DNA of 64,000 bases from Escherichia coli (GTDB taxonomy: Bacteria > Pseudomonadota > Gammaproteobacteria > Enterobacterales > Enterobacteriaceae): the NCBI RefSeq assembly GCF_017348835.2, contig NZ_CP071375.1. The stretch is one strand, 5' to 3'. Positions within the stretch are counted from its first letter, which is position 1; every line of letters starts with the position of its first letter. Shown one piece after another: positions 1 through 64,000 of this stretch. The notes under the pieces were generated by a model. It was given only the letters and a program-made list of their open reading frames with translations. It was not told the origin of the DNA and did not search any database. The translations under genes and the position numbers were made by a program.

Positions 1-9531: not shown

Positions 9532-11942
9532 TTGCACGCTGGTTCTGGCGCGAATGGCGTTCGCCGTCGCTATTAATTGTCTGGCTGGCGCTAAGCCTGG
9601 CGGTGGCCTGCGTGCTGGCGCTGGGCAATATCAGCGATCGCATGGAGAAGGGCTTAAGCCAGCAAAGCCGTGAGTTTATGGCGGGCGATCGGGCGTTGCG
9701 CAGTTCGCGCGAGGTGCCGCAAGCGTGGCTGGAGGAAGCGCAAAAGCGCGGCCTGAAAGTCGGCAAGCAGCTGACTTTCGCCACGATGACATTTGCAGGC
9801 GACACACCGCAGCTGGCGAATGTCAAAGCGGTGGATGATATCTACCCGATGTATGGCGATCTGCAAACCAATCCCCCCGGCCTGAAACCACAGACGGGCA
9901 GCGTATTGCTGGCCCCACGCCTGATGGCACTGCTTAACCTGAAAACAGGCGACACCATCGACGTGGGTGATGCCACTTTGCGGATTGCCGGAGAAGTGAT
10001 TCAGGAACCGGATTCCGGTTTTAACCCCTTCCAGATGGCTCCGCGTCTGATGATGAATCTGGCGGATGTCGATAAAACCGGAGCCGTGCAGCCGGGGAGT
10101 CGGGTCACCTGGCGCTATAAATTCGGCGGCAGCGAGAACCAGCTCGACAGCTATGAGAAATGGTTGTTACCTCAGCTTAAACCCGAACAACGCTGGTACG
10201 GTCTGGAACAGGACGAAGGCGCGCTGGGGCGATCGATGGAACGCTCGCAACAGTTCCTGCTGCTTTCGGCGCTTCTGACCTTGCTGCTGGCAGTGGCAGC
10301 AGTGGCGGTAGCGATGAATCATTACTGTCGCAGTCGCTACGATCTGGTGGCGATCCTCAAAACGCTGGGGGCAGGGCGAGCGCAACTGCGTAAGCTAATC
10401 GTCGGTCAGTGGTTGATGGTGCTGACGCTTTCAGCCGTTACCGGCGGGGCGATAGGCCTGTTGTTCGAAAACGTGTTGATGGTGCTGCTCAAGCCCGTTC
10501 TGCCTGCTGCACTACCGCCAGCCAGCCTCTGGCCGTGGCTATGGGCGCTGGGCACCATGACGGTCATCTCGCTGCTGGTGGGGCTACGACCATACCGCTT
10601 GTTGCTGGCAACGCAGCCTTTACGCGTATTACGTAATGATGTGGTAGCGAACGTCTGGCCGCTGAAGTTTTATCTGCCGATTGTCAGTGTGGTGGTTGTG
10701 CTGCTGCTCGCCGGATTAATGGGGGGCAGTATGCTGCTCTGGGCGGTGCTGGCGGGCGCGGTAGTACTGGCTTTGCTATGCGGTGTGCTGGGCTGGATGC
10801 TGCTGAATGTACTTCGCCGCATGACGCTGAAATCGCTGCCTCTGCGCCTGGCGGTTAGCCGCCTGTTACGTCAGCCGTGGTCAACGTTAAGCCAGCTTTC
10901 GGCATTTTCGCTCTCCTTTATGCTGCTGGCACTGCTGCTGGTGTTGCGTGGCGATCTGCTCGACCGCTGGCAGCAGCAGCTACCTCCAGAAAGCCCGAAC
11001 TACTTTTTAATTAACATCGCCACAGAACAGGTAGCACCGCTAAAAGCGTTCCTCGCGGAACATCAGATAGTCCCGGAATCGTTTTATCCGGTGGTGCGGG
11101 CGAGACTGACGGCGATTAACGGCAAGCCGACAGAAGGCAATGAAGATGAGGCGCTCAATCGCGAACTCAATCTTACCTGGCAAAATACGCGGCCCGATCA
11201 TAATCCGATTGTCGCCGGTAACTGGCCGCCAAAAGCCGATGAAGTGTCGATGGAAGAGGGGCTGGCGAAACGCTTAAACGTTGCCCTCGGTGATACCGTG
11301 ACTTTTATGGGCGATACCCAGGAGTTCCGCGCTAAAGTGACCAGCCTGCGCAAAGTGGACTGGGAAAGTCTGCGGCCTAATTTCTATTTTATTTTCCCTG
11401 AAGGGGCATTAGACGGGCAACCGCAGAGCTGGCTTACCAGTTTCCGCTGGGAGAATGGCAACGGCATGTTGACGAAACTCAACCGCCAGTTCCCTACCAT
11501 TAGCCTGTTAGACATTGGCGCGATTTTAAAACAGGTCGGTCAGGTGCTGGAGCAGGTAAGTCGGGCGCTGGAGGTGATGGTGGTGCTGGTCACCGCCTGC
11601 GGTATGTTGCTGTTGCTGGCACAGGTGCAGGTGGGAATGCGTCAGCGTCATCAGGAGCTGGTGGTGTGGCGCACACTCGGTGCGGGGAAAAAACTGCTGC
11701 GTACCACGTTGTGGTGTGAGTTCGCCATGCTTGGGTTTGTTTCCGGCCTGGTGGCCGCAATTGGTGCGGAAACGGCACTGGCAGTGTTGCAGGCGAAAGT
11801 GTTTGATTTTCCGTGGGAGCCAGACTGGCGATTGTGGATTGTTCTGCCGTGCAGCGGTGCGCTGCTGCTGTCGCTTTTCGGCGGCTGGCTGGGTGCGCGA
11901 CTGGTTAAGGGTAAGGCGCTGTTCAGGCAGTTTGCGGGGTGA
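9528..11942 (+). CDS. ybbP: FtsX-like ABC transporter permease YbbP
   Basis: 804 aa; duplicated FtsX-type membrane domains; start overlaps ybbA stop. Confidence 0.9.
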   Translation: MIARWFWREWRSPSLLIVWLALSLAVACVLALGNISDRMEKGLSQQSREFMAGDRALRSSREVPQAWLEEAQKRGLKVGKQLTFATMTFAGDTPQLANVKAVDDIYPMYGDLQTNPPGLKPQTGSVLLAPRLMALLNLKTGDTIDVGDATLRIAGEVIQEPDSGFNPFQMAPRLMMNLADVDKTGAVQPGSRVTWRYKFGGSENQLDSYEKWLLPQLKPEQRWYGLEQDEGALGRSMERSQQFLLLSALLTLLLAVAAVAVAMNHYCRSRYDLVAILKTLGAGRAQLRKLIVGQWLMVLTLSAVTGGAIGLLFENVLMVLLKPVLPAALPPASLWPWLWALGTMTVISLLVGLRPYRLLLATQPLRVLRNDVVANVWPLKFYLPIVSVVVVLLLAGLMGGSMLLWAVLAGAVVLALLCGVLGWMLLNVLRRMTLKSLPLRLAVSRLLRQPWSTLSQLSAFSLSFMLLALLLVLRGDLLDRWQQQLPPESPNYFLINIATEQVAPLKAFLAEHQIVPESFYPVVRARLTAINGKPTEGNEDEALNRELNLTWQNTRPDHNPIVAGNWPPKADEVSMEEGLAKRLNVALGDTVTFMGDTQEFRAKVTSLRKVDWESLRPNFYFIFPEGALDGQPQSWLTSFRWENGNGMLTKLNRQFPTISLLDIGAILKQVGQVLEQVSRALEVMVVLVTACGMLLLLAQVQVGMRQRHQELVVWRTLGAGKKLLRTTLWCEFAMLGFVSGLVAAIGAETALAVLQAKVFDFPWEPDWRLWIVLPCSGALLLSLFGGWLGARLVKGKALFRQFAG

Positions 11943-11958
11943 TGACAGGTGTTAGATT

Positions 11959-12057
11959 GCCTGATGCGCTACGCTTATCAGGCCTACGAAGAGCGTGCAA
12001 TATATTGATTTTGCAAGATTGTGTAGGCCAGATAAGGCGTTTACGCCGCATCCGGCA
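11959..12057. repeat. REP elements downstream of ybbP
   Basis: gcctgatgcgctacgcttatcaggcctac and tgtaggccagataaggcgtttacgccgcatccggca. Confidence 0.65.
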
Positions 12058-12159
12058 TGAACAGTGTGCATTTTGGCAATAAATCTGAAACCAACTGTCA
12101 TGTCGGTTTTTTTAAAGGCCGAAGGTGGTAAACCTTCGGCCTTAGCTACGTTTCCTCAG

Positions 12160-12243
12160 TTATTCAATAAACTGACGGATCAGTTCCAGCAGCGCGATTA
12201 GCGCCTTAAGAACGATGAGAACTTTATCGAGAAAAGTTTTCAT
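12160..12243 (-). CDS. candidate 27-aa hydrophobic peptide (type I toxin-like): MKTFLDKVLIVLKALIALLELIRQFIE
   Basis: ATG at 12243-12241 preceded by GGGAG 6 nt upstream; SD lies in palindrome CTCCCttaaGGGAG (12250-12263); TAA stop followed by GC hairpin ggccgaaggtttaccaccttcggcc; not in ORF track (below 60 aa). Confidence 0.35.
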   Translation of the reverse strand: MKTFLDKVLIVLKALIALLELIRQFIE

Positions 12244-12380
12244 CCGTTGCTCCCTTAAGGGAGAAAGACAATCACAGCTTACCCTTACGTTGCCTGTAAC
12301 TATGATTTTCTTCATGTGCTAGATGAGGAATGTTTCATTTCTGCCCGGAACCACCAAGTCTTGGGCGGAAAAAATAAAAA

Positions 12381-12406
12381 AACCGACTGTCATGTCGGTT
12401 TTTTTA
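12381..12406 (-). terminator. hairpin plus U-run downstream of mnmH (A-run/T-run flanked, likely bidirectional)
   Basis: aaaaaaaccgactgtcatgtcggttttttt: stem ccgac/gtcgg, loop tgtcat. Confidence 0.5.
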
Positions 12407-12468
12407 TATCTGTATTCTGGTGCAACCATTCTGTTCTCACGACAATCGCCGTTTCAGAATACCGCCCA

Positions 12469-13578
<1,110 letters not shown>

Positions 13579-13631
13579 TCAAATCAGCTTGCGCACTATT
13601 TTACGCGCCAACGCGCAAGGAAACTTGATTT

Positions 13632-14558
13632 TTAACTGCGTGGGTTGCCGAAAATTTCTAAAAATCCGCTGATTTCCGGCCTGCGTTGGGTAAACAAGGT
13701 CACAATATCTTCTACCGCTTTGCCGCTGCCAAATTTGCGCCATGCCAGACTCAATGGCGAAGGAGGGCGCATCGTTGGGATTACCCGGCTGACCAGTTGT
13801 TGATTATCGATCATTGACTGGCAAAGCGATTTTGGCAAAAAACCAATGCCAACGCCCGCCAGATGGGCGGCGATTTTCGTTTCCATATCGGGAACAATAA
13901 TCTCTTTTTGACCCGGCAATCGCCAGGCGACGCGTTTGGTTAAGGTGCGGGCGCTGTCTTCAATATTGACCGCCGGAAAGCGCCGCAACTGCGCTTCTGT
14001 TAGCGGCTCTTCAACATTCGCCAGCGGATGATCCGCCGCCATGACAAATCGCCATTGCACCGATCCTAAGGGATCAAGACTAAAGGTATTTGCCAGCGCC
14101 TCAGTTCCCGTGACGCCGATAGCCAGCGAAAAACCTTCGTACAATAGCGAGTCCCAGACGCCCATATAGATTTGTCGGGAGATGTGAAACTGGGTAAAGG
14201 GGTAACGTTCATTCAGCCACGCCAGCAACTGGGCGACGGCCTGGGGGTTGTAGAGCAGGTTGTTGATGACAATATTCACCTGGCGTTCCACGCCATCATT
14301 CACCTGTTGCAGCTCGCTTGGCATACTTTCCAGCCAGCTCAGCCAGTCTCTGGCCTGGGAAAGTAGATGCTCGCCAGCCGCTGTCAACGTCACGCTGCGA
14401 GTCGTACGGAAAAACAGCGCTACTCCGGTATTCTCTTCCAGAAGTTTAATGCGATAACTGATCGTCGCCGTGGTTTTACATAATCGTTCTGCCGCTTTTG
14501 AAAAACTTCCTGTTTCAGCAACCGCAATGAAAGTCCGCAAGGTTTCTGGATCGAACAT
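13632..14558 (-). CDS. allS: LysR-family activator of the allantoin regulon AllS
   Basis: 308 aa; N-terminal LysR HTH; synteny with allA/allR. Confidence 0.88.
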
Positions 14559-14787
14559 CTTCAGGTATCCCCTTTTAAATCAGCAAGTTGCGTGATTTTC
14601 TTATCCTCTGATTTATCAGTATTTTTACATGATAACCCTGTTCAATTTGTGGACTAAATCTAGTTTTGGAAAAATATTCCAACTTTTGTGTTGATGTTGT
14701 TCTCTTAAGGTTTTAGATTGCCTGTTATTGAAACCAAGCTGACCGGTCGGCGCTGGTTGAACGGAATTATGTTACAAGGACAAAAAG

Positions 14788-15270
14788 ATGAAACTTCAGG
14801 TATTACCGTTAAGTCAGGAAGCCTTTAGTGCTTATGGCGACGTAATCGAAACGCAGCAACGGGATTTTTTCCATATTAACAATGGCCTGGTGGAGCGTTA
14901 CCACGATTTGGCGCTGGTTGAGATTCTTGAGCAAGACCGTACGCTTATCAGCATTAACCGCGCGCAACCGGCGAATCTGCCGCTGACCATTCACGAACTC
15001 GAACGTCATCCGCTGGGTACTCAGGCCTTTATCCCGATGAAAGGTGAGGTGTTTGTGGTGGTCGTGGCGTTAGGTGACGACAAACCAGACCTGTCAACGC
15101 TGCGGGCGTTTATCACCAACGGCGAACAGGGAGTGAATTACCATCGTAACGTCTGGCATCACCCACTTTTCGCCTGGCAGCGCGTCACCGATTTTCTGAC
15201 CATCGATCGCGGCGGCAGTGACAACTGTGATGTTGAAAGTATTCCTGAACAGGAACTCTGTTTTGCGTGA
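14788..15270 (+). CDS. allA: ureidoglycolate lyase AllA
   Basis: 160 aa cupin-like; synteny. Confidence 0.88.
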
Positions 15271-15347
15271 CGCCTGCAACCGACTTGCATAAGATAAACT
15301 AATTGTTCATTGTTTATGCTCACTTGTAGGTCGGAGTTAACGTAGGT

Positions 15348-16163
15348 ATGACGGAAGTTAGACGGCGCGGCAGGCCAGGACAGGCGGAGCCTGTGGCACA
15401 GAAGGGCGCACAGGCATTAGAGCGGGGAATTGCGATTCTGCAATATCTGGAAAAAAGTGGGGGAAGTTCGTCGGTTAGCGATATTTCTCTCAATCTGGAT
15501 TTGCCGCTCTCCACGACCTTTCGCTTGCTGAAGGTTTTACAGGCAGCGGATTTTGTCTATCAGGACAGTCAGTTAGGCTGGTGGCATATAGGATTAGGTG
15601 TCTTTAACGTCGGTGCGGCGTACATCCATAACCGCGATGTCCTCTCCGTCGCCGGGCCGTTTATGCGCCGCCTGATGTTACTTTCCGGCGAAACGGTCAA
15701 TGTCGCGATCCGTAACGGCAATGAAGCGGTATTAATTGGTCAGTTAGAGTGTAAATCGATGGTCAGGATGTGCGCGCCACTGGGCAGTCGTCTGCCACTG
15801 CATGCTTCCGGTGCGGGCAAAGCGCTGCTTTATCCGCTGGCGGAAGAGGAGTTGATGAGCATCATTCTGCAAACCGGTTTGCAGCAGTTTACGCCAACTA
15901 CGCTTGTGGATATGCCCACCCTGCTGAAGGACCTGGAACAAGCGCGTGAACTGGGCTATACCGTAGATAAAGAAGAGCATGTTGTAGGCCTGAATTGCAT
16001 AGCTTCAGCAATTTATGACGATGTAGGTAGTGTTGTTGCCGCTATCTCCATCTCCGGGCCTTCATCAAGACTGACAGAAGACCGTTTTGTCAGTCAGGGT
16101 GAGCTGGTCAGAGACACCGCCCGCGATATCAGCACGGCGTTGGGACTGAAAGCACATCCATAA
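15348..16163 (+). CDS. allR: IclR-family repressor AllR
   Basis: 271 aa; IclR HTH plus effector domain. Confidence 0.9.
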
Positions 16164-16252
16164 TGTCTGTCGCATCCCGCTCTGCGGAGCGGGTTTTTGT
16201 GACAAAATTTGAAAGTTGGAAAATTTTTCCAATAAATAGAGGTAGGAATAAA

Positions 16253-18034
16253 ATGGCAAAAATGAGAGCCGTTGACGCGGCAATGTATGTGCTGGAGAAA
16301 GAAGGTATCACCACCGCCTTCGGTGTTCCGGGAGCTGCAATCAATCCGTTCTACTCAGCGATGCGTAAGCACGGCGGTATTCGTCACATTCTGGCGCGTC
16401 ATGTGGAAGGTGCTTCGCACATGGCGGAAGGTTATACCCGCGCAACGGCAGGGAATATCGGCGTATGTCTGGGGACTTCCGGTCCTGCGGGCACGGACAT
16501 GATCACCGCGCTCTATTCCGCTTCTGCTGATTCCATTCCTATTCTGTGCATTACCGGCCAGGCTCCGCGCGCCCGTCTGCATAAAGAAGATTTTCAGGCC
16601 GTAGATATTGAAGCAATTGCTAAACCGGTCAGCAAAATGGCGGTTACAGTACGTGAAGCGGCGCTGGTGCCTCGCGTGCTGCAACAGGCATTTCACCTGA
16701 TGCGTTCTGGTCGTCCGGGTCCGGTACTGGTGGATTTACCGTTCGACGTTCAGGTTGCGGAAATCGAGTTTGATCCTGACATGTACGAACCGCTGCCGGT
16801 CTACAAACCTGCTGCCAGCCGTACGCAGATCGAAAAAGCTGTAGAAATGTTAATCCAGGCCGAACGTCCGGTGATTGTTGCCGGGGGCGGGGTAATCAAT
16901 GCTGACGCAGCTGCACTGTTACAACAGTTTGCTGAACTGACCAGCGTTCCGGTGATCCCAACACTGATGGGCTGGGGCTGTATCCCGGACGATCATGAAC
17001 TGATGGCCGGGATGGTGGGTCTGCAAACCGCGCATCGTTACGGTAACGCAACGTTGCTGGCGTCCGACATGGTGTTTGGTATCGGTAACCGTTTTGCTAA
17101 CCGTCATACCGGTTCGGTAGAGAAATACACCGAAGGGCGCAAAATCGTTCATATCGATATTGAGCCGACGCAAATTGGTCGCGTGCTGTGTCCGGATCTC
17201 GGCATTGTCTCTGATGCTAAAGCGGCGCTGACACTGCTGGTTGAAGTGGCGCAGGAGATGCAAAAAGCGGGTCGTCTGCCGTGTCGTAAAGAATGGGTCG
17301 CCGACTGCCAGCAGCGCAAACGCACTTTGCTGCGCAAAACCCACTTCGACAACGTGCCGGTGAAACCGCAGCGCGTGTATGAAGAGATGAACAAAGCCTT
17401 TGGTCGCGATGTTTGTTATGTCACCACCATTGGCCTGTCACAAATCGCTGCGGCACAAATGCTGCATGTCTTTAAAGACCGCCACTGGATCAACTGTGGT
17501 CAGGCTGGTCCGTTAGGCTGGACGATTCCGGCGGCGCTGGGGGTTTGTGCCGCTGATCCGAAACGCAATGTGGTGGCGATTTCCGGTGACTTCGACTTCC
17601 AGTTCCTGATTGAAGAGTTAGCCGTTGGCGCGCAGTTCAACATTCCGTACATCCATGTGCTGGTGAATAACGCCTATCTCGGCCTGATTCGTCAGTCACA
17701 ACGCGCCTTTGACATGGACTACTGCGTGCAACTCGCTTTCGAGAATATCAACTCCAGCGAAGTGAACGGTTACGGCGTCGACCACGTAAAAGTAGCGGAA
17801 GGTTTAGGTTGTAAAGCTATTCGCGTCTTCAAACCGGAAGATATTGCACCGGCCTTTGAACAGGCGAAAGCCTTAATGGCGCAATATCGGGTACCGGTAG
17901 TCGTGGAAGTTATTCTCGAGCGTGTGACAAATATTTCGATGGGCAGCGAACTGGATAACGTCATGGAATTTGAAGATATCGCCGATAACGCAGCGGATGC
18001 ACCGACTGAAACCTGCTTCATGCACTATGAATAA
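16253..18034 (+). CDS. gcl: glyoxylate carboligase (tartronate-semialdehyde synthase)
   Basis: 593 aa from MAKMRAV; ThDP-enzyme family. Confidence 0.92.
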
Positions 18035-18046
18035 GGGAGATAAATA

Positions 18047-18823
18047 ATGTTACGTTTCTCTGCTAATTTATCGATGTTATTTGGTGAATATGATTTTCTC
18101 GCCCGTTTTGAGAAAGCTGCGCAGTGTGGTTTTCGCGGCGTTGAATTTATGTTTCCTTATGACTACGACATTGAAGAATTAAAACAGGTGCTGGCGAGTA
18201 ATAAACTCGAACATACGCTGCACAATTTACCGGCGGGTGACTGGGCGGCGGGGGAGCGCGGTATTGCCTGTATTCCTGGCCGTGAAGAAGAGTTTCGGGA
18301 TGGCGTAGCAGCAGCGATTCGTTATGCCCGTGCGCTGGGTAATAAAAAAATTAACTGTCTGGTCGGTAAAACGCCGGCTGGTTTCAGCAGTGAACAGATT
18401 CACGCAACGCTTGTAGAAAACCTGCGTTATGCCGCGAATATGCTGATGAAAGAAGATATTTTATTACTGATTGAACCTATTAACCATTTTGATATTCCTG
18501 GTTTCCATCTCACCGGAACTCGGCAGGCGCTGAAATTGATTGATGATGTTGGTTGCTGCAATTTGAAAATTCAGTATGACATTTATCACATGCAGCGGAT
18601 GGAAGGTGAATTAACCAACACCATGACTCAGTGGGCCGATAAAATTGGTCACCTGCAAATTGCCGATAATCCGCATCGCGGCGAACCGGGGACCGGAGAA
18701 ATTAATTATGATTATCTCTTTAAGGTAATCGAAAATTCTGACTACAACGGTTGGGTTGGTTGTGAATATAAACCCCAAACCACCACGGAAGCCGGTTTAC
18801 GCTGGATGGATCCGTACCGTTAA
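18047..18823 (+). CDS. hyi: hydroxypyruvate isomerase
   Basis: 258 aa TIM-barrel sugar-isomerase-like; synteny after gcl. Confidence 0.9.
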   Translation: MLRFSANLSMLFGEYDFLARFEKAAQCGFRGVEFMFPYDYDIEELKQVLASNKLEHTLHNLPAGDWAAGERGIACIPGREEEFRDGVAAAIRYARALGNKKINCLVGKTPAGFSSEQIHATLVENLRYAANMLMKEDILLLIEPINHFDIPGFHLTGTRQALKLIDDVGCCNLKIQYDIYHMQRMEGELTNTMTQWADKIGHLQIADNPHRGEPGTGEINYDYLFKVIENSDYNGWVGCEYKPQTTTEAGLRWMDPYR

Positions 18824-18922
18824 AACGTAACGCTGTTCAGGCAATGCTTTTTTAGGCCGCTAAGTTGGCAGGGGATCGTGTTGTCTGAATTCAGGAAAAG
18901 CGAAATTTAAAAGAGGTTAATT

Positions 18923-19801
18923 ATGAAACTGGGATTTATTGGCTTAGGCATTATGGGTACACCGATGGCCATTAATCTGGCGCGTGCCGGTCATCAACTG
19001 CATGTCACAACCATTGGTCCGGTTGCTGATGAATTACTGTCACTGGGTGCCGTCAGTGTTGAAACTGCGCACCAGGTAACGGAAGCATCGGACATCATTT
19101 TTATTATGGTGCCGGATACACCACAGGTTGAAGAAGTTCTGTTCGGTGAAAATGGTTGTACCAAAGCCTCGCTGAAGGGCAAAACCATTGTTGATATGAG
19201 CTCCATTTCCCCGATTGAAACTAAACGTTTCGCTCGTCAGGTGAATGAACTGGGCGGTGATTATCTCGATGCGCCAGTCTCCGGCGGCGAAATCGGCGCG
19301 CGTGAAGGGACGTTGTCAATTATGGTTGGCGGTGACGAAGCGGTATTTGAACGTGTTAAACCGCTGTTTGAACTGCTCGGTAAAAATATCACCCTTGTGG
19401 GCGGTAACGGCGACGGTCAAACCTGCAAAGTGGCAAATCAGATTATTGTGGCGCTCAATATTGAAGCGGTCTCTGAAGCTCTGCTGTTTGCTTCAAAAGC
19501 CGGTGCAGACCCGGTACGTGTGCGCCAGGCGCTGATGGGCGGCTTTGCTTCCTCACGTATTCTGGAAGTTCACGGTGAGCGCATGATTAAACGCACCTTT
19601 AATCCAGGTTTCAAAATTGCGCTGCACCAGAAAGATCTCAACCTGGCACTGCAAAGTGCGAAGACACTGGCGCTGAATCTGCCAAACACCGCGACCTGCC
19701 AGGAGTTATTTAATACCTGTGCGGCAAACGGTGGCAGCCAGTTGGATCACTCTGCGTTAGTGCAGGCGCTGGAATTAATGGCTAACCATAAACTGGCCTG
19801 A
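18923..19801 (+). CDS. glxR: tartronate semialdehyde reductase
   Basis: 292 aa; N-terminal Rossmann GLGIMG motif. Confidence 0.9.
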   Translation: MKLGFIGLGIMGTPMAINLARAGHQLHVTTIGPVADELLSLGAVSVETAHQVTEASDIIFIMVPDTPQVEEVLFGENGCTKASLKGKTIVDMSSISPIETKRFARQVNELGGDYLDAPVSGGEIGAREGTLSIMVGGDEAVFERVKPLFELLGKNITLVGGNGDGQTCKVANQIIVALNIEAVSEALLFASKAGADPVRVRQALMGGFASSRILEVHGERMIKRTFNPGFKIALHQKDLNLALQSAKTLALNLPNTATCQELFNTCAANGGSQLDHSALVQALELMANHKLA

Positions 19802-19969
19802 TACCCGCAATAAAAATGGCCGATATCAGAAAATGAATCGGCCAGCAATATTAAAAAAGAAAGCAGCCAAAGATGTTGCTTCAGTATTAAAAATAATATT
19901 TTTATTTTATTTGTTCCTCATGGCTAGATTAAAACAACGTTATTCGATACGTGAAATTAAGAGGGATTT

Positions 19970-21424
19970 ATGGAACATCAGAGAAAACTATTCCAGCAAC
20001 GCGGCTATAGCGAAGATCTATTGCCGAAAACGCAAAGCCAGCGGACCTGGAAAACATTTAACTATTTTACCTTATGGATGGGTTCGGTTCATAACGTTCC
20101 CAATTATGTGATGGTCGGCGGCTTTTTTATTCTCGGCTTGTCTACCTTTAGTATTATGCTGGCAATTATCCTCAGCGCCTTTTTCATTGCCGCGGTAATG
20201 GTATTAAACGGCGCTGCGGGCAGTAAATACGGCGTACCGTTTGCCATGATCCTGCGTGCTTCTTACGGCGTACGTGGCGCACTGTTTCCCGGATTATTAA
20301 GAGGCGGTATTGCTGCCATTATGTGGTTTGGCCTGCAATGTTACGCGGGGTCACTGGCCTGCTTGATTCTGATTGGCAAAATCTGGCCGGGATTTTTGAC
20401 TCTCGGTGGTGATTTCACTCTGTTAGGCCTTTCTCTACCGGGCTTAATTACTTTCTTACTCTTCTGGCTGGTCAACGTTGGTATAGGTTTTGGCGGTGGC
20501 AAAGTTTTAAATAAATTCACTGCCATTCTTAACCCGTGCATCTATATCGTTTTCGGCGGTATGGCGATTTGGGCGATTTCGCTGGTCGGGCTCGGTCCAA
20601 TCTTTGACTACATTCCGAGCGGTATTCAGAAAGCAGAAAACAGTGGATTCTTGTTCCTGGTGGTGATAAACGCGGTAGTTGCGGTCTGGGCGGCACCGGC
20701 GGTGAGCGCATCCGACTTTACGCAAAACGCCCACTCGTTTCGTGAGCAAGCGCTGGGGCAAACGCTGGGTTTAGTTGTGGCCTATATTCTGTTTGCGGTC
20801 GCCGGGGTATGTATTATTGCCGGAGCCAGTATTCACTACGGCGCTGACACCTGGAACGTGCTGGATATTGTTCAGCGTTGGGACAGCTTGTTCGCCTCGT
20901 TCTTTGCGGTACTGGTTATTCTGATGACGACTATCTCCACTAACGCCACCGGTAATATTATTCCGGCCGGTTATCAGATTGCTGCCATTGCACCGACAAA
21001 ACTGACCTATAAAAACGGCGTACTGATTGCCAGTATTATCAGCCTGCTGATCTGCCCGTGGAAATTAATGGAAAATCAGGACAGTATTTATCTGTTCCTC
21101 GATATCATCGGCGGAATGCTGGGTCCGGTAATTGGTGTCATGATGGCACATTATTTTGTGGTGATGCGTGGGCAAATTAATCTTGATGAACTGTACACCG
21201 CACCAGGCGATTATAAATATTACGATAACGGTTTTAACCTCACCGCGTTTTCAGTAACTCTGGTCGCCGTTATTTTATCTCTTGGCGGTAAGTTTATTCC
21301 CTTAATGGAACCGTTATCGCGTGTTTCATGGTTTGTTGGTGTCATCGTCGCCTTTGCGGCCTACGCCTTATTAAAGAAACGTACAACAGCAGAAAAAACA
21401 GGAGAGCAAAAAACCATAGGTTAA
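19970..21424 (+). CDS. ybbW: putative allantoin permease (NCS1 family; YbbW/AllW)
   Basis: 484 aa polytopic transporter; synteny. Confidence 0.88.
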   Translation: MEHQRKLFQQRGYSEDLLPKTQSQRTWKTFNYFTLWMGSVHNVPNYVMVGGFFILGLSTFSIMLAIILSAFFIAAVMVLNGAAGSKYGVPFAMILRASYGVRGALFPGLLRGGIAAIMWFGLQCYAGSLACLILIGKIWPGFLTLGGDFTLLGLSLPGLITFLLFWLVNVGIGFGGGKVLNKFTAILNPCIYIVFGGMAIWAISLVGLGPIFDYIPSGIQKAENSGFLFLVVINAVVAVWAAPAVSASDFTQNAHSFREQALGQTLGLVVAYILFAVAGVCIIAGASIHYGADTWNVLDIVQRWDSLFASFFAVLVILMTTISTNATGNIIPAGYQIAAIAPTKLTYKNGVLIASIISLLICPWKLMENQDSIYLFLDIIGGMLGPVIGVMMAHYFVVMRGQINLDELYTAPGDYKYYDNGFNLTAFSVTLVAVILSLGGKFIPLMEPLSRVSWFVGVIVAFAAYALLKKRTTAEKTGEQKTIG

Positions 21425-21483
21425 TTAATCCCGATATTGAACATTGAGTTAAAAACCAATCTGTATTTTACAAGGAGTTTGTT

Positions 21484-22845
21484 ATGTCTTTTGATTTAAT
21501 CATTAAAAACGGCACCGTTATTTTAGAAAACGAAGCTCGCGTTGTAGATATCGCCGTTAAAGGCGGCAAAATTGCTGCTATCGGTCAGGATCTGGGCGAT
21601 GCAAAAGAAGTTATGGATGCGTCTGGTCTGGTGGTTTCGCCGGGCATGGTTGATGCGCACACCCATATTTCTGAACCGGGTCGTAGCCACTGGGAAGGTT
21701 ATGAAACCGGTACTCGCGCAGCGGCAAAAGGTGGTATCACCACCATGATCGAAATGCCGCTCAACCAGCTGCCTGCAACGGTTGACCGCGCTTCAATTGA
21801 ACTGAAGTTCGATGCCGCTAAAGGCAAGCTGACTATCGATGCGGCACAACTCGGTGGCCTGGTGTCTTACAACATCGACCGTCTGCATGAGCTGGATGAA
21901 GTGGGCGTTGTCGGCTTCAAATGCTTCGTTGCGACCTGTGGCGATCGCGGTATCGACAACGACTTCCGTGATGTAAACGACTGGCAGTTCTTCAAAGGCG
22001 CGCAGAAGCTGGGCGAACTGGGGCAGCCGGTGCTGGTGCACTGCGAAAACGCGCTGATCTGTGACGCACTGGGCGAAGAAGCGAAACGTGAAGGTCGCGT
22101 AACTGCCCATGACTATGTGGCTTCGCGTCCGGTATTTACCGAAGTGGAAGCGATTCGCCGCGTGCTGTACCTGGCGAAAGTTGCCGGTTGCCGTCTGCAC
22201 GTTTGCCATATCAGCAGCCCGGAAGGTGTTGAGGAAGTGACTCGTGCACGTCAGGAAGGTCAGGACGTTACTTGTGAATCCTGCCCGCATTACTTTGTGC
22301 TGGATACCGATCAGTTCGAAGAAATTGGCACCCTGGCGAAGTGTTCACCGCCGATCCGCGATCTGGAAAACCAGAAAGGCATGTGGGAAAAACTGTTTAA
22401 CGGTGAAATCGACTGCCTGGTTTCCGACCACTCACCATGCCCTCCGGAAATGAAAGCCGGCAACATCATGGAAGCATGGGGCGGTATTGCCGGTCTGCAA
22501 AACTGTATGGACGTGATGTTCGATGAAGCGGTACAGAAACGCGGAATGTCTCTGCCAATGTTCGGCAAATTAATGGCGACTAACGCAGCAGATATTTTCG
22601 GTCTGCAGCAAAAAGGCCGTATCGCCCCAGGAAAAGATGCCGACTTCGTCTTCATTCAGCCGAATAGCAGCTATGTTCTTACCAATGACGATCTGGAATA
22701 TCGCCACAAAGTCAGCCCGTATGTTGGCCGTACCATTGGCGCGCGTATCACGAAAACCATCTTACGTGGTGATGTGATTTACGACATTGAACAGGGCTTC
22801 CCTGTTGCGCCGAAAGGTCAATTTATCCTTAAACATCAGCAGTAA
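21484..22845 (+). CDS. allB: allantoinase
   Basis: 453 aa amidohydrolase; metal-binding HxH (DAHTH). Confidence 0.92.
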
Positions 22846-22901
22846 TCTGGCCCCTGCAATGCCCGTCCTTGCGGCGGGCATTCTCCGGTTAAGGTGTGTT
22901 T

Positions 22902-24203
22902 ATGTTCAATTTTGCAGTCAGCCGCGAAAGCCTGTTATCAGGATTTCAGTGGTTTTTCTTTATTTTTTGCAACACGGTTGTGGTTCCTCCTACGCTACTT
23001 TCTGCTTTTCAGTTGCCGCAAAGTAGCCTGCTTACACTCACACAATATGCTTTTCTTGCTACCGCACTGGCCTGCTTCGCTCAGGCGTTCTGTGGCCATC
23101 GTCGCGCTATTATGGAAGGGCCGGGGGGCCTGTGGTGGGGAACCATCCTAACTATCACCCTTGGCGAAGCATCGCGCGGGACACCGATCAACGATATCGC
23201 CACCAGCCTGGCAGTGGGGATTGCGCTCTCCGGCGTGCTGACGATGTTGATTGGTTTTAGCGGATTAGGCCATCGCCTGGCACGGTTATTTACGCCGTCG
23301 GTGATGGTCTTGTTTATGTTGATGCTGGGCGCGCAGCTGACCACTATCTTTTTCAAAGGTATGCTCGGGTTGCCGTTTGGCATAGCCGACCCAAATTTTA
23401 AAATTCAGTTACCACCGTTCGCGCTCTCGGTGGCGGTGATGTGCCTGGTACTGGCGATGATTATCTTTCTGCCGCAACGTTTTGCCCGTTATGGCCTGCT
23501 GGTCGGTACGATAACCGGCTGGTTGTTGTGGTACTTTTGCTTTCCTTCTTCGCATTCGCTCTCCGGTGAGTTGCACTGGCAGTGGTTCCCGCTCGGCAGT
23601 GGCGGTGCTTTGTCGCCGGGAATTATTCTGACGGCGGTGATTACAGGTCTGGTAAATATCAGCAATACCTACGGTGCGATTCGGGGCACGGATGTTTTTT
23701 ATCCGCAGCAGGGCGCGGGGAATACGCGTTATCGTCGTAGCTTTGTGGCGACCGGATTTATGACACTGATAACCGTACCGCTGGCGGTAATTCCATTTTC
23801 ACCGTTTGTTTCATCCATTGGTTTATTAACCCAGACTGGCGATTACACGCGGCGTTCGTTTATTTATGGCAGCGTTATTTGCCTGCTGGTGGCGCTGGTT
23901 CCGGCACTCACGCGACTGTTTTGCAGTATCCCTTTACCCGTGAGTAGCGCGGTCATGCTGGTTTCTTATCTGCCTTTACTCTTTTCGGCGCTGGTGTTTA
24001 GCCAGCAAATAACGTTTACCGCTCGCAATATTTATCGACTCGCATTGCCGTTATTTGTCGGCATATTTTTAATGGCATTACCGCCTGTGTATCTGCAAGA
24101 CCTTCCATTAACGCTGCGTCCTCTGCTCAGTAACGGCTTATTGGTCGGGATCTTACTGGCTGTTCTTATGGATAACCTTATTCCGTGGGAACGCATCGAA
24201 TAA
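22902..24203 (+). CDS. ybbY: putative purine permease YbbY
   Basis: ~433 aa polytopic membrane protein; synteny. Confidence 0.85.
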   Translation: MFNFAVSRESLLSGFQWFFFIFCNTVVVPPTLLSAFQLPQSSLLTLTQYAFLATALACFAQAFCGHRRAIMEGPGGLWWGTILTITLGEASRGTPINDIATSLAVGIALSGVLTMLIGFSGLGHRLARLFTPSVMVLFMLMLGAQLTTIFFKGMLGLPFGIADPNFKIQLPPFALSVAVMCLVLAMIIFLPQRFARYGLLVGTITGWLLWYFCFPSSHSLSGELHWQWFPLGSGGALSPGIILTAVITGLVNISNTYGAIRGTDVFYPQQGAGNTRYRRSFVATGFMTLITVPLAVIPFSPFVSSIGLLTQTGDYTRRSFIYGSVICLLVALVPALTRLFCSIPLPVSSAVMLVSYLPLLFSALVFSQQITFTARNIYRLALPLFVGIFLMALPPVYLQDLPLTLRPLLSNGLLVGILLAVLMDNLIPWERIE

Positions 24204-24224
24204 TTTGTTGAAAAAGGATTGATA

Positions 24225-25370
24225 ATGAAGATTGTCATTGCGCCAGACTCTTTTAAAGAGAGCTTAAGTGCAGAAAAATGTTGTCAGGCAATTAAAGCCG
24301 GGTTTTCGACCCTCTTTCCCGATGCGAACTATATCTGTTTGCCGATAGCGGATGGCGGCGAAGGGACGGTGGATGCGATGGTCGCCGCGACGGGTGGTAA
24401 CATCGTGACGCTTGAAGTCTGCGGGCCGATGGGCGAAAAAGTGGATGCTTTTTATGGCCTTACCGGCGACGGGAAAACAGCGGTGATTGAGATGGCGGCA
24501 GCAAGTGGCCTGATGCTGGTCGCGCCTGAAAAGCGTAATCCGTTGCTGGCCTCCAGTTTTGGTACGGGGGAGTTAATTCGTCATGCGCTGGATAACGGCA
24601 TTCGCCATATTATTCTCGGCATTGGCGGCAGTGCGACGGTCGACGGCGGTATGGGCATGGCGCAGGCGCTTGGCGTGCGTTTCCTTGATGCCGACGGTCA
24701 GGTGCTGGCAGCTAACGGCGGCAATTTAGCGCGCGTGGCAAGCATTGAGATGGAGGAATGCGATCCGCGTCTGGCGAACTGCCATATTGAAGTAGCATGT
24801 GACGTTGATAACCCGCTGGTAGGGGCACGCGGCGCGGCGGCGGTGTTTGGCCCGCAAAAAGGGGCAACGCCGGAGATGGTCGAAGAGCTGGAACAGGGGC
24901 TGCAAAATTACGCCCGTGTTTTACAACAGCAAACTGAAATTAATGTCTGTCAGATGGCGGGCGGCGGCGCTGCGGGCGGTATGGGGATTGCGGCGGCGGT
25001 ATTTCTCAATGCGGATATTAAACCGGGTATTGAGATTGTGTTGAATGCGGTCAATCTTGCGCAGGCGGTGCAGGGCGCAGCACTGGTGATCACCGGGGAA
25101 GGGCGCATCGACTCGCAAACGGCAGGCGGTAAAGCGCCGCTGGGCGTTGCGTCGGTGGCGAAGCAGTTTAATGTACCTGTGATTGGGATTGCTGGCGTAT
25201 TGGGTGATGGCGTGGAAGTGGTGCACCAGTACGGCATTGATGCGGTATTCAGCATTTTGCCACGTCTGGCACCTTTAGCCGAAGTGCTCGCCAGCGGTGA
25301 AACCAATCTCTTCAACAGCGCGCGAAATATTGCCTGCGCCATTAAAATAGGTCAGGGAATTAAAAACTGA
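24225..25370 (+). CDS. glxK: glycerate 2-kinase (GlxK)
   Basis: 381 aa from [11 protein letters not shown]; glycerate kinase family. Confidence 0.9.
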
Positions 25371-25490
25371 CCCTTACCTTTAAAGCGGATGCGATTTATA
25401 TCGCATAAGAGTGCAGTACTCATGCCGGATGCGGCATGAGTACCATATCCTTCCTGAAAATCGCGCAAATTCTATATATTGCAGAGATCA

Positions 25491-25521
25491 TGTAGGCCTG
25501 ATAAGCGAAGCGCATCAGGCA
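25491..25521. repeat. REP element
   Basis: tgtaggcctgataagcgaagcgcatcaggca. Confidence 0.6.
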
Positions 25522-25528
25522 ATGTTAC

Positions 25529-25555
25529 AAAAAAAGCCACGGTATAAACCGTGGC
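25529..25555 (-). terminator. intrinsic terminator downstream of ylbA/allE
   Basis: Minus-strand reading gccacggtttataccgtggc followed by TTTTTTT. Confidence 0.6.
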
Positions 25556-25597
25556 AAAATCCAACATAGCTAAAAATAATCAGGCGAGTGGTATGAC

Positions 25598-26383
25598 TTA
25601 AATCTCTACGTCGCGGTTGCAATCTTTCGAGTAAATATAGCTGAACGCTTCACCACGCCCTACGCCATAACCAGCCTGTAAAGAATAAGCGCCCATAAAG
25701 ATGTAATCGCCTTTTTTCACCGGGATCCAGTTATTGTCGAGGTTATAAACCCCCTGACCGGAAAGAATATAGGCACCGTGTTCCTGAACATGTGTTTCGA
25801 TATAACCGTGGCTGGCACCTGGTGCAAAAGAGAGGATATGCATGTTCATATCAAAACCTAACTCTTTGGGCAGGAAATCCAGCAGGATCACATCATCCAT
25901 ACCTTCATAGTGAATGCGTTCCAGTTCGCTGGCATTGCCAGAAACCAGCCACGGTGCATGGCCTTCTACCGGAACATAGCGGCGCTTATATAAAAAGATT
26001 TGGCTGTCTTCGGCCTGGGCGTTAACAAACGTCATTAAGGAGCCTGGCGGGCAATAAAGATAGCCACCTTCGCTTAAGGAAAATGTTTTGCCTTCGGCTT
26101 TGGCAGTGATATTTCCAGAGATCACATACAGGAACGTTTCAATGCCTTCGCCACCGAAGCCCTGTTGGTTGCCACCGTTTTGATGCAGTGTGACCAGATA
26201 ATCAACAAAAGAGGCACCCAGCTTTGGCGTGGAGAGGATTGTCGCGTCACAATTTTCAAAGCCCGGAATAATATTTTTTACCAGACCGTCTGGTGTTAAC
26301 AGTGCGAAATTACCGTGTTTCACAATCGCACGGTTAGCCAGTAAATCATCGCGGTAACCGGTGACGTTATTTAAATATCCCAT
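25598..26383 (-). CDS. allE: (S)-ureidoglycine aminohydrolase (AllE/YlbA)
   Basis: 261 aa bicupin; synteny. Confidence 0.88.
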   Translation of the reverse strand: MGYLNNVTGYRDDLLANRAIVKHGNFALLTPDGLVKNIIPGFENCDATILSTPKLGASFVDYLVTLHQNGGNQQGFGGEGIETFLYVISGNITAKAEGKTFSLSEGGYLYCPPGSLMTFVNAQAEDSQIFLYKRRYVPVEGHAPWLVSGNASELERIHYEGMDDVILLDFLPKELGFDMNMHILSFAPGASHGYIETHVQEHGAYILSGQGVYNLDNNWIPVKKGDYIFMGAYSLQAGYGVGRGEAFSYIYSKDCNRDVEI

Positions 26384-26393
26384 TTATGACTCC

Positions 26394-27629
26394 TTATTTC
26401 TGCCAGGCAAGTTGATAAAGCATGAGTGCCAACGTTTTGACCCCTTCGGCAAGGTCGGTAATATTGGTGCGTTCCGCCGGGTTATGGCTGATCCCGTTGA
26501 TGCTGGGAATGAAAATCATGCAGGTCGGCACGCGAGGCGCGAAAAATTGCGCGTCGTGCCCGGCACCACTGTGCATCACCCGGTAATTCAGTTTTTCACT
26601 TTCACACAATTCTGTCAGGGTGGCGACCAGGTCCTTATTCATCGGCACGGGTTCTTCGTCCATCCATAAATCGATATCAATACCAATGTCCATTTCATCG
26701 CAAATCGCCCGCATGTCGTTTTCTAACTGTTGGGTGAAATCACGCAGCACGGCGGCGTCGGTATGACGACAATCAATGGTGAACGTGGTTTTACCCGGCA
26801 CCACATTCACCGTATTCGGGCGCGGCTCTACTTTGCCAAAGGTCAGAACCAGCGGATCGTCCATCTTTTTCGCTTTTTCGATCGACTGATGGCAAATGCG
26901 ACTGAAAGCGTAAACCGTATCACGACGATAACCCATCGGCGTGGTGCCTGCATGGTTTGATTCGCCGTTCAGCGTCACCGTATAGCGACGCTGCCCGACA
27001 ATTGCATTCACCACGCCAATTGATTGCCCATTACTTTCCAGCACACAGCCCTGTTCGATATGCAGTTCGACAAAGGCTTTAATATCCTGACGCGGAGTTA
27101 GTGGGGCGTTCGGCAGAGTAAATCCGCAAGCCTTCATCGCATCGACAAAACTATTTCCTTTGGCATCACAGATATTCCGCACGTCGTCAGGATTCGCCAG
27201 CCCAAAGATATTTTTACTGCCCCAGAAAACATACGGGAAGCGGCTGCCTTCTTCTTCCGCCATCGCCACCACTTCAACCGTACGCAGCGGTGCGCCGTAT
27301 TGCGTTTTCAGCCAGTCAATTGCCAGCCACGCCGCCAGCGCGCCGAATTGCCCGTCGAGGTTACCGCCGTTAACCACGGTATCGATATGCGAACCGCTCA
27401 GAACTACTTCCTGTGGATATTCGGTGCCACTCAGGCGACCGTATAAATTCCCCACTTCATCGAAACGTGTTTCCAGCCCACTTGCGGCCATTCTTTTTTT
27501 AAATTGCTGCTGGGTTTCCAACCATTCCGGCGAATAAAGTAAACGGGTCATCCCACCCGTTGGGTCAGCGCCAAATGAGGAAAGCCAGGGCAGCGCTTCT
27601 TCTATGGCTTGACGAAAATGTGTAATCAT
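26394..27629 (-). CDS. allC: allantoate amidohydrolase
   Basis: 411 aa from MITHFRQ; M20 peptidase family. Confidence 0.9.
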   Translation of the reverse strand: MITHFRQAIEEALPWLSSFGADPTGGMTRLLYSPEWLETQQQFKKRMAASGLETRFDEVGNLYGRLSGTEYPQEVVLSGSHIDTVVNGGNLDGQFGALAAWLAIDWLKTQYGAPLRTVEVVAMAEEEGSRFPYVFWGSKNIFGLANPDDVRNICDAKGNSFVDAMKACGFTLPNAPLTPRQDIKAFVELHIEQGCVLESNGQSIGVVNAIVGQRRYTVTLNGESNHAGTTPMGYRRDTVYAFSRICHQSIEKAKKMDDPLVLTFGKVEPRPNTVNVVPGKTTFTIDCRHTDAAVLRDFTQQLENDMRAICDEMDIGIDIDLWMDEEPVPMNKDLVATLTELCESEKLNYRVMHSGAGHDAQFFAPRVPTCMIFIPSINGISHNPAERTNITDLAEGVKTLALMLYQLAWQK

Positions 27630-27650
27630 AAGAAAGTCCTGTCTCAATAA

Positions 27651-28700
27651 TTATTGCGCAAAGGGATTTTTCGTTTCGTATGACGTGTTATAAAGCGCGT
27701 CGGAAATTAAATACTGGTAAATATCATCAACAATTTCGATGCCTTCGACGGCGGCTTTGCGTTGTTTAATATCCTGATCCTGTCCGGGATAATAAACCTG
27801 ATTAAAACCGGGCGCGGGGGTAATGGCATTTAATTCGCGCATGGTCTGGCTAAGATGTTGACGGAATAATTCGCTGGAGGAGAAAAAGTTCGGGTTAATA
27901 ACTACATGTAATTGCCCCAAATTACGCCCGGCGTGTAAATCGTCATACATCGAACTAACCTGTCGCCCGAACGGTAAGCCGAGTAAGACGCCTGAGAGGA
28001 CGTCAATCATCATCATCAGGCCATACCCTTTCGGCCCGGCTGCGGGGAGCAGAGCATGTACCGCGAACGGATCGGTTGTTGGTGCACCGTTTTTATCGAC
28101 CGCCCAGGTATCCGGGATAGACATATTACGCGAGCGGGCGTCGAGCACTTTTCCCCATGCCTGTACGGTAGTCGCCATATCAAAGGTAAGGATCTCGTCG
28201 CCTTCTCCCGGCGCGGCAAAGGCCAGTGGGTTAGTACCGTAGTAAATTTCCGCGCCGCCAAACGGCACCACCATTGGATCGGACTGGCACATCGAAATGC
28301 CAATTAATCCGGCGCAGGCTGCCTGCTGCACAAAATAAGAGATTGCGCCGCTGTGACCCATCCGGCTGATACCGACCACCGCAACGCCATTTTGCTGGGC
28401 GGTTTTGATGGCATGTTCCATACCCATTTTCGCCGCGACCTGTCCGGCGGCATTGTCGGCATGTAAAATTGCCGAGCACGGCCCGGTTTCTTCAAGACGA
28501 AATTCCGGTTCACGGTTGGTGCCGCCTTTTGAAATGCGTTCTGCGTAGTATTCAACGCGCACCGCGCCATGAGAGTGGATCCCTCTGGCATCGGCGTAAA
28601 CCAATACTTCAGCCACGGTTGCAGCGTGCTCACGTTTTAACCCAGCCTGGCAGAGTTTATTCTCGATTAGCTGGTGGAGTGTTTCCCGACTGATTTTCAT
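27651..28700 (-). CDS. allD: ureidoglycolate dehydrogenase
   Basis: 349 aa; Ldh_2-type oxidoreductase; synteny. Confidence 0.9.
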   Translation of the reverse strand: MKISRETLHQLIENKLCQAGLKREHAATVAEVLVYADARGIHSHGAVRVEYYAERISKGGTNREPEFRLEETGPCSAILHADNAAGQVAAKMGMEHAIKTAQQNGVAVVGISRMGHSGAISYFVQQAACAGLIGISMCQSDPMVVPFGGAEIYYGTNPLAFAAPGEGDEILTFDMATTVQAWGKVLDARSRNMSIPDTWAVDKNGAPTTDPFAVHALLPAAGPKGYGLMMMIDVLSGVLLGLPFGRQVSSMYDDLHAGRNLGQLHVVINPNFFSSSELFRQHLSQTMRELNAITPAPGFNQVYYPGQDQDIKQRKAAVEGIEIVDDIYQYLISDALYNTSYETKNPFAQ

Positions 28701-29016
28701 CTGTCTTCCTTTTTAACGACGGTGTGAAGCATGACTGCAATTAACATACAGGGAAAATATTTGGATTATGTGATCCAGACAGGCAAAAAAATATAGTTAG
28801 AATTTATTTGATAATCTTCGTGCTTTTAACCTGGTTTTTAAAATAACGATGCTTATTAAAAAATAACGCGTAATAGTCTGGCGGTTATTTGAATTCTTTT
28901 GTTAATAATCCCTGTGTGATATTCATCACCTTATTTACTCGTTGTCATCGATACCGTAATCGCCACATTAACACTGCTCGTGCAATTGCCATGGGTGCAA
29001 TTTTTAAGGAGTTGTT

Positions 29017-30684
29017 ATGATCCACGCCTTTATTAAAAAAGGGTGTTTTCAGGATTCGGTCAGTTTAATGATTATTTCACGAAAACTCAGCGAATCAGAA
29101 AATGTTGATGATGTTTCCGTAATGATGGGTACGCCCGCCAATAAAGCGTTATTAGATACCACAGGTTTCTGGCATGACGATTTTAATAACGCCACGCCGA
29201 ACGATATTTGCGTGGCAATTCGTAGCGAAGCGGCGGATGCGGGGATCGCGCAGGCGATTATGCAGCAGCTTGAAGAGGCGCTAAAACAACTGGCGCAGGG
29301 GTCAGGCAGCAGCCAGTCCTTGACGCAGGTGCGTCGCTGGGACAGTGCCTGTCAGAAATTACCCGATGCCAATCTGGCGCTGATTTCAGTGGCTGGCGAG
29401 TATGCGGCGGAGCTGGCGAATCAGGCGCTGGATCGCAACCTCAACGTGATGATGTTCTCCGATAACGTCACGCTGGAAGATGAAATCCAACTTAAAACCC
29501 GCGCGCGGGAAAAAGGCTTGCTGGTGATGGGGCCGGACTGCGGTACGTCGATGATTGCCGGCACGCCGCTGGCTTTTGCTAACGTGATGCCGGAAGGCAA
29601 CATTGGCGTCATTGGCGCTTCCGGTACCGGGATTCAGGAGCTGTGCTCGCAGATTGCGCTGGCAGGGGAGGGAATTACTCACGCGATTGGCCTTGGCGGC
29701 CGCGACCTCAGCCGTGAAGTGGGCGGCATCAGTGCGCTAACAGCGCTGGAAATGCTCAGTGCAGACGAGAAAAGCGAAGTGCTGGCATTTGTTTCAAAAC
29801 CACCTGCCGAAGCTGTGCGTCTGAAAATTGTTAATGCCATGAAAGCAACCGGCAAACCGACGGTGGCGCTGTTTTTAGGTTATACCCCGGCGGTGGCCCG
29901 CGACGAGAATGTCTGGTTTGCCTCCTCGCTGGATGAGGCCGCACGCCTGGCTTGCCTGCTTTCACGCGTTACGGCGCGACGTAACGCGATAACGCCTGCC
30001 AGCAGCGGATTTATTTGCGGTTTGTATACCGGCGGTACGCTGGCTGCCGAAGCGGCGGGATTACTTGCCGGACACCTTGGCGTGGAAGCCGATGATGCCC
30101 ATCATCACGGCATGATGCTGGACGCCGATGGCCACCAGATTATTGACCTTGGCGATGATTTCTACACCGTCGGGCGTCCCCATCCGATGATCGACCCAAC
30201 CTTACGCAACCAGTTAATTGCCGATCTCGGCGCTAAACCGCAAGTGCGCGTATTGCTGCTTGATGTCGTGATTGGCTTCGGTGCGACCGCCGATCCTGCC
30301 GCCTCGCTGGTAAGCGCCTGGCAAAAAGCATGTGCCGCGCGTTCAGACAATCAACCACTGTATGCCATTGCCACGGTGACAGGCACTGAACGTGACCCGC
30401 AATGCCGCTCGCAGCAAATCGCCACGCTGGAAGATGCGGGGATCGCGGTAGTGAGTTCGCTGCCGGAAGCCACCTTGCTGGCGGCGGCACTGATTCGTCC
30501 GCTTTCGCCTGCCACTCAGCAACACACACCGTCATTACTGGAAAACGTCGCCGTGATTAACATCGGATTACGCAGCTTTGCGCTGGAGCTACAAAGCGCC
30601 AGCAAACCGGTTGTGCATTACCAATGGTCGCCAGTCGCCGGCGGCAATAAAAAACTGGCTCGTTTATTAGAACGTTTGCAATAA
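29017..30684 (+). CDS. fdrA: FdrA (acyl-CoA synthetase/CoA-binding-like) protein
   Basis: 555 aa; synteny with ylbE/ylbF/ybcF. Confidence 0.85.
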   Translation: MIHAFIKKGCFQDSVSLMIISRKLSESENVDDVSVMMGTPANKALLDTTGFWHDDFNNATPNDICVAIRSEAADAGIAQAIMQQLEEALKQLAQGSGSSQSLTQVRRWDSACQKLPDANLALISVAGEYAAELANQALDRNLNVMMFSDNVTLEDEIQLKTRAREKGLLVMGPDCGTSMIAGTPLAFANVMPEGNIGVIGASGTGIQELCSQIALAGEGITHAIGLGGRDLSREVGGISALTALEMLSADEKSEVLAFVSKPPAEAVRLKIVNAMKATGKPTVALFLGYTPAVARDENVWFASSLDEAARLACLLSRVTARRNAITPASSGFICGLYTGGTLAAEAAGLLAGHLGVEADDAHHHGMMLDADGHQIIDLGDDFYTVGRPHPMIDPTLRNQLIADLGAKPQVRVLLLDVVIGFGATADPAASLVSAWQKACAARSDNQPLYAIATVTGTERDPQCRSQQIATLEDAGIAVVSSLPEATLLAAALIRPLSPATQQHTPSLLENVAVINIGLRSFALELQSASKPVVHYQWSPVAGGNKKLARLLERLQ

Positions 30685-30693
30685 GGGGTTCCC

Positions 30694-31953
30694 ATGTTTA
30701 CATCAGTGGCGCAAGCCAATGCTGCGGTTATCGAACAAATTCGTCGCGCTCGTCCACACTGGCTGGATGTGCAACCGGCTTCTTCACTTATCAGCGAACT
30801 AAACGAGGGCAAAACACTGCTTCACGCCGGGCCGCCAATGCGCTGGCAGGAGATGACCGGACCCATGAAAGGGGCGTGCGTGGGCGCATGTCTGTTCGAA
30901 GGCTGGGCGAAAGATGAAGCGCAGGCGCTGGCAATACTGGAGCAGGGGGAAGTGAACTTCATTCCTTGTCACCATGTGAATGCCGTCGGTCCAATGGGCG
31001 GTATTACTTCTGCCAGTATGCCGATGCTGGTGGTCGAGAACGTGACCGACGGCAACCGGGCGTACTGCAACCTCAACGAAGGTATCGGCAAAGTGATGCG
31101 TTTTGGCGCTTACGGCGAAGATGTCCTGACTCGCCATCGCTGGATGCGCGATGTGTTAATGCCAGTATTAAGCGCGGCGCTGGGGCGCATGGAGCGCGGT
31201 ATCGATCTCACGGCGATGATGGCGCAGGGCATTACCATGGGTGATGAGTTCCATCAACGCAATATTGCTTCCTCAGCACTGTTAATGCGTGCGCTGGCCC
31301 CACAAATTGCTCGCCTCGATCATGATAAACAGCACATCGCGGAAGTGATGGATTTCCTCAGCGTGACCGATCAGTTCTTCCTCAACCTCGCGATGGCTTA
31401 CTGCAAGGCGGCGATGGATGCTGGCGCGATGATCCGCGCAGGCAGCATCGTCACGGCAATGACCCGCAACGGCAATATGTTCGGGATTCGGGTAAGCGGG
31501 CTGGGCGAACGCTGGTTTACTGCGCCTGTAAACACTCCGCAAGGTCTGTTTTTCACCGGCTTCTCGCAGGAGCAGGCGAACCCGGGTATGGGCGATAGCG
31601 CGATTACCGAAACCTTTGGTATCGGAGGTGCGGCAATGATCGCAGCGCCTGGCGTAACGCGCTTTGTCGGTGCGGGTGGCATGGAAGCGGCCAGGGCGGT
31701 ATCTGAAGAGATGGCGGAAATTTACCTTGAACGCAATATGCAGTTGCAGATCCCAAGCTGGGATTTTCAGGGCGCGTGCCTGGGACTGGACATTCGTCGC
31801 GTGGTAGAAACCGGCATTACGCCACTCATCAATACCGGTATCGCCCATAAAGAGGCGGGGATCGGGCAGATTGGCGCAGGCACCGTGCGGGCACCGCTGG
31901 CGTGTTTTGAACAGGCGCTGGAAGCACTGGCTGAAAGCATGGGGATTGGTTGA
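30694..31953 (+). CDS. ylbE: DUF1116 protein YlbE (single intact frame)
   Basis: 419 aa uninterrupted ORF; synteny. Confidence 0.85.
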
Positions 31954-31963
31954 GGAACGCGCA

Positions 31964-32779
31964 ATGACGATCATCCATCCTCTGCTTGCCAGCCGTAGTG
32001 CACCGAATTATCGCCAGTCTTGGCGGTTAGCGGGAGTGTGGCGACGGGCGATTAACCTGATGACGGAAAGCTGCGAACTGTTAACGCTGCATCGTCAGGG
32101 TAGTGGTTTCGGCCCCGGAGGATGGGTGCTTCGCCGCGCGCAATTCGATGCGTTATGCGGTGGATTATGCGGCAATGAACGACCACAGGTTGTGGCTCAA
32201 GGGATTCGCCTCGGGCGTTTCACGGTTAAACAGCCACAGCGTTATTGTTTGCTGCGTATTACGCCGCCTGCACATCCTCAACCGCTTGCCGCTGCATGGA
32301 TGCAACGCGCGGAGGAAACCGGGCTTTTCGGGCCACTGGCGTTGGCGGCAAGCGATCCGCTGCCTGCTGAATTACGCCAGTTTCGTCACTGTTTTCAGGC
32401 CGCGCTCAATGGCGTTAAGACCGACTGGCGGCACTGGCTGGGTAAAGGCCCCGGATTAACGCCAAGTCATGATGACACTCTGAGCGGAATGCTGCTGGCG
32501 GCCTGGTATTATGGCGCTTTAGATGCGCGCTCTGGTCGCCCGTTTTTTGCCTGTTCCGACAATCTTCAACTCGTTACCACAGCGGTGAGCGTCAGTTATT
32601 TACGTTATGCCGCGCAAGGATATTTCGCCTCGCCACTCCTGCACTTTGTTCATGCTCTGAGTTGCCCGAAACGTACCGCTGTTGCGATTGATTCGCTGCT
32701 GGCGCTGGGGCATACGTCAGGGGCAGATACGCTGCTGGGGTTCTGGCTTGGCCAACAATTATTACAAGGAAAACCATGA
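31964..32779 (+). CDS. ylbF: DUF2877 protein YlbF
   Basis: 271 aa from [11 protein letters not shown]; synteny. Confidence 0.8.
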
Positions 32780-33669
32780 AAACACTGGTTGTGGCTCTTG
32801 GGGGCAACGCCTTACTCCAGCGCGGTGAGGCGCTGACGGCAGAAAATCAATATCGCAATATCGCCAGTGCTGTACCCGCGCTGGCACGCCTGGCCCGTTC
32901 TTATCGGTTGGCGATTGTTCACGGCAACGGGCCGCAGGTGGGGCTGCTGGCATTGCAGAATCTGGCGTGGAAAGAGGTAGAACCGTATCCGCTGGATGTG
33001 CTGGTGGCAGAAAGTCAGGGGATGATTGGCTATATGCTGGCGCAGAGTTTGAGCGCACAGCCGCAGATGCCGCCCGTGACGACGGTGCTGACGCGCATTG
33101 AGGTTTCGCCTGATGATCCGGCGTTTTTGCAGCCAGAGAAATTTATTGGTCCGGTTTATCAGCCAGAAGAACACGAGGCACTGGAAGCGGCTTACGGCTG
33201 GCAGATGAAACGTGATGGTAAATATTTACGCCGGGTGGTGGCGTCTCCGCAACCGCGTAAAATTCTCGACAGCGAAGCCATCGAGTTGTTGCTCAAAGAG
33301 GGGCATGTGGTGATTTGCAGTGGCGGCGGCGGTGTGCCTGTGACGGATGACGGAGCAGGGAGTGAAGCAGTGATTGATAAAGATCTCGCCGCTGCGTTGC
33401 TCGCCGAGCAGATTAATGCAGATGGACTGGTGATCATCACCGATGCTGATGCGGTATATGAAAACTGGGGAACGCCGCAGCAACGTGCCATTCGCCATGC
33501 CACACCGGATGAGTTAGCGCCATTTGCCAAAGCCGATGGTTCGATGGGGCCGAAGGTAACGGCGGTGAGTGGTTATGTCAGAAGCCGTGGTAAACCCGCG
33601 TGGATTGGGGCGTTATCGCGAATTGAAGAGACGCTGGCGGGCGAAGCGGGGACCTGTATTTCGCTGTAG
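32776..33669 (+). CDS. ybcF: carbamate kinase-like protein YbcF
   Basis: 297 aa amino-acid-kinase fold ([14 protein letters not shown]). Confidence 0.88.
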
Positions 33670-33700
33670 TGATGAGAGCATCCGGCAATCGGTGCACCAT

Positions 33701-33790
33701 GCCTGATGCGACGCTTGACGCGTCTTATCAGGCCTACAATGGGTACCGGAGCGGTGTAGGCCGGATAAGGCGTTCACGCCGCATCCGGCA
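33701..33790. repeat. REP elements between ybcF and purK
   Basis: gcctgatgcgacgcttgacgcgtcttatcaggcctac and tgtaggccggataaggcgttcacgccgcatccggca. Confidence 0.65.
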
Positions 33791-33807
33791 ATCAAATGAG
33801 CACCAGG

Positions 33808-34875
33808 TTAACTGAACTTACTCTGCGCCCACATCACGCCGCTGGCATATTCTGGCGGCAGCAGCGGGATTAAGGCTTCCAGCGTCGCGGTCAGACGCGA
33901 TGTGTCGCTGTCGGTTAAATTCAGATGCCCCACTTTACGCCCCGGACGGACTTCTTTGTCGTACCAGTGCAGATGCACCAGCGGCAATTTCAGCCAGTCA
34001 TAATTCACATCGCTACCAATCAGGTTGATCATCACCGACGGACTATTCACTATCGGTTGCGGTAACGGCAGATCGGTAATCGCCCGCAGATGCAGCTCAA
34101 ACTGGCTGATGCTGGCACCGTTTTGTGTCCAGTGACCGCTGTTATGCACACGCGGTGCCAGTTCGTTGATCAACAGACCTTGCGGGGTGACAAAACACTC
34201 CATTGCCATCACGCCTACATAGCCCAGCTCCTGCATAATCGCCGAAAGCATCTCTTCGGCTTGCGCTTGCTGCTGCGCATTGGCCTGCGGGAAAGCGACG
34301 CTGGTGCGCAAAATACCGTCCTGATGCAGGTTATGCGTCAGCGGATAAAACACGGTGCTGCCATCAAAGCCGCGCGCGCCAACCAGCGACACTTCACCAG
34401 AGAAGTTTATGCCCTGCTCGACAATACATTCGCCGTAGCATTCAGCCGGTAACTGCTCGGTTTCATCGGCGCGTAAACGCCATTGACCGCGTCCGTCATA
34501 GCCACCAGTGCGACGCTTAACAATCGCCAGCTCACCTAAACGATCAAACACCGCAGGCCACTCGTTGCGTCCGGCAAGTAACTGCCACGGTGCAGTCGGC
34601 AGGTGGAGCTTATCGAAAAGCTGCTTCTGAGTCAGACGGTCAGCAATAATCGGGAACACATCGCGGTTCACAAAGGCCGGATGGCGCGCCAGCTCGCGGG
34701 TTAATGCGGTTTCCGGCCAGCGTTCTATCTCAGCGGTAATCACGCTTTGTTGAAAAGGCACCGCCGCCGGTTCAGCGTCCAGCCCGACTGGCCAGACAGC
34801 AATGCCTAACGGTTCGCCTGCCTGACGCAGCATACGGCCTAACTGCCCGTTACCGAGGACGCAAACCTGTTTCAT
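33808..34875 (-). CDS. purK: N5-carboxyaminoimidazole ribonucleotide synthase
   Basis: 355 aa ATP-grasp. Confidence 0.92.
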
Positions 34876-35381
34876 GCCGCACCTCGCGGGTCCGGGTTTT
34901 CCAGCACTTCGTCGGTCTGGGCTTTGCGCCAGTCATTCAGACGCTGGTGCAGCTCTTTATCATGAGTCGCAAGAATTTGTGCTGCCAGTAACGCCGCGTT
35001 TGCCGCGCCAGCTTTACCAATCGCCAGCGTACCCACCGGAATGCCGCGCGGCATTTGTACGATGGAGTAGAGGCTATCGATACCGCTCAGTGCGGCGCTC
35101 TGTACTGGCACGCCCAGCACTGGCACCAGCGTTTTGGCGGCAATCATACCCGGCAGGTGCGCTGCGCCGCCTGCGCCCGCAATAATCACCTGATAACCGT
35201 TCTCTTCGGCGCTTTCGGCGAAGCTGAACAGTTTATCGGGGGTGCGGTGAGCAGAAACCACTTCAACGTGGTGCGGGACATTCAGGATTTCGAAGATTTC
35301 GGCGGCGAACTGCATGGTAGCCCAGTCGCTTTTGGACCCCATCACGATGGCGACACGCGCCGGATTATTGCGGGAAGACAT
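34872..35381 (-). CDS. purE: N5-carboxyaminoimidazole ribonucleotide mutase
   Basis: 169 aa from [19 protein letters not shown]; overlaps purK start. Confidence 0.92.
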
Positions 35382-35498
35382 GCGTCTTAAAACTCCTGTG
35401 GTGCACAACTCTCGGCTTTAGAGGGCACAGAGAATAGCACGGAAAGAGAGCAAGGAAAACGGTTGCGTGGCTGTGAAATCAGCAAAGTTGTGGGTTTT

Positions 35499-36221
35499 TT
35501 AAAACGGAAAATGAATCAGCTCAACGTCATCCGCCGTGACTTTCACCATCGAACCTTCCGTATGCCAGGCACCCAGTACCACGCGTAAAGCAGGTTGCTG
35601 GTTGGCGATAAGTTCATGTACCGCCGGGCGATGGGTATGCCCGTGAATCAGCCATTGCACCTGATGTTTTTCCATCGCACTGACCACCGCGTTTTGGTTA
35701 ACGTCCATGATCGCCAGCGATTTACTGCTGTTGGCTTCTTTACTGTTCGCGCGCATTCGCGCGGCAATGCGTTTGCGCACAAACAACGGCAGAGCGAGGA
35801 ATAGCGTTTGCAGCCAGGGTTTGTGGACTTTGGCGCGAAAAGCCTGATAACCCGCGTCATCGGTGCACAGCGTGTCGCCATGCATAATCAACACCCGACG
35901 ACCATAAAGTTCGAGCACCTTTTCTTCCGGCAATAACGTCATGCCGCTTTCACGGGCAAAGCGTTTGCCGAGCAGAAAATCACGGTTGCCATGAATGAAA
36001 TAACAGGGAACGCCGGAATCGGACACCGCTTTGATCGCTGCCGCCATCTGGCGATGGAGTGGGTTGGGATCGTCGTCGCCAATCCACGCTTCAAACAGAT
36101 CGCCAAGAATATACAGCGCGTCGGCATTGCGGGCTTCCCCCGCTAAAAAACGCAGAAAACCGGCGGTGATCGCCGGTTCTTCCACGCAGAGATGAAGATC
36201 TGCAATAAAGAGTGTCGCCAC
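35499..36221 (-). CDS. lpxH: UDP-2,3-diacylglucosamine hydrolase
   Basis: 240 aa calcineurin-like phosphoesterase (DLHL, GNRD motifs). Confidence 0.92.
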
Positions 36222-36223
36222 GA

Positions 36224-36718
36224 TTACTCGCTAACGGTCACGCTTTCAATGATAACGTCTTCTTTTGGCACGTCCTGGTGCATACCGCTACGACCGGTTG
36301 CAACACCTTTGATTTTGTCTACCACGTCCATGCCTTCAACCACTTCAGCAAACACGCAGTAGCCCCAACCTTGCAGGCTTTCGCCAGAGAAGTTCAGGAA
36401 GTCGTTATCAACCACGTTGATGAAGAACTGTGCAGTTGCAGAGTGCGGAGCCTGAGTACGGGCCATTGCCAGCGTACCACGGGTATTTTTCAGGCCGTTG
36501 TTGGCTTCGTTTTTGATCGGTTCTTTGGTGGCTTTTTGTTTCATGCCCGGTTCAAAACCGCCGCCCTGAATCATAAAGCCGTTGATAACACGGTGGAAAA
36601 TGGTGTTGTTGTAAAAACCTTCGCGGCAGTAGTCCAGGAAGTTTTTAACTGTTTCAGGTGCTTTATCGTCAAAAGTTTTGATGACAATATCGCCGTGATT
36701 GGTGTGGAAAGTAACCAT
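36224..36718 (-). CDS. ppiB: peptidyl-prolyl cis-trans isomerase B
   Basis: 164 aa cyclophilin. Confidence 0.93.
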
Positions 36719-36891
36719 TTTTGCATCCTGTTCCGTTTGATTGGTGCTTCAACCCGGTTCGGGTCATATATAGGGTGGTGTTATAGCATAACCGCACGAT
36801 CGGATCATCACGCAATGTATGCTGATTCGCGCGGGAAATATGGGTATTATACGCAACTCAATTACCCACACATGTCTAAACGGAATCTTCG

Positions 36892-38277
36892 ATGCTAAAA
36901 ATCTTCAATACTCTGACACGCCAAAAAGAGGAATTTAAGCCTATTCACGCCGGGGAAGTCGGCATGTACGTGTGTGGAATCACCGTTTACGATCTCTGTC
37001 ATATCGGTCACGGGCGTACCTTTGTTGCTTTTGACGTGGTTGCGCGCTATCTGCGTTTCCTCGGCTATAAACTGAAGTATGTGCGCAACATTACCGATAT
37101 CGACGACAAAATCATCAAACGCGCCAATGAAAATGGCGAAAGCTTTGTGGCGCTGGTGGATCGCATGATCGCCGAAATGCACAAAGATTTTGATGCTTTG
37201 AACATTTTGCGCCCGGATATGGAGCCGCGCGCGACGCACCATATCGCAGAAATTATTGAACTCACTGAACAACTGATCGCCAAAGGTCACGCTTATGTGG
37301 CGGACAACGGCGACGTGATGTTCGACGTCCCGACCGATCCGACTTATGGCGTGCTGTCGCGCCAGGATCTCGACCAGCTGCAGGCAGGCGCGCGCGTTGA
37401 CGTGGTCGATGACAAACGCAACCCGATGGACTTCGTTCTGTGGAAGATGTCGAAAGAGGGCGAACCGAGCTGGCCGTCTCCGTGGGGCGCGGGCCGTCCT
37501 GGCTGGCACATTGAATGTTCGGCAATGAACTGCAAGCAGCTGGGTAACCACTTTGATATCCACGGCGGCGGTTCTGACCTGATGTTCCCACACCACGAAA
37601 ACGAAATCGCTCAGTCCACCTGTGCCCATGATGGTCAGTATGTGAACTACTGGATGCACTCCGGGATGGTGATGGTTGATCGCGAGAAGATGTCCAAATC
37701 GCTGGGTAACTTCTTCACCGTGCGTGATGTGCTGAAATACTACGACGCGGAAACCGTGCGTTACTTCCTGATGTCGGGACACTATCGCAGCCAGCTGAAC
37801 TACAGCGAAGAGAACCTGAAGCAGGCGCGTGCGGCGCTGGAGCGTCTCTACACTGCCCTGCGCGGCACAGACAAAACCGTTGCGCCTGCCGGTGGCGAAG
37901 CGTTTGAAGCGCGCTTTATTGAAGCGATGGACGACGATTTCAACACCCCGGAAGCCTATTCCGTACTGTTTGATATGGCGCGTGAAGTAAACCGTCTGAA
38001 AGCAGAAGATATGGCAGCGGCGAATGCAATGGCATCTCACCTGCGTAAACTTTCCGCTGTACTGGGCCTGCTGGAGCAAGAGCCGGAAGCGTTCCTGCAA
38101 AGCGGTGCGCAGGCAGACGACAGCGAAGTGGCTGAGATTGAAGCGTTAATTCAACAGCGTCTGGATGCCCGTAAAGCGAAAGACTGGGCGGCGGCAGATG
38201 CGGCGCGTGACCGTCTTAACGAGATGGGGATCGTGCTGGAAGATGGCCCGCAAGGGACCACCTGGCGTCGTAAGTAA
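36892..38277 (+). CDS. cysS: cysteine--tRNA ligase
   Basis: 461 aa; class I HIGH (CHIGHGR) and KMSKS motifs. Confidence 0.95.
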
Positions 38278-38288
38278 TTGCGCTGTTG

Positions 38289-38313
38289 CCGGATGCGAGT
38301 TTTCGCATCCGGT
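38289..38313. terminator. hairpin between convergent cysS and ybcI
   Basis: ccggatgcg agtttt cgcatccgg. Confidence 0.5.
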
Positions 38314-38834
38314 TATCGCCTGCGCCACCACAATATTCCCATCAGCACCATCCCCGGCAACCACACCCACATCAATTCAGAAATAATCACCTGATGCCCG
38401 TACGGCGTGCTGTAACGAGACAATGCAAACGGCGCGACTTTGATCACCTGCCAGGGAGCGAAAAAGCGTTCATCTGACCACGGCCACAGCCAGCCAACGC
38501 CTTTACCGCCAGTGGTTACCGAATCCAGCAAGCTGTGCGATAGCAACGAGACGGTTAAAAACAGCCAGCAGCGAATCAGCCCAGCCCTGAACCATCGACG
38601 TCCAATCAGCACACATAACAGCGGGACAACAAACGCAAACACCAGCGAATGGGTAAACCCGCGATGACCAAAAACATTGCCGTAAGCAACGCCAAATTTA
38701 AACGACAATACGTCGGCATCGGGCAGCATCGCCAGGACGATTCCGGCAAATAACAGACGCGGCGGGATGATTATCGAACCCAACCCTAAACCAATGCATA
38801 GGGGAACGGCGGCGTGCGTAATAACGGTTGGCAT
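38313..38834 (-). CDS. ybcI: inner membrane protein YbcI
   Basis: 173 aa polytopic membrane protein; synteny. Confidence 0.85.
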   Translation of the reverse strand: MPTVITHAAVPLCIGLGLGSIIIPPRLLFAGIVLAMLPDADVLSFKFGVAYGNVFGHRGFTHSLVFAFVVPLLCVLIGRRWFRAGLIRCWLFLTVSLLSHSLLDSVTTGGKGVGWLWPWSDERFFAPWQVIKVAPFALSRYSTPYGHQVIISELMWVWLPGMVLMGILWWRRR

Positions 38835-38941
38835 GATGGTCGCTTCGGCAAAATGTCGATGCTATCAGCATGGCTGAATGGGGCGTAGAGGGCAAAAGTC
38901 TGAAAAGAGAACCGGCCTGTTGATACAGGCCGGGAAAGGGA

Positions 38942-39154
38942 TCAGGCAACAACCTGTACGCTGTGACCTGCAAAACTCACTGTCTGCCCGGCGACGATTT
39001 TGCAGCGTTTGCGCGTTTCAACCGCACCGTCGACTTTCACCTGGCCTTCGGCAATCGCGATTTTCGCCTGCGCGCCGCTTTCGCTCCAGCCTTCCAGTTT
39101 CAGCAAGTCGCACAGCTCAACGTGCGGATGTTTACCTAAAGAAAATGTCGCCAT
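38942..39154 (-). CDS. ybcJ: S4-like RNA-binding protein YbcJ
   Basis: 70 aa from MATFSLGKHPHVEL. Confidence 0.85.
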   Translation of the reverse strand: MATFSLGKHPHVELCDLLKLEGWSESGAQAKIAIAEGQVKVDGAVETRKRCKIVAGQTVSFAGHSVQVVA

Positions 39155-39155
39155 G

Positions 39156-40022
39156 TTACTCACCCTGTGGATCATGATATTCAACGCACGCCTGAAGCGT
39201 GTTTTCAATCAGCGTGGCAACCGTCATCGGGCCAACGCCGCCCGGAACAGGCGTAATGTATGAGGCGCGTTTAGCCGCGTCTTCAAACACGACGTCGCCC
39301 ACAACTTTGCCATTTTCCAGACGGTTGATGCCGACATCAATCACAATTGCGCCTTCTTTGATCCAGTCACCAGGAATAAAGCCCGGCTTGCCGACGGCAA
39401 CGATCAGTAGATCGGCATTTTCTACGTGGTGACGCAGATTTTTAGTGAAGCGGTGAGTCACGGTAGTGGTGCAACCTGCGAGCAACAGTTCCATGCTCAT
39501 TGGACGACCGACGATATTCGATGCGCCAATCACCACGGCGTTGAGGCCGAAGGTATCAATGTTGTAACGCTCAAGCAGCGTGACGATACCGCGAGGGGTG
39601 CAGGGGCGCAGACGCGGCGCGCGCTGGCACAGGCGACCGACGTTATAAGGATGGAAACCGTCCACGTCTTTGTCCGGGTGAATACGTTCCAGCACTTTGA
39701 CGTTATCAATACCCGCCGGTAACGGCAGTTGAACCAGAATGCCATCGATGGTGTTGTCGGCATTCAGCGCATCGATAAGCTCCAGCAGCTCCGCTTCGCT
39801 GGTGGTTTCCGGGAGGTCATAAGAGCGGGAGACGAACCCGACTTCTTCACAAGCCTTACGTTTGCTTGCGACATAAATTTGCGATGCAGGGTTACTACCC
39901 ACCAGCACAACGGCCAGTCCTGGTGCCCGCAGTCCGGCTGCAATACGCGCCTGAACTTTTTGAGCAACTTCAGAGCGCACCTGCTGCGCAATCGTTTTAC
40001 CGTCAATAATCTTTGCTGCCAT
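39156..40022 (-). CDS. folD: bifunctional methylenetetrahydrofolate dehydrogenase/cyclohydrolase
   Basis: 288 aa. Confidence 0.95.
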
Positions 40023-40492
40023 CAGAGAGAGGATTCCATCTGTTACGTAGGTCGAAGGGGATGCGCCTATTTTGTCAGAAGCGGGGCGCGCTGTCAGGTT
40101 TCGTTTCAGATTTATCGCGTGAAGCGACCTCTTGCGAAGGTGAGGCGCACTGTCGCTGAGATTGAAAGCTTCATTTTTCGTCCATGATGGCGTTGTAAAT
40201 CTGGAACTGATTTATTTCCTTGTCTAAGGATTAAGATAATTTAAGAAATACCTGACAATATAAAAAGAATTTTCAGCCTGGTAATTTACCGCTTCAGGTC
40301 TATATTTGTGTTGAATATATTTTGCGCGGAAGTATTCATCTAACGGGGCTCTCTATTTTTTAGAATAGAGTGCATATTTTCAATTAAGACATTCTTAGAG
40401 GATAAAAAGGAATTTACTACTATCAGTGTCTTAAATAAAGTAATCGGTTATATACGGATGTGGAGTCGATAAATGAGATTGAAGGAATATAT

Positions 40493-41035
40493 ATGAAATT
40501 AAGATTTATTTCGTCTGCGCTGGCTGCCGCACTATTCGCCGCTACGGGTAGTTATGCTGCCGTTGTAGATGGCGGTACAATTCACTTTGAAGGCGAACTG
40601 GTGAATGCTGCCTGTTCAGTGAATACTGACTCGGCAGACCAGGTTGTCACACTCGGTCAATATCGTACCGATATTTTCAATGCTGTTGGTAATACCTCTG
40701 CATTAATTCCATTCACTATACAGTTGAACGACTGCGATCCTGTTGTTGCCGCTAATGCTGCCGTTGCATTTTCTGGTCAGGCTGATGCAATCAATGATAA
40801 TTTATTGGCCATTGCATCCAGTACCAATACAACAACAGCAACGGGTGTCGGTATTGAAATACTTGATAATACATCCGCAATTCTCAAACCTGATGGGAAT
40901 AGCTTCTCAACCAACCAGAACTTGATCCCCGGGACCAACGTTCTTCATTTTTCTGCACGTTATAAAGGCACCGGTACAAGTGCATCAGCAGGGCAAGCAA
41001 ATGCTGACGCGACTTTTATTATTAGATATGAATAA
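40493..41035 (+). CDS. sfmA: type 1-like fimbrial major subunit
   Basis: 180 aa from [22 protein letters not shown]; fimbrial subunit with signal peptide. Confidence 0.88.
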
Positions 41036-41254
41036 TCAAAACCACGTTGTTTTGAATTATATATCACGTCTTATAACAAAGTAATGTACCGGTTGTCTGA
41101 AGCGGTATGGTGGCAATGTAAATCGAAATCATGTTCACTTTGTATCATGCCGCTTTATTAAATGAAAAGGGAATGATGTGTTGTAAGAAACCAAAGCAAT
41201 CATTTCTTTATATTCCTTATTTTTGCCGTCAGGAATACACAAGGCGTATTAACT

Positions 41255-41947
41255 ATGATGACTAAAATAAAGTTATTGATGCTCATTATATTTTATTTAA
41301 TTATTTCGGCCAGCGCCCATGCTGCCGGAGGGATCGCATTAGGTGCCACGCGTATTATTTATCCCGCTGATGCTAAACAGACTGCGGTATGGATTAGAAA
41401 TAGCCATACCAATGAGCGCTTTCTGGTCAATTCGTGGATTGAAAACAGCAGCGGTGTAAAAGAAAAGTCATTCATCATTACACCGCCACTGTTTGTCAGT
41501 GAACCCAAAAGCGAAAATACTTTGCGTATTATTTACACCGGTCCACCGCTGGCAGCAGATCGTGAGTCTCTGTTCTGGATGAATGTTAAGACGATCCCTT
41601 CGGTAGATAAAAATGCATTGAACGGCAGGAATGTTTTGCAACTGGCGATTTTATCGCGCATGAAGTTATTTCTCCGTCCAATTCAATTACAAGAATTACC
41701 CGCAGAAGCACCGGACACACTCAAGTTTTCGCGATCCGGTAACTATATCAATGTTCATAATCCATCACCTTTTTATGTCACCCTGGTTAACTTACAAGTG
41801 GGCAGCCAAAAGTTGGGGAATGCTATGGCTGCACCCAGAGTTAATTCACAAATTCCCTTACCCTCAGGAGTGCAGGGAAAACTGAAATTTCAGACCGTTA
41901 ATGATTATGGTTCAGTAACCCCGGTCAGAGAAGTGAACTTAAACTAA
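41255..41947 (+). CDS. sfmC: fimbrial periplasmic chaperone
   Basis: 230 aa PapD-like chaperone. Confidence 0.9.
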
Positions 41948-41977
41948 CCGAATCATCTGACAATATCAGAGCTAATT

Positions 41978-44587
41978 ATGAAAATACCCACTACTACGGA
42001 TATTCCGCAGAGGTATACCTGGTGTCTGGCCGGAATTTGTTATTCATCTCTTGCCATTTTACCCTCCTTTTTAAGCTATGCGGAAAGTTATTTCAACCCG
42101 GCATTTTTATTAGAGAATGGCACATCCGTTGCTGATTTATCGCGCTTTGAGAGAGGTAATCATCAACCTGCGGGCGTGTATCGGGTGGATCTCTGGCGTA
42201 ATGATGAGTTCATTGGTTCGCAGGATATCGTATTTGAATCGACAACAGAAAATACTGGTGATAAATCAGGTGGGTTAATGCCCTGTTTTAACCAGGTACT
42301 TCTTGAACGAATTGGCCTTAATAGCAGTGCATTTCCCGAGTTAGCCCAGCAGCAAAACAATAAATGCATCAATTTACTGAAAGCTGTACCTGATGCCACA
42401 ATTAACTTTGATTTTGCAGCGATGCGCCTGAACATCACTATTCCTCAGATAGCGTTGTTGAGTAGCGCTCACGGTTACATTCCGCCTGAAGAGTGGGATG
42501 AAGGTATTCCTGCTTTACTCCTGAATTATAATTTCACCGGTAACAGAGGTAATGGTAACGATAGCTATTTTTTTAGTGAGCTCAGCGGGATTAATATTGG
42601 CCCGTGGCGTTTACGCAACAATGGTTCCTGGAACTATTTTCGCGGAAATGGATATCATTCAGAACAGTGGAATAATATTGGCACCTGGGTACAGCGCGCC
42701 ATTATTCCGCTGAAAAGTGAACTGGTAATGGGAGACGGCAATACAGGAAGTGATATTTTCGATGGTGTTGGATTTCGTGGTGTACGGCTTTATTCTTCCG
42801 ATAATATGTATCCTGATAGCCAGCAAGGGTTTGCCCCAACGGTACGTGGGATTGCCCGTACGGCGGCCCAGCTAACGATTCGGCAAAATGGTTTTATTAT
42901 CTATCAAAGCTATGTTTCCCCCGGCGCTTTTGAAATTACAGATTTGCACCCGACATCTTCAAATGGCGATCTGGATGTCACCATCGACGAGCGCGATGGC
43001 AATCAGCAGAATTACACAATTCCGTATTCAACAGTGCCAATTTTACAACGCGAAGGGCGTTTCAAATTTGACCTGACGGCGGGCGATTTTCGTAGCGGTA
43101 ATAGTCAGCAATCATCGCCTTTCTTTTTTCAGGGCACGGCACTCGGCGGTTTACCACAGGAATTTACTGCCTACGGCGGGACGCAATTATCTGCCAATTA
43201 CACCGCCTTTTTATTAGGGCTGGGGCGCAATCTCGGAAACTGGGGGGCAGTATCTCTGGATGTGACCCATGCGCGCAGTCAGTTAGCCGACGACAGTCGT
43301 CATGAGGGGGATTCTATTCGCTTCCTCTATGCGAAATCGATGAACACCTTCGGCACCAATTTTCAGTTAATGGGTTACCGCTATTCGACACAAGGTTTTT
43401 ATACCCTTGATGATGTTGCGTATCGTCGAATGGAGGGGTACGAATATGATTACGATTACGACGGTGAGCATCGCGATGAACCGATAATCGTGAATTACCA
43501 CAATTTACGCTTTAGCCGTAAAGACCGTTTGCAGTTAAATATTTCACAATCACTTAATGACTTTGGCTCGCTTTATATTTCTGGTACCCATCAAAAATAC
43601 TGGAATACTTCGGATTCAGATACGTGGTATCAGGTGGGGTATACCAGCAGCTGGGTTGGCATCAGTTATTCGCTCTCATTTTCGTGGAATGAATCTGTAG
43701 GGATCCCCGATAACGAACGTATTGTCGGACTTAATGTTTCAGTGCCTTTCAATGTTCTGACCAAACGTCGCTACACCCGGGAAAATGCGCTCGACCGCGC
43801 TTATGCCTCCTTGAACGCCAACCGTAACAGCAACGGGCAAAATAGCTGGCTGGCAGGTGTAGGTGGGACCTTACTGGAAGGCCACAACCTGAGTTATCAC
43901 GTAAGCCAGGGCGATACTTCGAATAATGGGTACACGGGCAGCGCCACGGCAAACTGGCAGGCCGCTTACGGTACGCTGGGGGTCGGGTATAACTACGACC
44001 GCGAGCAACATGACGTTAACTGGCAGCTGTCTGGCGGTGTGGTCGGACATGAAAATGGCATAACGCTGAGCCAGCCTTTAGGGGATACCAATGTTTTGAT
44101 TAAAGCGCCTGGCGCAGGCGGTGTACGCATTGAAAATCAAACTGGCATTTTAACCGACTGGCGCGGCTATGCGGTGATGCCGTATGCCACGGTTTATCGG
44201 TATAACCGTATCGCGCTTGATACCAATACGATGGGGAATTCCATCGATGTTGAAAAAAATATTAGCAGCGTTGTGCCGACGCAAGGCGCGTTGGTTCGTG
44301 CCAATTTTGATACCCGCATAGGCGTGCGGGCGCTCATTACCGTTACCCAGGGCGGAAAACCGGTGCCGTTTGGATCACTGGTACGGGAAAACAGTACCGG
44401 AATAACCAGTATGGTGGGTGATGACGGGCAAGTTTATTTAAGTGGTGCGCCATTGTCTGGTGAATTACTGGTTCAGTGGGGAGACGGCGCGAACTCACGC
44501 TGCATTGCGCACTATGTATTGCCGAAGCAAAGCTTACAGCAAGCCGTCACAGTTATTTCGGCAGTTTGCACACATCCTGGCTCATAA
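41978..44587 (+). CDS. sfmD: fimbrial outer membrane usher
   Basis: 869 aa usher. Confidence 0.9.
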
Positions 44588-44599
44588 AGGAAATTATCA

Positions 44600-45607
44600 A
44601 TGAAGATAATCTGCAGATTATTATTGGCGATGGCATGTTTGTGTCTGGCAAACATATCCTGGGCTACTGTTTGTGCAAATAGTACTGGCGTAGCAGAAGA
44701 TGAACACTATGATCTCTCAAATGTCTTTAATAGCACCAATAACCAGCCAGGGCAGATTGTTGTTTTACCTGAAAAATCCGGCTGGGTAGGTGTATCAGCA
44801 ATTTGTCCACCCGGCACGCTGGTGAATTATACATACCGTAGTTATGTCACCAACTTTATTGTTCAGGAAACTATCGATAATTATAAATATATGCAATTAA
44901 ATGATTATCTATTAGGTGCGATGAGTCTGGTTGATAGCGTGATGGATATTCAATTCCCCCCGCAAAATTATATTCGTATGGGAACAGATCCTAACGTTTC
45001 GCAAAACCTTCCGTTCGGGGTGATGGATTCTCGTTTGATATTTCGTTTAAAGGTTATTCGGCCCTTTATTAACATGGTGGAGATCCCCAGACAGGTGATG
45101 TTTACCGTGTATGTGACATCAACGCCTTACGATCCGTTGGTTACACCTGTTTATACCATTAGTTTTGGTGGCCGGGTTGAAGTACCGCAAAACTGCGAAT
45201 TAAATGCCGGGCAGATTGTTGAATTTGATTTTGGTGATATCGGCGCATCGTTATTTAGTGCGGCAGGGCCGGGTAATCGGCCTGCTGGTGTCATGCCGCA
45301 AACCAAGAGCATTGCGGTCAAATGTACGAATGTTGCTGCGCAGGCTTATTTAACAATGCGTCTGGAAGCCAGTGCCGTTTCTGGTCAGGCGATGGTGTCG
45401 GACAATCAGGATTTAGGTTTTATTGTCGCCGATCAGAACGATACGCCGATCACGCCTAACGATCTCAATAGCGTTATTCCTTTCCGTCTGGATGCAGCTG
45501 CGGCAGCCAATGTCACACTTCGCGCCTGGACTATCAGTATTACCGGTCAAAAACCGACCGAAGGGCCGTTTAGCGCGCTGGGGTATTTACGCGTCGATTA
45601 TCAATGA
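44600..45607 (+). CDS. sfmH: fimbrial adhesin-like protein
   Basis: 335 aa; synteny after usher. Confidence 0.85.
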   Translation: MKIICRLLLAMACLCLANISWATVCANSTGVAEDEHYDLSNVFNSTNNQPGQIVVLPEKSGWVGVSAICPPGTLVNYTYRSYVTNFIVQETIDNYKYMQLNDYLLGAMSLVDSVMDIQFPPQNYIRMGTDPNVSQNLPFGVMDSRLIFRLKVIRPFINMVEIPRQVMFTVYVTSTPYDPLVTPVYTISFGGRVEVPQNCELNAGQIVEFDFGDIGASLFSAAGPGNRPAGVMPQTKSIAVKCTNVAAQAYLTMRLEASAVSGQAMVSDNQDLGFIVADQNDTPITPNDLNSVIPFRLDAAAAANVTLRAWTISITGQKPTEGPFSALGYLRVDYQ

Positions 45608-45617
45608 GGTACGGAGA

Positions 45618-46133
45618 ATGAGAAGAGTATTCTTTAGCTGTTTCTGCGGGTTACTGTGGAGTTCCAGTGGATGGGCAGTTGACCCTTTAGGAACGATTAA
45701 TATCAATTTGCACGGTAACGTTGTTGATTTCTCCTGTACCGTAAACACAGCGGATATTGATAAGACGGTAGATTTAGGCAGATGGCCTACGACACAACTA
45801 CTGACCGCTGGTGATACCACGGCACTCGTCCCTTTTAGCCTGCGGCTGGAGGGATGTCCTCCGGGTTCAGTTGCGATTTTATTTACGGGAACGCCGGCAT
45901 CTGATGCCAACCTGCTGGCTCTGGATGATCCCGCAATGGCACAAACCGTCGCCATCGAATTACGTAATAGCGATCGCTCCCGGCTCGCACTGGGGGAGGC
46001 GAGCCCGACTGAGGAAGTAGATGCAAATGGCAATGTCACACTAAACTTTTTTGCCAATTATCGAGCGTTAGCCAGCGGTGTTCGGCCAGGTGTGGCGAAA
46101 GCGGATGCGATATTTATGATCAATTATAATTAA
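45618..46133 (+). CDS. sfmF: fimbrial minor subunit
   Basis: 171 aa from MRRVFFSCF; fimbrial subunit fold. Confidence 0.85.
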   Translation: MRRVFFSCFCGLLWSSSGWAVDPLGTININLHGNVVDFSCTVNTADIDKTVDLGRWPTTQLLTAGDTTALVPFSLRLEGCPPGSVAILFTGTPASDANLLALDDPAMAQTVAIELRNSDRSRLALGEASPTEEVDANGNVTLNFFANYRALASGVRPGVAKADAIFMINYN

Positions 46134-46135
46134 TA

Positions 46136-46768
46136 TTATATTAATTCGTATAATTTGGCGTAGTCGATAAGCTCTACAATTGAATGCAAACCTAGCTTGC
46201 CATAAATATTAGATTTATGCGCACTAACTGTTTTATTGCTAAGTAATAACTTATCGGCAATTTCTTTATTAGATAATCCGCTGACCAGATAACGTAATAT
46301 CGTCACTTCACGATTAGATAGCACAGTGATCGTTGAACTATTCGTACTACATTTATTGCTTTTTATATAGTTGAGCGTTTCGCTGGGAAAAAAAGTGTAT
46401 CCGGAGAGGATCATCTGAACGGCATGAAAAATATCATTCTGATCATTGCATTTACTGACAAAACCGTTAGCACCAGCTTGTATTGCTCTGCCAGCATAAA
46501 AGCATTCTGATTTCGATGATAAAAATAACACTTTCACTGTGCTCTGGATTTGTTTGATCCTTTTCAGGAAGGTAAAACCGTCTGTTCCGGGCAAGTCTAT
46601 ATCCATAATGATTAAATCAACAGGACGGGTTCGGAGATAATCGATGGTTATGCGGTAATCATCCGTTTTCAGGACAATCTGCAATTCACTGTTTTTTTGC
46701 AACAGAACTTCAATAGACATTCTGATGATAGGATGAGTGTCCATAATGATCACCGACGTTGGTTTCAT
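46136..46768 (-). CDS. fimZ: LuxR-family response regulator FimZ
   Basis: 210 aa from MKPTSVIIMD; receiver domain plus LuxR HTH. Confidence 0.9.
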   Translation of the reverse strand: MKPTSVIIMDTHPIIRMSIEVLLQKNSELQIVLKTDDYRITIDYLRTRPVDLIIMDIDLPGTDGFTFLKRIKQIQSTVKVLFLSSKSECFYAGRAIQAGANGFVSKCNDQNDIFHAVQMILSGYTFFPSETLNYIKSNKCSTNSSTITVLSNREVTILRYLVSGLSNKEIADKLLLSNKTVSAHKSNIYGKLGLHSIVELIDYAKLYELI

Positions 46769-47010
46769 AGTTACCAGTCTCATAGGAGCGGACAATTTTC
46801 CGTTAGGGCGGTAAATTGTACTTTGATACATGAAAATACGGGTTTTCTTGATTCAGACGCGCAGCGGTGTGCATTTGTTTGCCGCTTTAGCGAAATAAAT
46901 CAGAAAATCAGACGCGGTCGTTCACTTGTTCAGCAACCAGATCAAAAGCCATTGACTCAGCAAGGGTTGACCGTATAATTCACGCGATTACACCGCATTG
47001 CGGTATCAAC

Positions 47011-47087
47011 GCGCCCTTAGCTCAGTTGGATAGAGCAACGACCTTCTAAGTCGTGGGCCGCAGGTTCGAATCCTGCAGGGCGCGCCA
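47011..47087 (+). tRNA. argU: tRNA-Arg (anticodon UCU)
   Basis: 77 nt gcgcccttagctcagttggatagagcaacgaccttctaagtcgtgggccgcaggttcgaatcctgcagggcgcgcca; cloverleaf with anticodon loop cuUCUaa. Confidence 0.95.
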
Positions 47088-47102
47088 TTACAATTCAATC
47101 AG

Positions 47103-48265
47103 TTACGCCTTCTTTATATCCTCCATAATTCCACAGTGGGACATATTTGGGACATGATCACCAAAAATGTCGTCTATTTTCCTTGCATGCTCTGTCAAAT
47201 GATTAGGCGCAAGGTGAGCATACCTACGAACCATTTCTATGGACTCCCATCCGCCCATTTCCTGAAGCACAGATAATGGGACGCCTGACTGGATCAGCCA
47301 GCTTGCCCAGGTGTGTCTGAGGTCATGGAAACGGAAATCTTCAATTCCTGCACGACGACAAGCTGATAGCCATGATGTCTTGCTGTCGATGCGCATCTTC
47401 CTGACCGCAGGCGTTGATGTTCCATCTGCTCGCTTAGCCGCCTTGGTATGTACAAACACCCATTTGTGATGCTTGCCTATTTGATCACGCAACACTTTAC
47501 AGGCGGTATCGTTCAGCGCCACACCAATGGCGCGGTTTGATTTGCTCTCTTCTGGATTCACCCAGGCAACTCGTCGCTGCATGTCGATTTGTTGCCATTC
47601 CAGATTTATGATGTTCGACTTTCTCAGACCAGTTGCCAGCGCAAACTTGACGACAGATTTCAGTGGTTCGGGGCACTCATCAATAAGGCGTTTTGCTTCC
47701 TCCTTTTCCAGCCATCTGACTCGCTTGTTTCTGACCGCTGGTATCTTGATGACAGGCGCTTTTTCCAGCCACTTCCAGTCGCGTTCTGCAGCACGGAGAA
47801 TGGCCTTTATCATGGCAAGATGCTTTGCCTTTGTCTGAGTTGATACTGGCTTTGGTTCATAAACAGGCGGTTCTTTACCTTTCCTGATGGCGGCCTGAAC
47901 TTTCTGTTTCCATATTTCTTTCGTCTTTCTGTTATGCATTCTGCTTACAGCAGAGTAAATCTTTGCCTCCGAGATATCTTTAAGCCTTATACCCTCAAAA
48001 TGTTCAAGCCAGAACTCAATCCGGCTTTTATCTGAATCGAGAGATTTTTATCAGCTTTTTCCTCAAGCCATCTTAGGCAGGCCTCTTCAAAAGTGACATC
48101 AGGTAAATCCCCTAGCTTTTCTACTCGCCAGAGTTCTGCTTTTCGCTTGTCGTGCAACTCCTGAGCTTGCCGCTTGTCCTTTGTGCCAAGAGATTCCTTA
48201 ATTCGTTTCCCGCCCGGGAGCGAATACGAGGCATACCATATTTCATTTCTGCGGAAGAGTGACAT
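47103..48265 (-). pseudogene. intD: tyrosine integrase, reading frame interrupted by a frameshift
   Basis: N-terminal 74 codons ([19 protein letters not shown]..., ORF 47987-48265) and C-terminal catalytic part (ORF 47103-47939, HxxR ... Y) are in different frames; the break is at a 5-nt homopolymer at 48045-48049. Confidence 0.8.
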
Positions 48266-48492
48266 TTTCTTTCCTCTGTTATGCCATCACCCGCGCTCAC
48301 CTGGACAGTATGCAGCGGAGACTGAAGCGCCGCAATGCAAGCTTGCCGTGTTGTGAGGTAAGGAGATTTTGGCTTGGTTGGATCTTTACGTGTTGCCTGT
48401 AGGCGGCCTGTTCGTATCCAGTTGGTGGCGGTTGGTCTGGATATCTTAAGAAACTGACAGGCCTCATCGAGTGTGAGGCTGTATGGCTCCAT
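48121..48492 (-). CDS. xis: excisionase-like (AlpA/Xis-type HTH) protein; 3' end overlaps int start
   Basis: Start [31 protein letters not shown] at 48492 (ATG overlaps upstream stop as TAATG); 3' boundary uncertain. Confidence 0.55.
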
Positions 48493-48797
48493 TATTTCAC
48501 CTCTTGCTGTGTCATTGTTGAAAAATGGATACCAGCTCGTTGCTGCCAGACGATCCAACCGAGAGTCATATCCCATGCCATGTATTCGTTATCGCCGTTT
48601 TTTGCTCTCCGACGATCTACTAAGTCACCGAAACGCTTTTCCATGAATAATTCATAGGCTTCGCGTTCATCTGGCTCTACTTCCAGAGATACGAGTGCGA
48701 TTTCATAAGCACGGCGCTCAATATCGTCTCGAACCTCTAGGCTGCTGATTCGTTCTTTGATTTCTTTAATCAGTTCTTTATTGGTAAATGTGGTCAT
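48492..48797 (-). CDS. hypothetical phage early protein (resembles CPS-53 YfdT position)
   Basis: 101 aa acidic ORF, coupled to neighbours. Confidence 0.55.
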   Translation of the reverse strand: MTTFTNKELIKEIKERISSLEVRDDIERRAYEIALVSLEVEPDEREAYELFMEKRFGDLVDRRRAKNGDNEYMAWDMTLGWIVWQQRAGIHFSTMTQQEVK

Positions 48798-49153
48798 TAT
48801 GCTCCAGCCTCCGGTGCTTTTGGCATTACTGCCCAGTGAGTGATATTGACGTTTTCAAGGTCCCCGACCTGAAATGTCCACTGCCATTCTCCGGTTTCTT
48901 TTTGTCCCCAGTTGTACCAGAGAGAACGCCAGCCAATCAGCCAGCCTTCTCCATTAGCATCAAATAACAGAACACTTTCATTTGCTGGTGGCAGTTCAGC
49001 TGACACTGGTATTATTTTGTTTTCCAGTGCCGCACATTTAGCTTCAAGCGCGTCGAATTTACGTAACAGGTACTCAGCATTTGTTTCGTTCACTTTCAGA
49101 TCTCGCGGTACACATTTCCCGCGAAGAAACCCTTCCATTTCGAAAACATTCAT
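48797..49153 (-). CDS. hypothetical phage protein (resembles CPS-53 YfdS position)
   Basis: ~118 aa; ATG at 49153 overlaps stop of upstream HD gene (ATGA). Confidence 0.55.
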   Translation of the reverse strand: MNVFEMEGFLRGKCVPRDLKVNETNAEYLLRKFDALEAKCAALENKIIPVSAELPPANESVLLFDANGEGWLIGWRSLWYNWGQKETGEWQWTFQVGDLENVNITHWAVMPKAPEAGA

Positions 49154-49686
49154 GCGCATTTGCGTAACTCCGATAAATCGTTAAAACGTTCCATAAACAT
49201 CCCGTAGGCATGACCCGGTGCCAGTGGAATCACGTTGAACATCTCTGTTGCCGGGATGCCTTCCAGTACAGGCCAGAAAGAGCCATCATCAAGCCCGAGA
49301 TCGCGGCGTTCGGTTGCCAGCATGATGAGATCGGCATATTTCACGGGTGTACTCATAACTAGGGGTAACCCGTATTTCTCACGGATTACGGCGTCTATTT
49401 TTTCTTCCATTTGTTTATAGTCAGGAAGAAGGCGTTTCAGTGGTGCGGGAATGTCCTGGCAATACGCTTCTGTTGCATCATGCATTAACGCTTCAAAAGC
49501 AAATTCCTGCGGCACCAGCTGGCTGCAAAGAACCGCATGTTGGGCGACGCTGTAGAAGTGCGAAAGATGACCGGCAAAGCGACAGATATTTGAAAGGGAA
49601 ACCGCGATATCGTTAATATCGATGTCGTCTTTATTTATCTTGTCATAATAAAAATGCTTCCCGGAAAAAGTTTTAATAAATGACAT
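49150..49686 (-). CDS. HD-domain phosphohydrolase (YfdR-like)
   Basis: 178 aa from MSFIKTF with GGAG 8 nt upstream; H...HD motif (ALMHDATEAY). Confidence 0.7.
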   Translation of the reverse strand: MSFIKTFSGKHFYYDKINKDDIDINDIAVSLSNICRFAGHLSHFYSVAQHAVLCSQLVPQEFAFEALMHDATEAYCQDIPAPLKRLLPDYKQMEEKIDAVIREKYGLPLVMSTPVKYADLIMLATERRDLGLDDGSFWPVLEGIPATEMFNVIPLAPGHAYGMFMERFNDLSELRKCA

Positions 49687-49813
49687 TTTGTTCTCCACGT
49701 ATATGCACTGCACCGCGCTGAATTCTGGTAAAAGGAAGCCCTCACCATCCGGTGATTATTGAGTTAATTACGTTTCCATAAATGCCCCCGCAGGGGCATT
49801 TGCAGTAATGAAA

Positions 49814-50638
49814 TCAGGCGGTGAAAGTACCAATAAAGGTTTCTACTTTGCTGTCTTTGAATTTCTCAACAAGCAGATCACGAAATTCGTTAGCCATTTC
49901 TTCCTGCACCGCTTCCAGCTGAATAATGCGCAGAACCAGTACAGGACGATCGCCAGTGATAATGCTGAGGCGTAATTTAAACGGACGTTCTTTCAGGCCT
50001 TCAAACGGAACGCATTTAAATTCAAATGCCACTGGCATAATGTCTTTGGTCTTCGCTTCGACAGACTCCATCAGGGAGCGTTTGCCGCTGAAGTCATTAT
50101 CTTCAAAATCAGCGGTCTGGTTTGCTTCAATCGTGATTTTACGGACTGCCGCAGCCGCTTTTGTTGCCTGAATGGCGTCACCATTAGCATCAAAGCCCAC
50201 AAGGTAGTCGGCCCAGTCTTCGATCCATTCTGCCAGTGACTTCTGGGAGTTACGCTCGCCGTTAACAGACAACAGAGCAGAGAACGGTGCTGTCTTTTTC
50301 AGTTTGAGAGTGGCAGTGTTATCTGCGTGACCTGGCTCATCAATAGTACCCAGGTTAAGCACACTGACGGCACGCATATTATCGGCATCGATAAAGCAGC
50401 GGGTGCCTTCATCTGCAAGATCTTTAGAATAACGGGTAAAATCATCGATGCAGGCAGTGGAAAGTGCACCACGGAAACGGAAGCGATTTAAATTAAATTT
50501 TTCCAGATCATGAATGCGGAAATTCTCAGGCAATGCCACAGCATCGGCACCAATCTTACTGATAATTTCATTAACACCCTGAGCAGAAATAAGGGCATGG
50601 ATTTGATTAATTGCAGTTGCGTCTAAGTTCTGAGACAT
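49814..50638 (-). CDS. DUF2303-type phage protein (YfdQ-like)
   Basis: 274 aa. Confidence 0.65.
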
Positions 50639-50703
50639 AATAAGTCCTCACTATATAAAGATATTCAGTGATGAGATAAATAATCAGTTTATTACGAACG
50701 ATA

Positions 50704-51066
50704 TTAACGACCTGCTGCGCGGAGTTTTCCGTCAGGTTCACCGGCAAGAGTCAGTAATTGTCCCTGGTCTTCCTGCAGAATAGTCAGGCGACCACCGCGA
50801 TTGACATACATCGGCGTTTCGGTGGTGTCTTCTTCGGAAATTTTCCCGCGGTTAGTCGGGCGAATATATGAGAGTTTGTGTTTGATTTTCACACGGTTCT
50901 CATCAAATGGTTCGATTTCCAGGTTGAGTGAGACCTTACCTTTGGTTTTCGTGTTCATCACACCGGAAGCGACTTCACTGAGAACTGCGCCGATTTTGGT
51001 TTCAAATACGCCGCCGTCCAGCTCCCCGATAAATGCCTGCACATCAGTACTGCGTTCGCTAGCCAT
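50704..51066 (-). CDS. hypothetical phage protein (YfdP-like), first gene of the leftward block
   Basis: 120 aa from MASERSTDVQ; GGAG upstream. Confidence 0.55.
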   Translation of the reverse strand: MASERSTDVQAFIGELDGGVFETKIGAVLSEVASGVMNTKTKGKVSLNLEIEPFDENRVKIKHKLSYIRPTNRGKISEEDTTETPMYVNRGGRLTILQEDQGQLLTLAGEPDGKLRAAGR

Positions 51067-51536
51067 TTTGCTGCTCCTCATCATATCGACCCTGCAAGGC
51101 CGATTAGTTTCTCCACAAAACAGAGAAGAACACCTGTGGTGGCCGCCGCCCGGATGGATTGGGTTATGAGCCCGTCGTCCGGTGATGCTCTTCTCTGTTT
51201 TGTAAAAAGGACGGTACCAGCCGGAAGCAAGGGTACAAGCTGGTACCGCCAGGACTACACACAGCATAAAGTTGTGGTGCCGGGTGCCCTCCCGGTGCCT
51301 GGCGAAGGTTGCACACCAGGCGGGTGGGTATCCACAGAAGGTCGACTGTCAGCCTCAACCTTAACCCGCGTGCGCTGAGCCGCATTCACCACAACGCTAA
51401 GGATTCTCTCTGGTTGAAAATACTTAGCTGTTATGTGCCTGCTTTTAGCCACATCAGGCGAGGTGGACCTGGTTATTCCCCAACAACAAGGATTCGGTTA
51501 ATCTGGATATCCCCAACAACAATAAGAGTATTCAAT

Positions 51537-52052
51537 GTGATCGCTGAATTAACGGCAGCAATGACGGCTATTCGTGAAACAGCCCAGATTGCAAAACTAA
51601 TGAACGAGGCAAAAACTCAAGCTGAAGTAAATGCGGCTATTGGTGAGCTGAACTCAAAGCTTGCGTCTATTCAGCGCGAATGCGTGTCTCTCGTTGAACT
51701 GGTGGGCTCTTATCAAGAAATAAATGCTTCTCTCAAAGCTAAAATTGCAGAATTCGAAAACTTTGAGGCTCAGACGGAAGGCTATATCCTTAACCAACTT
51801 GAGTCGGGTACTTTTGTATACTCGAAGGAGGTAATCGTGAACGGTGGCAGCATAACCATGCATCTTTGCCCAAAATGTTTTGGACAAAAGATAGTATCGA
51901 TACTTCAACCATTCCCGGTTAGCGAAGATGAGCTTTTTCATAAAAGCAGGTGCCTCCACTGTGAAAATAAGTTTCTGATGAATAAAAATCCGGATTACGT
52001 ATCGCCTCCATCCATTGAGGAGTTGTCCAGAAAACTTAACGGCAATCTGTAG
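51537..52052 (+). CDS. orphan protein: N-terminal heptad-rich helix plus C-terminal CxxC...CxxC zinc ribbon; convergent with pL
   Basis: ~171 aa from GTG 51537 (or 163 aa from ATG 51561); protein-like composition; own terminator at 52092-52115. Confidence 0.55.
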   Translation: MIAELTAAMTAIRETAQIAKLMNEAKTQAEVNAAIGELNSKLASIQRECVSLVELVGSYQEINASLKAKIAEFENFEAQTEGYILNQLESGTFVYSKEVIVNGGSITMHLCPKCFGQKIVSILQPFPVSEDELFHKSRCLHCENKFLMNKNPDYVSPPSIEELSRKLNGNL

Positions 52053-52091
52053 ATTACTACTGTTGTGGATATCCAGATTGTTAAAGAGCTA

Positions 52092-52115
52092 AGCGTCCTG
52101 TAGGGCGCTTTTTTG
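52092..52115 (+). terminator. intrinsic terminator of the orphan plus-strand gene
   Basis: agcgtcc tgta gggcgct followed by TTTTTT. Confidence 0.6.
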
Positions 52116-52280
52116 TTGCTAACGAATCATCCTGGACTTCATATGCCCCAGGCGGCTACTTCGTGGGCGTCCTGCCTGTTCGTTTTTGACATTTACTGAC
52201 TGCTTACGACACATGCACCGTGTTGCAACCAGATTTTGTTGTAATCCTGTAGTTGGTCTGGAACAAAAGATAAAATTAAA

Positions 52281-52317
52281 TTGCGAGATATGCAAGCGAT
52301 ATTTGCGAGGTATGCAA
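52281..52317. promoter_or_regulatory. OL-type operator pair with likely leftward promoter pL
   Basis: Two 15-bp sites ttgcgagatatgcaa and ttgcgaggtatgcaa, 22 bp apart, just past the 3' end of cI; same motif as sites between cI and cro. Confidence 0.55.
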
Positions 52318-52371
52318 ATTTATAGGTAGTAAAAAGCCACCTTTCGGTGGCCGATGGATGGGATATTGAGG

Positions 52372-53064
52372 TTAATTATGTCTCTTAAGGGTTTGCGACT
52401 GACTGATTAAGACCTTTCCAAAGACCATGAATCGGTGTTCGTTTTCGCTAGTAATTCCCCATTCACGGTAAATCTGGTTATCAGAAATCACCAGCAGTTT
52501 GTCAGGAATCATTTGAAGTCTTTTAACGTATATTTTGTCATCAAAACCAAAGACATATATACCATCACCATCAAACTGATTGATGCTGACATCAACGAAG
52601 ATGAGATCTCCTGGCTCAATGGTTGGACACATACTGTCCCCACGAACGTTGATAACTTTGATGTGATTGGCTGGTCGTCCGCCGAACATTGATACAGCAT
52701 TATCAGTTCTGTATTCGATGGCATGAATCACATCAATGACATCACCGCCCTGGATAAGGCCATTTCCCGCACTGGCACTGATATCCAGCATTTCAATACG
52801 GAACACATCCTTCACCTGCGCAACATCCTCATTATTACTGTTTTTATATACAGTATTACTTTTGTGGGCAGAGGTAAAGAGATCAGCAATATCAACACCT
52901 AAGCTCTTGGCAATATTACTCAGTGTTTGTTCGGTAAATTGTTTTTGCTTACCCGTTTCTAAGCGCGAGATGTTCGCCGCATCTACTCCTATTGCTTCAG
53001 CGAGATCGGCGATTTTCATGTTCTTCGCTTGGCGAAGTTGTCTGACTCGGTTTCCTATGTTCAT
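52372..53064 (-). CDS. cI: CI-type prophage repressor (XRE HTH plus S24 LexA-like peptidase domain)
   Basis: 230 aa; N-terminal HTH (MKIADLAEAIGVDAANISRLETGK); C-terminal GDSM ... K peptidase motif. Confidence 0.85.
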   Translation of the reverse strand: MNIGNRVRQLRQAKNMKIADLAEAIGVDAANISRLETGKQKQFTEQTLSNIAKSLGVDIADLFTSAHKSNTVYKNSNNEDVAQVKDVFRIEMLDISASAGNGLIQGGDVIDVIHAIEYRTDNAVSMFGGRPANHIKVINVRGDSMCPTIEPGDLIFVDVSINQFDGDGIYVFGFDDKIYVKRLQMIPDKLLVISDNQIYREWGITSENEHRFMVFGKVLISQSQTLKRHN

Positions 53065-53084
53065 GCGTTTATTACATTTCTTTA

Positions 53085-53147
53085 TTGCGTGATAAGCAAA
53101 TCAACTTGCGCAAAATAATTGCGTGAAATAACATGCATAACGCGCAA
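53085..53147. promoter_or_regulatory. OR operator region with divergent pRM/pR
   Basis: ttgcgtgataagcaa (53085-53099), ttgcgcaa core, atgcataacgcgcaa (53133-53147) between divergent cI and cro. Confidence 0.55.
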
Positions 53148-53161
53148 TATTTGGAGGGCAT

Positions 53162-53422
53162 ATGCAATCACCATTACGAAATGTGCGTAAGGCGCATGGT
53201 TTCACTTTGCAGCATGTTGCTGCGGGTGTTCAAGTCAATCCAGCGACGTTGAGTCGTATTGAGAGGCTGGAGCAGATTCCATCTATCGAGCTTGCAGAAC
53301 GTTTAGCCAATTTTTTTAAGGGTGAAGTCAGCGAAATGCAGATTCTTTATCCGGCACGTTTTCAATCTAGCCAAAACCAGAATGGGTTTAAACCACAGGA
53401 ACAGGAGGTGAACCGTGGGTAA
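53162..53422 (+). CDS. cro: Cro-like HTH regulator
   Basis: 86 aa; HTH (GFTLQHVAAGVQVNPATLSRIE); GGAGGG upstream; divergent from cI. Confidence 0.75.
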   Translation: MQSPLRNVRKAHGFTLQHVAAGVQVNPATLSRIERLEQIPSIELAERLANFFKGEVSEMQILYPARFQSSQNQNGFKPQEQEVNRG

Positions 53423-53966
53423 GCATCACTGGAAAGTAGAAAAACAGCCTGAGTGTTACGTGAAAGCTGTCAGAAAAACTATCGCAGCGTTGCCGGGGGG
53501 GTACGCTGAAGCTGCTGACTGGCTGGATGTAACAGAGAACGCATTATTTAACCGCCTTCGTGCCGATGGCGATCAGATTTTCCCGCTGGGATGGGCAATG
53601 ATTTTGCAACGTGCTGGTGGAACTCACTTCATTGCTGACGCTGTGGCGCAGTCTGCAAATGGCGTCTTTGTGTCTCTTCCTGATGTCGAGGATGTGGACA
53701 ACGCCGATATCAACCAACGCCTGCTGGAAGTCATTGAACAGATCGGCAGTTATTCAAAACAGATTCGTTCAGCAATTGAAGACGGTGTAGTGGAACCGCA
53801 TGAGAAGACAGCAATTAACGATGAGCTGTACCTCTCAATTTCGAAGCTGCAGGAGCATGCAGCACTGGTCTACAAAATCTTTTGCGTTTCAGAAAGTAGT
53901 GACGCCCGCGAGTGTGCAGCTCCGGGCGCCGTGGCGTGTCGTGACTGTGGAGAAACTAACGCATGA
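53415..53966 (+). CDS. CII-like / YdaT-like regulatory protein
   Basis: 183 aa; position after cro; overlaps cro end. Confidence 0.55.
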
Positions 53967-54301
53967 ACAGTTTAACAACACACTACCGTCGCTCGCAACT
54001 GATTGCGCTTCCTGTACCGGGTGGAAAAGCGAAGGTGGAGTATTGCTATGCAGTAAATGTACCAGGTGACAGGGAAATTGTAACCCACAGCTTTGCAGAG
54101 TGGGCTGTGGGTGATTTCAACCGGCAGAAGGAGACAGTCCTTTGCGACAAGTTAACCGCTGGTTCAAAGATCACTACGGAGTGCCCGTCAGAGTCATTCG
54201 TTGGGAGCCGGAAACACAACGGGTTATCTACCTCCGTGAAGGCTATGAGCATGAGTGCTTCAGCCCGCTCGAACAGTTTCGTCGTAAATTCAGGGAAATA
54301 G
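53963..54301 (+). CDS. hypothetical protein; 3' half may belong to an alternative frame (possible frameshift or two small coupled genes)
   Basis: 112 aa ORF; a second frame from TTG 54142 to stop 54318 gives protein-like ...[55 protein letters not shown]. Confidence 0.4.
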
Positions 54302-54310
54302 AGGTCGGTC

Positions 54311-55252
54311 ATGAGCACTAAATTAACCGGCTATGTATGGGATGGTTGCGCTGCGTCAGGCATGAAATTATCCAGCGTGGCAATTATGGCCCGCCTGGCT
54401 GATTTCAGTAATGACGAAGGTGTGTGCTGGCCATCAATTGAAACCATTGCCCGTCAGATTGGCGCGGGGATGAGTACCGTCAGAACGGCTATCGCACGGC
54501 TGGAAGCAGAAGGCTGGTTAACGCGTAAGGCGCGTCGCCAGGGTAACCGCAATGCGTCGAATGTTTATCAGCTTAACGTTGCGAAGCTTCAGGCAGCGGC
54601 ATTTTCTCAACTGTCAGATTCTGACCCGTCAAAATCTGACGCATCAAAATCTGACCCGTCAAAATTTGATGCGTCGAAATCTGGCAAAAAAGCGGGTTTT
54701 CACCCGTCAGAATCTGGCGGGGATCCGTCAGTAAAATCAAAACATGATCCGTCAGATAAAAAAACTTCTCGTCCGGACGCTTCGCAACCGGACACGCAGA
54801 AGGCTGAACAGGAGTTTTTAACTCGCCATCCTGATGCGGTTGTATTCAGCCCTAAAAAGCGCCAGTGGGGAACGCAGGATGATTTGACCTGCGCACAGTG
54901 GCTCTGGAAAAAAATCATCGCCCTGTACGAGCAGGCCGCCGAATGTGACGGCGAGGTGGTTCGTCCCAAAGAACCGAACTGGACAGCCTGGGCAAACGAA
55001 ATTCGCCTGATGTGTGTGCAGGATGGTCGTACTCACAAACAAATCTGCGAGATGTACAGCCGCGTCAGCCGCGATCCGTTCTGGTGCCGTAACGTGCTCA
55101 GCCCGTCGAAGCTGCGGGAAAAATGGGATGAGCTTTCCCTGCGCTTATCGCCGTCCGTCAGCACGTACACCGAAAAACGCGAAGACCCGTACTTCAAAGC
55201 CAGTTACGACAACGTGGACTACAGCCAGATCCCGGCAGGATTCAGGGGGTGA
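54311..55252 (+). CDS. replication initiator (O-like; N-terminal winged-helix; C-terminal region possibly YdaU/DUF1376-like) with internal origin iterons
   Basis: 313 aa; central repeat-encoded low-complexity region; position after cII. Confidence 0.65.
   Translation: MSTKLTGYVWDGCAASGMKLSSVAIMARLADFSNDEGVCWPSIETIARQIGAGMSTVRTAIARLEAEGWLTRKARRQGNRNASNVYQLNVAKLQAAAFSQLSDSDPSKSDASKSDPSKFDASKSGKKAGFHPSESGGDPSVKSKHDPSDKKTSRPDASQPDTQKAEQEFLTRHPDAVVFSPKKRQWGTQDDLTCAQWLWKKIIALYEQAAECDGEVVRPKEPNWTAWANEIRLMCVQDGRTHKQICEMYSRVSRDPFWCRNVLSPSKLREKWDELSLRLSPSVSTYTEKREDPYFKASYDNVDYSQIPAGFRG
54620..54762. repeat. putative replication origin: ~7 iteron copies (core CCGTCAG) followed by an A-rich tract
   Basis: tctgacccgtcaaaa / tctgacgcatcaaaa / tctgacccgtcaaaa / tttgatgcgtcgaaa tandem 15-mers plus cacccgtcagaatctgg, gatccgtcagtaaaatc, gatccgtcagataaaaaaa. 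Confidence 0.6.
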
Positions 55253-55254
55253 TC

Positions 55255-55743
55255 ATGAGTCTTTTGAATGACGTTCAGAAATTCATTGAAGCCCATCCGG
55301 GCTGTACTTCCGGAGACATTGCGGATGCTTTTGCAGGTTACTCACGGCAGCGCGTTCTGCAGTCAGCAAGCAAGTTACGTCAGAGTGGGCGTGTGGCTCA
55401 CCGTTGTGAAGGAGATACACACAGACATTTCCCGCGCCTGACTGAGAGAGCGCAGGATCCGGAACCACAACCAGTTCGTGAAACCAGACCTGTGCGCAAT
55501 TTCTATGTCGGCACTAACGACCCGCGGGTGATTTTGTGCCTGACCCGCCAGGCGGAAGAACTGGAGTCCAGGGGCTTATACCGTCGTGCTGCAACGGTGT
55601 GGATGGCGGCATTCCGTGAAAGCCACTCCCAGCAAGAGCGAAACAATTTTCTTGCGCGTCGTGAGCGGTGTTTACGGAAAAGCAGCAAGCGCGCTGTATC
55701 GGGTGAAGAGTGGTATCTGTCAGGGAATTACGTGGGGGCTTAA
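55255..55743 (+). CDS. hypothetical regulator, possibly PerC-family-like
   Basis: 162 aa from MSLLNDVQ; GGGGG 7 nt upstream; basic C-terminus with LYRRAATVWMAAF motif. Confidence 0.4.
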   Translation: MSLLNDVQKFIEAHPGCTSGDIADAFAGYSRQRVLQSASKLRQSGRVAHRCEGDTHRHFPRLTERAQDPEPQPVRETRPVRNFYVGTNDPRVILCLTRQAEELESRGLYRRAATVWMAAFRESHSQQERNNFLARRERCLRKSSKRAVSGEEWYLSGNYVGA

Positions 55744-56069
55744 TGACGACGTTAACTCAATGCCAGCAGCAGGTGCTGGATATGCTGATTTCTTACCAGA
55801 AAGAACGTGGCTTCCCGCCAACCAATCAGGAGGTGGCTACCATGCTGGGATACCGTTCAGTGAATGCAGCGGTGGAGCATCTTCGCGCACTGGAGAAAAA
55901 AGGCGTCATCACGATAAAGCGTGGCGTGGCCCGGGGCATCACGCTTCATACCGCGGTGAAGGACGACGACAGCGAGGTGGCCGGGATTATCCGCGCACTG
56001 CTTGCTGGTGAGGAAAACGCCAGGCTGCGTGCAACCCACTGGTTACATGAGAGGGGCCTGAAAGTATGA
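55743..56069 (+). CDS. LexA N-terminal DNA-binding-domain-only paralogue (no S24 peptidase domain)
   Basis: 108 aa MTTLTQCQQQVLDMLISYQKERGFPPTNQEVATMLGYRSVNAAVEHLRALEKKGVITIKRGVARGITL aligns along the whole LexA winged-helix domain ([68 protein letters not shown]). Confidence 0.7.
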   Translation: MTTLTQCQQQVLDMLISYQKERGFPPTNQEVATMLGYRSVNAAVEHLRALEKKGVITIKRGVARGITLHTAVKDDDSEVAGIIRALLAGEENARLRATHWLHERGLKV

Positions 56070-56455
56070 AGCTGATCCTGCCTTTTCCGCCCAGCGTGAA
56101 CACGTACTGGCGACACCCCAACAAAGGGGCGTTTGCTGGTAAGAGCCTGATAAGCGCGGCGGGGCGAAAATTCCAGAGCGCGGCGTGCGCAGCAATAGTT
56201 GAGCAGTTACGTCGTCTGCCGAAACCAACGTCGGCACCTGCTTCAGTGGAGATCGTGTTGTTTCCTCCGGATAACAGGATCCGCGATCTGGACAACTATA
56301 ACAAGGCGCTGTTTGACGCCCTGACCCACGCGGGGGTGTGGGAAGACGACAGTCAGGTGAAAAGAATGCTGGTGGAGTGGGGACCGGTTATCCCGGAAGG
56401 GAAGGTCGAGATCACTATCAGTAAGTACGAGAAAACGGCGGGTGCAGCTGCCTGA
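56066..56455 (+). CDS. rusA: Holliday junction resolvase RusA
   Basis: 129 aa; LPFPPSVNTYW ... DLDN motifs. Confidence 0.85.
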   Translation: MKLILPFPPSVNTYWRHPNKGAFAGKSLISAAGRKFQSAACAAIVEQLRRLPKPTSAPASVEIVLFPPDNRIRDLDNYNKALFDALTHAGVWEDDSQVKRMLVEWGPVIPEGKVEITISKYEKTAGAAA

Positions 56456-56474
56456 TCAAGAGGAGAAACGAAGT

Positions 56475-57284
56475 ATGAATAATCTGATGGTCATTGATGG
56501 TATTGAAGTTCGTCGTGATGCTTATGGGCGTTACAGCCTGAACGATCTGCATCGCGCAGCAGTAGCATCTGGTGCAAATGCCAGAACCAAGGAGCCAGGA
56601 AAGTTTCTTTCCAGCCAACAAACTGTTGAGCTTGTTCATGAATTAACCAACACCCAGAATTTGGGTGTTGACCCGGTGAGTGTGATTCATGGGGGAAATG
56701 AACGGGGAACGTATGTCTGTAAGGAACTGGTGTATGCCTATGCAATGTGGATCAGCCCGTCATTCCATCTGAAGGTGATCCGTACTTTCGATATGGTAAC
56801 CAGCGCGCCGGAAAAGTTATCCGGACAGGTTGCTGACAAGATGCAGGCTGGCGTGATTCTGCTGGACTTTATGCGCCGGGAGTTAAATCTGTCTAACTCA
56901 TCTGTGCTTGGGGCCTGTCAGAAACTCCAGGAGGCTGTTGGCTTACCGAATCTGGCACCGCGCTATGCCATTGATGCACCTGCTGACGCGCCTGATGGCT
57001 CAAGCCGCCCGACGCTGTCGCTGAGTGCACTGCTGAAGCAGTATGGTATCCGCCTGACGGCTAATCAGGCATATCACCAGATGGCGAAGCTGGGGATCGT
57101 TGAACAACGCGAACGATACAGCCGTACCGCGATTAACAACATCAAAAAATTCTGGTCGCTGACAGCGAAAGGTTGCATGTTCGGCAAGAACATCACCAGT
57201 CCCGCAAATCCGCGCGAGACGCAGCCGCATTTCTTCGAATCCCGATTCCCTGAGCTGTTAAAGCTGCTCGATACCGTTCATTGA
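56475..57284 (+). CDS. KilA-N domain protein (putative antirepressor-like)
   Basis: 269 aa from MNNLMVIDGIEVRRDAYGRYSLNDLHRAA; AGGAG upstream. Confidence 0.65.
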   Translation: MNNLMVIDGIEVRRDAYGRYSLNDLHRAAVASGANARTKEPGKFLSSQQTVELVHELTNTQNLGVDPVSVIHGGNERGTYVCKELVYAYAMWISPSFHLKVIRTFDMVTSAPEKLSGQVADKMQAGVILLDFMRRELNLSNSSVLGACQKLQEAVGLPNLAPRYAIDAPADAPDGSSRPTLSLSALLKQYGIRLTANQAYHQMAKLGIVEQRERYSRTAINNIKKFWSLTAKGCMFGKNITSPANPRETQPHFFESRFPELLKLLDTVH

Positions 57285-57285
57285 G

Positions 57286-58281
57286 GTGAACGTGAGAGCG
57301 CTACTGACCCCCGAGATTGCCCCGCGTATGGGGATCGTATTGTTCAGACCCGGTTCAGAGCTGATGCCCCTGTTTATGCAGGGGCGTGTCCTGCTGGAGC
57401 CTGAGCCGGAACGTTATTCATCTTTTGCCAGTGGTGCCGTTCCGGCTGCATCACAACCGCTGGCGGATGATCCTGCCGTTCGGGCCGTGTTCCGCAATGA
57501 GGCAGTGATCCGTCGTGCTGGTGGCGTGGAATGTCTTGAAAGCTGGTTACTTCGTGAAAAAGGCTGCCAGTGGCCTCATTCCGACTGGCACAGCGAGAAC
57601 ATGACCACAATGCGACACGCGCCGGGCGCAATCCGTCTGTGCTGGCACTGCGATAACCAACTGCGCGATCAGTTCACGGAACGGCTGGAATCAATGGCAA
57701 CGGATAACTGTGCCCGCTGGGTGTTGTCTGTTGTGCGTCGGGATCTCGGTTTTGATGACAGTCACGTTGTGACAATGCCGGAACTGTGCTGGTGGCTGAT
57801 TCGTAATGATCTGGCGGATACCTTACCGGAAAGTGCAGCCCGTAAGGCACTGAGATTACCGAAGCCTTTTGTGCCGTCTGTCACCCGGGAAAGTGACCTG
57901 GTGCCTTCGGTTCCTGCCACCAGCATCATCCAGAATAAAGCGAAAAAGGTGCTGGCGCTGAAAGTGGATCCGGAGTCGCCGGACTCTTTTATGTTACGCC
58001 CAAAACGTCGCCGCTGGGTTAATGAAAAGTACACGCGATGGGTTAAGACGCAGCCGTGCGCATGTTGTGGAAAACCTGCTGATGATCCCCACCACCTGAT
58101 AGGCCACGGTCAGGGTGGAATGGGGACAAAAGCGCATGACCTCTTTGTGTTGCCTTTGTGCAGAAAGCATCACGACGAGCTGCATGCGGATACTGTGGCA
58201 TTCGAAGAGAAGTATGGCTCCCAGCTGGAGCTGATATTTCGTTTTATCGATCGTGCGCTGGCGATTGGTGTGCTGGCCTGA
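57286..58281 (+). CDS. DUF968 (YdfU-like) protein with C-terminal Cys/His cluster
   Basis: 331 aa; [12 protein letters not shown] ... CRKHHDELH. Confidence 0.65.
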
Positions 58282-58298
58282 TTTTGTGGAGAAAGTTG

Positions 58299-58682
58299 AT
58301 GCGTGATATTCAGATGGTTCTTGAGCGTTGGGGAGCGTGGGCGGCTAATAATCATGAAGATGTGACTTGGTCGTCCATTGCCGCCGGTTTTAAGGGATTA
58401 ATTCCTTCAAAAGTAAAATCTCGCCCACAATGTTGTGACGATGACGCGATGATCATTTGCGGGTGCATGGCCCGTCTGAAAAAGAACAACAGCGACTTGC
58501 ACGATTTATTAGTAGATTATTATGTAGTCGGTATGACATTCATGTCACTGGCAGGTAAGCATTGCTGCTCTGATGGTTATATCGGGAAAAGGTTACAGAA
58601 GGCTGAGGGCATAATTGAAGGGATGTTAATGGCATTAGATATCCGGTTAGAGATGGATATCGTTGTTAATAACTCTAATTAA
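58299..58682 (+). CDS. quuD: late-gene antiterminator Q
   Basis: 127 aa from [18 protein letters not shown]; Cys-rich zinc-binding region. Confidence 0.8.
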
Positions 58683-58870
58683 TATGCCAATTGTTTACTA
58701 AAAATTATTAAAAATGGGGCGTTGCAACGCCCCCAAAAATAAAGGGTAATATATAACAGAAGGTTTATATAGTTAGAAGCAAGGTTGTGCTCCTAAAGGA
58801 AGTGGCTTGAGGGAGCCACTTATATGTTGGGGAGGCAAAGCCTCCCGCAACATATCTTTTAGTAATCAAA

Positions 58871-59953
58871 TTAGAACTGGTAAACCATACCTACAGCAAC
58901 GATATCATCGGTAGCAACGCCAGATGCTTTCGTGAAATCGCTCTTATCAATCAGGTTGATTTTGTAATCAACAAAAGTGGACATATTTTTGTTGAAGTAA
59001 TAGGTTGCACCTACATCAATATATTCAACCAGGTCCTGATCACCCCACGCACCCAAGTCTTTTCCTTTAGATTGCAGGTAAGCAACGGACGGACGCAGAC
59101 CGAAGTCGAACTGATATTGTGCAACTACTTCGAAGTTTTGTGCTTTGTTGGCAATATGGTTATTACCAAAAACAGTCATGTTCTGGGTTTCAGAATAGGT
59201 GGTAGCCAGATAGATGTTGTTCGCATCATATTTCAGACCAGCTGCCCATACTTCAGCATTTTGACCAGATGCATTCAGGCTGTTGTTACCGTAGATAACC
59301 TGATTATTAGTGCGGTCAGATTTAGCATAGGTTGCACCTACACCGAATCCTTCATACTCATACGTAGTGGAGAAACCGAAACCATCACCATTAGCTTCAG
59401 TTACGTCAGTGCGGTCATTTTTACCCTGATACTGAGCAGCAAAGTTCAGACCATCAACCAGACCAAAGAAGTCGTTGTTACGATAAGTTGCAACACCAGT
59501 GGTGCGACCAGTCATGAACACATCTGTTTGGGTCCAGGTATCGCCACCGAATTCTGGCAGAACGTCAGTCCACGCACCGATGTCATATGCTACACCGTAG
59601 TTACGGCCGTAATCGATTGAGCCGTAGTCCCCGAATTTCAGGCCTGCAAATGCAAGACGGGTTTTGTCTTTGGAGGAGCCTTGAGATTCAGCGCGGTTGC
59701 CTTTGAATTCATATTCCCACTGACCGAAACCAGTCAGTTGATCGTTGATTTGGGTTTCACCTTTGAAGCCAAGACGGGCATAAGTAGTATCACCATCATC
59801 TGCATCATTAGAGGAGAAGTAGTGCTTGGCATTAACTTTCCCATATAGATCCAGCTTGTTACTGTCTTTATTATAAATTTCAGCTGCCTGAGCAGACATC
59901 GCCATCAGTACTGATGCGGCTACAGCAGAAATTGCCACTGTTAATTTTTTCAT
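58871..59953 (-). CDS. nmpC: prophage-encoded outer membrane porin (OmpC/OmpF family), uninterrupted
   Basis: 360 aa; signal peptide; C-terminal ...VGMVYQF beta-barrel signature. Confidence 0.9.
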
Positions 59954-60541
59954 CGTGAGCCCTTTTTTTTGAACTATTATTAAAAAATGATGTCACTGCG
60001 CGATAAATATTCATCTAATCAATGTGATTATTTCAAGATGTAAGTTTTAGTTTCTCATTTAATTTGTGAGGTAGATCTCTATTTTTATCTGAACTTTTTC
60101 TATCGAAACCTATTTATGGCTCTTATTTGAACAAAAATAAACCTATTAGCTAATTTATATTAATGGCTGTTATTTATGGAGGTTCTATAATTCGGCGGTT
60201 TAATTTAAATCAACTAAAAATAACGGCGGAAATTATTTGTAGGATATTTGTTGAGGTTTTCTTATGTATTTGTGGTGGTGTTTTGAACACTCGGTAGCAT
60301 TCTCATAAATATCATTCAGTGGTTTACGTACGTAAAAAATTGGTTATGCTGTTAAGAGTGGTTACTTCGTCACACAGCTTAAACCCGCCGTCGAGCTGGT
60401 TTTTCCATTTTTTGAGTCTCGATATTAGCTGATAACTCAATACCTGAGTTATTCACTGACTCCGAGTCTGTTACGTTTCTGCTTTTTTGCGATACGTTGT
60501 ATTCCCTCAATTTACACCCGCTTTGTCTGCGAGGTGGGGTT

Positions 60542-60757
60542 ATGAAATCCATGGATAAGTTAACAACGGGTGTCGCCTATGGCACCTCAGCAGGTAGTGC
60601 CGGTTACTGGTTTTTACAGCTGCTCGATAAAGTTACGCCCTCACAGTGGGCAGCAATAGGTGTGCTGGGTAGCCTGGTATTTGGCCTGCTGACGTACCTG
60701 ACAAACCTTTATTTCAAGATTAAAGAAGATAAGCGCAAGGCTGCGAGAGGTGAATAA
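60542..60757 (+). CDS. essD: holin (class II, phage 21 S-like)
   Basis: 71 aa from MKSMDKL; two TM segments; stop overlaps lysozyme ATG. Confidence 0.85.
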
Positions 60758-61254
60758 TGCCTCCATCATTACGAAAAGCCGTTGCTGCTGCTATTGGTGG
60801 CGGAGCAATTGCTATAGCATCAGTGTTAATCACTGGCCCAAGTGGTAACGATGGTCTGGAAGGTGTCAGCTACATACCATACAAAGATATTGTTGGTGTA
60901 TGGACTGTATGTCACGGGCATACAGGAAAAGACATCATGCTCGGTAAAACGTATACCAAAGCAGAATGCAAAGCACTCTTGAATAAAGACCTTGCCACTG
61001 TCGCCAGACAAATTAACCCGTACATCGAAGTCGATATACCGGAAACAACGCGCGGCGCTCTTTACTCATTCGTTTACAACGTGGGTGCTGGCAATTTCAG
61101 AACATCGACGCTTCTTCGCAAAATAAACCAGGGCGATATCAAAGGCGCATGTGATCAGCTACGTCGCTGGACATACGCTGGCGGTAAGCAATGGAAAGGC
61201 CTGATGACTCGCCGTGAGATTGAGCGTGAAATCTGTTTGTGGGGTCAGCAATGA
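60757..61254 (+). CDS. rrrD: phage lysozyme (endolysin)
   Basis: 165 aa; N-terminal SAR-like hydrophobic segment; lysozyme motifs. Confidence 0.88.
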
Positions 61255-61712
61255 ACAGAGTAACCGCGATTATCTCCGCTCTGGTTATCTGCATCATCGT
61301 CTGCCTGTCATGGGCTGTTAATCATTACCGTGATAACGCCATTACCTACAAAGCCCAGCGCGACAAAAATGCCAGAGAACTGAAGCTGGCGAACGCCACC
61401 ATTACTGACATGCAGCAGCGCCAGCGTGATGTTGCTGCACTGGATGAAAAATACACGAAGGAGTTAGCTAATGCGAAAGCTGAAAATGATGCTCTGCGTG
61501 ATGATGTTGCCGCTGGTCGTCGTCGGTTGCACATCAAAGCAGTCTGTCAGTCAGTGCGTGAAGCCACCACCGCCTCCGGCGTGGATAATGCAGCCTCCCC
61601 CCGACTGGCAGACACCGCTGAACGGGATTATTTCACCCTCAGAGAGAGGCTGATCACTATGCAAAAACAACTGGAAGGAACCCAGAAGTATATTAATGAG
61701 CAGTGCAGATAG
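61251..61712 (+). CDS. rzpD: i-spanin (Rz)
   Basis: 153 aa from [18 protein letters not shown]-terminal TM plus coiled coil. Confidence 0.85.
61471..61653 (+). CDS. rzoD: o-spanin lipoprotein (Rz1) embedded in +1 frame of Rz
   Basis: 60 aa; lipobox VVVGC; proline-rich. Confidence 0.8.
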
Positions 61713-61743
61713 AGCTGCCCATATCGATGGGCAACTCATGCAA

Positions 61744-62037
61744 TTATTGTGAGCAATACACACGCGCTTCCAGCGGAGTATAAATGCCTAAAGTAATAAA
61801 ACCGAGCAATCCATTTACGAATGTTTGCTGGGTTTCTGTTTTAACAACATTTTCTGCGCCGCCACAAATTTTGGCTGCATCAACAGTTTTCTCCTGTCCA
61901 ATTCCCGAAACGAAGAAGTGATGGGTGATGGTTTCCTTTGGTGTTACTGCTGTCGGTTTGTTTCCAACAGTAAACGTCTGTTGAGCACATCCTGTAATAA
62001 GCATTGCCAGAGCGGCAGAAAACAACATTTTTTTCAT
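61744..62037 (-). CDS. borD: Bor-family lipoprotein
   Basis: 97 aa from MKKMLFSAALAMLITGC. Confidence 0.88.
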   Translation of the reverse strand: MKKMLFSAALAMLITGCAQQTFTVGNKPTAVTPKETITHHFFVSGIGQEKTVDAAKICGGAENVVKTETQQTFVNGLLGFITLGIYTPLEARVYCSQ

Positions 62038-62399
62038 CTTATTATCCTGCATTGTTAAAAACGGCAGAATCCTATGTGACAACAATTAAACGATAATTAA
62101 ATGGATTGATGAAAATTAAAACTATATAGGTGTACGCTCAGACTATTGGAGGAAGTTGGGGACACTCAGAATCCTGTGGAATGAAATAAACCGGTCTATC
62201 CGTCTATTACCCTTTTAGCTGCGCTGTATCGTCGCCGTATTCCCGCATTAACCATGACCGTAGCCCGACGGGGAATTCCTTCTGCGTGAGTGTGCGGGAA
62301 TAATCAAAAACGATGCACACCGGGTTTTACTGTGCTGACAGACGCAGGGTTACCCTCATAGTCGCTTTTCCGGTGCGATGGTGGAAGAAACCGGGATGT

Positions 62400-62594
62400 T
62401 TATTCATCATCACTTTGGATTGATGTATATGCTCTCTTTTCTGACGTTAGTCTCCGACGGCAGGCTTCAATGACCCAGGCTGAGAAATTCCCGGACCCTT
62501 TTTGCTCAAGAGCGATGTTAATTTGTTCAATCATTTGGTTAGGAAAGCGGATGTTGCGGGTTGTTGTTCTGCGGGTTCTGTTCTTAGTTGACAT
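62400..62594 (-). CDS. ribbon-helix-helix small protein (YlcI/DUF3950-like)
   Basis: 64 aa; basic N-terminus then RHH-like NIRFPNQMIEQINIALEQKG. Confidence 0.6.
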   Translation of the reverse strand: MSTKNRTRRTTTRNIRFPNQMIEQINIALEQKGSGNFSAWVIEACRRRLTSEKRAYTSIQSDDE

Positions 62595-62780
62595 GAGGTT
62601 GCCCCGTATTCAGTGTCGCTGATTTGTATTGTCTGAAGTTGTTTTTACGTTAAGTTGATGCAGATCAATTAATACGATACCTGCGTCATAATTGATTATT
62701 TGACGTGGTTTGATGGCGTAGATGCACGTTGTGACATGTAGATGATAATTATTATCATTTTGCGGGTCCTTTCCGGCGAT

Positions 62781-62810
62781 CCGACAGGTTACGGGGCGGC
62801 GACCTCGCGG
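62781..62810. other. lambda-type cos site (cosN with 12-nt cohesive end GGGCGGCGACCT at 62793-62804)
   Basis: ccgacaggttacg|gggcggcgacct|cgcgggttttcgc matches the lambda cohesive-end junction as recalled; cosB-like region follows before Nu1. Confidence 0.8.
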
Positions 62811-62982
62811 GTTTTCGCTATTTATGAAAATTTTCCGGTTTAAGGCGTTTCCGTTCTTCTTCGTCGTAACTTAATGTTTTTATTTAAAACACCCTCTGAA
62901 AAGAAAGGAAACGACAGGTGCTGAAAACGAGCTTTTTGGCCTCTGTCGTTTCCTTTCTCTGTTTTTGTCCGTGGAATGAACA

Positions 62983-63528
62983 ATGGAAGTCAACAAAAAG
63001 CAGCTGGCTGACATTTTCGGCGCGAGTATCCGTACCATTCAGAACTGGCAGGAGCAGGGAATGCCCGTTCTGCGGGGTGGTGGCAAGGGTAATGAAGTGC
63101 TTTATGACTCTGCCGCCGCCATAAAATGGTATGCCGAAAGGGATGCTGAAATTGAGAACGAAAAGCTGCGCCGGGAAGTTGAAGAACTGCGGCAGGCCAG
63201 CGAGACAGATCTCCAGCCAGGGACTATTGAGTACGAACGCCATCGACTTACGCGTGCGCAGGCCGACGCACAGGAGCTGAAAAATGCCAGAGACTCCGCT
63301 GAAGTGGTGGAAACCGCATTCTGTACTTTCGTGCTGTCGCGGATCGCAGGTGAAATTGCCAGTATTCTCGACGGGATCCCCCTGTCGGTGCAGCGGCGTT
63401 TTCCGGAACTGGAAAACCGACATGTTGATTTCCTGAAACGGGATATCATCAAAGCCATGAACAAAGCAGCCGCGCTGGATGAACTGATACCGGGGTTGCT
63501 GAGTGAATATATCGAACAGTCAGGTTAA
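62983..63528 (+). CDS. nohD: terminase small subunit (lambda Nu1-like)
   Basis: 181 aa MEVNKKQLADIFGASIRTIQNWQEQGMPVLRGGGKGNEV..., lambda Nu1-like along full length. Confidence 0.92.
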   Translation: MEVNKKQLADIFGASIRTIQNWQEQGMPVLRGGGKGNEVLYDSAAAIKWYAERDAEIENEKLRREVEELRQASETDLQPGTIEYERHRLTRAQADAQELKNARDSAEVVETAFCTFVLSRIAGEIASILDGIPLSVQRRFPELENRHVDFLKRDIIKAMNKAAALDELIPGLLSEYIEQSG

Positions 63529-64000
63529 CAGGCTGCGGCATTTTGTCCGCGCCGGGCTTCGCTCACTGTTCAGGCCGGAGACACAGACCGCCGTTGAATG
63601 GGCGGATGCCAATTACTATCTCCCGAAAGAATCCGCATACCAGGAAGGGCGCTGGGAAACACTGCCCTTTCAGCGGGCCATCATGAATGCGATGGGCAGC
63701 GACTACATCCGCGAGGTGAATGTGGTGAAGTCTGCCCGTGTTGGTTATTCCAAAATGCTGTTGGGTGTTTATGCCTACTTCATAGAGCATAAGCAGCGCA
63801 ACACCCTTATCTGGTTGCCGACGGATGGCGATGCCGAGAACTTTATGAAAACCCACGTCGAGCCGACCATCCGTGATATTCCATCGCTGCTGGCGCTGGC
63901 CCCGTGGTATGGCAAAAAGCACCGGGATAACACGCTCACCATGAAGCGTTTCACCAATGGGCGTGGTTTCTGGTGCCTGGGCGGTAAAGCGGCAAAAAAC
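63506..64000 (+). CDS. terminase large subunit (lambda A-like), N-terminal part; continues beyond window
   Basis: GTG at 63506 overlapping Nu1 end; translation VNISNSQVNRLRHFVRAGLRSLFRPE... Confidence 0.85.

Follow-up and report, generated by a model that had tools for sequence, protein, structure and literature searches.

Does the small minus-strand open reading frame (ORF) at the junction of ybbP and mnmH in this Escherichia coli chromosome encode an unrecognized membrane toxin, and is that toxin in use? The question comes from an earlier, sequence-only reading of the window—the 64,000-nucleotide stretch of contig NZ_CP071375.1 analyzed here—which described a 27-residue amphipathic peptide resembling type I toxins such as TisB, preceded by a hairpin that would sequester its Shine-Dalgarno sequence (SD). 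The ORF is an already annotated gene of the known DinQ/AgrB family, present here in a decayed copy. Sequence evidence gives us good confidence that it belongs, as the toxin gene, to a second, accessory chromosomal DinQ/AgrB module, and that the copy in the window is most likely a recently disarmed, silent relic whose ORF is intact.

Identity of the toxin gene

The ORF is present as claimed, on the minus strand at 12243..12160: it begins with ATG at 12243, comprises 27 codons and a stop, and translates to MKTFLDKVLIVLKALIALLELIRQFIE. The peptide passes the NCBIfam model for toxin_DinQ (NF041472; 40.9 bits, cutoff 30, E = 1.8e-10) and does not pass the DqlB model (NF041473; 24.5 bits, cutoff 35); these two models were the sole families returned by the search. 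In pairwise comparison, 15 of 19 residues are identical to K-12 DinQ (E = 3e-8). RefSeq names exactly this ORF "damage-inducible type I toxin DinQ" (WP_349808740.1), and the same protein is the annotated CDS, with identical boundaries, between ybbP and mnmH in PE164 and R32_14_1F. The assignment to the type I toxin class made from sequence alone was thus correct, as the DinQ match attests; the novelty it implied was not, as the ORF is a known annotated element. The reading rediscovered, from raw sequence, a gene that RefSeq had already named, in a family whose SD-hairpin switch had already been dissected experimentally (2013–2016). It also overlooked an AgrB-like RNA inside its own interval, a deletion junction, and a longer in-frame ORF.

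This longest in-frame ORF encodes 51 aa (12315..12160) and is annotated in place of the 27-aa ORF in some RefSeq records; in protein databases both versions are public under the DinQ name, each on at least 1000 contigs. We reject the 51-aa extension as the real product because in alignment the K-12 start falls close to the internal ATG, and because the SD immediately precedes 12243. A tblastn search of the 27-aa peptide against plasmids returned no match, probably owing to its short length or to low-complexity filtering, and a distant DNA search found the window DNA to be similar to 1845 plasmid records annotated dinQ or dqlB.

RNA structures and module boundaries

The SD, GGGAG at 12254-12250 (minus strand), stands 6 nt before the ATG at 12243 and forms the 3' arm of a perfect palindrome at 12250..12263 (CTCCCttaaGGGAG / CTCCCTTAAGGGAG), confirming the arrangement described from the sequence alone. 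The corresponding RNA hairpin, CUCCC-UUAA-GGGAG, is the homolog of SL5 (elements 3:4) of K-12 dinQ, for which SHAPE and in vitro translation showed a block of initiation (PMC5066626); this supports the proposal of a translation-inhibitory fold of the type I toxin kind. Taken by itself, the hairpin is within chance expectation (z = −1.49; 17 of 200 shuffles fold as well), and we take it as real because of homology and covariation across the family rather than its own folding statistic. An SD-containing hairpin occurs at the same position in all eight of the DinQ-family mRNAs compared, each extracted and folded separately, as MAFFT misaligned the variable loops. The arms carry compensatory changes: CUCCAU/AUGGAG in K-12 and pSE228B, CUCCAG/CUGGAG in IncX3, CUCCC/GGGAG at the ybbP-mnmH locus, and UCCCUU/AAGGGA in IncI-gamma. 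The fifth pair is A-U in six mRNAs and C-G in the window locus and L012, and the sixth is U-A or G-C. In thermodynamic folding, the SD is predicted to be paired in any RNA spanning this region of the window (P(unpaired) < 0.05). The 5' untranslated region retained upstream of the ORF (12244..12329, minus strand) matches nt 112-197 of the intact mRNA (327 nt), and contains the SL4 equivalent and element 3 (CUUUCUCCC).

Beyond the ORF, 16 nt past the stop codon, lies the terminator hairpin of the toxin mRNA (12115..12143, minus strand), homologous to dinQ SL9. A GC hairpin after the stop had been noted before with a 9-bp stem; the hairpin is there, and its G+C-rich stem is 12 bp. It folds at −20.7 kcal/mol (z = −3.78), a value matched by 0 of 200 shuffles, and aligns with the K-12 and plasmid dinQ/dqlB terminators.

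On the opposite strand, an AgrB-like antitoxin sRNA body occupies 12318..12407 (plus strand). The Rfam AgrB model (RF02891) matches at 12319-12407 with 52.6 bits against a gathering score of 40, covering model positions 1-84 of 84, and the body has a fold z of −5.88; its TTGAAT-17-TATAAT promoter is gone in the window. The AgrB terminator region also gives weak Rfam OrzO-P matches, far below threshold (24.1 vs. a gathering score of 60). A terminator scan placed a bidirectional intrinsic terminator at 12374..12407, with a 14-pair stem and T runs on both strands; this terminator ends AgrB on the plus strand and blocks read-through from mnmH on the minus strand. Weak read-through from mnmH into the relic is conceivable.

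At the other end, a terminator-like hairpin with a T7 run (12088..12114, plus strand; AAACCAACTGTCATGTCGGTTTTTTTA) directly repeats the AgrB terminator over 27 nt, with one mismatch. Its fold in isolation is weak (−6.3 kcal/mol, z = −0.85), and the simple scan flags only a weaker minus-strand form; the hairpin probably stops ybbP read-through into the module. The whole dinQ-like/agrB module, defined as the insert relative to genomes with an empty site, spans 12071..12454, 384 bp here as compared with 570 bp in the intact allele. The 27-nt terminator repeats were considered as a target-site duplication and rejected, both copies lying inside the insert relative to empty sites; the sole possible target duplication at the empty site is a 2-bp CA.

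The intact allele and its predicted switch

As the intact reference allele we used L002, a 6.5-kb ybbP locus. Its toxin gene aligns with K-12 dinQ and six plasmid dinQ/dqlB genes over a stretch that begins at the −10 element and takes in leader, ORF, and terminator. The −10 element TACAAT aligns with the K-12 dinQ −10 (TATGAT), and by alignment the start lies 7 nt later, giving an mRNA of ~327 nt; the agrB promoter is near-consensus (TTGAAT-17-TATAAT), with a product of 88 nt. In K-12 dinQ, a LexA operator (TACTGTATGATTATCCAGTT) lies over the −10 element and has no counterpart in the ybbP-mnmH copy; a search of the 6.5-kb L002 locus for the LexA operator pattern CTG-N10-CAG gave zero matches. 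Because this copy has no LexA box, the name "damage-inducible" is probably wrong for it.

Four regulatory elements can be placed on the intact mRNA: element 1 (CUGCCUC) at nt 14-20, element 2 (GGAGAGAGGCAG) at nt 100-111, element 3 (the sequence given above) at nt 174-182, and element 4, the GGGAG of the SD, at nt 187-191. The minimum free energy fold of the full intact RNA pairs the 5' end with the element-2 region and leaves the SD hairpin closed, as for K-12 +1 dinQ. The first 16 nt of AgrB and the preceding base (TGCTAGATGAGGACTG) form an exact direct repeat of the plus strand opposite toxin mRNA nt 109-124. With the 45-nt 5' part of AgrB, the predicted AgrB:toxin mRNA duplex spans nt 100-124 and includes 19 contiguous bp (−57 kcal/mol); it extends over element 2 and matches the G88-A119 target of K-12 AgrB.

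By homology with K-12 dinQ and pOXA-48 dqlB (PMC3567139, PMC5066626, PMC12365149), the intact module may work as follows. A sigma-70 promoter free of any LexA box would give a toxin mRNA of ~327 nt; element 1 would pair with element 2, leaving element 3 free to close the hairpin on the SD, and the full-length RNA would be translationally inert. Processing at the 5' end would then allow element 2 to pair with element 3, freeing the SD, and the divergent 88-nt AgrB-like sRNA would cover element 2, re-closing the hairpin and probably triggering RNase III cleavage. The 27-aa peptide would, by analogy, insert into the inner membrane and depolarize it; toxicity, inner-membrane localization, depolarization, and base-pairing-dependent rescue by AgrB have been demonstrated for K-12 DinQ (PMC3567139) and pOXA-48 DqlB (PMC12365149). 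Folding of 5'-truncated RNAs did not reproduce SD opening (the K-12 +44 SD was only ~0.28 unpaired), and for this reason the in silico argument that the SD in the window is "permanently closed" is supportive only.

Comparison with characterized type I systems

With K-12 DinQ/AgrB (Weel-Sneve, 2013, PMC3567139; Kristiansen, 2016, PMC5066626), the ybbP-mnmH module shares a 27-aa hydrophobic peptide with the core (I/L)DK..IVL.ALIALLELIR, a homologous leader, the SL5 SD hairpin and the terminator, and a divergent, non-overlapping AgrB sRNA with a 5' end that is directly repeated, at the DNA level, in the target site; the four-element switch is likewise recognizable in the intact ybbP allele. It differs in lying at another chromosomal site as an accessory element; in its peptide, which starts at an ATG, is three residues longer at the N-terminus, and resembles DqlB at its C-terminus (QFIE); in having one agr gene rather than agrA and agrB; and in lacking a LexA box, the window copy additionally lacking the promoters and the 5' 111 nt of the leader.

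The dinQ-like (dql) genes dqlA and dqlB occur on Enterobacteriaceae chromosomes and plasmids (Kristiansen, 2016, PMC5066626), and the DqlB/AgrB pair of pOXA-48 was validated in 2025 as an addiction module regulated by AgrB base-pairing to the 5' UTR (PMC12365149), as predicted for the intact ybbP allele. DqlB and the window copy share the leader and peptide signature, with the C-terminal ELIRQFI(D/E) common to both. In contrast, DqlB has 31 aa and carries a 7-residue insertion (AVAALAN-like) that is missing in the window peptide, and the window copy is chromosomal, not on a conjugative plasmid as is dqlB of pOXA-48.

The likeness to TisB suggested by the sequence-only reading did not survive comparison: BLASTP of the 27-aa peptide against TisB gave no alignment, no TisB family appears among the NCBIfam matches, and the locus has no LexA box. 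We reject kinship on these grounds. The tisB gene is controlled through a ribosome standby-site mechanism and a LexA box. In logic the two are alike: TisB/IstR-1 also combines a small membrane-depolarizing peptide with a divergent sRNA that acts by pairing in trans, and its primary transcript is inert until processed at the 5' end (PMC5066626). ZorO/OrzO and ShoB/OhsC belong to another peptide family, and the OrzO-P matches in the window fall far below the gathering score; they resemble the present module in that the sRNA is encoded divergently and without overlap on the 5' side of the toxin gene, and in that translation requires processing of a long 5' UTR (PMC8594479; PMC5397157).

The deletion in the window allele

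The window lacks the 186 bp that lie between two copies of the AgrB repeat, a segment that most genomes with the module keep. In intact alleles the two copies stand 186 bp apart (at 3238 and 3424 in L002, corresponding to the AgrB target site and the AgrB 5' end), and in the window they have collapsed into one hybrid 16-nt copy, TGCTAGATGAGGA(C>A)TG, which marks the deletion junction at 12317..12332. Missing with the segment are the −10 element and start site of the toxin gene, the agrB promoter, SL2, and elements 1 and 2. Of the toxin mRNA, only the part from nt 112 onward is kept; nt 1-111 are deleted, including the processing region and the opener of the SD hairpin (element 2). The 186 bp were lost by recombination of the AgrB 5' end (16 nt) with the target site in the leader, which repeats it directly. 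Left behind is a promoterless toxin ORF, with an SD hairpin deprived of its opener, fused to a promoterless AgrB body and enclosed by terminators on both sides.

Because both promoters and mRNA nt 1-111, with the SD-hairpin opener, are deleted, the toxin is probably silent. The activity implied by the sequence-only reading is not supported, given these losses, and for the same reason the toxicity and ribosome-profiling signals it proposed are unlikely in the window strain. An intact toxin ORF fits a recent deletion, and equally fits continued use. A simple scan of 11900-12600 on both strands found no sigma-70-like promoter; the scan is crude, having also missed the inferred toxin promoter of the intact allele. 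A −10-like TATGAT at 12301-12306 (plus strand), 12 nt 5' of the AgrB body, has a poor −35 (TTACCC) at a 16-nt spacer, and could be a source of some AgrB-like RNA.

The locus might instead be a still-active type I toxin-antitoxin pair, its toxin transcribed from an unrecognized promoter or by read-through and kept silent at the SD hairpin until stress releases it. No part of the ORF, SD, start codon, terminator, or AgrB body is lost, and the promoter scan is insensitive. However, the loss of mRNA nt 1-111 takes away the start site together with the processing region and element 2, and nothing other than element 2 is known to open the SD hairpin (PMC5066626); neither of the mapped or inferred promoters survives the deletion; a strong bidirectional terminator stands between the relic and mnmH; and the allele is rare (4/5426 genomes). 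We regard continued activity of the pair as unlikely.

It is very improbable, in our judgment, that the relic serves as an orphan antitoxin, with a residual AgrB-like RNA acting in trans, in an anti-addiction role, on the mRNAs of canonical dinQ or incoming plasmid dql genes. The AgrB body and terminator are intact, and the predicted duplex with K-12 dinQ mRNA reaches −47.8 kcal/mol (vs. −69.4 for the cognate K-12 pair); furthermore, another allele, found in ~139 genomes, has its toxin start destroyed and agrB with its promoter kept. Against this, the strong AgrB promoter is deleted in the window, no sigma-70-like site passes the scan of 11900-12600, and dinQ is not regulated by K-12 AgrA, whose mismatches are similar in number (PMC5066626; PMC8594479).

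For the preferred reading, a recently disarmed relic, the distribution of the deletion is informative. The window junction occurs in 4 of the 5426 complete E. coli genomes: PE164, F2_81, Res13-Lact-PEA12-26, and GF3-3. Over 3.9 kb, the nearest relatives of Res13-Lact-PEA12-26 are intact alleles (99.9% then 99.6% identity, the span longer by 186), and neither the window type nor GF3-3 is among its best 15 matches. The closest non-identical relatives of the window are also intact (99.0%), GF3-3 being farther (98.8%). These comparisons suggest that the 186-bp deletion probably arose more than once, in at least two backgrounds.

Polymorphism at the ybbP-mnmH site

A megablast of 12080-12420 against the 5426 complete genomes matched 1326 (~24%), always in one copy and always on the chromosome, and the feature under the matches is annotated "dinQ: damage-inducible type I toxin DinQ." The module is conserved at 95–100% identity in ~1300 genomes. 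Among the species representatives, only Escherichia sp. E1V33 matched a 33-nt probe exactly; there too the module is conserved, lying intact between ybbP and mnmH in a 6.5-kb collinear stretch (95.6% identity). That ORF and hairpin are chance features of an intergenic region is refuted by homology and carries practically no weight with us: the SD hairpin alone is statistically ordinary (z = −1.49) and dozens of ORFs of at least 20 aa lie nearby, but the curated-model and pairwise DinQ matches, the AgrB covariance-model match, the DNA homology to dinQ/dql across leader, ORF, and terminator, and the conservation just described all stand against it.

Several states of the site were observed. It is empty in KE51, E57, and APEC E18006, which read GTGCA|CAGAAT with a variable number of REP elements; it holds the intact 570-bp module, corresponding to window 12071-12454; it carries the 186-bp promoter deletion of the window allele; or it carries a 108-bp deletion between GATGAG(A/G)AC repeats, in which the start codon, SD, and most of the leader are lost and agrB and both promoters are kept. 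In K-12, an rhsD island replaces everything between the stop codons of ybbP and selU (mnmH), and a few strains have IS insertions. Perfect junction matches put the 108-bp deletion allele in ~139 genomes, though allele counts are approximate: junction BLAST joins two partial pieces as one place, and identity bands and long-query coverage classes were therefore used.

In the 108-bp deletion allele, PGAP still calls a 25-aa "DinQ" with an ATT start. The "damage-inducible" label has thus spread to a copy without a LexA box and to alleles that lack promoters or start codon, and because the name has been propagated to such alleles, presence or absence of dinQ scored from annotation overstates the number of functional loci.

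Deletions at the canonical dinQ locus

The canonical dinQ-agrA-agrB locus lies between gor and arsR in 5422 of the 5426 genomes. A search of all genomes with the 751-nt K-12 locus as query separated three classes: a full locus (751 nt, nothing missing), a 520-nt form in which one agr copy is lost (231 bp between agrA and agrB missing), and a short 322-nt form (47% coverage) in which the toxin leader is fused to the agr body. Coverage of the canonical locus is below 80% in approximately 827 genomes (5422 − 4595), which puts the short form in roughly 830 of the 5426; the rows sampled in that range include O25b:H4-ST131. In alignments of ST131 and of an ST80 strain, the toxin leader is joined to the agr body and the promoter region is absent. 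An expected junction, built in silico by recombining the K-12 AgrB target site with agrB, has perfect 78-nt matches in FORC_082, EC2001, and PEC389; FORC_082 is without exactly 430 bp, comprising the LexA box, the dinQ promoter, agrA, and the agrB promoter.

The antitoxin/target repeat thus appears to be a built-in deletion hot spot, also at canonical dinQ in major lineages. More generally, we lean slightly toward the view that the antitoxin/target pairing region is a DNA direct repeat bracketing both promoters, through which recombination recurrently self-disarms DinQ-family loci in a single step, taking out the toxin and antitoxin promoters at once. On that view the annotated "dinQ" would lack its LexA-controlled promoter in a sizeable share of E. 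coli, a pandemic lineage among them, and the hot spot would matter for any account of SOS-linked persistence or membrane phenotypes outside K-12 that invokes DinQ. Papers linking dinQ to ybbP or describing these deletion alleles did not turn up in the literature searched, which does not establish novelty; the one mildly new element here is that antitoxin and target repeats recombine recurrently and thereby remove the promoters. In CRE10, the target site and the single agr have a variant pairing sequence in common, GTTAGATAATGGCATTCTCACTCC, a pattern that gene conversion or co-evolution between the repeats could produce.

The spacer between ybbP and mnmH is a multi-state hotspot. It is empty in some strains (GTGCA|CAGAAT; L015-L017), holds the dinQ-like module at window 12071-12454, and is occupied in K-12 by the rhsD island (compared at 3831-4262 and 11017-11133 of the K-12 locus L004); extra REP copies are also among the observed states, as are insertions of IS621 or IS200C in some strains. 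REP/BIME elements lie downstream of ybbP at window 11950-12060, where Rfam gives matches below threshold for ES036/CssrF and naRNA4/CssrE. Their copy number differs among strains, with additional units in L005 and L015.

An intact module occupies the same site in the non-coli Escherichia sp. E1V33 (NZ_RHJI01000019.1), with 95.6% identity over 6.5 kb of the ybbP-mnmH region, so the insertion is either old or has been exchanged by recombination. The module is flanked at both ends by a terminator hairpin, AAACCRACTGTCATGTCGGTTTTTTTA, forming a 27-nt direct repeat with one mismatch (window 12088-12114 and 12380-12406). Because comparison with the empty sites places both copies inside the insert, the dinQ-like cassette is predicted to bring its own insulators on each side.

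Decay of the ybbP module and of canonical dinQ-agrAB

Another decayed form of the ybbP module, present in ~139 of the 5426 complete E. coli genomes, carries a 108-bp deletion flanked by GATGAG(A/G)AC repeats, equivalent to window ~12222-12329 (AHB6, NMBU-W13E19, and 118UI). The toxin start codon, its SD, and most of the leader are gone, while agrB and both promoters are retained; in some of these genomes PGAP calls a "DinQ" of 25 aa that begins at an ATT codon.

The canonical gor-arsR locus has undergone a deletion of the same class as that in the window. In FORC_082, an ST80 strain, and O25b:H4-ST131, as compared with K-12 (L003 2650-3400), the interval from the AgrB target site to an agr 5' end is deleted, so that agrA, the dinQ promoter, and its LexA box are lost. 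Coverage of the K-12 dinQ-agrAB locus falls below 80% in ~827 of the 5426 genomes; those sampled, ST131 among them, have a "short" locus of 322 nt. The dinQ annotation persists in RefSeq at deleted gor-arsR loci. The canonical dinQ of CRE10 is a single-agr allele in which target site and agr 5' end have the variant GTTAGATAATGGCATTCTCACTCC in common, which suggests gene conversion or co-evolution between these repeats.

Expression signals and annotation

The window's deletion allele may make AgrB-like RNA from a cryptic site: a -10-like TATGAT (12301-12306, + strand) is found 12 nt before the start of the promoterless AgrB body, separated by a 16-nt spacer from a weak match to the -35 (TTACCC). 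RefSeq names the ybbP copy "damage-inducible," despite the lack of any CTG-N10-CAG LexA operator in the whole 6.5 kb of the intact allele (L002), and the name seems to have been propagated from K-12 dinQ by HMM alone.

Other Rfam hits in the window that exceed the gathering score (25525-25591, +; 25457-25499, +; 3386-3463, -; 47011-47084, +) were to the STnc480 sRNA, ES036, naRNA4, and one tRNA.

Follow-up and report, generated by a model that had tools for sequence, protein, structure and literature searches.

Paired agr-type terminators probably bound a predicted DinQ/AgrB-family toxin–antitoxin cassette in the polymorphic ybbP–mnmH interval of Escherichia coli

Introduction

The closest described relatives of the locus analysed here are the type I toxin–antitoxin modules of the dinQ/agrB kind, in which the 5' end of a small RNA pairs with the leader of the toxin mRNA and blocks the active, translatable form of that mRNA, as established experimentally (PMC3567139, PMC5066626). 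The same leader-pairing mechanism has been demonstrated experimentally for the plasmid-borne dqlB/agrB pair (PMC12365149). In E. coli K-12, dinQ-agrAB lies between arsR and gor (Weel-Sneve et al. 2013, PMC3567139), and dinQ-like (dql) genes form a family present on both the chromosomes and the plasmids of enterobacteria (Kristiansen et al. 2016, PMC5066626).

Here we analyse a pair of direct repeats and the segment between them in a 64-kb stretch of E. coli DNA (the window, to which all coordinates refer), between the convergent genes ybbP and mnmH. A first-pass annotation of the window had offered two descriptions of these repeats, as a duplicated terminator or as the scar or target of an insertion or deletion, and had connected them with the Rhs element that K-12 carries at this place. 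Our own reading, to which we assign a probability of roughly 0.8, is that they are twin terminators bounding a cassette of the DinQ/AgrB family, copy 2 being derived from an agr gene and copy 1 being a duplicate of it, with no link to Rhs. Below we document the identity of the parts of the cassette, its distribution, its junctions and its alleles.

Results

A repeat search between positions 11000 and 13500 returned a single direct-repeat family, consisting of copy 1 at 12088-12114 (AAACCAACTGTCATGTCGGTTTTTTTA) and copy 2 at 12380-12406 (AAACCGACTGTCATGTCGGTTTTTTTA), with a start-to-start spacing of 292 nt. The repeats of the first-pass annotation are therefore real, as is the single mismatch reported between them (26/27 identical), but each copy is 27 nt long and extends one base further to the left than the 26 nt originally noted. 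A degenerate search allowing up to three mismatches found only these two copies across the 64-kb window, and none in 100 dinucleotide-preserving shuffles of it. Copy 2 lies inside a perfect 14-bp palindrome (12374..12407, both strands), recovered by the inverted-repeat and terminator scans; it passes the intrinsic-terminator scan on both strands, with folding energies of -17.5 and -16.9 kcal/mol. In copy 1, to which no strand was assigned, the plus-strand stem is interrupted by an A.C mismatch, is followed by seven Ts and failed the terminator scan, whereas on the minus strand a G.U wobble at the same position leaves a continuous 8-bp stem, which passed. The description of each copy as a hairpin with a T-run thus holds, with that reservation for the plus strand of copy 1; the full signature of a Rho-independent terminator, a GC-containing hairpin followed by a T-run, was found in copy 2 on both strands and in copy 1 on the minus strand only. 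Judged by these features, the repeats are two copies of one predicted Rho-independent terminator. Copy 2 is the putative terminator of an AgrB-like RNA on the plus strand and of mnmH on the minus strand, and copy 1 may act on the plus strand as a weak predicted terminator for ybbP, a poor one at best. The sequence of copy 1, including its single A/G difference from copy 2, was fixed in 11 of 11 cassette-bearing genomes sampled.

The small open reading frame that had been noticed between the copies is a predicted DinQ-family type I toxin gene, belonging to a family that is already catalogued. It occupies 12160..12243 on the minus strand, encodes the 27-residue peptide MKTFLDKVLIVLKALIALLELIRQFIE, and is preceded on that strand by a Shine-Dalgarno sequence, GGGAG, at 12250-12254. 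The assignment rests on NCBIfam and RefSeq: the 27-aa peptide scored 40.9 bits and the 51-aa open reading frame 38.4 bits against NF041472 (toxin_DinQ), whose cut-off is 30, and the toxin peptide falls outside the DqlB family as modelled by NF041473 (24.5 bits against a cut-off of 35). A Pfam-A scan of the 51-aa open reading frame gave no match; PF28061 (DinQ) is precomputed for a protein 98% identical to the window toxin. The locus of strain PE164 is identical to that of the window, and there RefSeq/PGAP places a dinQ gene (WP_349808740.1) at the same coordinates. The peptide, a putative toxin, is hydrophobic and helix-like on inspection. The RefSeq annotation of the gene varies, the product being either the 27-aa WP_349808740.1, a 51-aa protein starting from an upstream ATG (WP_001308457.1), or missing altogether. 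A 28-aa variant, MKTFLDKVLIVLKALIALLELIRQLLNN, is found on 11 contigs and joins the N terminus of the cassette toxin to a canonical-DinQ-like C terminus (...QLLN); this variant could be a recombinant of the two paralogues or the result of a frameshift.

Downstream of the toxin gene, an inverted repeat at 12115..12143 on the minus strand forms a GC-rich hairpin with 12-bp arms and a 5-nt loop, the putative terminator of the toxin mRNA itself. It lines up with the terminator hairpin of K-12 dinQ and with the TTACGTTTCC that follows that hairpin, and a hairpin of this type was seen in all other dinQ/dql modules examined. In the cassette, the hairpin is followed by only UUU and then a run of As, and copy 1, the second agr-type terminator hairpin, directly abuts it. 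Upstream of the toxin gene, the remaining 3' part of its 5' untranslated region spans 12244..12316 (minus strand), as placed by alignment with a longer allele of the cassette (L002), and is collinear with the 5' untranslated region of K-12 dinQ.

On the plus strand, 12319..12407 corresponds to an AgrB-family antisense RNA gene, the putative antitoxin, which has no promoter in this allele. The match to Rfam RF02891 (AgrB) reached 52.6 bits against a gathering threshold of 40 and is full length, covering model positions 1-84; the long allele scored 53.6 bits. In the Rfam alignment, the terminator stem of the model falls on copy 2, which is, by homology, the predicted terminator of the antitoxin. 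The similarity continues past the terminator into the right flank of the cassette (12408..12453, no strand assigned), the first 14-16 nt of which resemble the sequence following the K-12 agrA terminator (ATATCTGTATTCTGG in the cassette, ACATCCGGATTCGG in K-12). Because the toxin scores above the DinQ cut-off and the antisense RNA matches AgrB, the segment between the repeats is, in terms of family membership, a predicted DinQ/AgrB-family type I toxin–antitoxin module.

Almost all cassette-bearing genomes carry a form 185 bp longer than that of the window, as in L002: the cassette is 384 bp long in the window, compared with about 570 bp in this common long allele. In the long allele, a near-consensus promoter (TTGAAA-16-TATAAT, 11/12 positions) stands directly upstream of the AgrB-like gene, and there are two copies of the 16-nt sequence TGCTAGATGAGGACTG: one lies in the toxin leader and serves as the AgrB target, the other forms the 5' end of the AgrB-like gene. 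The two agree at these 16 bases and then diverge by C/T differences still compatible with G.U pairs, and the predicted duplex of small RNA and leader has an energy of -56.8 kcal/mol; the K-12 agrB/dinQ control gave -65.5 kcal/mol. Collinearity of the long allele with the dinQ-agrA unit of K-12 begins at the toxin terminator hairpin and continues until about 16 nt beyond the agr terminator. Both loci have a GC-rich toxin terminator hairpin, a hydrophobic 27-aa toxin with the core ALIALLELIR, a long 5' untranslated region, a DNA repeat through which the small RNA is complementary at its 5' end to the toxin leader, and a divergent small RNA with its own promoter and a AAAAAACCGAC...GTCGGTTTTTTT terminator.

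The cassette differs from K-12 dinQ-agrAB in several respects. It has one agr gene where K-12 has two, its terminator loop reads TGTCAT instead of GCAAA, it has a further agr terminator beyond that of the toxin, and it occupies a different, variably filled chromosomal site in about 24% of genomes; the window allele has, in addition, lost both promoter regions. The cassette also lacks the LexA box: a search of the long allele L002 for CTGT-N8-ACAG with at most one mismatch found none, whereas the same search recovered the known K-12 box, so the long allele has no LexA operator overlapping the toxin promoter of the kind that marks the SOS-regulated dinQ. Cassette-bearing genomes also keep the canonical dinQ-agrAB locus, and the cassette is an additional, apparently non-SOS dinQ paralogue in about a quarter of strains. 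The dqlA/dqlB loci (PMC5066626) and the DqlB-agrB addiction module of pOXA-48 (PMC12365149) have the same architecture and an AgrB-family small RNA. Cassette DNA is 67-78% similar to dqlB loci on about 1800 plasmids, and the C termini of the two toxins are closely alike (LELIRQFIE in the cassette, LELIRQFID in DqlB); however, DqlB has 31 residues with an inserted segment, whereas the cassette toxin has 27 and scores under the DqlB cut-off.

The limits of the cassette were set by alignment of the window with L002, L003 and three ybbP–mnmH intervals that lack the cassette (L005-L007). The whole cassette (GTGCA|...|CAGAAT; no strand assigned) spans 12070..12453, being present here and absent from the empty ybbP–mnmH sites. 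This indel contains both repeat copies and extends beyond them by 18 nt on the left and 47 nt on the right, has no duplication at its edges, and leaves neither copy behind at the empty sites. A target-site duplication or scar would place the copies exactly at the indel boundaries; because both lie inside the indel, they are internal parts of the cassette rather than a target-site duplication at its edges. Between the ybbP stop codon (11940-11942) and the cassette, and outside the latter, lie palindromic units of the REP/BIME type (11955..12060, no strand assigned), which are also found in the empty sites L005 and L006 and are absent from L007. This stretch gave sub-threshold Rfam matches to the REP-derived ES036 and naRNA4, and a query that included it had a median of 25 match places per genome. 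Among the empty sites, L005 has one REP/BIME block, L006 has two and L007 has none, a different sequence following the ybbP stop directly in L007. Elsewhere in the window, the Rfam gathering score was exceeded by ES036 (25457-25499) and STnc480 (25525-25591) and, at 47011-47084 and 3386-3463, by a tRNA and a naRNA4/REP-derived element.

Across 5,426 complete E. coli genomes, the cassette was present in the ybbP–mnmH interval of 1326-1332 (~24%). The two genes lie within 900 bp of each other in 1899 of the 5426, which leaves, by subtraction, about 570 genomes with an empty site; they are more than 900 bp apart in about 3,520 genomes, and all three of these that were examined (K-12 and two O157:H7 strains) carry an Rhs island. 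The interval is thus a three-state polymorphic site, holding an Rhs island, the DinQ/AgrB-type cassette or neither. The cassette was found on chromosomes only and, with hardly an exception, between the convergent genes ybbP and mnmH. One 1.2-Mb record labelled as an E. coli plasmid (CP061270.1) contains the cassette at 99.5% identity and is probably chromosomal sequence filed as a plasmid.

K-12 carries rhsD where the window carries the cassette, as the first-pass annotation had stated: the MG1655 map lists rhsD, ybbC, ylbH, ybbD, ylbI and ylbG between ybbP and selU/mnmH. This coincidence of position is what suggests that the repeats might be the scar or the target duplication of an Rhs insertion or deletion. 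When the junctions were aligned, no repeat copy was found at either end of the island in K-12 or in a typical O157:H7 strain (L137). In both, the ybbP stop is followed immediately by the island (TGATGAGAG|TAAATAAGG), which runs to the mnmH stop codon and takes the place of the whole intergenic region, REP sequence included; the island is unrelated in sequence to the cassette, and a search of the 10-kb K-12 locus for the repeat, with up to three mismatches allowed, found none. The homology of the repeats to the AgrB terminator likewise argues for an origin other than Rhs. One junction points the other way: in O157:H7 TR01 (L010 5990-6040), the island joins, at its right end (...CTCTCAACCT), the right flank of the cassette from window position 12420, 13 nt beyond copy 2, in place of the K-12-type segment of 60 nt, whereas typical O157:H7 has the K-12-type junction. 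TR01 is, however, among at most six genomes with some cassette sequence but no core, and the point of fusion lies outside the repeats. We therefore regard a connection of the repeats with the Rhs indel as largely refuted and extremely improbable. Of the two earlier descriptions, that of a duplicated terminator was the right one; that of a scar or target is not supported for the Rhs indel and survives in a different sense, as the repeats were apparently the substrates of another deletion, seen in two genomes with a single hybrid copy.

With a loop of 5-6 nt, the stem AAACCGAC...GTCGGTTTTTT has at least 120 exact matches in unrelated bacteria, for example Pseudomonas, Colwellia and Bacteroidota, and stem identity alone is therefore uninformative about homology; among the matches listed for species-representative genomes with the pattern AAACCRACN{5,6}GTCGGTTTTTT, only the canonical agrB of E. 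albertii and a prophage terminator were relevant. Because the 6-nt loop TGTCAT is common to both copies and differs from that of every other agr terminator seen, copy 1 is a recent duplicate of copy 2. The possibility that copy 1 and its left flank represent a truncated second agr gene was considered and rejected as unsupported: local alignment of the 18 nt left of copy 1 with eight agr gene bodies gave no significant similarity (p = 0.40 against shuffles). No counterpart of copy 1 was found in K-12 dinQ, in three plasmid dqlB-agrB modules, which unlike the cassette have no terminator copy left of the toxin hairpin, in Salmonella modules or in two chromosomal modules of Yersiniaceae, all of which otherwise have the same architecture and an AgrB match.

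The arrangement of the repeats would also admit a role at the RNA level. Toxin mRNA reading through its weak first hairpin would run into copy 1 and end in a 3' hairpin able to kiss the terminator hairpin of the AgrB-like RNA. The complementarity that this would use is extensive, at 26 Watson–Crick pairs and one G.U, the loops AUGACA and UGUCAU being complementary, and it follows directly from placing direct repeats on a divergently transcribed pair. The A/G difference, constant in the sampled genomes, spares the hairpin of the minus strand and breaks that of the plus strand, and copy 1 stands where other modules have a U-rich tail after the toxin hairpin. If true, such a contact would be a second, 3'-end antisense interaction unique to the cassette, beyond the 5'-leader pairing of DinQ/AgrB. 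Against this, any duplicated palindromic terminator produces such complementarity automatically, and the other dinQ/dql modules have no such element and are nevertheless functional (PMC3567139, PMC12365149). We consider a kissing role for the two hairpins very unlikely, and return to the reading of the copies as twin terminators.

Three kinds of deletion allele were found. In the first, that of the window, 185 bp between the 16-nt repeats have been lost. The junction is the single surviving copy of the 16-nt repeat at 12317..12332 (no strand assigned), as seen by alignment with the long allele (TGCTAGATGAGGACTG; L002 769-970), and it reads ...GGAATG, whereas another short allele (L133) reads GGACTG. 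The deletion has removed the promoter of the AgrB-like gene and the upstream part of the toxin leader, together with the region expected to hold the toxin promoter; with both 16-nt copies collapsed into one, the small-RNA gene is simply antisense to the truncated leader. A search of window positions 11800-12600 for promoter-like sites found none, leaving the AgrB-like gene without a sigma-70 promoter of its own. Because the antitoxin promoter and the expected toxin promoter region are both deleted, the module in the window is probably transcriptionally dead. Three genomes have this junction, PE164, F2_81 and the O157:H16 isolate Res13-Lact-PEA12-26; PE164 and F2_81 are the only ones with a one-piece junction among the best-ranked matches of the 1326 genomes.

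A separate deletion of 107 bp, carried by about 200 genomes, L003 and L004 among them, has removed the start codon and Shine-Dalgarno sequence of the toxin gene. Its ends lie at GATGAGAAC in the open reading frame and GATGAGGAC in the leader, corresponding approximately to window positions 12215-12320. In genomes with this deletion, PGAP calls a 25-aa 'dinQ' in some and nothing in others.

The third allele is a solo terminator. A synthetic query composed of the left flank of copy 1, one repeat and the right flank of copy 2 was matched at 168/168 positions, in one piece, by the baboon isolates PapM-32-1 and PapRG-04-4, both of which carry the A variant of copy 1 and the left-flank haplotype of the window; subtraction of the cassette and core counts bounds the number of solo genomes at 2 to 5. 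The existence of genomes with exactly one copy between these flanks, and the lack of a counterpart of copy 1 in any other dinQ/dql module examined, would also be expected if the solo form were ancestral and the core had inserted into a bidirectional terminator of ybbP and mnmH, duplicating 27 bp as a target site. However, homology to the K-12 agrA/agrB terminators and their flanks extends over copy 2 and about 14 nt beyond it, and copy 2 aligns within the full-length AgrB model; as copy 2 is agr-homologous, the terminator arrived with the antitoxin gene. The solo genomes are, moreover, few against the roughly 1326 that retain the core, their left-flank haplotype is that found in one subset of the cassette genomes, and in truly empty sites the terminator is missing altogether. 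Because the terminator and right flank are agr-derived and empty sites lack the terminator, we infer that the solo form is the derived product of recombination between the repeats rather than an ancestral target, which we hold to be unlikely. The cassette is decaying by at least three independent repeat-mediated deletions.

Discussion

Of the functional readings of the repeats, insulation appears to be the most economical. In this reading, copy 2 would end the AgrB-like RNA and would also stop read-through from mnmH from transcribing the toxin gene, while copy 1 would stop read-through from ybbP from running antisense across it; on the minus strand, copy 1 would in addition back up the weak terminator of the toxin. 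As direct repeats, the copies may recombine, excising the core of the cassette and leaving one hybrid terminator in a few genomes, and the separate deletion between the 16-nt repeats would silence the window allele. The intergenic site itself holds either the cassette or the Rhs island, or is empty.

The module family is known and already annotated, and what is new here is minor, namely the pairing of two terminators and the range of alleles in decay, and leaves the current understanding of type I systems unchanged. The twin terminators are a small architectural variant which, if insulation is the correct reading, shows how a toxic module may be shielded from the read-through of its neighbours; the terminator duplication also makes the module easy to lose. 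The practical value of these findings lies in annotation and population genetics.

Among the other enterobacterial modules compared, the genomic settings are diverse. The dinQ-like/AgrB modules of Salmonella were found beside an integrase and an SprT-like gene and inside a conjugative-transfer gene cluster, and the chromosomal modules of Yersiniaceae lie between an oligopeptide-permease-like operon and a beta-galactosidase gene.

Follow-up and report, generated by a model that had tools for sequence, protein, structure and literature searches.

A patchwork lambdoid prophage in the argU site of Escherichia coli and a conserved structured RNA motif at its pL leader

Positions 47088 to 64000 of the 64-kb stretch of E. 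coli DNA analysed here (the window) very probably represent the integrase-to-terminase portion of a single 43-kb lambdoid prophage in argU, the DLP12 site. The patchwork is real yet ordinary for lambdoid phages, and near-identical phages have already been deposited. Block likenesses to CPS-53, DLP12 and lambda, on which a preliminary description had based its reading as a mosaic, are all present, but the framing is reversed: this is a full-length prophage of a common lambdoid type and not an unusual hybrid of K-12 elements. The RNA structure at the pL leader is the only item of wider interest.

Site, extent and integrity of the prophage

The host gene argU (tRNA-Arg(UCU)) was located by ARAGORN, the Rfam tRNA model (72 bits) and the RefSeq annotation at 47011-47087 on the plus strand, so that the first base of the prophage is 47088. 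The attachment site is the 3' part of argU, with a 47-bp direct repeat as attL core (47043-47089). Window positions 46500-64000 are 100% identical to E. coli PE164 (NZ_CP114128.1), in which an exact copy of the repeat is found at 3569144-3569190; the second repeat marks the far prophage end, between envY and ompT. Between the att repeats lie 43,214 bp (about 43.2 kb), of which the left 17 kb are in the window and 26 kb outside it. DLP12 occupies the same argU site, has the same 47-bp att repeat and shares its right boundary beside ompT with this prophage.

Two adjacent or nested elements, e.g. a satellite or island beside a lambda prophage, could explain why the early region is unlike that of lambda and why cargo genes (ompT, a hydrolase and a methyltransferase) are present inside the att repeats. 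This is highly improbable, however, given that int, xis, cI, Q and cos each occur once, alongside a single pair of att repeats, and that packaged phage genomes of 46 kb are collinear with it in gene order.

The single prophage is a full-length, apparently functional element of the lambda type, with all genes other than int, from xis through the tail fibres, at full length. The intD-type tyrosine integrase gene (47103-48265, minus strand; 99.3% identical to K-12 intD) is annotated by PGAP as frameshifted, the sole gap being a 1-nt deletion in an A6 run near position 48049 (gene nt 217). If real, this frameshift would leave the prophage in PE164 unable to excise unaided. It is conceivable, though unlikely, that the element is a cryptic, immobile DLP12-like remnant, locked in the chromosome by the int frameshift and already in decay. 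Besides the deletion itself, a second frameshifted gene flagged by PGAP and the loss of ybcV and ybcW agree with this reading; based on the segment map and the gene order of PhiR29_1, these two genes and the Dam methylase of relatives are missing. On the other hand, the remaining genes are full length, the second 'pseudogene' is better explained as an RNA region (see below), the base missing from a homopolymer could reflect an error of assembly, and intD is annotated as intact in sister prophages of 99.5% identity.

Comparison with known phages and K-12 elements

From int to the terminase and onward, the gene order equals that of Escherichia phages PhiR29_1 and PhiR29_2 (PV340556 and PV340557). 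These are collinear over 88% of the region at 95-99.6% identity, with 99.6% for 47063-52187, 96.7% for 53387-55746, 94.9% for 55743-62091 and 97.6% for 62383-64000. A single phage with largely the same gene order is therefore known, the differences being in cI/cro, Dam methylase and ybcV/ybcW: PhiR29_1 has an unrelated cI/cro segment (52188-53386) with e14-type immunity, whereas the prophage here is of the SfII type, and carries Dam methylase, ybcV and ybcW, which the prophage does not.

Shigella phage SfII, compared outside its virion and serotype-conversion modules, is 98.7% identical over 52121-55746, i.e. the pL-leader motif, oL, cI, cro, the cII-like gene, ymfM, O and yfdN, and 93.9% identical in the genes downstream up to Q. 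Its left arm is just 86% identical and lacks yfdQ and yfdP, and its Q is shorter. The architecture without N and with O only has already been described for SfII, SfIV and SfV (PMC3851460) and for the LLS group (PMC12315714). Like the prophage, the LLS group has no Rec module, a yfdR-yfdQ-yfdP left operon, no N, O as the sole replication gene and phage-21-type lysis. However, the DNA identity is only 66-76%, the LLS phages have 12 or more Chi sites compared with 6 in the prophage, and they lack the pL-leader RNA motif which the prophage has.

The overall genome plan equals that of lambda, to which identity amounts to 94-98% in Rz, bor, cos, Nu1, A and all of the head-tail module as far as J. 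In contrast to lambda, the prophage is without N/nut, cIII, Gam/Bet/Exo, P, Ren and NinB, and int, cI, Q, holin and endolysin are of types unrelated to those of lambda.

The K-12 elements DLP12, CPS-53 and e14 are decayed fragments of phages like this prophage. DLP12, a remnant of 21 kb, has insertions of IS3 and IS5 and no head or tail genes; it is 99.3% identical to the prophage in intD, 91-97% from quuD to borD and 97.9% over ylcI-nohD, and differs in its early region (exoD, renD, emrE, ybcK to ybcO, ninE). CPS-53 (KpLE1) is 98% identical over yfdT to yfdP and yfdO-yfdN, and e14 is 86-95% identical over the ymfH region, the pL-leader motif and ymfL-ymfM-oweE. Both are unlike the prophage in site and integrase (argW with IntS/TorI and icd with IntE, respectively). 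CPS-53 derives from the same early module by a precise deletion, which removed window positions 51086-54544. In e14, the similarity breaks off at 54544. The deletions of e14 and CPS-53 have a common end nucleotide within the O gene.

The sharp block boundaries relative to the K-12 elements would also fit a recent, PE164-specific hybrid formed by recombination between a resident DLP12-like and a CPS-53-like prophage. Such an origin can scarcely be maintained, as unrelated isolates from pigs and humans have the same arrangement with 99.5% identity, O103:H2 strains have it with 97.4%, and 186 complete E. coli genomes carry 80% or more of the region at a single location. Moreover, the gene order is common to the free phages PhiR29_1/2, and CPS-53 is itself a deletion derivative of the module. 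The patchwork of this common phage type arose through recombination where related phages share short conserved sequences, with one crossover within the pL-leader RNA motif and another within xis.

Leftward early region

The excisionase gene xis is an unannotated ORF at 48121-48492 on the minus strand (Pfam HTH_17, 1.2e-8). The block of int and xis is 99% identical to DLP12, and the joint between DLP12-like and CPS-53-like DNA is located inside xis, between 48361 and 48429 based on the ends of the segment blocks. The xis gene is followed by five genes on the minus strand: homologues of yfdT (48492-48797, 101 aa), yfdS (DUF551; 48797-49159, 120 aa), yfdR (HD 5'-deoxynucleotidase; 49150-49686, 178 aa), yfdQ (DUF2303; 49814-50638, 274 aa) and yfdP (50704-51066, 120 aa). 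These assignments follow from the CPS-53 alignment, the Pfam and PHROG results and the RefSeq names. The preliminary description had recognized this series as that of CPS-53, and rightly so, with lengths exactly as given there and 97.7% identity to K-12 CPS-53 yfdT to yfdP over 48430-51085. The likeness is not confined to these left genes, however, since it returns in yfdO-yfdN of the right arm (54544-55746, 98.5% identical). No Rec genes were found among the early-left genes (48492-51066) by Pfam, PHROG or RefSeq names.

Further along, positions 51201-51425 on the minus strand comprise a structured RNA region similar to STnc100 and to the ymfH region of e14, the latter at 89% identity. It matches Rfam RF02076 over its full length with 36.5 bits (E 6e-6), below the gathering score of 47, and has a predicted fold of -27.3 kcal/mol (z -3.9). 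A terminator-like 13-bp hairpin with a U5 tail closes the region. The frameshifted hypothetical gene annotated by PGAP at 51081-51392 is more likely this RNA region than a pseudogene. The leftward operon would have to pass the terminator-like hairpin.

Oriented against the pL operon, a gene at 51537-52052 on the plus strand encodes a 171-aa coiled-coil and zinc-ribbon protein (phrog_1244). Alignment shows it to be distantly homologous to Rip1, a prophage defence protein (PDB 9oox_L, E 2.7e-7, with 2/2 CxxC pairs aligned). The gene is bracketed by 26-nt inverted repeats (51500-51525 and 52054-52079) and has its own terminator (52091-52110); other phages have different cassettes in this slot. 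An exact match to an rrn-type boxA, GCUCUUUAACAA, is found at 52078-52089 in the leftward transcript (minus strand). No other exact copy is present in the window, and this boxA is seen in just 17 of 115 contexts of the pL-leader motif.

The pL-leader RNA motif

A conserved structured RNA motif is located at the start of the pL transcript (52123-52189, minus strand), as indicated by covariation and a covariance model (95.9 bits). It spans ~65 nt and consists of two covarying helices around the invariant core GGCAGGACGCCCACGAAGUAGC. Pairing is kept in 93.9% of the cells, compared with 20-46% when the partners are slid, and 140 cells have double changes versus 42 in shuffles, with 0 of 500 shuffles reaching that number. 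The motif has no entry in Rfam and is carried, unannotated, by a third of the E. coli genomes, K-12 e14 included. It is also the place where PhiR29-type and SfII-type DNA cross over, with breakpoints at 52187 and 52121.

The motif is a candidate substitute for N. The put RNAs of HK022, an N-less lambdoid phage, are likewise structured, ~65-70 nt long and located right where the pL transcript begins, and both they and the motif described here are without an associated phage protein (PMC9378689). Neither HK022 nor HK639 was matched by sequence or model. The put RNAs have two stem-loops side by side; the pL-leader motif has a closing helix with two inner hairpins and, unlike put, occurs as a single copy per phage with none rightward.

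Immunity and replication genes

The oL operators TTGCGAGATATGCAA and TTGCGAGGTATGCAA (52281-52317) belong to repeat family D1, which is also found in oR; they presumably overlap the pL promoter, whose position is inferred. The cI repressor gene (52372-53064, minus strand; terminator at 52335-52352) encodes a LexA-like protein of the SfII immunity type with an HTH domain (Pfam HTH_3) and a self-cleaving S24 peptidase (Peptidase_S24, 6e-19), with divergent operator sets on either side. The oR operators in the pR/pRM region (53085-53146) consist of TTGCGTGATAAGCAA and related 15-mers. Following the biology of the family, DNA damage would lead to cleavage of cI and firing of pL and pR.

The rightward operon is tightly packed with cro, the cII-like gene, ymfM, O, yfdN, RusA, KilA-N, the HNH nuclease and Q. 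Cro (86 aa), the cII-like YmfL (183 aa) and YmfM (112 aa) are encoded at 53162-54301 on the plus strand (Pfam HTH_3, Phage_CP76; phrog_101, phrog_1170), with ymfL-ymfM 95.3% identical to e14. Because these ORFs overlap or abut, there is no space for nutR or tR1. They are followed by a lambda-O-type replication initiator of 313 aa (54311-55252, plus strand; phrog_391, 1.7e-135; HTH_36), just 30% identical to lambda O over 216 aa, C-terminal domain included. About 6-7 origin iterons of GTCAAAATCTGAC with a 15-bp period lie within this gene (54599-54721). The genes at 55249-58281 (plus strand) encode YfdN (PerC-like), a protein with a LexA DNA-binding domain, a RusA resolvase, a KilA-N protein and a DUF968/HNH nuclease; no helicase or helicase loader was found among them by Pfam and PHROG.

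A tblastn search with 19 lambda proteins (E<=0.01) gave one meaningful match, O, and a marginal 40-aa cII match on the cI strand (E 0.009); N, P, cIII, Gam, Bet, Exo, Kil, Ren and NinB had no match. A domain could be assigned to every ORF of the region, and none from cI to Q has a lambda_P, DnaC or DnaB domain. The absence of an N-like antiterminator and of a P/DnaC-type loader between cI and Q, as proposed earlier, is thus confirmed. For N, that was the wrong place to look, since lambda N lies left of cI, but it is absent there too. The O protein would open the origin and would have to recruit the host helicase without a phage-encoded loader.

Late region

The DLP12-like block from Q through the lysis genes to bor that had been reported is present in full, being 97.1% (58264-58912) and 91.5% (58929-62091) identical to DLP12. 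It starts with the late antiterminator QuuD (58299-58682, plus strand; Pfam Phage_antitermQ, 8.5e-54; 97% identical to DLP12), followed on the minus strand by a gene for a 360-aa NmpC/OmpC-type porin (58871-59953; Porin_1, 3e-153), which is intact here and interrupted by IS5 in K-12. The phage-21-type lysis cassette (60542-61712, plus strand; Phage_holin_2_1, Phage_lysozyme, Phage_lysis) comprises the pinholin essD, the lysozyme rrrD and the spanin rzpD with embedded rzoD (61471-61653). The bor/iss serum-resistance lipoprotein gene (61744-62037, minus strand; Lambda_Bor, 6e-31) is 93.7% identical to lambda. The late region is Q-dependent, with the porin gene on the opposite strand; as in related phages, Q would turn on the lysis and virion genes.

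The 12-nt cohesive end GGGCGGCGACCT of cosN (62794-62805), where the terminase would be expected to cut, is the same as the lambda genome ends. Nu1, the small terminase subunit, and the large subunit A as far as codon 165 are encoded at 62983-64000 on the plus strand (Phage_Nu1, 5.5e-101; GpA_ATPase). Identity to lambda is 96-97.6% in the cos flanks, in Nu1 and at the beginning of A, in line with the lambda-like character assigned to them before, although cos/Nu1 is equally close to DLP12 nohD (97.9%). The A gene continues past the window end, and the continuation with the head and tail genes is 97.6% identical to lambda over 18.5 kb.

The prophage in argU and its relatives

Over 46500-64000, the sequence matches the chromosome of the pig isolate E. 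coli PE164 (NZ_CP114128.1) with 100% identity. The prophage starts directly behind the tRNA-Arg(UCU) gene argU (47011-47087, RefSeq), which is preceded by sfmD-fimH-sfmF-fimZ and is the site held by the cryptic prophage DLP12 in K-12. The 47 bp at the 3' end of argU (47043-47089) are repeated 43.2 kb away between envY and ompT, and therefore the window holds the leftmost 17 kb of a single 43-kb element. With its insertion in argU, its intD integrase and element boundaries matching those of DLP12 (the right one, envY/ompT, is the same), this element shares the integration features of the DLP12 lineage. No DNA match to the DLP12 early region (exoD, renD, ybcK to ybcO, ninE and the K-12 rusA) was found in the window from 48361 to 58263. 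The PE164 element continues beyond the window with a lambda head and tail module that is complete and, over 18.5 kb, shares 97.6% identity with lambda. Compared to K-12 intD, the int gene (- strand) has one A deleted in an A6 run around 48049, shifting the frame after codon 72; either the gene is truly inactivated or the homopolymer was misassembled. The remaining genes of the PE164 prophage are full length.

The preliminary description had named a known phage with the same gene order as the finding that would speak against its mosaic reading. Such phages exist: PhiR29_1 and PhiR29_2 are collinear with the prophage and 95-99.6% identical to it, except for the cI/cro segment, a Dam methylase gene and ybcV/ybcW. 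A literature search for a paper on PhiR29 returned none. In 186 complete E. coli genomes, moreover, 80% or more of the region is found at a single locus. The element is thus an ordinary lambdoid prophage of an already known kind, with near-identical deposited relatives.

Mosaic structure and the cryptic prophages of K-12

According to the preliminary description, CPS-53-like early genes are joined here to DLP12-like lysis genes and lambda-type packaging. These block similarities are real. Segment 47000-48360 is 99.3% identical to DLP12, followed by 48430-51085, 97.7% identical to CPS-53 (KpLE1), in which the five leftward genes yfdT to yfdP have the lengths named in the preliminary description (101, 120, 178, 274 and 120 aa), and by 51077-51466, 89% identical to the ymfH region of e14. 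This whole left part (47063-52187) is 99.6% identical to PhiR29_1. Next to it, 52121-55746 matches SfII (98.7%); within this stretch, 53387-54544 matches e14 (95%) and 54544-55746 the yfdO-yfdN genes of CPS-53 (98.5%). Further to the right, matches are found to SfII (55743-58345, 93.9%), PhiR29_1 (55743-62091, 94.9%), DLP12 (58264-62091, 91-97%) and lambda (61251 to the window end, 94-98%). The DLP12-like block consists of quuD, an intact porin gene, essD, rrrD, rzpD/rzoD and bor. As for the packaging region, the cos end at 62794-62805, GGGCGGCGACCT, does not differ from that of lambda, and its flanks, Nu1 and A are 96-97.6% identical. At 62092-62382, about 290 bp stand in place of ybcV and ybcW, which are present in lambda, DLP12 and PhiR29_1; only 110 bp of this replacement DNA (62217-62327) finds a match, at 83% identity. 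Despite the shared gene blocks, the element does not use the CPS-53/KpLE1 site argW with IntS/TorI, its site and integrase being argU and intD, and no gtr genes (yfdGHI) are annotated in the PE164 element.

Two of the joints sit in recognisable conserved sequences. The joint between the CPS-53-like and DLP12-like parts lies within xis, and that between the PhiR29-type and SfII-type parts within a 65-nt RNA motif (breakpoints 52187 and 52121). CPS-53 lacks exactly 51086-54544 of the window, and the oweE/aaaE junction of e14 falls at the same phosphodiester, 54544/54545, inside the O-like gene and 55 nt before the first iteron (9586/9587 in extract L004; 8404 in L137, the e14 extract). A deletion end point common to two cryptic prophages to the nucleotide suggests a putative hot spot for breakage. 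The segment missing from CPS-53 is almost exactly the one kept by e14.

While the observation itself is confirmed, its interpretation is only partly supported: the prophage is not a hybrid of K-12 elements. Instead, DLP12, CPS-53 and e14 are fragments of phages like the PE164 prophage and not its parents. Since mosaic lambdoid prophages are textbook knowledge and close relatives have been deposited, the mosaic finding as first written adds little. The PE164 prophage is of more use as an intact reference for the state of these three K-12 elements before their decay, and it carries virulence-relevant porin, bor/iss and ompT genes in a pig pathogen.

A lambda plan without N and without a helicase loader

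Based on its gene content, the prophage follows the lambdoid plan in several respects. The int and xis genes lie by the att site, xis being an unannotated ORF with an HTH_17 domain between int and yfdT (48121-48492). The cI repressor, with an HTH and an S24 self-cleaving domain, lies between divergent early operons and is flanked by related 15-bp operators (52281-52317 and from 53085). In the rightward operon, from cro to Q, the ORFs overlap or abut. The O-type initiator carries iterons with a 15-bp period inside its own gene (54599-54721) and has a C-terminal domain homologous to that of lambda O. The late functions are present as well, with the Q antiterminator upstream of a holin-endolysin-spanin cassette, followed by cos and the Nu1/A terminase; this cassette is of the phage-21 pinholin type and differs in that from the one of lambda. 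By analogy with what is known of these families, SOS induction would throw the lysogenic switch, the O protein would open the origin, Q would drive late transcription and cos would be cut for packaging.

Two lambda functions are missing, as had been noted from the sequence. When 19 lambda proteins were used as tblastn queries (E<=0.01), only O (30% identity) and a marginal 40-aa cII match (E 0.009) were retrieved, and all other queries, N included, gave no match. The cro gene overlaps the cII-like gene, leaving no gap for nutR. Two small ORFs left of cI (65 and 73 aa) were considered as N-like candidates and rejected; neither matches a family, and both overlap the RNA region. The second missing function is the P/DnaC/DnaB partner of O: no loader or helicase domain is found in any ORF from cI to Q. 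Searches of solved structures for the O-like protein, YfdN and YmfM yielded nothing useful, and PADLOC gave nothing meaningful for ten accessory proteins. The ymfM ORF (53963-54301, +; 112 aa, phrog_1170), whose K-12 annotation is cell division inhibitor, overlaps a 59-aa DUF4222 ORF (54142-54321, +) in another frame; both have family support, and PGAP annotates the DUF4222 ORF.

The N-less state is a known variant, found in HK022, SfII and LLS, and SfII, SfIV and SfV have been reported to lack cIII and N (PMC3851460). According to a 2025 study (PMC12315714), phage LLS has a yfdR-yfdQ-yfdP left operon, no Rec module, no N, 21-type lysis and O as its sole replication gene. O-only lambdoid phages, 34 of the 314 in that study, are unstudied, and early antitermination in the LLS design ‘may’ use a put RNA (PMC12315714). 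In this common phage type, the same paper states, the substitutes for N and for the helicase loader are both not known. That a common phage type does without N and without a helicase loader is the wider point here. Like the LLS group, the PE164 prophage has a yfdR-yfdQ-yfdP cluster and O as its only replication gene, and lacks N and a Rec module. It has 6 Chi sites (48984, 53613, 56368, 57517 and 57788 on the + strand and 57917 on the - strand), compared to at least 12 in the LLS group. All six are confined to the non-lambda early region, and the lambda-like structural arm is free of Chi, like lambda itself. This pattern fits a Chi-rich LLS-type early region joined to a Chi-free lambda-type late region.

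A conserved RNA motif in the pL leader

At the start of the leftward early (pL) transcript lies a 65-nt motif (52189 to 52123, - strand) that is conserved in about 60 deposited temperate phages spanning at least eight enterobacterial genera (hosts being Escherichia, Shigella, Salmonella, Klebsiella, Citrobacter, Yersinia, Pectobacterium and Pantoea). In these phages its position is always immediately left of the repressor gene, and none of them has it annotated. An exact scan of viral contigs identified at least 120 motif loci with 103 distinct variants; the invariance of the core is partly a product of this exact-match search, and blastn matches show the same core. Among complete E. coli genomes, 1,856 of 5,426 (34%) carry the motif. 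In K-12 it is located in e14 between ymfK and ymfJ (74 bits; NC_000913.3 1202100-1202187, - strand; 6101-6188 in L137). LLS, which was searched for it, lacks the motif.

The two helices of the motif covary strongly, with 93.9% of cells paired compared to 20-46% when the partners are slid. Double changes were seen in 140 cells versus 42 in shuffles, and none of 500 shuffles reached 140. RNAalifold recovers the same two helices. Folding the pL leader as a single sequence gave no useful signal (z 0.18). It is close to certain that the motif is a genuine, selected RNA structure. The first helix is preceded in most loci by a good promoter whose end lies 13-17 nt away, a spacing that makes the motif the 5' end of the transcript. 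A cI-like ORF precedes the motif on the same strand in 73 of 129 loci, its end lying at a median distance of 115 nt. Each phage has exactly one copy, always on the pL side; neither the window nor 100 related loci contain a second, rightward copy. No partner protein accompanies it either, as clustering of the first downstream ORFs gives 49 unrelated groups. Rfam 15 has no entry for the motif, and an Rfam scan of the whole region returned only tRNA, a sub-threshold STnc100 hit and chance microRNA matches. None of the papers searched shows its core sequence in print.

Our leading hypothesis is that the motif is a protein-independent, put-like candidate antiterminator. Three features of the two operons argue for it. 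The rightward operon is packed and needs no antiterminator. Leftward transcription has to get through a leader of about 1.2 kb that is not translated and runs antisense to a Rip1-like gene, and this leader includes a strong hairpin followed by U5 (about 51249 down to 51206). With the motif RNA, a polymerase starting out from pL would no longer be stopped by Rho or by the terminator-like hairpin that precedes yfdP. In HK022-type put RNA, a cis-acting RNA brings about terminator read-through without phage proteins, and its action is blocked by mutations in the zinc-binding domain of the RNA polymerase beta' subunit. The motif is unlike the known put RNAs: neither HK022 putL/putR nor the HK639 putL-like and M3-like RNAs resemble it, and HK022 has put copies downstream of both pL and pR whereas the motif has a single copy on the pL side. 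An invariant core without an accompanying phage protein points to a host ligand, and a leader that binds a host factor is one alternative to antitermination; an RNA-stability element is another. The full claim, that a previously undescribed, put-like class of cis-acting RNA replaces the missing N, we consider rather doubtful. The pL-leader RNA is nevertheless a concrete and easily tested candidate for an N substitute, present in laboratory K-12, and the motif is worth a separate follow-up.

Past the motif, by 29 nt on the leftward transcript, lies an exact rrn-type boxA, GCUCUUUAACAA (52078-52089, - strand), which has no other exact copy in the window. It was rejected as a constituent of the motif, being present in only 17 of 115 contexts (15%), all of one cassette type and always sharing the same cassette terminator.

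The Rip1-like gene and the STnc100-like region

Between the motif and yfdP, the gene at 51537-52052 (+) encodes a 171-aa protein with a coiled coil and a zinc ribbon that is a distant homologue of Rip1 (PDB 9oox_L, E 2.7e-7). Residues 14-150 align to 28-159 with both CxxC pairs aligned, in keeping with the coiled coil, four-cysteine zinc ribbon and length of about 165 aa of that family. Rip1 is a prophage defence protein that has been reported to sense the small terminase, to bind small-terminase rings and to block incoming phages (PMC12908700; bioRxiv 10.64898/2026.04.30.721860). The product is a putative defence protein by this distant homology; it matches no PADLOC model. The gene is flanked by 26-nt inverted repeats (51500-51525 and 52054-52079), and its slot in the pL region holds other cassettes in other phages.

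Next to it, 51201-51425 (- strand), which PGAP calls a frameshifted hypothetical gene and which is 89% identical to the e14 ymfH region, matches the prophage sRNA family STnc100 (Rfam RF02076) over its full length with 36.5 bits (E 6e-6), below the gathering threshold of 47 bits. A terminator-like hairpin closes this STnc100-like region, and after it, right before yfdP, comes a long hairpin of 23 bp (51108-51209).

Follow-up and report, generated by a model that had tools for sequence, protein, structure and literature searches.

Layout of the argU junction and the split integrase gene

The window, by which we mean the whole 64,000-nt stretch of E. coli DNA analysed here, contains the junction between the tRNA gene argU and one end of a lambda-like prophage. 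An integrase gene in two pieces lies at this end, followed inwards by xis. The features on which the argument depends are the following.

47011–47087, plus strand: argU, tRNA-Arg with anticodon UCU (ARAGORN; a tRNA-Arg is also annotated in strains PE164 and 05-3629)
47043–47089, no strand given: 47-bp att core, comprising the final 45 nt of argU and the next 2 nt
47088–64000, no strand given: left arm of the lambda-like prophage, continuing past the window end (from the PE164 annotation of the same DNA)
47103–48265, minus strand: intD-type tyrosine integrase pseudogene of 1163 nt, one short of the 1164 nt that encode 387 aa in intact copies
47103–47939, minus strand: C-terminal ORF of 278 aa, beginning at native M110 and containing the whole catalytic domain
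47987–48265, minus strand: N-terminal ORF of 92 aa, with native residues 1–73 followed by 19 out-of-frame residues (from the ORF list)
48045–48049, minus strand: run of five A on the coding strand (A5; T5 on the plus strand), which is A6 in intact copies and falls in codons K73–K74
48121–48492, minus strand: xis, encoding an excisionase of 123 aa, apparently intact and overlapping the start of int

A preliminary description of this DNA had assigned the N-terminal and C-terminal parts of the integrase to different frames, and the ORF list agrees. It had also followed the C-terminal frame upstream to a TAA adjoining the A run. That TAA lies at 48050–48048: the coding strand reads GAT AAA AAT CTC, the run occupying 48049–48045 and being preceded by the T at 48050, so that the frame of the 278-aa ORF is open only as far as a stop that overlaps the first two A's. 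Native residues 74–109 are found in neither ORF.

Comparison with strain 05-3629 defines the lesion precisely. Across 1601 nt (47000 to 48600) the two sequences are identical bar one extra A in 05-3629, whose intD is a single uninterrupted 1164-nt frame encoding 387 aa (WP_052892382.1). The window gene departs from this intD at one point only: the A6 run at int nt 217–222 (K73, K74) is one A short. Hence the earlier proposals that a homopolymer frameshift disrupts the integrase, and that one added A would restore a frame of about 387 aa, are both borne out; the repaired product is identical to the annotated IntD of 05-3629. PGAP labels the gene in PE164 ‘intD integrase, frameshifted’, with an internal stop. 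Set against intact orthologues in this way, the frameshift is to be read as a specific lesion and not as a chance pattern.

The repaired protein matches Pfam Phage_integrase (PF00589) over residues 184–355 (model positions 1–171/172, E 2.6e-46), and PHROG integrase families also match. With the 92-aa ORF as query, the PHROG integrase profiles match from residue 1 and stop at residues 74/76; we infer that the native residues 1–73 retained there correspond to the arm-binding part. The catalytic Arg, His-x-x-Arg and Tyr motifs are present, all in the 278-aa ORF, as located by alignment to HP1 integrase, in which LATGLRKS is paired with [17 protein letters not shown] with HVLRHTFAS, and RYAHL with RYAHF; the alignment to HP1 integrase and XerA takes in the catalytic motifs of this ORF. 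Domain limits are those of the Pfam, PHROG and PDB sequence alignments, and the conserved Lys and second His/Trp were read by eye only. The 278-aa ORF is without the first part of the core-binding region, and no Shine-Dalgarno-like sequence was seen before its ATG at 47939. Absent from the window gene is the uninterrupted frame linking DNA-binding and catalytic parts that a working enzyme needs; the gene is a pseudogene of the tyrosine recombinase/phage integrase family and not a working member of it. Its assignment to the IntD, or DLP12, type found at argU is based on 99.9% identity to the intD of many genomes, on the adjoining 3′ end of argU, which lies 15 nt from the int stop, and on the argU repeat at the far end of the element.

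The att core, xis and the remainder of the prophage

argU is the integration target, and the end of the prophage restores the 3′ part of the gene. The genes beyond the tRNA, fimZ and the sfm fimbrial genes, identify the site as the argU locus of E. coli. A second copy of the att core, perfect at 47/47 positions, was found by blastn-short of the argU region against PE164 3555000–3595100; it lies outside the window, at PE164 3569144–3569190 between envY and ompT. The two repeats bound an element of ~43 kb in PE164.

The xis product matches the excisionase profile phrog_2907 along practically its whole length (residues 1–116 on profile positions 2–117 of 117, E 1.1e-45), and the window gene, which overlaps the int start by ~145 nt, is identical to xis of the A6 strain 05-3629. 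At the xis site of 05-3629, PGAP gives only a 22-aa ‘partial helix-turn-helix’ fragment, probably an annotation artefact. A second lesion in xis was suspected from this ‘partial’ label and from the 64-aa Xis of one Logan assembly (L008), and was rejected, because the short Xis comes from an extra deletion in that noisy assembly and the 123-aa ORF of the window matches the full profile.

Apart from the xis-int module, the prophage arm within the window comprises early genes, a cI-like repressor gene with an S24 peptidase domain, the Q antiterminator gene, a porin gene, lysis genes, iss and the gene for the small terminase subunit. The corresponding element in PE164 shows few annotated defects. 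It has a cI-like repressor with peptidase domain, replication, Q and lysis genes, and its lambda-like morphogenesis module is complete, with genes for terminase, portal, capsid, tail and tail fibres. The prophage looks recently active, and the int deletion is the only lesion evident in the window's part of it.

Two smaller features of the arm deserve mention. The small gene at 51081–51392 (minus strand) is annotated ‘hypothetical protein, frameshifted’ by PGAP in both PE164 and 05-3629, and these two strains differ within it by one C at window position 51287. The porin gene at 58871–59953 (minus strand) is annotated ompC and is nmpC-like; an A8 run (~59962) ends 10 nt before its ATG, and is A9 in 05-3629.

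Inheritance and rarity of the A5 run

The window corresponds to positions 3595492–3659491 of the PE164 chromosome, reverse-complemented, with 0 indels and 5 SNPs over 64 kb. With 05-3629 as outgroup, two of these SNPs are window-specific and three PE164-specific, and the two sequences therefore represent separate isolates of one clone, both with A5. The PE164 pseudogene (NZ_CP114128.1, LZG51_RS17820) has this A5 in the same prophage, co-linear throughout and free of indels; found in PE164 only are an int nonsense mutation (E359*), a change of the xis start from ATG to ATA and one missense change in the LexA-like gene of the prophage. The window contains ~270 homopolymers of at least 5 nt, none of which differs in length between it and PE164.

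Draft assemblies extend the set of carriers. The 92-aa and 278-aa ORFs are found together, unchanged, in GCA_032490275.1, of which 20.8 kb matches the window exactly, and in GCA_019365205.1, whose contig ends at window position 48324; they also occur together in the Logan assemblies SRR14865169 and SRR27418558 and in four similar places. Several A5-bearing Logan run assemblies match the window base for base along their whole length. The Logan contig L018 breaks precisely where the att repeat starts (47043). Graph assemblies of short reads break at repeats in this way, and from such breaks we infer that the drafts and Logan assemblies derive from short reads.

Among complete genomes A5 is rare. 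A 49-nt query, built so that A6 copies cannot seed a match, found A5 in one of 5,426 complete RefSeq E. coli genomes, the pig strain PE164 (NZ_CP114128.1). The 81-nt segment around the run is held by 1,635 complete RefSeq E. coli genomes; among the matches listed, PE164 alone is exact and the 39 others span 82 nt. Since the 92-aa ORF arises from A5 only, it serves as a marker of A5, and it is on record on 53 contigs (NCBI, ENA, Logan).

Comparison of the whole window with 05-3629 was tried as a gauge of homopolymer noise and proved uninformative, because that chromosome is 1–2% diverged and carries frameshifts too, in its capsid and fimH genes; PE164, which shows no indel against the window, was used for the comparison instead. 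At the fimH site, a type 1 fimbrial adhesin gene of the sfm cluster annotated fimH, the C6 run at 44956 is intact in the window; 05-3629 has C5 there and the gene is annotated as frameshifted, so the reference has homopolymer lesions of its own. A segment of ~2.6 kb between cueR and ybbJ (window ~880–3514), encoding a protein with a YadA C-terminal domain and small hypothetical proteins, is absent from 05-3629 and looks like a small island.

Consequences for the prophage, and competing readings

The best explanation as a whole, which we hold with high confidence, is that a real, inherited one-base deletion made the integrase a pseudogene and stranded the prophage. The prophage is PhiR29-like, lambdoid and integrated at argU, and the change of its integrase run from A6 to A5 would most simply be due to replication slippage. 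A ribosome starting at the usual codon would meet a stop after 73 native and 19 wrong residues, leaving the catalytic domain in the other frame, and the only possible restart, at M110, would be without a ribosome-binding site and without part of the core-binding region. Because of this early termination, the out-of-frame catalytic domain and the poor restart, no full-length integrase is expected. No block to excision other than the integrase lesion is visible, since xis and the 47-bp att core look intact, as do the second att copy and the structural genes in PE164. The prophage would thus remain in the chromosome, incapable of self-directed excision; after SOS induction, in-place replication and cell lysis would be possible, with few or no excised genomes unless integrase were provided in trans. 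In lambda, an int-defective lysogen, once induced, copies the prophage and the adjoining DNA without excision and dies, yielding very few phage. Most likely, as far as the sequence allows a prediction, the prophage described here would likewise be inducible but unable to excise by itself.

The preliminary description had offered loss of excision and sequencing error as alternatives; the former is retained as a prediction, and the latter is dropped, because A5 is common to a SNP-distinct, indel-free sister genome, to drafts and to Logan assemblies. Were the run miscalled, the strain would truly have A6 and an intact integrase. The change is indeed a one-base loss in a homopolymer, A5 occurs in only a single complete genome, and the same miscall apparently occurs in noisy assemblies: L006 and L008 have extra one-base indels near xis, and a further A, at int nt 503, is missing from both L012 and L013. 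Error-prone data can therefore yield miscalls here too, and the worry is reasonable in general. It does not apply to the clone of the window, in which at least two isolates share A5 with private SNPs on both sides and with no indel in 64 kb and ~270 homopolymers, and for which two drafts with different contig ends and several Logan assemblies also read A5. The same indel recurs in independent isolates and assemblies and no other homopolymer varies in length; on this record the deletion is real and inherited, and the chance of an error is slight. Even less chance attaches to a rescue of the frame by recoding, in which a programmed −1 ribosomal frameshift or transcriptional slippage at the run would restore a full-length, functional integrase. 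The two frames do overlap at an A-rich stretch, where a −1 shift would give the native protein apart from one residue. However, the zero frame reads U AAA AAU; this does not fit the slippery heptamer X XXY YYZ, since a −1 shift would place UAA in the P site. Folding of the 100 nt downstream is not significantly stronger than that of shuffled sequence (MFE −22.8 kcal/mol, with −18.7 as the mean of the shuffles; z −1.3; 22 of 200 shuffles were as good). RNA polymerase slippage requires runs of about 8–9 or more, and this run, with 5 nt only, is too short. Nor is the two-frame layout conserved: the 39 other E. coli matches listed, and 14 phage int copies at at least 99% identity, have the extra base and one frame. 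Later stops have accumulated downstream, E359* in PE164 and W224* in SRR7223132, as expected for a dead gene. Recoding of the integrase is very unlikely.

A different kind of alternative accepts that the gene is dead and keeps the prophage mobile, through an integrase of the same specificity that is encoded elsewhere, or brought in by a superinfecting PhiR29-like phage, and acts in trans with the intact Xis. The att core and xis are intact, phages with near-identical int are common, and defective lambdoid prophages are known to interact in O157 Sakai (PMC2669165). The PE164 genome, moreover, contains a second int-like match (two places in all, at blastn sensitivity). Against this, the 105 kb of PE164 examined does not include that second match, no integrase is available from the window, and most non-intD matches in E. 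coli are only 60–80% identical. Tyrosine integrases at 60–80% identity normally differ in att specificity. We consider complementation improbable, and prefer an inherited deletion that leaves the prophage stranded.

The nearest known system is DLP12 of E. coli K-12, which resembles the window element in its intD-family integrase, in having argU on one side with fimZ beyond it, and in the genes at its far end, ompT and envY, between which the att copy at that end is situated in PE164 as in DLP12. The two differ in that K-12 has kept the extra base and an intact intD, whereas the int of the window is frameshifted. DLP12 in K-12 has lost most of its structural genes, and the int lesion may represent an early step toward a cryptic prophage of this sort. 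DLP12 measures 21.3 kb (PMC3105296), as compared with ~43 kb for the prophage here, which in PE164 has a full lambda-like structural module. DLP12, whose intD is intact, does still excise, at a frequency below 1 per 100,000 cells (PMC3105296). The prophages Sp3, Sp11 and Sp12 of O157:H7 Sakai are, like that of the window, lambdoid with a disrupted integrase, but they have other integrases and sites and further defects; they were predicted to be non-excisable and are not among the nine circularising prophages of that strain (PMC2669165), in which ‘regional replication’ of prophage flanks was also seen (PMC2669165). The lesion is thus of a known kind, an ordinary step in prophage decay, and is already annotated as a pseudogene in the sister genome.

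Intact counterparts are found in phages. The int genes of Kati, PhiR29, PhiR49, 2G7b and ev243 share at least 99% identity with that of the window and all have the extra base; for PhiR29_1 and PhiR29_2 (PV340556 and PV340557), PhiR49_1 and Kati (PP925833) the identity is 99.6–99.9%. PhiR29_1 and PhiR29_2 further cover 91% of the 16.9-kb prophage arm at 97% identity. The PhiR29, PhiR49 and Kati sequences were deposited as phage genomes with the host named, and each has a single 1164-nt integrase gene where the window has A5; these intact int copies belong to working phages. Our search of the literature on PhiR phages from ECOR strains, or on frameshifted, non-excising integrases, found nothing directly relevant.

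In practical terms, the annotation of this prophage should list its integrase as a pseudogene, and the strain would not be expected to release phage or to lose the prophage by excision. Because no excision is expected, the cargo would be fixed in place; it consists of iss and the porin gene and, outside the window, ompT. The A5 clone, set beside near-identical A6 strains and viable PhiR29-like phages, forms a clean natural pair that could be used to study the effects of an induced, non-excisable lambdoid prophage on the host and on flanking genes.

The loss of the same A recurs outside this clone. At least three int haplotypes show it, and for each there is an A6 counterpart whose sequence is otherwise the same or almost the same: the window clone and 05-3629, SRR7223132 and NZ_CP045712.1, and SRR30896577 and NZ_CP062855.1 (A5 and A6, respectively; 4206 versus 4207 nt at 100% for the last pair). 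A6 has become A5 at int nt 217–222 in L010 (SRR7223132), L011 (SRR30896577), L005 and L009, on other intD haplotypes with different prophage early regions; for each of them RefSeq supplies a twin with A6, and L010 also has W224*. This recurrence suggests slippage at the run, or recurrent miscalls in some data sets. A more far-reaching idea, that the A6 run is a recurrent loss-of-function site through which selection grounds useful argU prophages (with iss, the porin gene and ompT), is speculative and we think it unlikely to be right.

PE164 has accumulated further knock-outs at the same module. No other sample on record has its truncated 249-aa ORF. The int E359* and the xis start-codon change (ATG to ATA) lie at window positions 47192 and 48490; all three PE164-private SNPs in the 64 kb lie in the prophage, two of them in the 1.4-kb xis-int module. 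The placing of these three SNPs, noticed after the fact, exceeds the expectation for neutral decay on very few events; as part of the unlikely idea above, it would hint at selection against leftover Xis or truncated Int activity.

Follow-up and report, generated by a model that had tools for sequence, protein, structure and literature searches.

A structured non-coding block in the early-left region of a lambdoid Escherichia coli prophage carries an STnc100/PasD-like RNA domain

Within a 64,000-nucleotide stretch of Escherichia coli DNA (hereafter the window, meaning the whole of the sequence analysed), the block at positions 51067-51536 in the early-left region of a lambdoid prophage is a variant of known prophage small RNAs and not a put-like antiterminator. 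On balance, we favour the reading that it is a non-coding leader of the pL operon on the minus strand, in which a DicF-like small RNA (sRNA) is embedded, with attenuation and processing downstream of it. We are led to this reading by the fold of the minus strand, the homology of its core to STnc100, the covariation within that core, its pseudoknot and the long and leader hairpins near its 3' end; by a terminator that is kept with differing stems and a graded series of sequences leading to DicF; by an operon position that matches that of dicBF and by relatives, PasD and the STnc100 of EHEC, that are detected RNAs; and by a small RNA sequenced from the same strand of the e14 homologue, together with the fact that the block is not coding. 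Of 5426 complete E. coli genomes, 3007 contain part of the block and 1625 contain most of it; there it is annotated as 'hypothetical protein', as 'ymfH' or as nothing at all.

The initial annotation had described a GC-rich block dense in hairpins, and its observations on composition and repeats are borne out. GC content is 0.54-0.59 over 51000-51500, against 0.41-0.46 in the flanks. The perfect 15-bp inverted repeat (51115-51129 / 51188-51202, 58 nt between the arms) is present and lies inside a longer pair, I2, with 18-nt arms that are 94% complementary (51115-51132 / 51186-51203); the perfect 10-bp repeat (51212-51221 / 51239-51248) corresponds to pair I11, and the short stems ccggg/cccgg (51280-51295) and aaggttg/caacctt (51305-11 / 51356-62) are likewise found. 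For 51060-51540, the minus strand has a folding energy of -187 kcal/mol with z = -3.68, and none of 100 shuffled sequences was as stable, as compared with z = -1.76 for the plus strand; a candidate minus-strand RNA of 231 nt gives z = -3.7. The structure of the block is strand-specific and exceeds chance, and it belongs to the minus strand, that is, to the direction of transcription from pL.

Table 1. Coordinates of the RNA element, its neighbours and related features (positions in the window unless another locus is named)
Feature	Position	Strand	Remarks
CII-like gene	53415-53966	plus	
cro	53162-53422	plus	
CI-like repressor	52372-53064	minus	
Putative oL/pL	52267..52317	minus	15-bp operators TTGCATACCTCGCAA and TTGCATATCTCGCAA; -35 TTGCAT; -10 TATCTT
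Terminator of the 171-aa antisense ORF	52091-52110		
Antisense ORF, 171 aa	51537-52052	plus	PHROG 1244; between pL and block
Inverted repeat, 26 nt, 85%	51500-51525 / 52054-52079		flanks the antisense ORF; centred on palindrome TGGATATCCA
Conserved 37-nt box	51430..51466	minus	RNA sense CCACCUCGCCUGAUGUGGCUAAAAGCAGGCACAUAAC; can form 5-bp hairpin GCCUG/CAGGC
P0 hairpin (GCUAAG...CUUAGC)	51396..51428	minus	directly 5' of core; from minimum-energy fold
STnc100/PasD-type core, ~135 nt	51266..51401	minus	Rfam RF02076 and model R1
Core helix P1	51387-95 with 51271-79	minus	
Core helix P2	51371-84	minus	
Core helix P3	51365-70 with 51320-24	minus	
Core helix P4	51298-51320	minus	
Core helix P5	51280-95	minus	
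Core pseudoknot, 7 bp	51356-62 with 51305-11	minus	AAGGUUG with CAACCUU
Conserved unpaired stretch	51253..51266	minus	UGCUGUGUGUAGUC; unpaired in fold
Intrinsic terminator	51204..51250	minus	12-13-bp stem, 15-17-nt loop, then CUUUUU; contains 10-bp repeat I11
Long bifurcated hairpin I2	51109..51208	minus	~25-bp basal stem and apical hairpin GACGGGCUCAUAACCCAAUCCAUCCGG
Small GC-rich leader hairpin	51085..51104	minus	just 5' of ribosome-binding site
Shine-Dalgarno GAGGAG (51074-79) and ATG (51064-66) of yfdP-like gene	51064..51079	minus	
yfdP-like gene	50704-51066	minus	first of early-left operon; PHROG 204; PGAP name 'YfdP'
yfdQ (DUF2303), then yfdR	after yfdP-like gene		leftward early operon
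Other Rfam matches in window	25457-25591; 3386-3463; 12319-12407; 47011-47084		
Box-core insert in related loci	L006 ~2830-2960; L007; L009	minus	two hairpins with T-loop-like sequences GGUUCGAUUCC and CCGUUCAAUUCGG

The prophage is lambdoid, of the SfV/SfIV/ST64B/mEp460/e14 type (Table 1). Its two pL-side operators form the direct repeat D6 (52281-52317), with the pattern TTGC-N7-GCAA that is also present between the repressor and cro genes; because of this resemblance we infer that pL most likely lies at these operators and fires leftward from about 52260. The block had been placed between the leftward early genes and the putative pL; this order holds, but pL falls at about 52267-52317 and the plus-strand ORF 51537-52052 intervenes. 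The absence of an evident N-like gene is confirmed, as PHROGs reveals no N-type antiterminator among the proteins of the neighbouring genes. The intervening ORF is context that lies outside the RNA element. Its product has a coiled-coil N-terminus and a CxxC...CxxC motif at the C-terminus, with nothing significant in Pfam or PADLOC; SfV carries another gene at this place, and ST64B has no such ORF. In a leftward RNA, pairing of the arms of the 26-nt inverted repeat that flanks this ORF could loop out the whole of it. As a general feature of such loci the repeat was rejected, being absent around the different genes found there in SfIV and a Klebsiella relative, and as an operator its central palindrome was likewise set aside, with matches across the window near the chance level. 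The sequence TCCCCAACAACAA (in minus-strand sense TTGTTGTTGGGGA) occurs as two exact copies just upstream of the conserved box (51477-51489 and 51510-51522), and in other loci, Qin-like and Klebsiella (L058, L104, L111, L010), the box has this pair ahead of it as well; as a possible regulatory site, the pair could belong either to the divergent ORF or to the leftward RNA. Elsewhere in the window, Rfam matches above the gathering cut-off comprise adjoining ES036 and STnc480, naRNA4, AgrB and a tRNA gene (47011-47084). Immediately to the left of the end of the prophage that carries the integrase, this tRNA gene is probably the attachment site. In the rightward early regions of ST64B (L002 5731-5919) and mEp460 (L003 5675-5863) there are matches to isrK and C4 antisense RNA above the cut-off, and the window has neither at the gathering threshold.

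Folding and covariance analysis across related prophages, by which the initial annotation had proposed to check the block, revealed structural conservation and covarying helices, and the proposed Rfam scan gave a match to STnc100 at 36.5 bits (E = 2e-5). This match spans the full length of the RF02076 model (positions 1-206) and stays below the gathering cut-off of 47 bits; relatives score 30-42 bits. A pattern scan of viral contigs gave 120 loci with 67 distinct core sequences, and 36 cores were used for the alignment. The covariance model R1, derived from this alignment and with no cores in it other than those of the window and dicB types, scores 100 bits at the core in the window, of which there is exactly one copy in the 64 kb. 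It finds the canonical STnc100 of PA28 with 41 bits (E = 3e-9) and of H-19B with 29.5 bits (E = 5e-6), E-values from such models being rough; the copy in e14 is detected too, as are divergent ones in mEp460 and in a Klebsiella phage, and nothing is found in HK022. Because of the Rfam E-value and because R1 detects both the core in the window and canonical STnc100, the core is judged to be homologous to STnc100/PasD. In the 36-core alignment, helices P1, P2, P3 and P5 are 98.4% paired and six pairs change on both sides, with a covariation score of 0.217 against 0.103 for shuffled alignments and at most 0.07 when the partners are slid, these counts coming from related sequences of which many are close.

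The core further contains a pseudoknot, in which the loop of P4 pairs with the strand that directly follows P3, and which is absent from the consensus structure line of Rfam STnc100. It occurs in 5-6 covarying sequence versions, among them AAGGUUG/CAACCUU in the window, AAGGCUG/CAGCCUU in phiES15, CAGUUAA/UUAACUG in the dicB type and UGGUUAU/AUAACCA; canonical STnc100 has CUGGUG/(C or U)ACCAG, in the same register as all other versions. Each version taken alone has a shuffle probability of 0.02-0.08 (computed with our own script). In the copy of the window an additional G, unique among the 67 cores, stands in the P5 loop, which is otherwise invariant. The e14 copy has a mutated P5 loop of its own (GGGGGCACCC). 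The window and the identical copy of strain PE164 share two substitutions that weaken the small apical hairpin of the long stem (51140-51152) in comparison with all relatives; the extra P5-loop G and this weakened hairpin may mark an early decay of the element in the window. A tRNA-like element was considered and rejected: ARAGORN calls no tRNA in the region of the window or in six related loci, Rfam tRNA (RF00005) gives no match at E <= 1, and it is only the order of the helices that, on our reading, resembles a class II tRNA.

STnc100 and PasD are sRNAs of Salmonella, EHEC and EPEC prophages. EHEC EDL933 has 11 copies of STnc100, most of which are transcribed and one of which is northern-validated. 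According to Zhu, Shabalina and Storz, PasD and STnc100 are structurally related, and PasD is an Hfq-associated, northern-validated sRNA with many RIL-seq partners. The element in the window shares with them the closing helix GUGGUG/CACCAC, the strings GAAUGCGG and CACCNGGAGGCACCNGGCACC, the pseudoknot and a 3' intrinsic terminator, as well as a location in a lambdoid prophage in sense orientation within a long operon. It differs in scoring below the Rfam cut-off, in having interior hairpins, a putative seed and a terminator of its own, in the addition of the box, P0 and the long hairpin, and in its place in the early-left operon, whereas they follow stxB or sit between Q and the esterase/lysis genes. 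In the Stx phages we examined, canonical STnc100 lies in sense orientation in the late operon just after stxB, a position stated elsewhere too (PMC12370729). In Qin-like prophages, the same core is found directly between the DicF terminator and the ribosome-binding site of dicB, with a closing helix of about 21 bp; in other loci it stands 20-40 nt ahead of other small ORFs or among tRNA genes.

Downstream of the core, the minus strand continues with the conserved unpaired stretch UGCUGUGUGUAGUC and an intrinsic terminator. The stretch is nearly invariant in SfV-type loci, ST64B (one mismatch), phiES15, phiNP and Kp4866-6, and we take it to be a candidate base-pairing seed of an sRNA. Within the window, complements of the seed of at least 9 nt number 10, against 7 expected, which is the chance level; duplex energies with ftsZ from -80 to +45 are no better than those of shuffled sequences, and as the same holds for genuine DicF, this test has no power. 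The terminator hairpin alone folds at -23 kcal/mol (z = -4.9), and a simple terminator scan had missed it because its loop limit was 8 nt. In ST64B, phiNP, e14 and phiES15 the terminator stems are of different sequence, and each is then followed by CCUUUUU. A possible anti-terminator pairing of P4 with the terminator (CCUGGCG/CGCCAGG) was discarded, being found in the window and absent in ST64B and phiES15.

The Rfam DicF model (RF00039) has no match at E <= 1 in 49000-54000. However, a series of loci grades from K-12-type DicF to L046, which scores 54.7 bits with that model (cut-off 48) and already carries UGCUGUGUGUAGUC, to L062 with 38.1 bits, to phiNP and finally to the window, in which DicF is no longer matched. 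Judged by this gradation, the 3' module in the window appears as the far end of a series leading to DicF. Like DicF, the element lies in a pL-type operon, with a presumably leaky terminator ahead of the early-left genes. Ragunathan et al. reported that the dicBF promoter is similar to lambda pL and that DicF is derived from the operon transcript, with RNase III producing a 190-nt form, whose 5' end it makes, and RNase E a 53-nt form. The two systems have in common a pL-type early-left transcript, a terminator-released sRNA (in the window, a predicted one), RNase III-type stems nearby, sequences that grade into one another and an STnc100-type core, which in Qin lies between dicF and dicB. They differ in the seed, that of the window being unlike that of K-12 DicF, and in the order of the modules, with the core preceding the sRNA end in the window and DicF preceding the core in Qin; the genes that follow are yfdPQR in the former and dicB in the latter. 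About 140 nt upstream of DicF in L017, L058 and L111, in the region that gives the 190-nt DicF precursor, there is a structure with the closing helix GGUUGUGGC...GCCACAA and an order of hairpins that recalls the STnc100-type core; by eye this Qin-like pre-DicF structure (GUUGUGG...CCACAA) is similar, but R1 does not detect it at E <= 1, and we do not count it as a second copy of the core. Also in Qin-like loci, a long stem just after the box ends about where the 190-nt form of DicF should begin, as judged in L017 by counting that length back from the terminator.

At its 5' side the element is preceded by the conserved box, which is common to phage loci of E. coli, Salmonella, Cronobacter and Klebsiella, with RNA modules that differ lying downstream of it. 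In the e14 homologue, a 68-nt RNA (ECS171) from the same strand, recorded in a deep-sequencing survey (PMC3175480 supplement), has its 3' end exactly at the ...CAGGC of the box hairpin. A sigma-70 scan found no promoter on the minus strand near 51430-51540, and signals at the box itself gave no clear promoter: a sigma-54-like GG/GC spacing, assessed by eye, fits the window and is off by one in SfV-type copies, and AT-rich hexamers upstream are without the -7 T. As no promoter was found beside the element, the RNA may be scarce in a repressed lysogen. At the position of P0, ST64B and phiES15 have a different hairpin. Between box and core, Salmonella 118970_sal3, Klebsiella Kp4866-6 and Citrobacter phiNP have an extra insert on the minus strand (Table 1), in which ARAGORN calls no tRNA or tmRNA (L006, L007, L009).

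At the 3' side, the basal stem of I2 includes the perfect 15-bp repeat and also pairs the U-tract of the terminator. I2 folds at -46.5 kcal/mol (z = -6.0), and its apical hairpin is highly conserved. In alignment A2, the 25 basal pairs of I2 are 97.5% paired, three of them with compensatory change; over the whole structure of the I2 region in 13 sequences, pairing is at 95.7% and 10 pairs change on both sides, with a covariation score of 0.146 as against 0.071. The small leader hairpin has compensatory changes at four of its six pairs in the 13 sequences. I2 is plausible as a candidate RNase III processing site because its stem of about 25 bp is conserved with compensatory changes and stands just upstream of the first gene. 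The leader of the phage lambda N gene carries an RNase III site, and there too a long stem lies between pL and the first leftward gene, immediately upstream of its ribosome-binding site; the two are unrelated in sequence, and the predicted site in the window differs in overlapping the U-tract of the preceding terminator.

These features can be assembled into a model in which the upstream two-thirds of the block, from about 51430 to 51204, would give rise to an sRNA of about 190-230 nt, composed of a pseudoknotted STnc100/PasD-type 5' domain, the seed UGCUGUGUGUAGUC and a DicF-like intrinsic terminator. When pL fires, some polymerases would stop at the 51204-51250 terminator and the sRNA would be released to act, presumably in trans, on targets of its own; the remaining polymerases would continue past it into the ~25-bp stem. 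RNase III probably cuts this stem, which would part the sRNA from the yfdP-yfdQ-yfdR mRNA and set the 5' end of that mRNA, and the terminator would also limit transcription into yfdPQR, to a degree governed by its efficiency. The same logic would apply as in dicBF of Qin, where DicF is freed from a pL-like transcript by termination and through RNase III as well as RNase E cleavage. The initial annotation had offered three possibilities for the block, namely a put-like antitermination RNA, an RNase III processing site and a small RNA, of which the last is the best supported, given an STnc100/PasD-homologous domain followed by an unpaired stretch and a terminator that grade into DicF. Against it stand the STnc100 score of 36.5 bits where 47 are required and the lack of a DicF match at E <= 1; the lack of a promoter beside the element in the scan and the separation from pL by about 830 nt, in which an antisense ORF and its terminator lie; the dicB-type loci, in which the core has no terminator; the failure to find complementary targets in the ftsZ start region and the window; and the extra loop G and apical-hairpin mismatch, by which the copy is perhaps slightly degraded.

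That the region is instead a protein-coding ymfH-like gene, frameshifted in the window, is extremely improbable. The ORFs of the block are the counterpart of 'ymfH' in the e14 prophage of K-12, whose homologue is 89% identical and has a RefSeq entry as protein YmfH; the copy in strain PE164, which is identical to the window, is called a 'frameshifted' pseudogene by PGAP, and close relatives have open frames of 90-115 codons. However, among 17 close relatives the variable columns are distributed 24/29/28 over codon positions 1/2/3, without third-position bias, and there are several 1-nt indels and one 8-nt deletion within the frame, in agreement with the earlier judgement that no convincing ORF is present. 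The frame is not kept in the ST64B, phiES15 and Klebsiella homologues while the RNA helices are kept and covary, and the predicted product is of low complexity, rich in Arg and Pro. The block is non-coding, and the annotation of the ymfH CDS in K-12 e14 is probably a mis-annotation; in the e14 locus (L133 3076-3387), this CDS overlaps the homologous core, the terminator and the long hairpin. Very improbable, too, is processive antitermination in the manner of HK022 put, by which the core of the nascent RNA would bind RNA polymerase, carry it through the terminator in the leader and those further on, and replace the missing N. This view could draw on the lack of an N-like gene, a position in the pL operon upstream of a terminator and a complex, conserved fold; like put, the element is a structured RNA predicted for the nascent transcript of an early operon in an N-less lambdoid phage. 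HK022 put suppresses termination via the beta' zinc-binding domain of RNA polymerase; it is about 70 nt long with two stems and each early operon has a copy, putL immediately behind pL and putR at about 270 nt past the pR start. The element in the window is of about 135-230 nt, has its own terminator after it and begins about 830 nt from the putative pL; its core is single-copy in the 64 kb, with none in the rightward or late operons. A covariance model of eight put sequences (R2; HK022, phiEt88, HK639, CobraSix and UPF_BP1 putL/putR) recovers HK022 putL and putR, HK639 and CobraSix at 73-98 bits. In the window it attains at best 9.7 bits (E = 1.7), with nothing at all in 50-53.5 kb, and it has no match in the related phage loci. 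Moreover, relatives of the core end at terminators or lie after them: STnc100 and PasD accumulate as RNAs that end at a terminator directly after the core, and Qin-like loci have the DicF terminator upstream of the core. The suggestion of a put-like RNA is thus not sustained.

The main rival, which we rate as unlikely though well short of negligible, is that the element acts purely in cis as a module for processing, stability or insulation, with the core and hairpins defining or protecting RNA ends, or setting how much transcription and translation reach the downstream genes, and that the terminated RNA is a by-product without targets in trans. In many loci the core stands 20-40 nt before the start codons of unrelated small ORFs, dicB and others, without a terminator, and as the dicB-type core lies directly before the ribosome-binding site, the primary role of the core may be in cis. 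In late operons the core likewise occurs amid tRNA genes. Phages of several host genera have its loops without variation, suggesting a common host factor, and in the window the first gene is closely preceded by the terminator, by the long stem and by the leader hairpin with its covarying pairs. On the other hand, the single-stranded stretch between core and terminator is kept across genera and is common to DicF-type loci, as a seed would be, and the relative PasD has many Hfq-dependent RNA partners. An attenuator of riboswitch type, in which the core would sense a ligand or factor, decide whether the 51204-51250 terminator forms and so gate early-left expression, is improbable. The multi-helix junction, the pseudoknot and the invariant loops have the complexity of an aptamer, and a terminator follows directly after the core, with the first gene of the operon beyond it; but no alternative pairing is conserved, the one seen in the window (above) being missing from two relatives, the dicB-type loci have the core without a downstream terminator, and Rfam matches no riboswitch family.

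If the block does embed a DicF-like sRNA, as we favour, an induction-specific sRNA and an RNase III-dependent 5' end of the yfdP mRNA would be predicted. For the STnc100 family, the prediction is a pseudoknot beyond the Rfam consensus structure. More speculatively, and we consider this rather doubtful, the core may be less the body of an sRNA than a compact, pseudoknotted module whose helices follow one another as in a class II tRNA, recognised by a host factor and reused by lambdoid phages at operon junctions, with the seeds as interchangeable add-ons. If this were true, the factor might be, for example, RNase P, RNase E, RNA polymerase or the ribosome, and the module would punctuate, stabilise or tune long transcripts at sites as different as the positions ahead of dicB and of other small ORFs that are often toxic, the one behind stx, those amid tRNA genes and the pL leader. 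Regarding the block as an RNA links the STnc100/PasD of Stx phages, the dicF-dicB spacer of Qin and the early-left leader of SfV/ST64B/e14-type prophages, three subjects that are as a rule dealt with apart, and suggests that prophage sRNAs are put together from a shared folded domain that is shuffled with various seeds and terminators.

Follow-up and report, generated by a model that had tools for sequence, protein, structure and literature searches.

New defence genes of prophages, Rip1 among them, are coming to light fast, and the control of their expression is little understood; the problem is that expression has to be low enough to spare the host and has to be off when the prophage itself replicates. 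A phage moron is a gene with its own promoter and its own terminator inserted in a prophage operon, and in rRNA operons a long-range stem is found next to boxA. A meeting report (PMC12908700) and PDB entry 9oox describe Rip1 (ring interacting pore 1, phage HK446) as a defence protein acting by small-terminase sensing and pore formation, and the protein is also cited in preprint 10.64898/2026.04.30.721860. At the level of translation, ACA motifs located just 5' of the Shine-Dalgarno (SD) sequence are documented enhancers, as in yifK and dppA, and GcvB silences them (Yang, Figueroa-Bossi and Bossi 2014, PMC3879156). The ARN motif of the Hfq distal face was defined by Tree et al. (PMC4104026); AgvB is an sRNA of 51-60 nt placed at the PR' late-region moron site, with a conserved 3' terminator domain of about 42 nt (PMC4104026).

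The element described here lies in a 64-kb stretch of Escherichia coli DNA (the window) and is a portable promoter-plus-leader module which fronts varied prophage defence genes in enteric bacteria. As in morons, the PL operon contains an ORF with a promoter-like element in front of it and an intrinsic terminator behind it, the site is next to the immunity region and the cargo varies among otherwise similar phages. Unlike in morons, the 5' module (often also the 3' one) is far more conserved than the cargo and contains internal tandem repeats, and the window-type module is reused for unrelated cargo families across genera. With the ACA enhancers of PMC3879156, the element shares a single-stranded, C/A-rich stretch with ACA motifs directly preceding the SD of a gene with poor initiation, a flexible position relative to the SD and an enrichment of ACA across related leaders. 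It differs from the yifK and dppA enhancers in that an exact 13-mer is present twice, with an invariant CCCC run and with its distal copy on a promoter-like -35, in being a portable module common to unrelated phage genes, and in a GcvB complement of only 8 nt. With the anti-sRNAs AgvB and AsxR (PMC4104026) it has in common that a C/A-rich sequence carried by a prophage looks like a GcvB target and is combined with an ARN-type Hfq motif, whereas the window element is an mRNA leader situated beside the immunity region.

The cargo gene and its portable leader

The gene at 51537-52052 (plus strand, GTG start) encodes a protein of 171 aa with an N-terminal coiled coil and a C-terminal beta domain of the CxxC...CxxC type. 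The original prediction had called it an orphan, a label which could not be maintained, the gene being a Rip1 homolog with relatives across Enterobacterales. The protein matches phrog_1244 (9e-60) and the Rip1 structure, PDB 9oox (hmmsearch, 1.7e-19 over positions 5-151; phmmer, 2.7e-7), and the best Foldseek matches of its AF2 model (pLDDT 88) are the 9oox chains, with a probability of 1.0 and a TM of up to 0.72 on the target. Judged by homology in sequence and in modelled fold, the product belongs to the Rip1 family, which was already known, identity to HK446 Rip1 being only about 27-28%, and the gene is an anti-phage defence cargo, its role in defence being assigned by homology to Rip1. Searches of Pfam, PADLOC and NCBIfam gave no match for the protein. 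As regards the start codon, the ATG of a Klebsiella phage homolog aligns with the GTG, and the N-termini agree among 25 homologs. The gene is set antisense inside the PL operon of an SfV-like prophage; the HK446 Rip1 gene is likewise antisense within the PL operon. A type III toxin-antitoxin system of the toxI kind was rejected, since there are two repeats only, with no terminator between, and the protein is Rip1-like.

Upstream of this gene two identical CA-rich 13-mers had been noticed and, in fact, TCCCCAACAACAA occurs exactly at 51477-51489 (box 1) and at 51510-51522 (box 2) on the plus strand, with a start-to-start distance of 33 nt and with the GTG at 51537 lying 15 nt past the end of the second copy. 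The SD of the gene is also as weak as had been supposed, reading AAGAG at 51524-51528 (plus strand, read from the sequence, 8 nt 5' of the GTG); (A/T)GAG is the conserved form in Rip1-type leaders. Exact 13-mers recurring within 60 nt were observed 2 times in the window, compared with 0.02 expected from 100 first-order Markov simulations of the window, and its other near 13-mer recurrence lies inside an O-like replication gene. The repeat extends past 13 nt, representing the core of a diverged tandem duplication, the first unit of which spans 51469-51502 and the second 51503-51535. The shared upstream element U0 (GCCTGCTTTTAGCCACATCAGGCGAGGTGG, 51437-51466, plus strand) is one more copy of this unit, the third, and has also diverged; it precedes unrelated genes in SfII, SfV, HK446 and HK620, and is also present in more than 120 viral contigs. 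U0 can form a small hairpin, CCAC (51449-51452) pairing with GTGG (51463-51466), for which one compensatory change, CCGC/GCGG, is found in Edwardsiella. Read in the frame of the ORF, the boxes give SPTT twice, and the protein is at times lengthened by gene callers; such a coding extension was rejected, since loci differ by 1-nt indels and the Klebsiella copy has a stop in frame.

Comparison with homologous loci, which had been proposed as a check, showed that the repeats are conserved elsewhere, in leaders across enteric genera. The 75-nt leader is 86-95% identical, as against 55-64% for the coding sequence, itself near saturation, in the same comparisons; third codon positions are 40-48% identical, the first 30 codons 56-70%, and it is at the start codon that conservation drops. 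A recombination breakpoint in the gene as the source of leader identity was rejected, the first 30 codons having diverged like the rest. One leader serves at least three unrelated cargo families, namely Rip1-like genes, ECs1072-family genes and a pair consisting of a small peptide and a membrane protein. Leader homology across these cargo types stops directly after box 2, and every cargo has its own SD. A promoter-leader module of about 100 nt is more conserved than the proteins it serves, and is reused across many enteric genera.

Distant Rip1 genes, those of HK446 and HK620, carry other boxes, TACCCCTACAG being present twice, 34 nt apart, with the second box adjoining the SD. Because these leaders keep the layout with a different box sequence, the two-box design itself is conserved. 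The two-box subfamilies, with boxes reading TCCCCAACAAC, ACCCCTACAG, TTTCCACAGTCAAA, CCCCAACATAA and CCCCAACAGC, all have a spacing of 33-35 bp, and the boxes are identical within each leader. The invariant core of box 1 is ATTCCCCAACA (26 distinct leaders), and box 2 is kept in the single-unit leaders of Arsenophonus and Trabulsiella.

A proposed promoter and 5' UTR reading of the boxes

The explanation preferred here, held with about even confidence, is that the 13-mers would be the C/A-rich box copies of a tandem promoter-leader unit, acting as a portable 5' module for defence cargo. At the DNA level, the T at 51476 and the start of box 1 make up a -35-like hexamer, TTCCCC (51476-51481), and a -10-like hexamer, TAATCT, is found at 51499-51504 (plus strand), from which a transcription start at about 51509-51512 is predicted. 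Box 1 most likely overlaps the weak -35 of a putative sigma-70 promoter. The match is poor, 3/6 for TTCCCC compared with TTGACA and also 3/6 for the window -10, and a strict consensus promoter scan called none in 50900-53300. Across leaders, a [T/G]AnnnT hexamer stands exactly 17 bp past T(T/A)CCCC, within the 16-18 bp of a sigma-70 promoter, in 86 of the 106 distinct two-box leaders, a count which, like the others made across leaders, overstates independence, the leader clusters sharing ancestry. The hexamer occurs in every box subfamily, with A2 and T6 fixed and positions 3-5 variable, and its peak is absent from shuffles, which have no positional preference. In other subfamilies the equivalent -10 reads TATAAT, TAAAAT, TAAACT, TAGACT, TAGTCT or TATATT. 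Furthermore, type A leaders (single-unit, single-hairpin) contain TTCACC-16-TGgTATCTT, that is, an extended -10 promoter, followed at a distance of about 6 nt by a C/A-rich stretch and then by the SD, a layout as in the window; in U0 of the window the type A -10 position is degraded to GACCTG.

At the RNA level, box 2 would supply roughly the first 13 nt of a 5' UTR that is short (predicted length about 27 nt), poor in G and unpaired; between the end of the box and the weak SD there is 1 nt, and the GTG follows at 14 nt. Being unstructured and containing ACA, it may promote ribosome loading or enhance translation, and the outcome in the lysogen would be a low, dependable expression of a potentially toxic Rip1-type protein. 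Box 2 has two ACA motifs and is unpaired in all folds, as is the predicted 5' UTR throughout, and ACA is enriched 5' of the SD in 30 of 39 leader clusters, which share ancestry (mean 1.15, against 0.64 in composition-matched shuffles). The earlier proposal of a CA-rich translational enhancer is consistent with the start-proximal copy, which is unpaired, carries ACA and adjoins a weak SD; the part that did not stand is the notion of a device specific to weak SDs, as the box also fronts cargo with a strong one (AAGGAG). Promoter activity, transcription start and enhancer effect are predictions made from the leader sequences. The promoter/UTR model does not explain the identity of the boxes within each leader amid the differences between subfamilies, nor does it explain the CCCC run being more conserved than the ACA part. 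If it is true, the module sequence could be used as a search handle for new defence cargo beside prophage immunity regions, and the locus would represent a compact natural example of a design combining a tandem promoter with a C/A-rich leader, as well as an entry to the question of self-immunity by way of the antisense placement in the PL operon, boxA and the flanking inverted repeat.

The same C/A-rich stretch gives rise to another reading, of small probability, in which the boxes are the targets of Hfq and/or of a GU-rich sRNA (GcvB), silencing the enhancer, or maybe act as an AgvB-like sponge. An exact 8-nt complement to the R1 region of GcvB, CAACAACA, is present twice, box 2 and the SD together (51515-51529) read AAC AAC AAU AAG AGU, an (ARN)5 of the Hfq distal-face type, for which four consecutive triplets near the SD are the minimum, and the silencing of ACA enhancers by GcvB is on record (PMC3879156). 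Nevertheless, the unrestricted energy of the GcvB duplex is no better than that of background windows or shuffles, and the conserved core, UCCCCAACA, lies outside the GcvB-complementary part. Moreover, both GcvB complementarity and the ARN pattern are lost in Edwardsiella (CAACAGC; CCCCAACAGCUAAAUGG) and in HK446 (CCCCUACAG; ACCCCUACAGUAAGAG), and for the Sakai Sp6 copy (NC_002695.2:1543588-1544298) the Hfq-CRAC supplementary table contains no Hfq-bound sRNA. An anti-sRNA of the AgvB type was rejected, there being no terminator between the boxes and the ORF and the prophage site being a different one.

Hairpins in the leader

Returning to the promoter/UTR explanation, the boxes have also to be considered together with the pairing potential of their flanks. 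Hairpin H1 (51465-51495, plus strand), with arms GGACCU (51465-51470) and AGGAUUC (51489-51495), contains box 1 in its loop. In the window copy one nucleotide is deleted, so that an A is bulged and the hairpin is weaker; consensus relatives have UGGAUCCU and AGGAUUCG on the two sides of a 17-nt loop, with -7.8 kcal/mol compared with -4.0 kcal/mol in the window. The stem sequence changes with lineage (UCUGG/CCAGA, CAUUCC/GGAAUG, UUCUCGU/GCGAGAA, UUCCUU/AAGGAA and UUCUUA/UAAGAA), and this covariation was never outdone when flanks were permuted, the pairing of a leader's own flanks being matched in 0 of 2000 permutations. In HK446-type leaders there is a covarying hairpin H2, with box 2 in its loop; sequestering of the SD by H2 in the window leader type was rejected, the pairing being no better than in shuffles. 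As a whole, the leader has less structure than its shuffles have, whichever strand is folded (z = +0.66 and +1.41), RNAalifold on the leaders returned only one 4-bp and one 3-bp helix, and Rfam gave no match on the leader. A structured cis-regulatory RNA or riboswitch-like leader was rejected on these grounds, with no stable conserved fold and with covariation support for H1 only.

The 5' arms of H1 (window) and H2 (HK446-type) lie between the -10 and +1. Since the proposed mRNA would lack the 5' arms of the covarying hairpins, another RNA must also matter, and the candidates are an mRNA isoform started at a promoter farther upstream and the antisense transcript made from PL.

The hairpin loops, together with the pattern of box conservation, also bear on the earlier proposal of a paired regulator-binding site. 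Here the boxes would be two sites for one sequence-specific factor setting defence-gene expression, the promoter and enhancer features being secondary, and the factor could be either a dimeric protein bound on DNA at about -35 and +1 or one bound on two RNA loops. Box 1, as well as the HK446-type box 2, is displayed in a hairpin loop; the boxes change in concert, matching within a leader and differing between subfamilies; their conserved spacing corresponds to about three helical turns, as for two identical sites kept as a pair; the CCCC run is invariant beyond the needs of an ACA enhancer; and the leader sequence is almost totally conserved without RNA structure. However, no candidate for the factor emerged. 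The cargo protein is not the factor, because the cargo varies behind one leader, nor are the boxes immunity operators, because the repressor type varies with context (cI or RacR), and a host factor would not need box sequences specific to each subfamily. This reading is considered unlikely, though it is the alternative given most weight. In line with the above, boxes acting as cI operators were rejected, the real operators reading TTGCGAG-N-ATGCAA and the cassette being found also with a RacR-type repressor.

Inverted repeat, boxA and the PL transcript

An inverted repeat of 26 nt brackets the ORF, and box 2 (51510-51522) is, in addition, the inner half of one of its arms. The left arm, AATCTGGATATCCCCAACAACAATAA, is at 51500-51525 (core of 13 nt, 51500-51512) and the right arm, TTACTACTGTTGTGGATATCCAGATT, at 52054-52079 (core 52067-52079), both given on the plus strand and 85% complementary. 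Within the left arm TAATCTGGAT is invariant across aligned leaders, and in 147 loci the left-arm core and the right arm are fully complementary, one of the pairs being compensatory; the right arm is seen only with left-arm leaders (164 to 0). Transposon ends were rejected as an interpretation, given that conserved sequence continues beyond both arms. Directly adjoining the right arm, downstream of the OL operators, there is a boxA-type sequence, GCTCTTTAACAA, at 52078-52089 on the minus (PL-transcribed) strand, which is the sole exact match in the window and is identical in 12/12 positions to the rrn boxA-spacer core, ugcucuuuaacaa (PMC2724277). It is kept in nearly all loci, reading TGCTCTTTAACAA in a different prophage context, and the PR operon of the window phage was found to have no boxA of its own. 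Compared with the Nus-factor boxA sites of rrn and lambda, the minus strand from 52089 to 52078 corresponds to the rrn core plus the start of the spacer. Unlike in those systems, the window phage has no evident N gene and no evident hairpin of the boxB kind, and boxA is followed by one arm of a long-range inverted repeat, its role as a Nus site being putative. The OL-type operators, TTGCGAGATATGCAA and TTGCGAGGTATGCAA (52279-52317), repeat the OR copy (53085-53099) in direct orientation, and would mark PL, from which transcription runs leftward and antisense to the cassette; the precise PL position is a prediction.

This arrangement suggests an alternative in which the conserved sequences act on the opposite strand or as recombination handles, the 13-mers having no role in expression. 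In the first version, boxA would be transcribed from PL and the right arm would then pair with the left arm across the antisense cargo; in the second, the conserved flanks would simply permit cargo swapping by recombination. The exact rrn-type boxA on the PL strand touches the right arm, the arms show perfect 13-nt complementarity in most loci, with the compensatory pair, and the right arm goes exclusively with left-arm leaders; besides, the cassette is always antisense within the PL operon, HK446 and HK620 included, and sits in a mosaic slot with sharp junctions at the module edges. On the other hand, the leaders of Edwardsiella, HK446 and Arsenophonus retain both boxes where right arm and boxA are missing, box 1 is outside the inverted repeat, and counts of G.U versus A.C pairs gave no strand assignment for the inverted repeat or the hairpins. 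As to the handles, the inverted repeat is unable to mediate cassette replacement via homologous recombination, and handles alone leave unexplained why box 2 keeps a fixed position relative to the SD of every cargo. The alternative is distinctly improbable.

A wider proposal, speculative and to be regarded as improbable, is that boxes, inverted repeat and boxA form together a defence-cargo frame which makes an abortive-infection gene be expressed according to the state of the prophage. As in the promoter/UTR explanation, the cargo would be expressed at a low level in the lysogen, from the box promoter and leader. On induction, boxA-modified transcription from PL would run antisense through the cassette, and the 13-26-nt inverted repeat could form a long-range stem beside boxA, with the antisense cargo looped out or processed. 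The defence gene would be turned off and the phage's own terminase spared, that is, self-immunity would result, and a putative factor co-varying with the leader subfamily would recognise the identical boxes.

Downstream of the right arm, the cargo mRNA has a predicted intrinsic terminator, AAGCGTCCTGTAGGGCGCTT followed by a T-run (52091-52116, plus strand), which should act mainly on the plus strand, because on the minus strand a T:G pair becomes an A.C mismatch and there is no U-run. Beyond it, the cI gene ends at 52372, and the cI terminator is located at 52352-52335.

The paired boxes and the gene behind them

As claimed in the original prediction, two copies of TCCCCAACAACAA were found at 51477-51489 (box 1) and 51510-51522 (box 2), spaced by 33 nt, with 15 nt from the end of the second copy to the GTG start codon at 51537. 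Exact 13-mers recurring within 60 nt number two in the window, compared with 0.02 per window expected from first-order Markov simulations. The only other pair, TCTGACCCGTCAA repeated 30 nt apart at 54620-54662, falls in a gene for an O-like replication protein with SDPSKSDASKSDPSK repeats (54311-55252), and probably represents origin iterons. Each box is the core of one of two tandem units that have diverged (51469-51502 and 51503-51535), and box 2 also makes up the inner half of an inverted repeat of 26 nt around the ORF (left arm 51500-51525, right arm 52054-52079); in most loci its arms show perfect complementarity, with one compensatory pair. Two comparisons back the GTG start: the ATG of a homolog in a Klebsiella phage aligns with it, and the N-termini of 25 homologs are in accord. 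The reading frame is open for a further 228 nt upstream (51309-51536), where the boxes read SPTT in frame, and this accounts for N-terminally extended proteins of 186-243 aa among public gene calls; a coding extension is ruled out by indels and an in-frame stop in homologs.

The label of orphan gene proved to be wrong, since the protein belongs to family phrog_1244, has homologs of 40-99% identity across Enterobacterales and matches PDB 9oox, "ring interacting pore 1 (Rip1)", both with the family profile (1.7e-19) and as a single sequence (2.7e-7). Moreover, both chains of 9oox are the top Foldseek matches (probability 1.0) of its AlphaFold model (pLDDT 88). That structure contains Rip1 of phage HK446 in complex with the T6 small terminase. 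PMC12908700 reports Rip1 as a prophage defence protein and describes an 11-mer terminase ring capped by twelve copies of it, which points to a pore; a preprint (10.64898/2026.04.30.721860) gives the small terminase as what Rip1 senses. Rip1-like proteins (~29% identity) are also encoded by Mu-like transposable phages of Pseudomonas (DMS3, JBD30, MP42, D3112 orf25 and others) and by a Rhodobacter phage, so that the family reaches well beyond enteric lambdoid prophages.

A probable tandem promoter and leader

Most likely, the 13-mers serve as the C/A-rich boxes in a tandem unit of promoter and leader, in which box 1 would overlap the -35 of a promoter and box 2 would form an unstructured, ACA-bearing mRNA start feeding the ribosome-binding site. 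A [T/G]AnnnT hexamer (TAATCT, TATAAT, TAAAAT, TAAACT, TAGACT, TAGTCT or TATATT) stands exactly 17 bp 3' of the box 1 T(T/A)CCCC in 86 of 106 distinct two-box leaders, covering every subfamily, and no such positional peak appeared in shuffles. Its A2 and T6 never change and its positions 3-5 do, the signature of a -10. In the window, the putative -35 (TTCCCC, 51476-51481) and -10 (TAATCT, 51499-51504) are weak, each matching three of six consensus positions, and the predicted transcription start near 51509-51512 would give a wholly unpaired 5' UTR of ~27 nt with box 2 at its beginning. Such weak hexamers would fit a potentially toxic protein, which also has a weak Shine-Dalgarno (SD) and a GTG start.

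The leader, the ~75 nt 5' of the gene that carry both boxes, is far more conserved than the gene itself. When 21 divergent loci were compared with the window, 15 of the 19 having a two-box leader showed 86-95% nucleotide identity over the 75-nt leader, against 55-64% over the whole CDS, 40-48% at third codon positions and 56-70% over the first 30 codons. Since the first 30 codons reach only 56-70%, the conservation break is the start codon and not a recombination point within the gene. A set of 26 distinct leaders shows little or no variation in ATTCCCCAACA, TAATCTGGAT and CCCCA(A)C, and GTG or TTG predominate as start codons.

The two-box design is conserved even where the box sequence differs: the same upstream element is present in HK446 and HK620, where two copies of TACCCCTACAG spaced by 34 nt come after it, the second adjoining a UAAGAG SD. 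The unit has a third copy, likewise diverged, in the upstream element (TTCACCAC..AGGCTCGGTGGATC vs TTCCCCAAC..AGGATTCGGTTAATC), behind which a survey showed two types of leader. Type B leaders carry two boxes, pairs of TCCCCAACAAC, ACCCCTACAG, TTTCCACAGTCAAA, CCCCAACATAA or CCCCAACAGC, identical within every leader, 32-35 nt apart and different between subfamilies. The boxes may instead be a paired regulator-binding site, as the original prediction also suggested. Type A leaders, where the upstream element reads TTCACC-16-TGgTATCTT, have a single hairpin with covarying stems, e.g. TAT-CTTGG[..CTCACACA..]CCAAG-AAGGA. They form a large family (loci L283-L380 of the viral contigs, e.g. L284, L294, L338, L365) with many different small prophage genes downstream; their stems covary as CTTGG/CCAAG, GCTGG/CCAGC, ACTGG/CCAGT and CCTTTTA/TAAAAGG, the loop is C/A-rich, the 3' arm continues into the SD and the 5' arm overlaps a -10-like TATnnT. 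Single-unit forms occur in Arsenophonus and Trabulsiella.

Across E. coli genomes and phages, the cassette slot is a mosaic. Scanning viral contigs for TCTGGATATCCCCAACA revealed at least three unrelated types of cargo gene behind a complete two-box leader: Rip1-like genes, ECs1072-family proteins (NF033230), and a small Pro/Lys-rich peptide paired with a membrane protein. Leaders of different cargo cease to be homologous directly 3' of box 2, each cargo having its own SD, from AAGAG to AAGGAG. In SfII and SfV the shared part is limited to the upstream element (51437-51466), with divergence starting just before box 1. The third type (loci L181, L180, L147, L198, L210) encodes a 35-52 aa Pro/Lys/Arg-rich peptide and then a predicted membrane protein of ~150 aa; Pfam and NCBIfam match neither, and the two genes are a candidate system of defence or exclusion. 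The element is a variant of two known types, the moron promoter and the C/A-rich leader, unusually conserved and modular in architecture; it has no match in Rfam, and no description was found in the literature searched.

RNA structure and translation

On either strand, the leader is less structured than its shuffles (z = +0.66 and +1.41), and what RNAalifold found is confined to a 3-bp helix and a 4-bp hairpin, the latter having one compensatory change. With the register corrected, hairpin H1 holds box 1 in its loop; it is UGGAUCCU[17 nt]AGGAUUCG in relatives (-7.8 kcal/mol) and weakened in the window copy (-4.0). Its stem varies between lineages, and permuted flanks matched the own-flank pairing in 0 of 2000 permutations. 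Leaders of the HK446 type have an obvious second hairpin, H2, enclosing box 2 (CUCUUAC/GUAAGAG to UCAACAC/GUGUUGA), which is unsupported in window-type leaders (mean z 0.40). As the 5' arms of the hairpins fall between -10 and +1, they must act in some other RNA, candidates being the antisense transcript of the early-left promoter, PL, and an isoform that starts at a promoter further upstream.

The suggested translational enhancer could be upheld in part, and for the proximal copy only, which is unpaired and ACA-bearing. ACA is enriched in the 22 nt 5' of the SD in 30 of 39 leader clusters (mean 1.15 vs 0.64 in shuffles), in accordance with documented ACA enhancers (PMC3879156). Regulation by sRNA was also considered. 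Complementarity to GcvB is limited to an 8-mer, neither above background nor conserved; an AgvB-type sRNA is a different entity, and the Sakai Sp6 copy has no listed Hfq-bound sRNA. An Hfq-type (ARN)5 motif is present in the window leader and missing from other subfamilies.

The early-left strand of the prophage

The prophage is lambdoid, SfV/SfII/KplE1-like. Integrase and excisionase (about 48000), yfdT/S/R/Q/P-like early-left genes (48492-51065) and cI (52372-53064; terminator 52352-52335) are on the minus strand, and the cassette (about 51437-52116) and cro (53162 onward) on the plus strand. The attachment site is presumably a plus-strand tRNA gene (47011-47084, 72 bits) located ~0.9 kb from the integrase end. 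Operator repeats are present at 52281-52317 (TTGCGAGATATGCAA and TTGCGAGGTATGCAA) and match the copy in OR at 53085, so PL would fire leftward from about 52260, transcribing the cassette antisense. HK446 rip1 and HK620 hkaP are placed in the same way, antisense within the PL operon and flanked by N and cIII/kil.

On the PL-transcribed minus strand, 52089-52078 reads GCTCTTTAACAA, the sole exact match in the window, which is identical to the rrn boxA core ugcucuuuaacaa (PMC2724277) and is followed at once by one arm of the inverted repeat. Right arm and boxA were seen only with left-arm leaders (164 vs 0). No second boxA was found in the early-right (PR) operon of the window, and no N-like gene is evident in its prophage. 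Furthermore, the long leader of the early-left operon contains a below-threshold Rfam match to sRNA STnc100 (51201-51425, minus strand; 36.5 bits vs a gathering score of 47, E 3.5e-5) and an adjoining 18-nt inverted repeat (51115-51203, 94% complementary, 53 nt between arms). The entire stretch is conserved in SfII, SfV and the K-12 e14 "ymfH" region, and could be a leader RNA or a put-like RNA of phages that lack N.

Follow-up and report, generated by a model that had tools for sequence, protein, structure and literature searches.

The window, a 64,000-nucleotide stretch of the Escherichia coli contig NZ_CP071375.1, contains a lambdoid E. coli prophage integrated at argU. The tRNA at the integration site occupies positions 47011–47084 and is annotated as tRNA-Arg in a strain that is 99.3% identical. 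The left arm lies on the minus strand throughout and consists, in the RefSeq annotation, of int, a short HTH remnant, yfdT, a phage protein, yfdR, a YfdQ-family gene, yfdP, and a frameshifted hypothetical CDS, followed by a plus-strand gene of the Rip1 family, the S24/XRE repressor, cro (53162, plus strand), and the rightward operon. The first-pass annotation had placed every other gene between int and cI on the minus strand, which is true of the annotated genes from intD to the S24/XRE repressor. The repressor has its own terminator at 52352–52335, found by the terminator scan. The features at the locus are listed below.

51421–51544, minus strand: predicted sas-like antisense RNA, from a full-length alignment (A5) to the 127-nt P22 sas RNA
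51474–51510, plus strand: predicted sieB-type promoter, by homology, from an alignment (A3) to the P22 'sieB promoter' (29690–29720) and 'sieB RNA start site' (29727)
51500–51525, no strand assigned: left arm of an inverted repeat (repeat search), overlapping the predicted −10 element and RNA start
51537 (GTG) to 52050–52052 (TAG), plus strand: Rip1-family gene, 171 aa (ORF and translation)
52054–52079, no strand assigned: right arm of the inverted repeat, starting 2 nt past the stop codon and abutting the boxA-like element
52078–52090, minus strand: rrn-type boxA-like element AGCUCUUUAACAA, read from the sequence, on the pL transcript, immediately ahead of its antisense passage through the gene
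52091–52116, plus strand: terminator-like hairpin AAGCGTCC-TGTA-GGGCGCTT followed by TTTTTG (terminator scan)
52281–52317, no strand assigned: two exact operator copies (OL), TTGCGAGATATGCAA and TTGCGAGGTATGCAA (pattern search), overlapping the putative pL
52372–53064, minus strand: cI-type repressor (HTH and S24 peptidase; ORF list), RefSeq 'XRE family transcriptional regulator'

Elsewhere in the left arm, the integrase frame is broken into two minus-strand ORFs (47103–47939 and 47987–48265) with a span of 1163 nt; an intact intD of 1164 nt is present in the 99.3% identical strain. Since the integrase frame is split, the prophage in the window may be unable to excise. The frameshifted hypothetical CDS corresponds to a stretch of 51–56% GC at about 51081–51392, in which a full-length but sub-threshold match to the Rfam family STnc100, a prophage sRNA, falls on the minus strand (51201–51425; 36.5 bits against a gathering score of 47, E = 5.5e-5). 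A 2026 preprint relates the STnc100 family to PasD. A hairpin with 18-nt arms is formed by positions 51115–51132 and 51186–51203.

The gene product and the Rip1 family

The RefSeq annotation uses the same start codon and labels the product (WP_000559922.1) a hypothetical protein. More than 120 homologues with 41–99% identity are found across Enterobacterales, and the dN/dS of the ORF against seven of its homologues is 0.14–0.28. In an alignment of 44 homologues, 11 columns are invariant, including C111, C114, C139, and C142, while A7, A11, E14, T15, L18, and K20 vary little or not at all, placing the N-terminal helix among the best-kept parts of the clade. Because of these homologues, the invariant columns, and the dN/dS values, the lone plus-strand ORF is considered a genuine gene. 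The whole 1.35-kb locus is present in at least 371 of 5,426 complete E. coli genomes. The gene has been described as richer in AT than its neighbors and therefore moron-like; with a GC content of 42–43% it is indeed AT-richer than its left neighbor (51–56%) but not than cI and cro (39–44%), and the moron signature is weak.

The motif CPKC-x24-CLHC is present in the 171-aa product and, as the first-pass annotation stated, follows a long N-terminal helix, the helical N-terminal half comprising approximately 75 residues in the translation and the AlphaFold2 model. The model (pLDDT 91) contains helices at residues 2–24 and 28–79, followed by a beta domain. The predicted architecture comprises an N-terminal amphipathic helix, a long helix extending to about residue 79, and a beta domain with a C4 zinc ribbon, the ribbon being predicted from the four invariant cysteines.

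The gene was originally regarded as an orphan of no recognizable family, a view that is replaced by the profile and structure searches. The protein matches phrog_1244 at E = 9e-60, a family whose function is given as unknown in PHROGs. In an hmmsearch of the PDB sequences with the 44-homologue profile, the sole strong match is chain L of 9oox, which is Rip1 (E = 1.1e-19 over positions 5–156), and the same protein is found from the single sequence by phmmer (E = 2.7e-7). The BLASTP alignment between the window protein and HK446 Rip1 spans 148 aa, 27% of them identical, and matches up both CxxC pairs: C111, C114, C139, and C142 stand opposite the CAQC and CHRC motifs. When the AlphaFold2 model is compared with the PDB by Foldseek, only 9oox_L and 9oox_M fall below E = 0.001 (4e-7 and 7e-7, both with a probability of 1.00), with TM-scores on the target of 0.53–0.72, and the next-best match has E = 0.17. 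Profile search and structure prediction, both proposed as checks in the first-pass annotation, point to 9oox Rip1. On the basis of the sequence and the predicted fold, the gene product is a divergent member of the Rip1 family. An exhaustive HMM search extends the superfamily to 2,635 cluster representatives (50% identity) at E ≤ 1e-3, among them Rip1 and HkaP of HK620, and nearly all of the listed ones are 145–180 aa in length. Scans of the protein against Pfam and NCBIfam return coiled-coil noise alone. In PADLOC-DB v2 (2023), a library older than Rip1, no model is matched, and the sole match is a coiled-coil one to a type I restriction enzyme (E = 0.063).

The entry 9oox is entitled 'Escherichia phage HK446 Rip1 in complex with the Enterobacteria phage T6 small terminase' and was released on 2026-02-04. 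Rip1 stands for 'ring interacting pore 1', the name given by the depositors to gp37 of phage HK446, a protein of 164 aa. The hydropathy of Rip1 over 19 residues peaks at 1.28 at residues 11–29, a Gly/Ala-rich stretch that has no counterpart in the window protein. The N-terminal 19 residues of the latter, which include E4, R13, and E14, have a hydropathy of about 0.78, and none of its segments reaches a transmembrane-like value.

The cysteine motif and the helix had also invited a comparison with the zinc-ribbon coiled-coil factors of RNA polymerase of the DksA/TraR type, and the gross outline, a long helix and then a four-Cys motif, does fit; the likeness ends there, and such a function is very improbable. 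The Pfam family PF01258 (zf-dskA_traR) is not matched even at E ≤ 10, and no DksA, TraR, or Gre structure occurs among the 50 listed Foldseek matches in the PDB. The model has a single long helix and a beta-rich domain around the zinc ribbon rather than an antiparallel coiled-coil hairpin. The cysteine spacing in DksA is x17, differing from the x24 of the window protein, and a specific homologue of another kind, Rip1, exists.

Members of the family are found in other genomic settings as well. In the Mu-like Pseudomonas phages DMS3, D3112, JBD30, JBD69, and MP42, the Rip1-family homologue lies on the opposite strand, with a 'DNA binding protein' gene on one side and the large terminase on the other. 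The homologue in DMS3 (L006) is located at 2456–2983, and the neighboring 'DNA binding protein' gene occupies the position expected for the small terminase. In Edwardsiella (L013 and L014, 4001–6279), three plus-strand genes (168, 228, and 175 aa), the first of them the homologue, make up an antisense island that lies downstream of an N_peptide gene; the last two genes have no Pfam match.

The sieB-type leader and the predicted antisense RNA

The window gene, HK446 rip1, HK620/HK630 hkaP, and lambda/P22 sieB are all carried within the leftward early (pL) operon in antisense orientation, and in Citrobacter-type prophages the homologues always adjoin the repressor on the opposite strand. Upstream of the gene, a block of approximately 110 nt is common to lambda/P22 sieB, HK620/HK630 hkaP, HK446 rip1, and all homologues of the window gene, with encoded proteins that are unrelated to the window protein (SieB) or 27–28% identical. 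The alignments A3 and A5 contain 44 and 51 invariant columns, respectively. The analogues of the promoter elements in the window are TATTCC (−35, 51474–51479) and TAATCT (−10, 51499–51504), with a predicted RNA start near 51510. The direct repeats TCCCCAACAACAA are situated at 51477–51489 and 51510–51522, and the second of them opens the predicted 5'UTR of about 27 nt, followed by the SD sequence AAGAG and the GTG start codon. The predicted hexamers are weak, and no promoter is called upstream of the gene by a consensus promoter scan.

On the opposite strand, the predicted sas-like RNA is complementary to the start codon, SD sequence, 5'UTR, and promoter of the window gene. It contains two UGUUGGGG repeats and a conserved 3' element, CCACC..GCCUG..GUGG..CAGGC. 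In the sas-like block, RNAalifold identifies one covarying pair (AU/UA, in six versus five sequences). The 3' element of the block (GCCTG..CCAC..CAGGC..GTGG) could be a hairpin or a pseudoknot, and Edwardsiella has CCGC/GCGG at the second pairing. Rfam has no match to the leader in six loci.

In P22, the sas RNA is a 127-nt species that was sequenced from infected, not uninfected, cells (PMC13397905), and sas is an antisense RNA that switches the translation of sieB (PMC12197685). The proposal that the window gene is expressed in the lysogen and silenced by antisense transcription from pL is supported by the homology of its leader to the P22/lambda sieB promoter and RNA start and, on the opposite strand, to sas, and therefore has a homologous and experimentally studied precedent. 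An internal start of the Esc type is not apparent, as neither Met9 nor Met22 is conserved among the 44 homologues; hence, the translational switch of P22 may not apply in full. The shared leader shows that lambda/P22 sieB, HK620 hkaP, HK446 rip1, and the window gene are, as judged from aligned sequences, interchangeable cargo behind one promoter and sas control module. Membership of the SieB protein family itself was considered and rejected: lambda SieB and the window protein share only a segment of 39 residues with 28% identity (E = 0.004 in a single BLASTP comparison), with no full-length alignment.

The pL leader and the inverted repeat

The paired operators noted earlier to the right of the gene are two exact copies of TTGCGAGRTATGCAA at 52281–52295 and 52303–52317, and degenerate copies are located at 53085–53099 and 53133–53147, between cI and cro. 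The position of pL is deduced from these operators, with the minus-strand hexamers read as TTGCAT (−35, 52295–52290) and TATCTT (−10, 52272–52267); the consensus promoter scan does not call pL.

The gene had been credited with an intrinsic terminator of its own at 52092–52115. A hairpin with a T-run does exist, but it occupies 52091–52110, with the T-run extending to about 52116. Across 16 distinct leaders, the hairpin is invariant or paired in 98% of cells. Viewed on the minus strand, it is situated immediately 5' of the boxA-like element. This element, AGCUCUUUAACAA, differs by one base from UGCUCUUUAACAA, which we take to be the rrn boxA consensus, and is kept as (A/U/C)GCUCUUUAACAA in nearly all distinct leaders, behind several different operator/promoter regions. 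In a group of homologues with 92–94% identity (L055–L073), another hairpin, GCCGGATGCTTGCTTGTGTCCGGC, follows the stop codon with no T-run; the gene has no canonical intrinsic terminator in this allele group, and the other strand retains a perfect rrn boxA, UGCUCUUUAACAA.

A second hairpin in the pL leader (52131–52152) has compensatory changes in two of its five pairs and beats all 500 shuffles. An outer ACGAA/UUCGU stem in the same leader was dropped, the changes G3 to A and G61 to A not being compensatory. Taken together, the features of the pL leader fit antitermination-competent transcription crossing the gene. PHROG scans for an N-like antiterminator in the minus-strand ORFs at 51081–51452 and 52119–52295 give nothing useful.

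The inverted repeat brackets the ORF exactly, its arms of 26 nt being 85% complementary, with a core (CTGGATATCC / GGATATCCAG) that is itself nearly palindromic. The repeat is kept in homologues with 53–68% protein identity; HK446, HK620, and the Edwardsiella locus L013 lack it, and in L014 and L084 it is no longer than expected by chance. Most of the left arm precedes the predicted start of the sense RNA, so that only the minus-strand (pL) RNA could form the full stem. Conservation of the arms is at the level of sequence, and nearly every change breaks a pair instead of restoring one, so that covariation neither supports nor excludes an RNA helix. An inversion switch was rejected: when the flipped junction was built, no place covering at least 80% of it was found in the 5,426 complete E. 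coli genomes.

Proposed function and comparison with known systems

The account of the Rip1 mechanism used here draws on the PDB title, on the meeting report PMC12908700, and on one citing sentence. In the meeting report, Rip1 is described as a prophage-encoded protein that stops incoming phage, with 12 Rip1 subunits capping an 11-subunit terminase in a pore-based defence (PMC12908700), and a preprint counts Rip1 among the small-terminase sensors. The homology to HK446 Rip1 in sequence and fold, along with the genomic context, supports the defence or exclusion role for which the gene had been nominated. The window gene is probably, at a probability of about 0.7, a Rip1-type prophage defence gene, that is, a sensor of incoming terminase rings which would kill or disable a cell under infection and which would be shut down by a sas-like RNA when pL fires.

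The scheme below is inferred throughout, from the expression pattern of the window gene and the sensing of terminase through oligomerisation and pore formation to the phenotype. In the lysogen, low-level transcription would proceed from the weak sieB-type promoter, starting near 51510, and translation would begin at the GTG codon behind the short SD sequence. When a foreign phage infects the cell and produces its ring-shaped small terminase, the C-terminal beta/zinc-ribbon domain would bind the ring, and the ring would template the oligomer; the solved complex has 12 Rip1 subunits on an 11-mer terminase. Once assembled, the helical N-terminal portions would damage the membrane, thereby aborting the infection. 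When the resident pL fires, boxA-modified leftward transcription would cross the gene antisense, and the sas-like RNA made from pL, complementary to the translation start, would shut off further synthesis.

The Gly/Ala-rich N-terminus of Rip1 is missing from the window protein, which starts approximately 14 residues later with an amphipathic, charged helix; hence, pore formation may not carry over and is the least secure step of the mechanism. The main rival draws on the same difference: a Rip1 homologue acting as a direct packaging inhibitor would simply cap the ring and block DNA packaging by the invader, with neither a pore nor abortive cell death. The solved complex, in which Rip1 caps the small-terminase ring, is in keeping with such a role, as are the loss of the Gly/Ala-rich hydrophobic segment from the clade and the lack of any transmembrane-like hydropathy in the protein. 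Against this, the depositors chose the name 'ring interacting pore', and the meeting report speaks of a pore-based mechanism (PMC12908700). The N-terminal helix is also among the best-conserved parts of the clade, which argues for a role beyond that of a spacer, and pure ring capping is considered unlikely.

A further departure from Rip1 is suggested by the wiring of the cassette, which differs from that of all other genes in the sieB slot in lying directly behind an rrn-type boxA and being bracketed by the conserved 26-nt inverted repeat. The clade, in which the hydrophobic N-terminus of Rip1 is missing, may have kept ring recognition and changed its output and control, either neutralizing the terminases of invaders or sensing another ring-shaped phage protein with no pore formed, while the long-range inverted-repeat stem in the pL transcript could loop out the entire antisense segment and process it into a silencing RNA. 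This combination is speculative, and we would bet against it.

The gene might instead serve the life cycle of its own phage, timing or checking its own terminase or lysis. The position of the homologues in DMS3, D3112, JBD30, and MP42, beside a putative small-terminase gene and the large terminase, hints at a link to the phage's own packaging module. However, Rip1 is reported to block incoming phages (PMC12908700), and the terminase in its solved structure comes from T6, an unrelated phage. In lambdoid prophages, moreover, the slot and expression module in which the gene is found are those of sieB, an exclusion gene, and the packaging genes are far away; a role in the resident phage's own cycle is distinctly improbable.

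With the gene regarded as a Rip1-type defence gene, a very common E. coli prophage carries, under the RefSeq label 'hypothetical protein', a gene for which the Rip1 link provides a testable function, the sensing of small-terminase rings. The new element is an uncharacterised, divergent branch that is tied to the newly described Rip1 family and sits in the sieB slot. This slot is a defined place in which further prophage defence genes can be sought. With approximately 2,600 cluster representatives at 50% identity, the differences in specificity between clades could be large.

Among known systems, the DksA/TraR factors resemble the window protein in being small and in combining a helical region with four cysteines, and differ from it in cysteine spacing and topology. 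TerI and the other terminase-sensing defences Avs1–3 and Upx share with the proposed function, according to a preprint, the use of the phage packaging machinery as a trigger; however, what Avs1–3 and Upx sense is the large terminase, and these proteins are either large and multidomain or unrelated.

The SieB/Esc/sas module of P22 and lambda likewise has a plus-strand gene inside the leftward early operon, with a homologous promoter, RNA start, and antisense sas region, and the logic is shared: an exclusion gene expressed from the prophage is countered by an antisense RNA from pL. However, the proteins are unrelated, and the family of the window gene has no conserved internal start equivalent to that of esc.

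Within the Rip1 family, HkaP of HK620, HK629, and HK630 forms a third branch, with 28% identity to the window protein and E = 2.4e-10 to 9oox. In a 2001 annotation, the HK620 hkaP product is called a 'putative superinfection exclusion protein'; it is, as far as the records show, uncharacterised. The antisense slot and leader of hkaP are the same as those of the window gene, but hkaP lies between N/hkaQ and cIII. HK446 Rip1 is of the same length class as the window protein (164 versus 171 aa), has a long helix followed by a beta/zinc-ribbon domain with aligned CxxC pairs, and is encoded antisense in the pL operon behind a sieB/sas-type leader. In contrast, the two proteins are only 27% identical, and the window protein lacks the first ~14 residues of Rip1 and its Gly/Ala-rich hydrophobic stretch. 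The HK446 gene is situated between N and ral/cIII with no inverted repeat flanking its ORF, whereas the window gene follows pL and the boxA-like element directly, with no N gene between, and is flanked by the inverted repeat.
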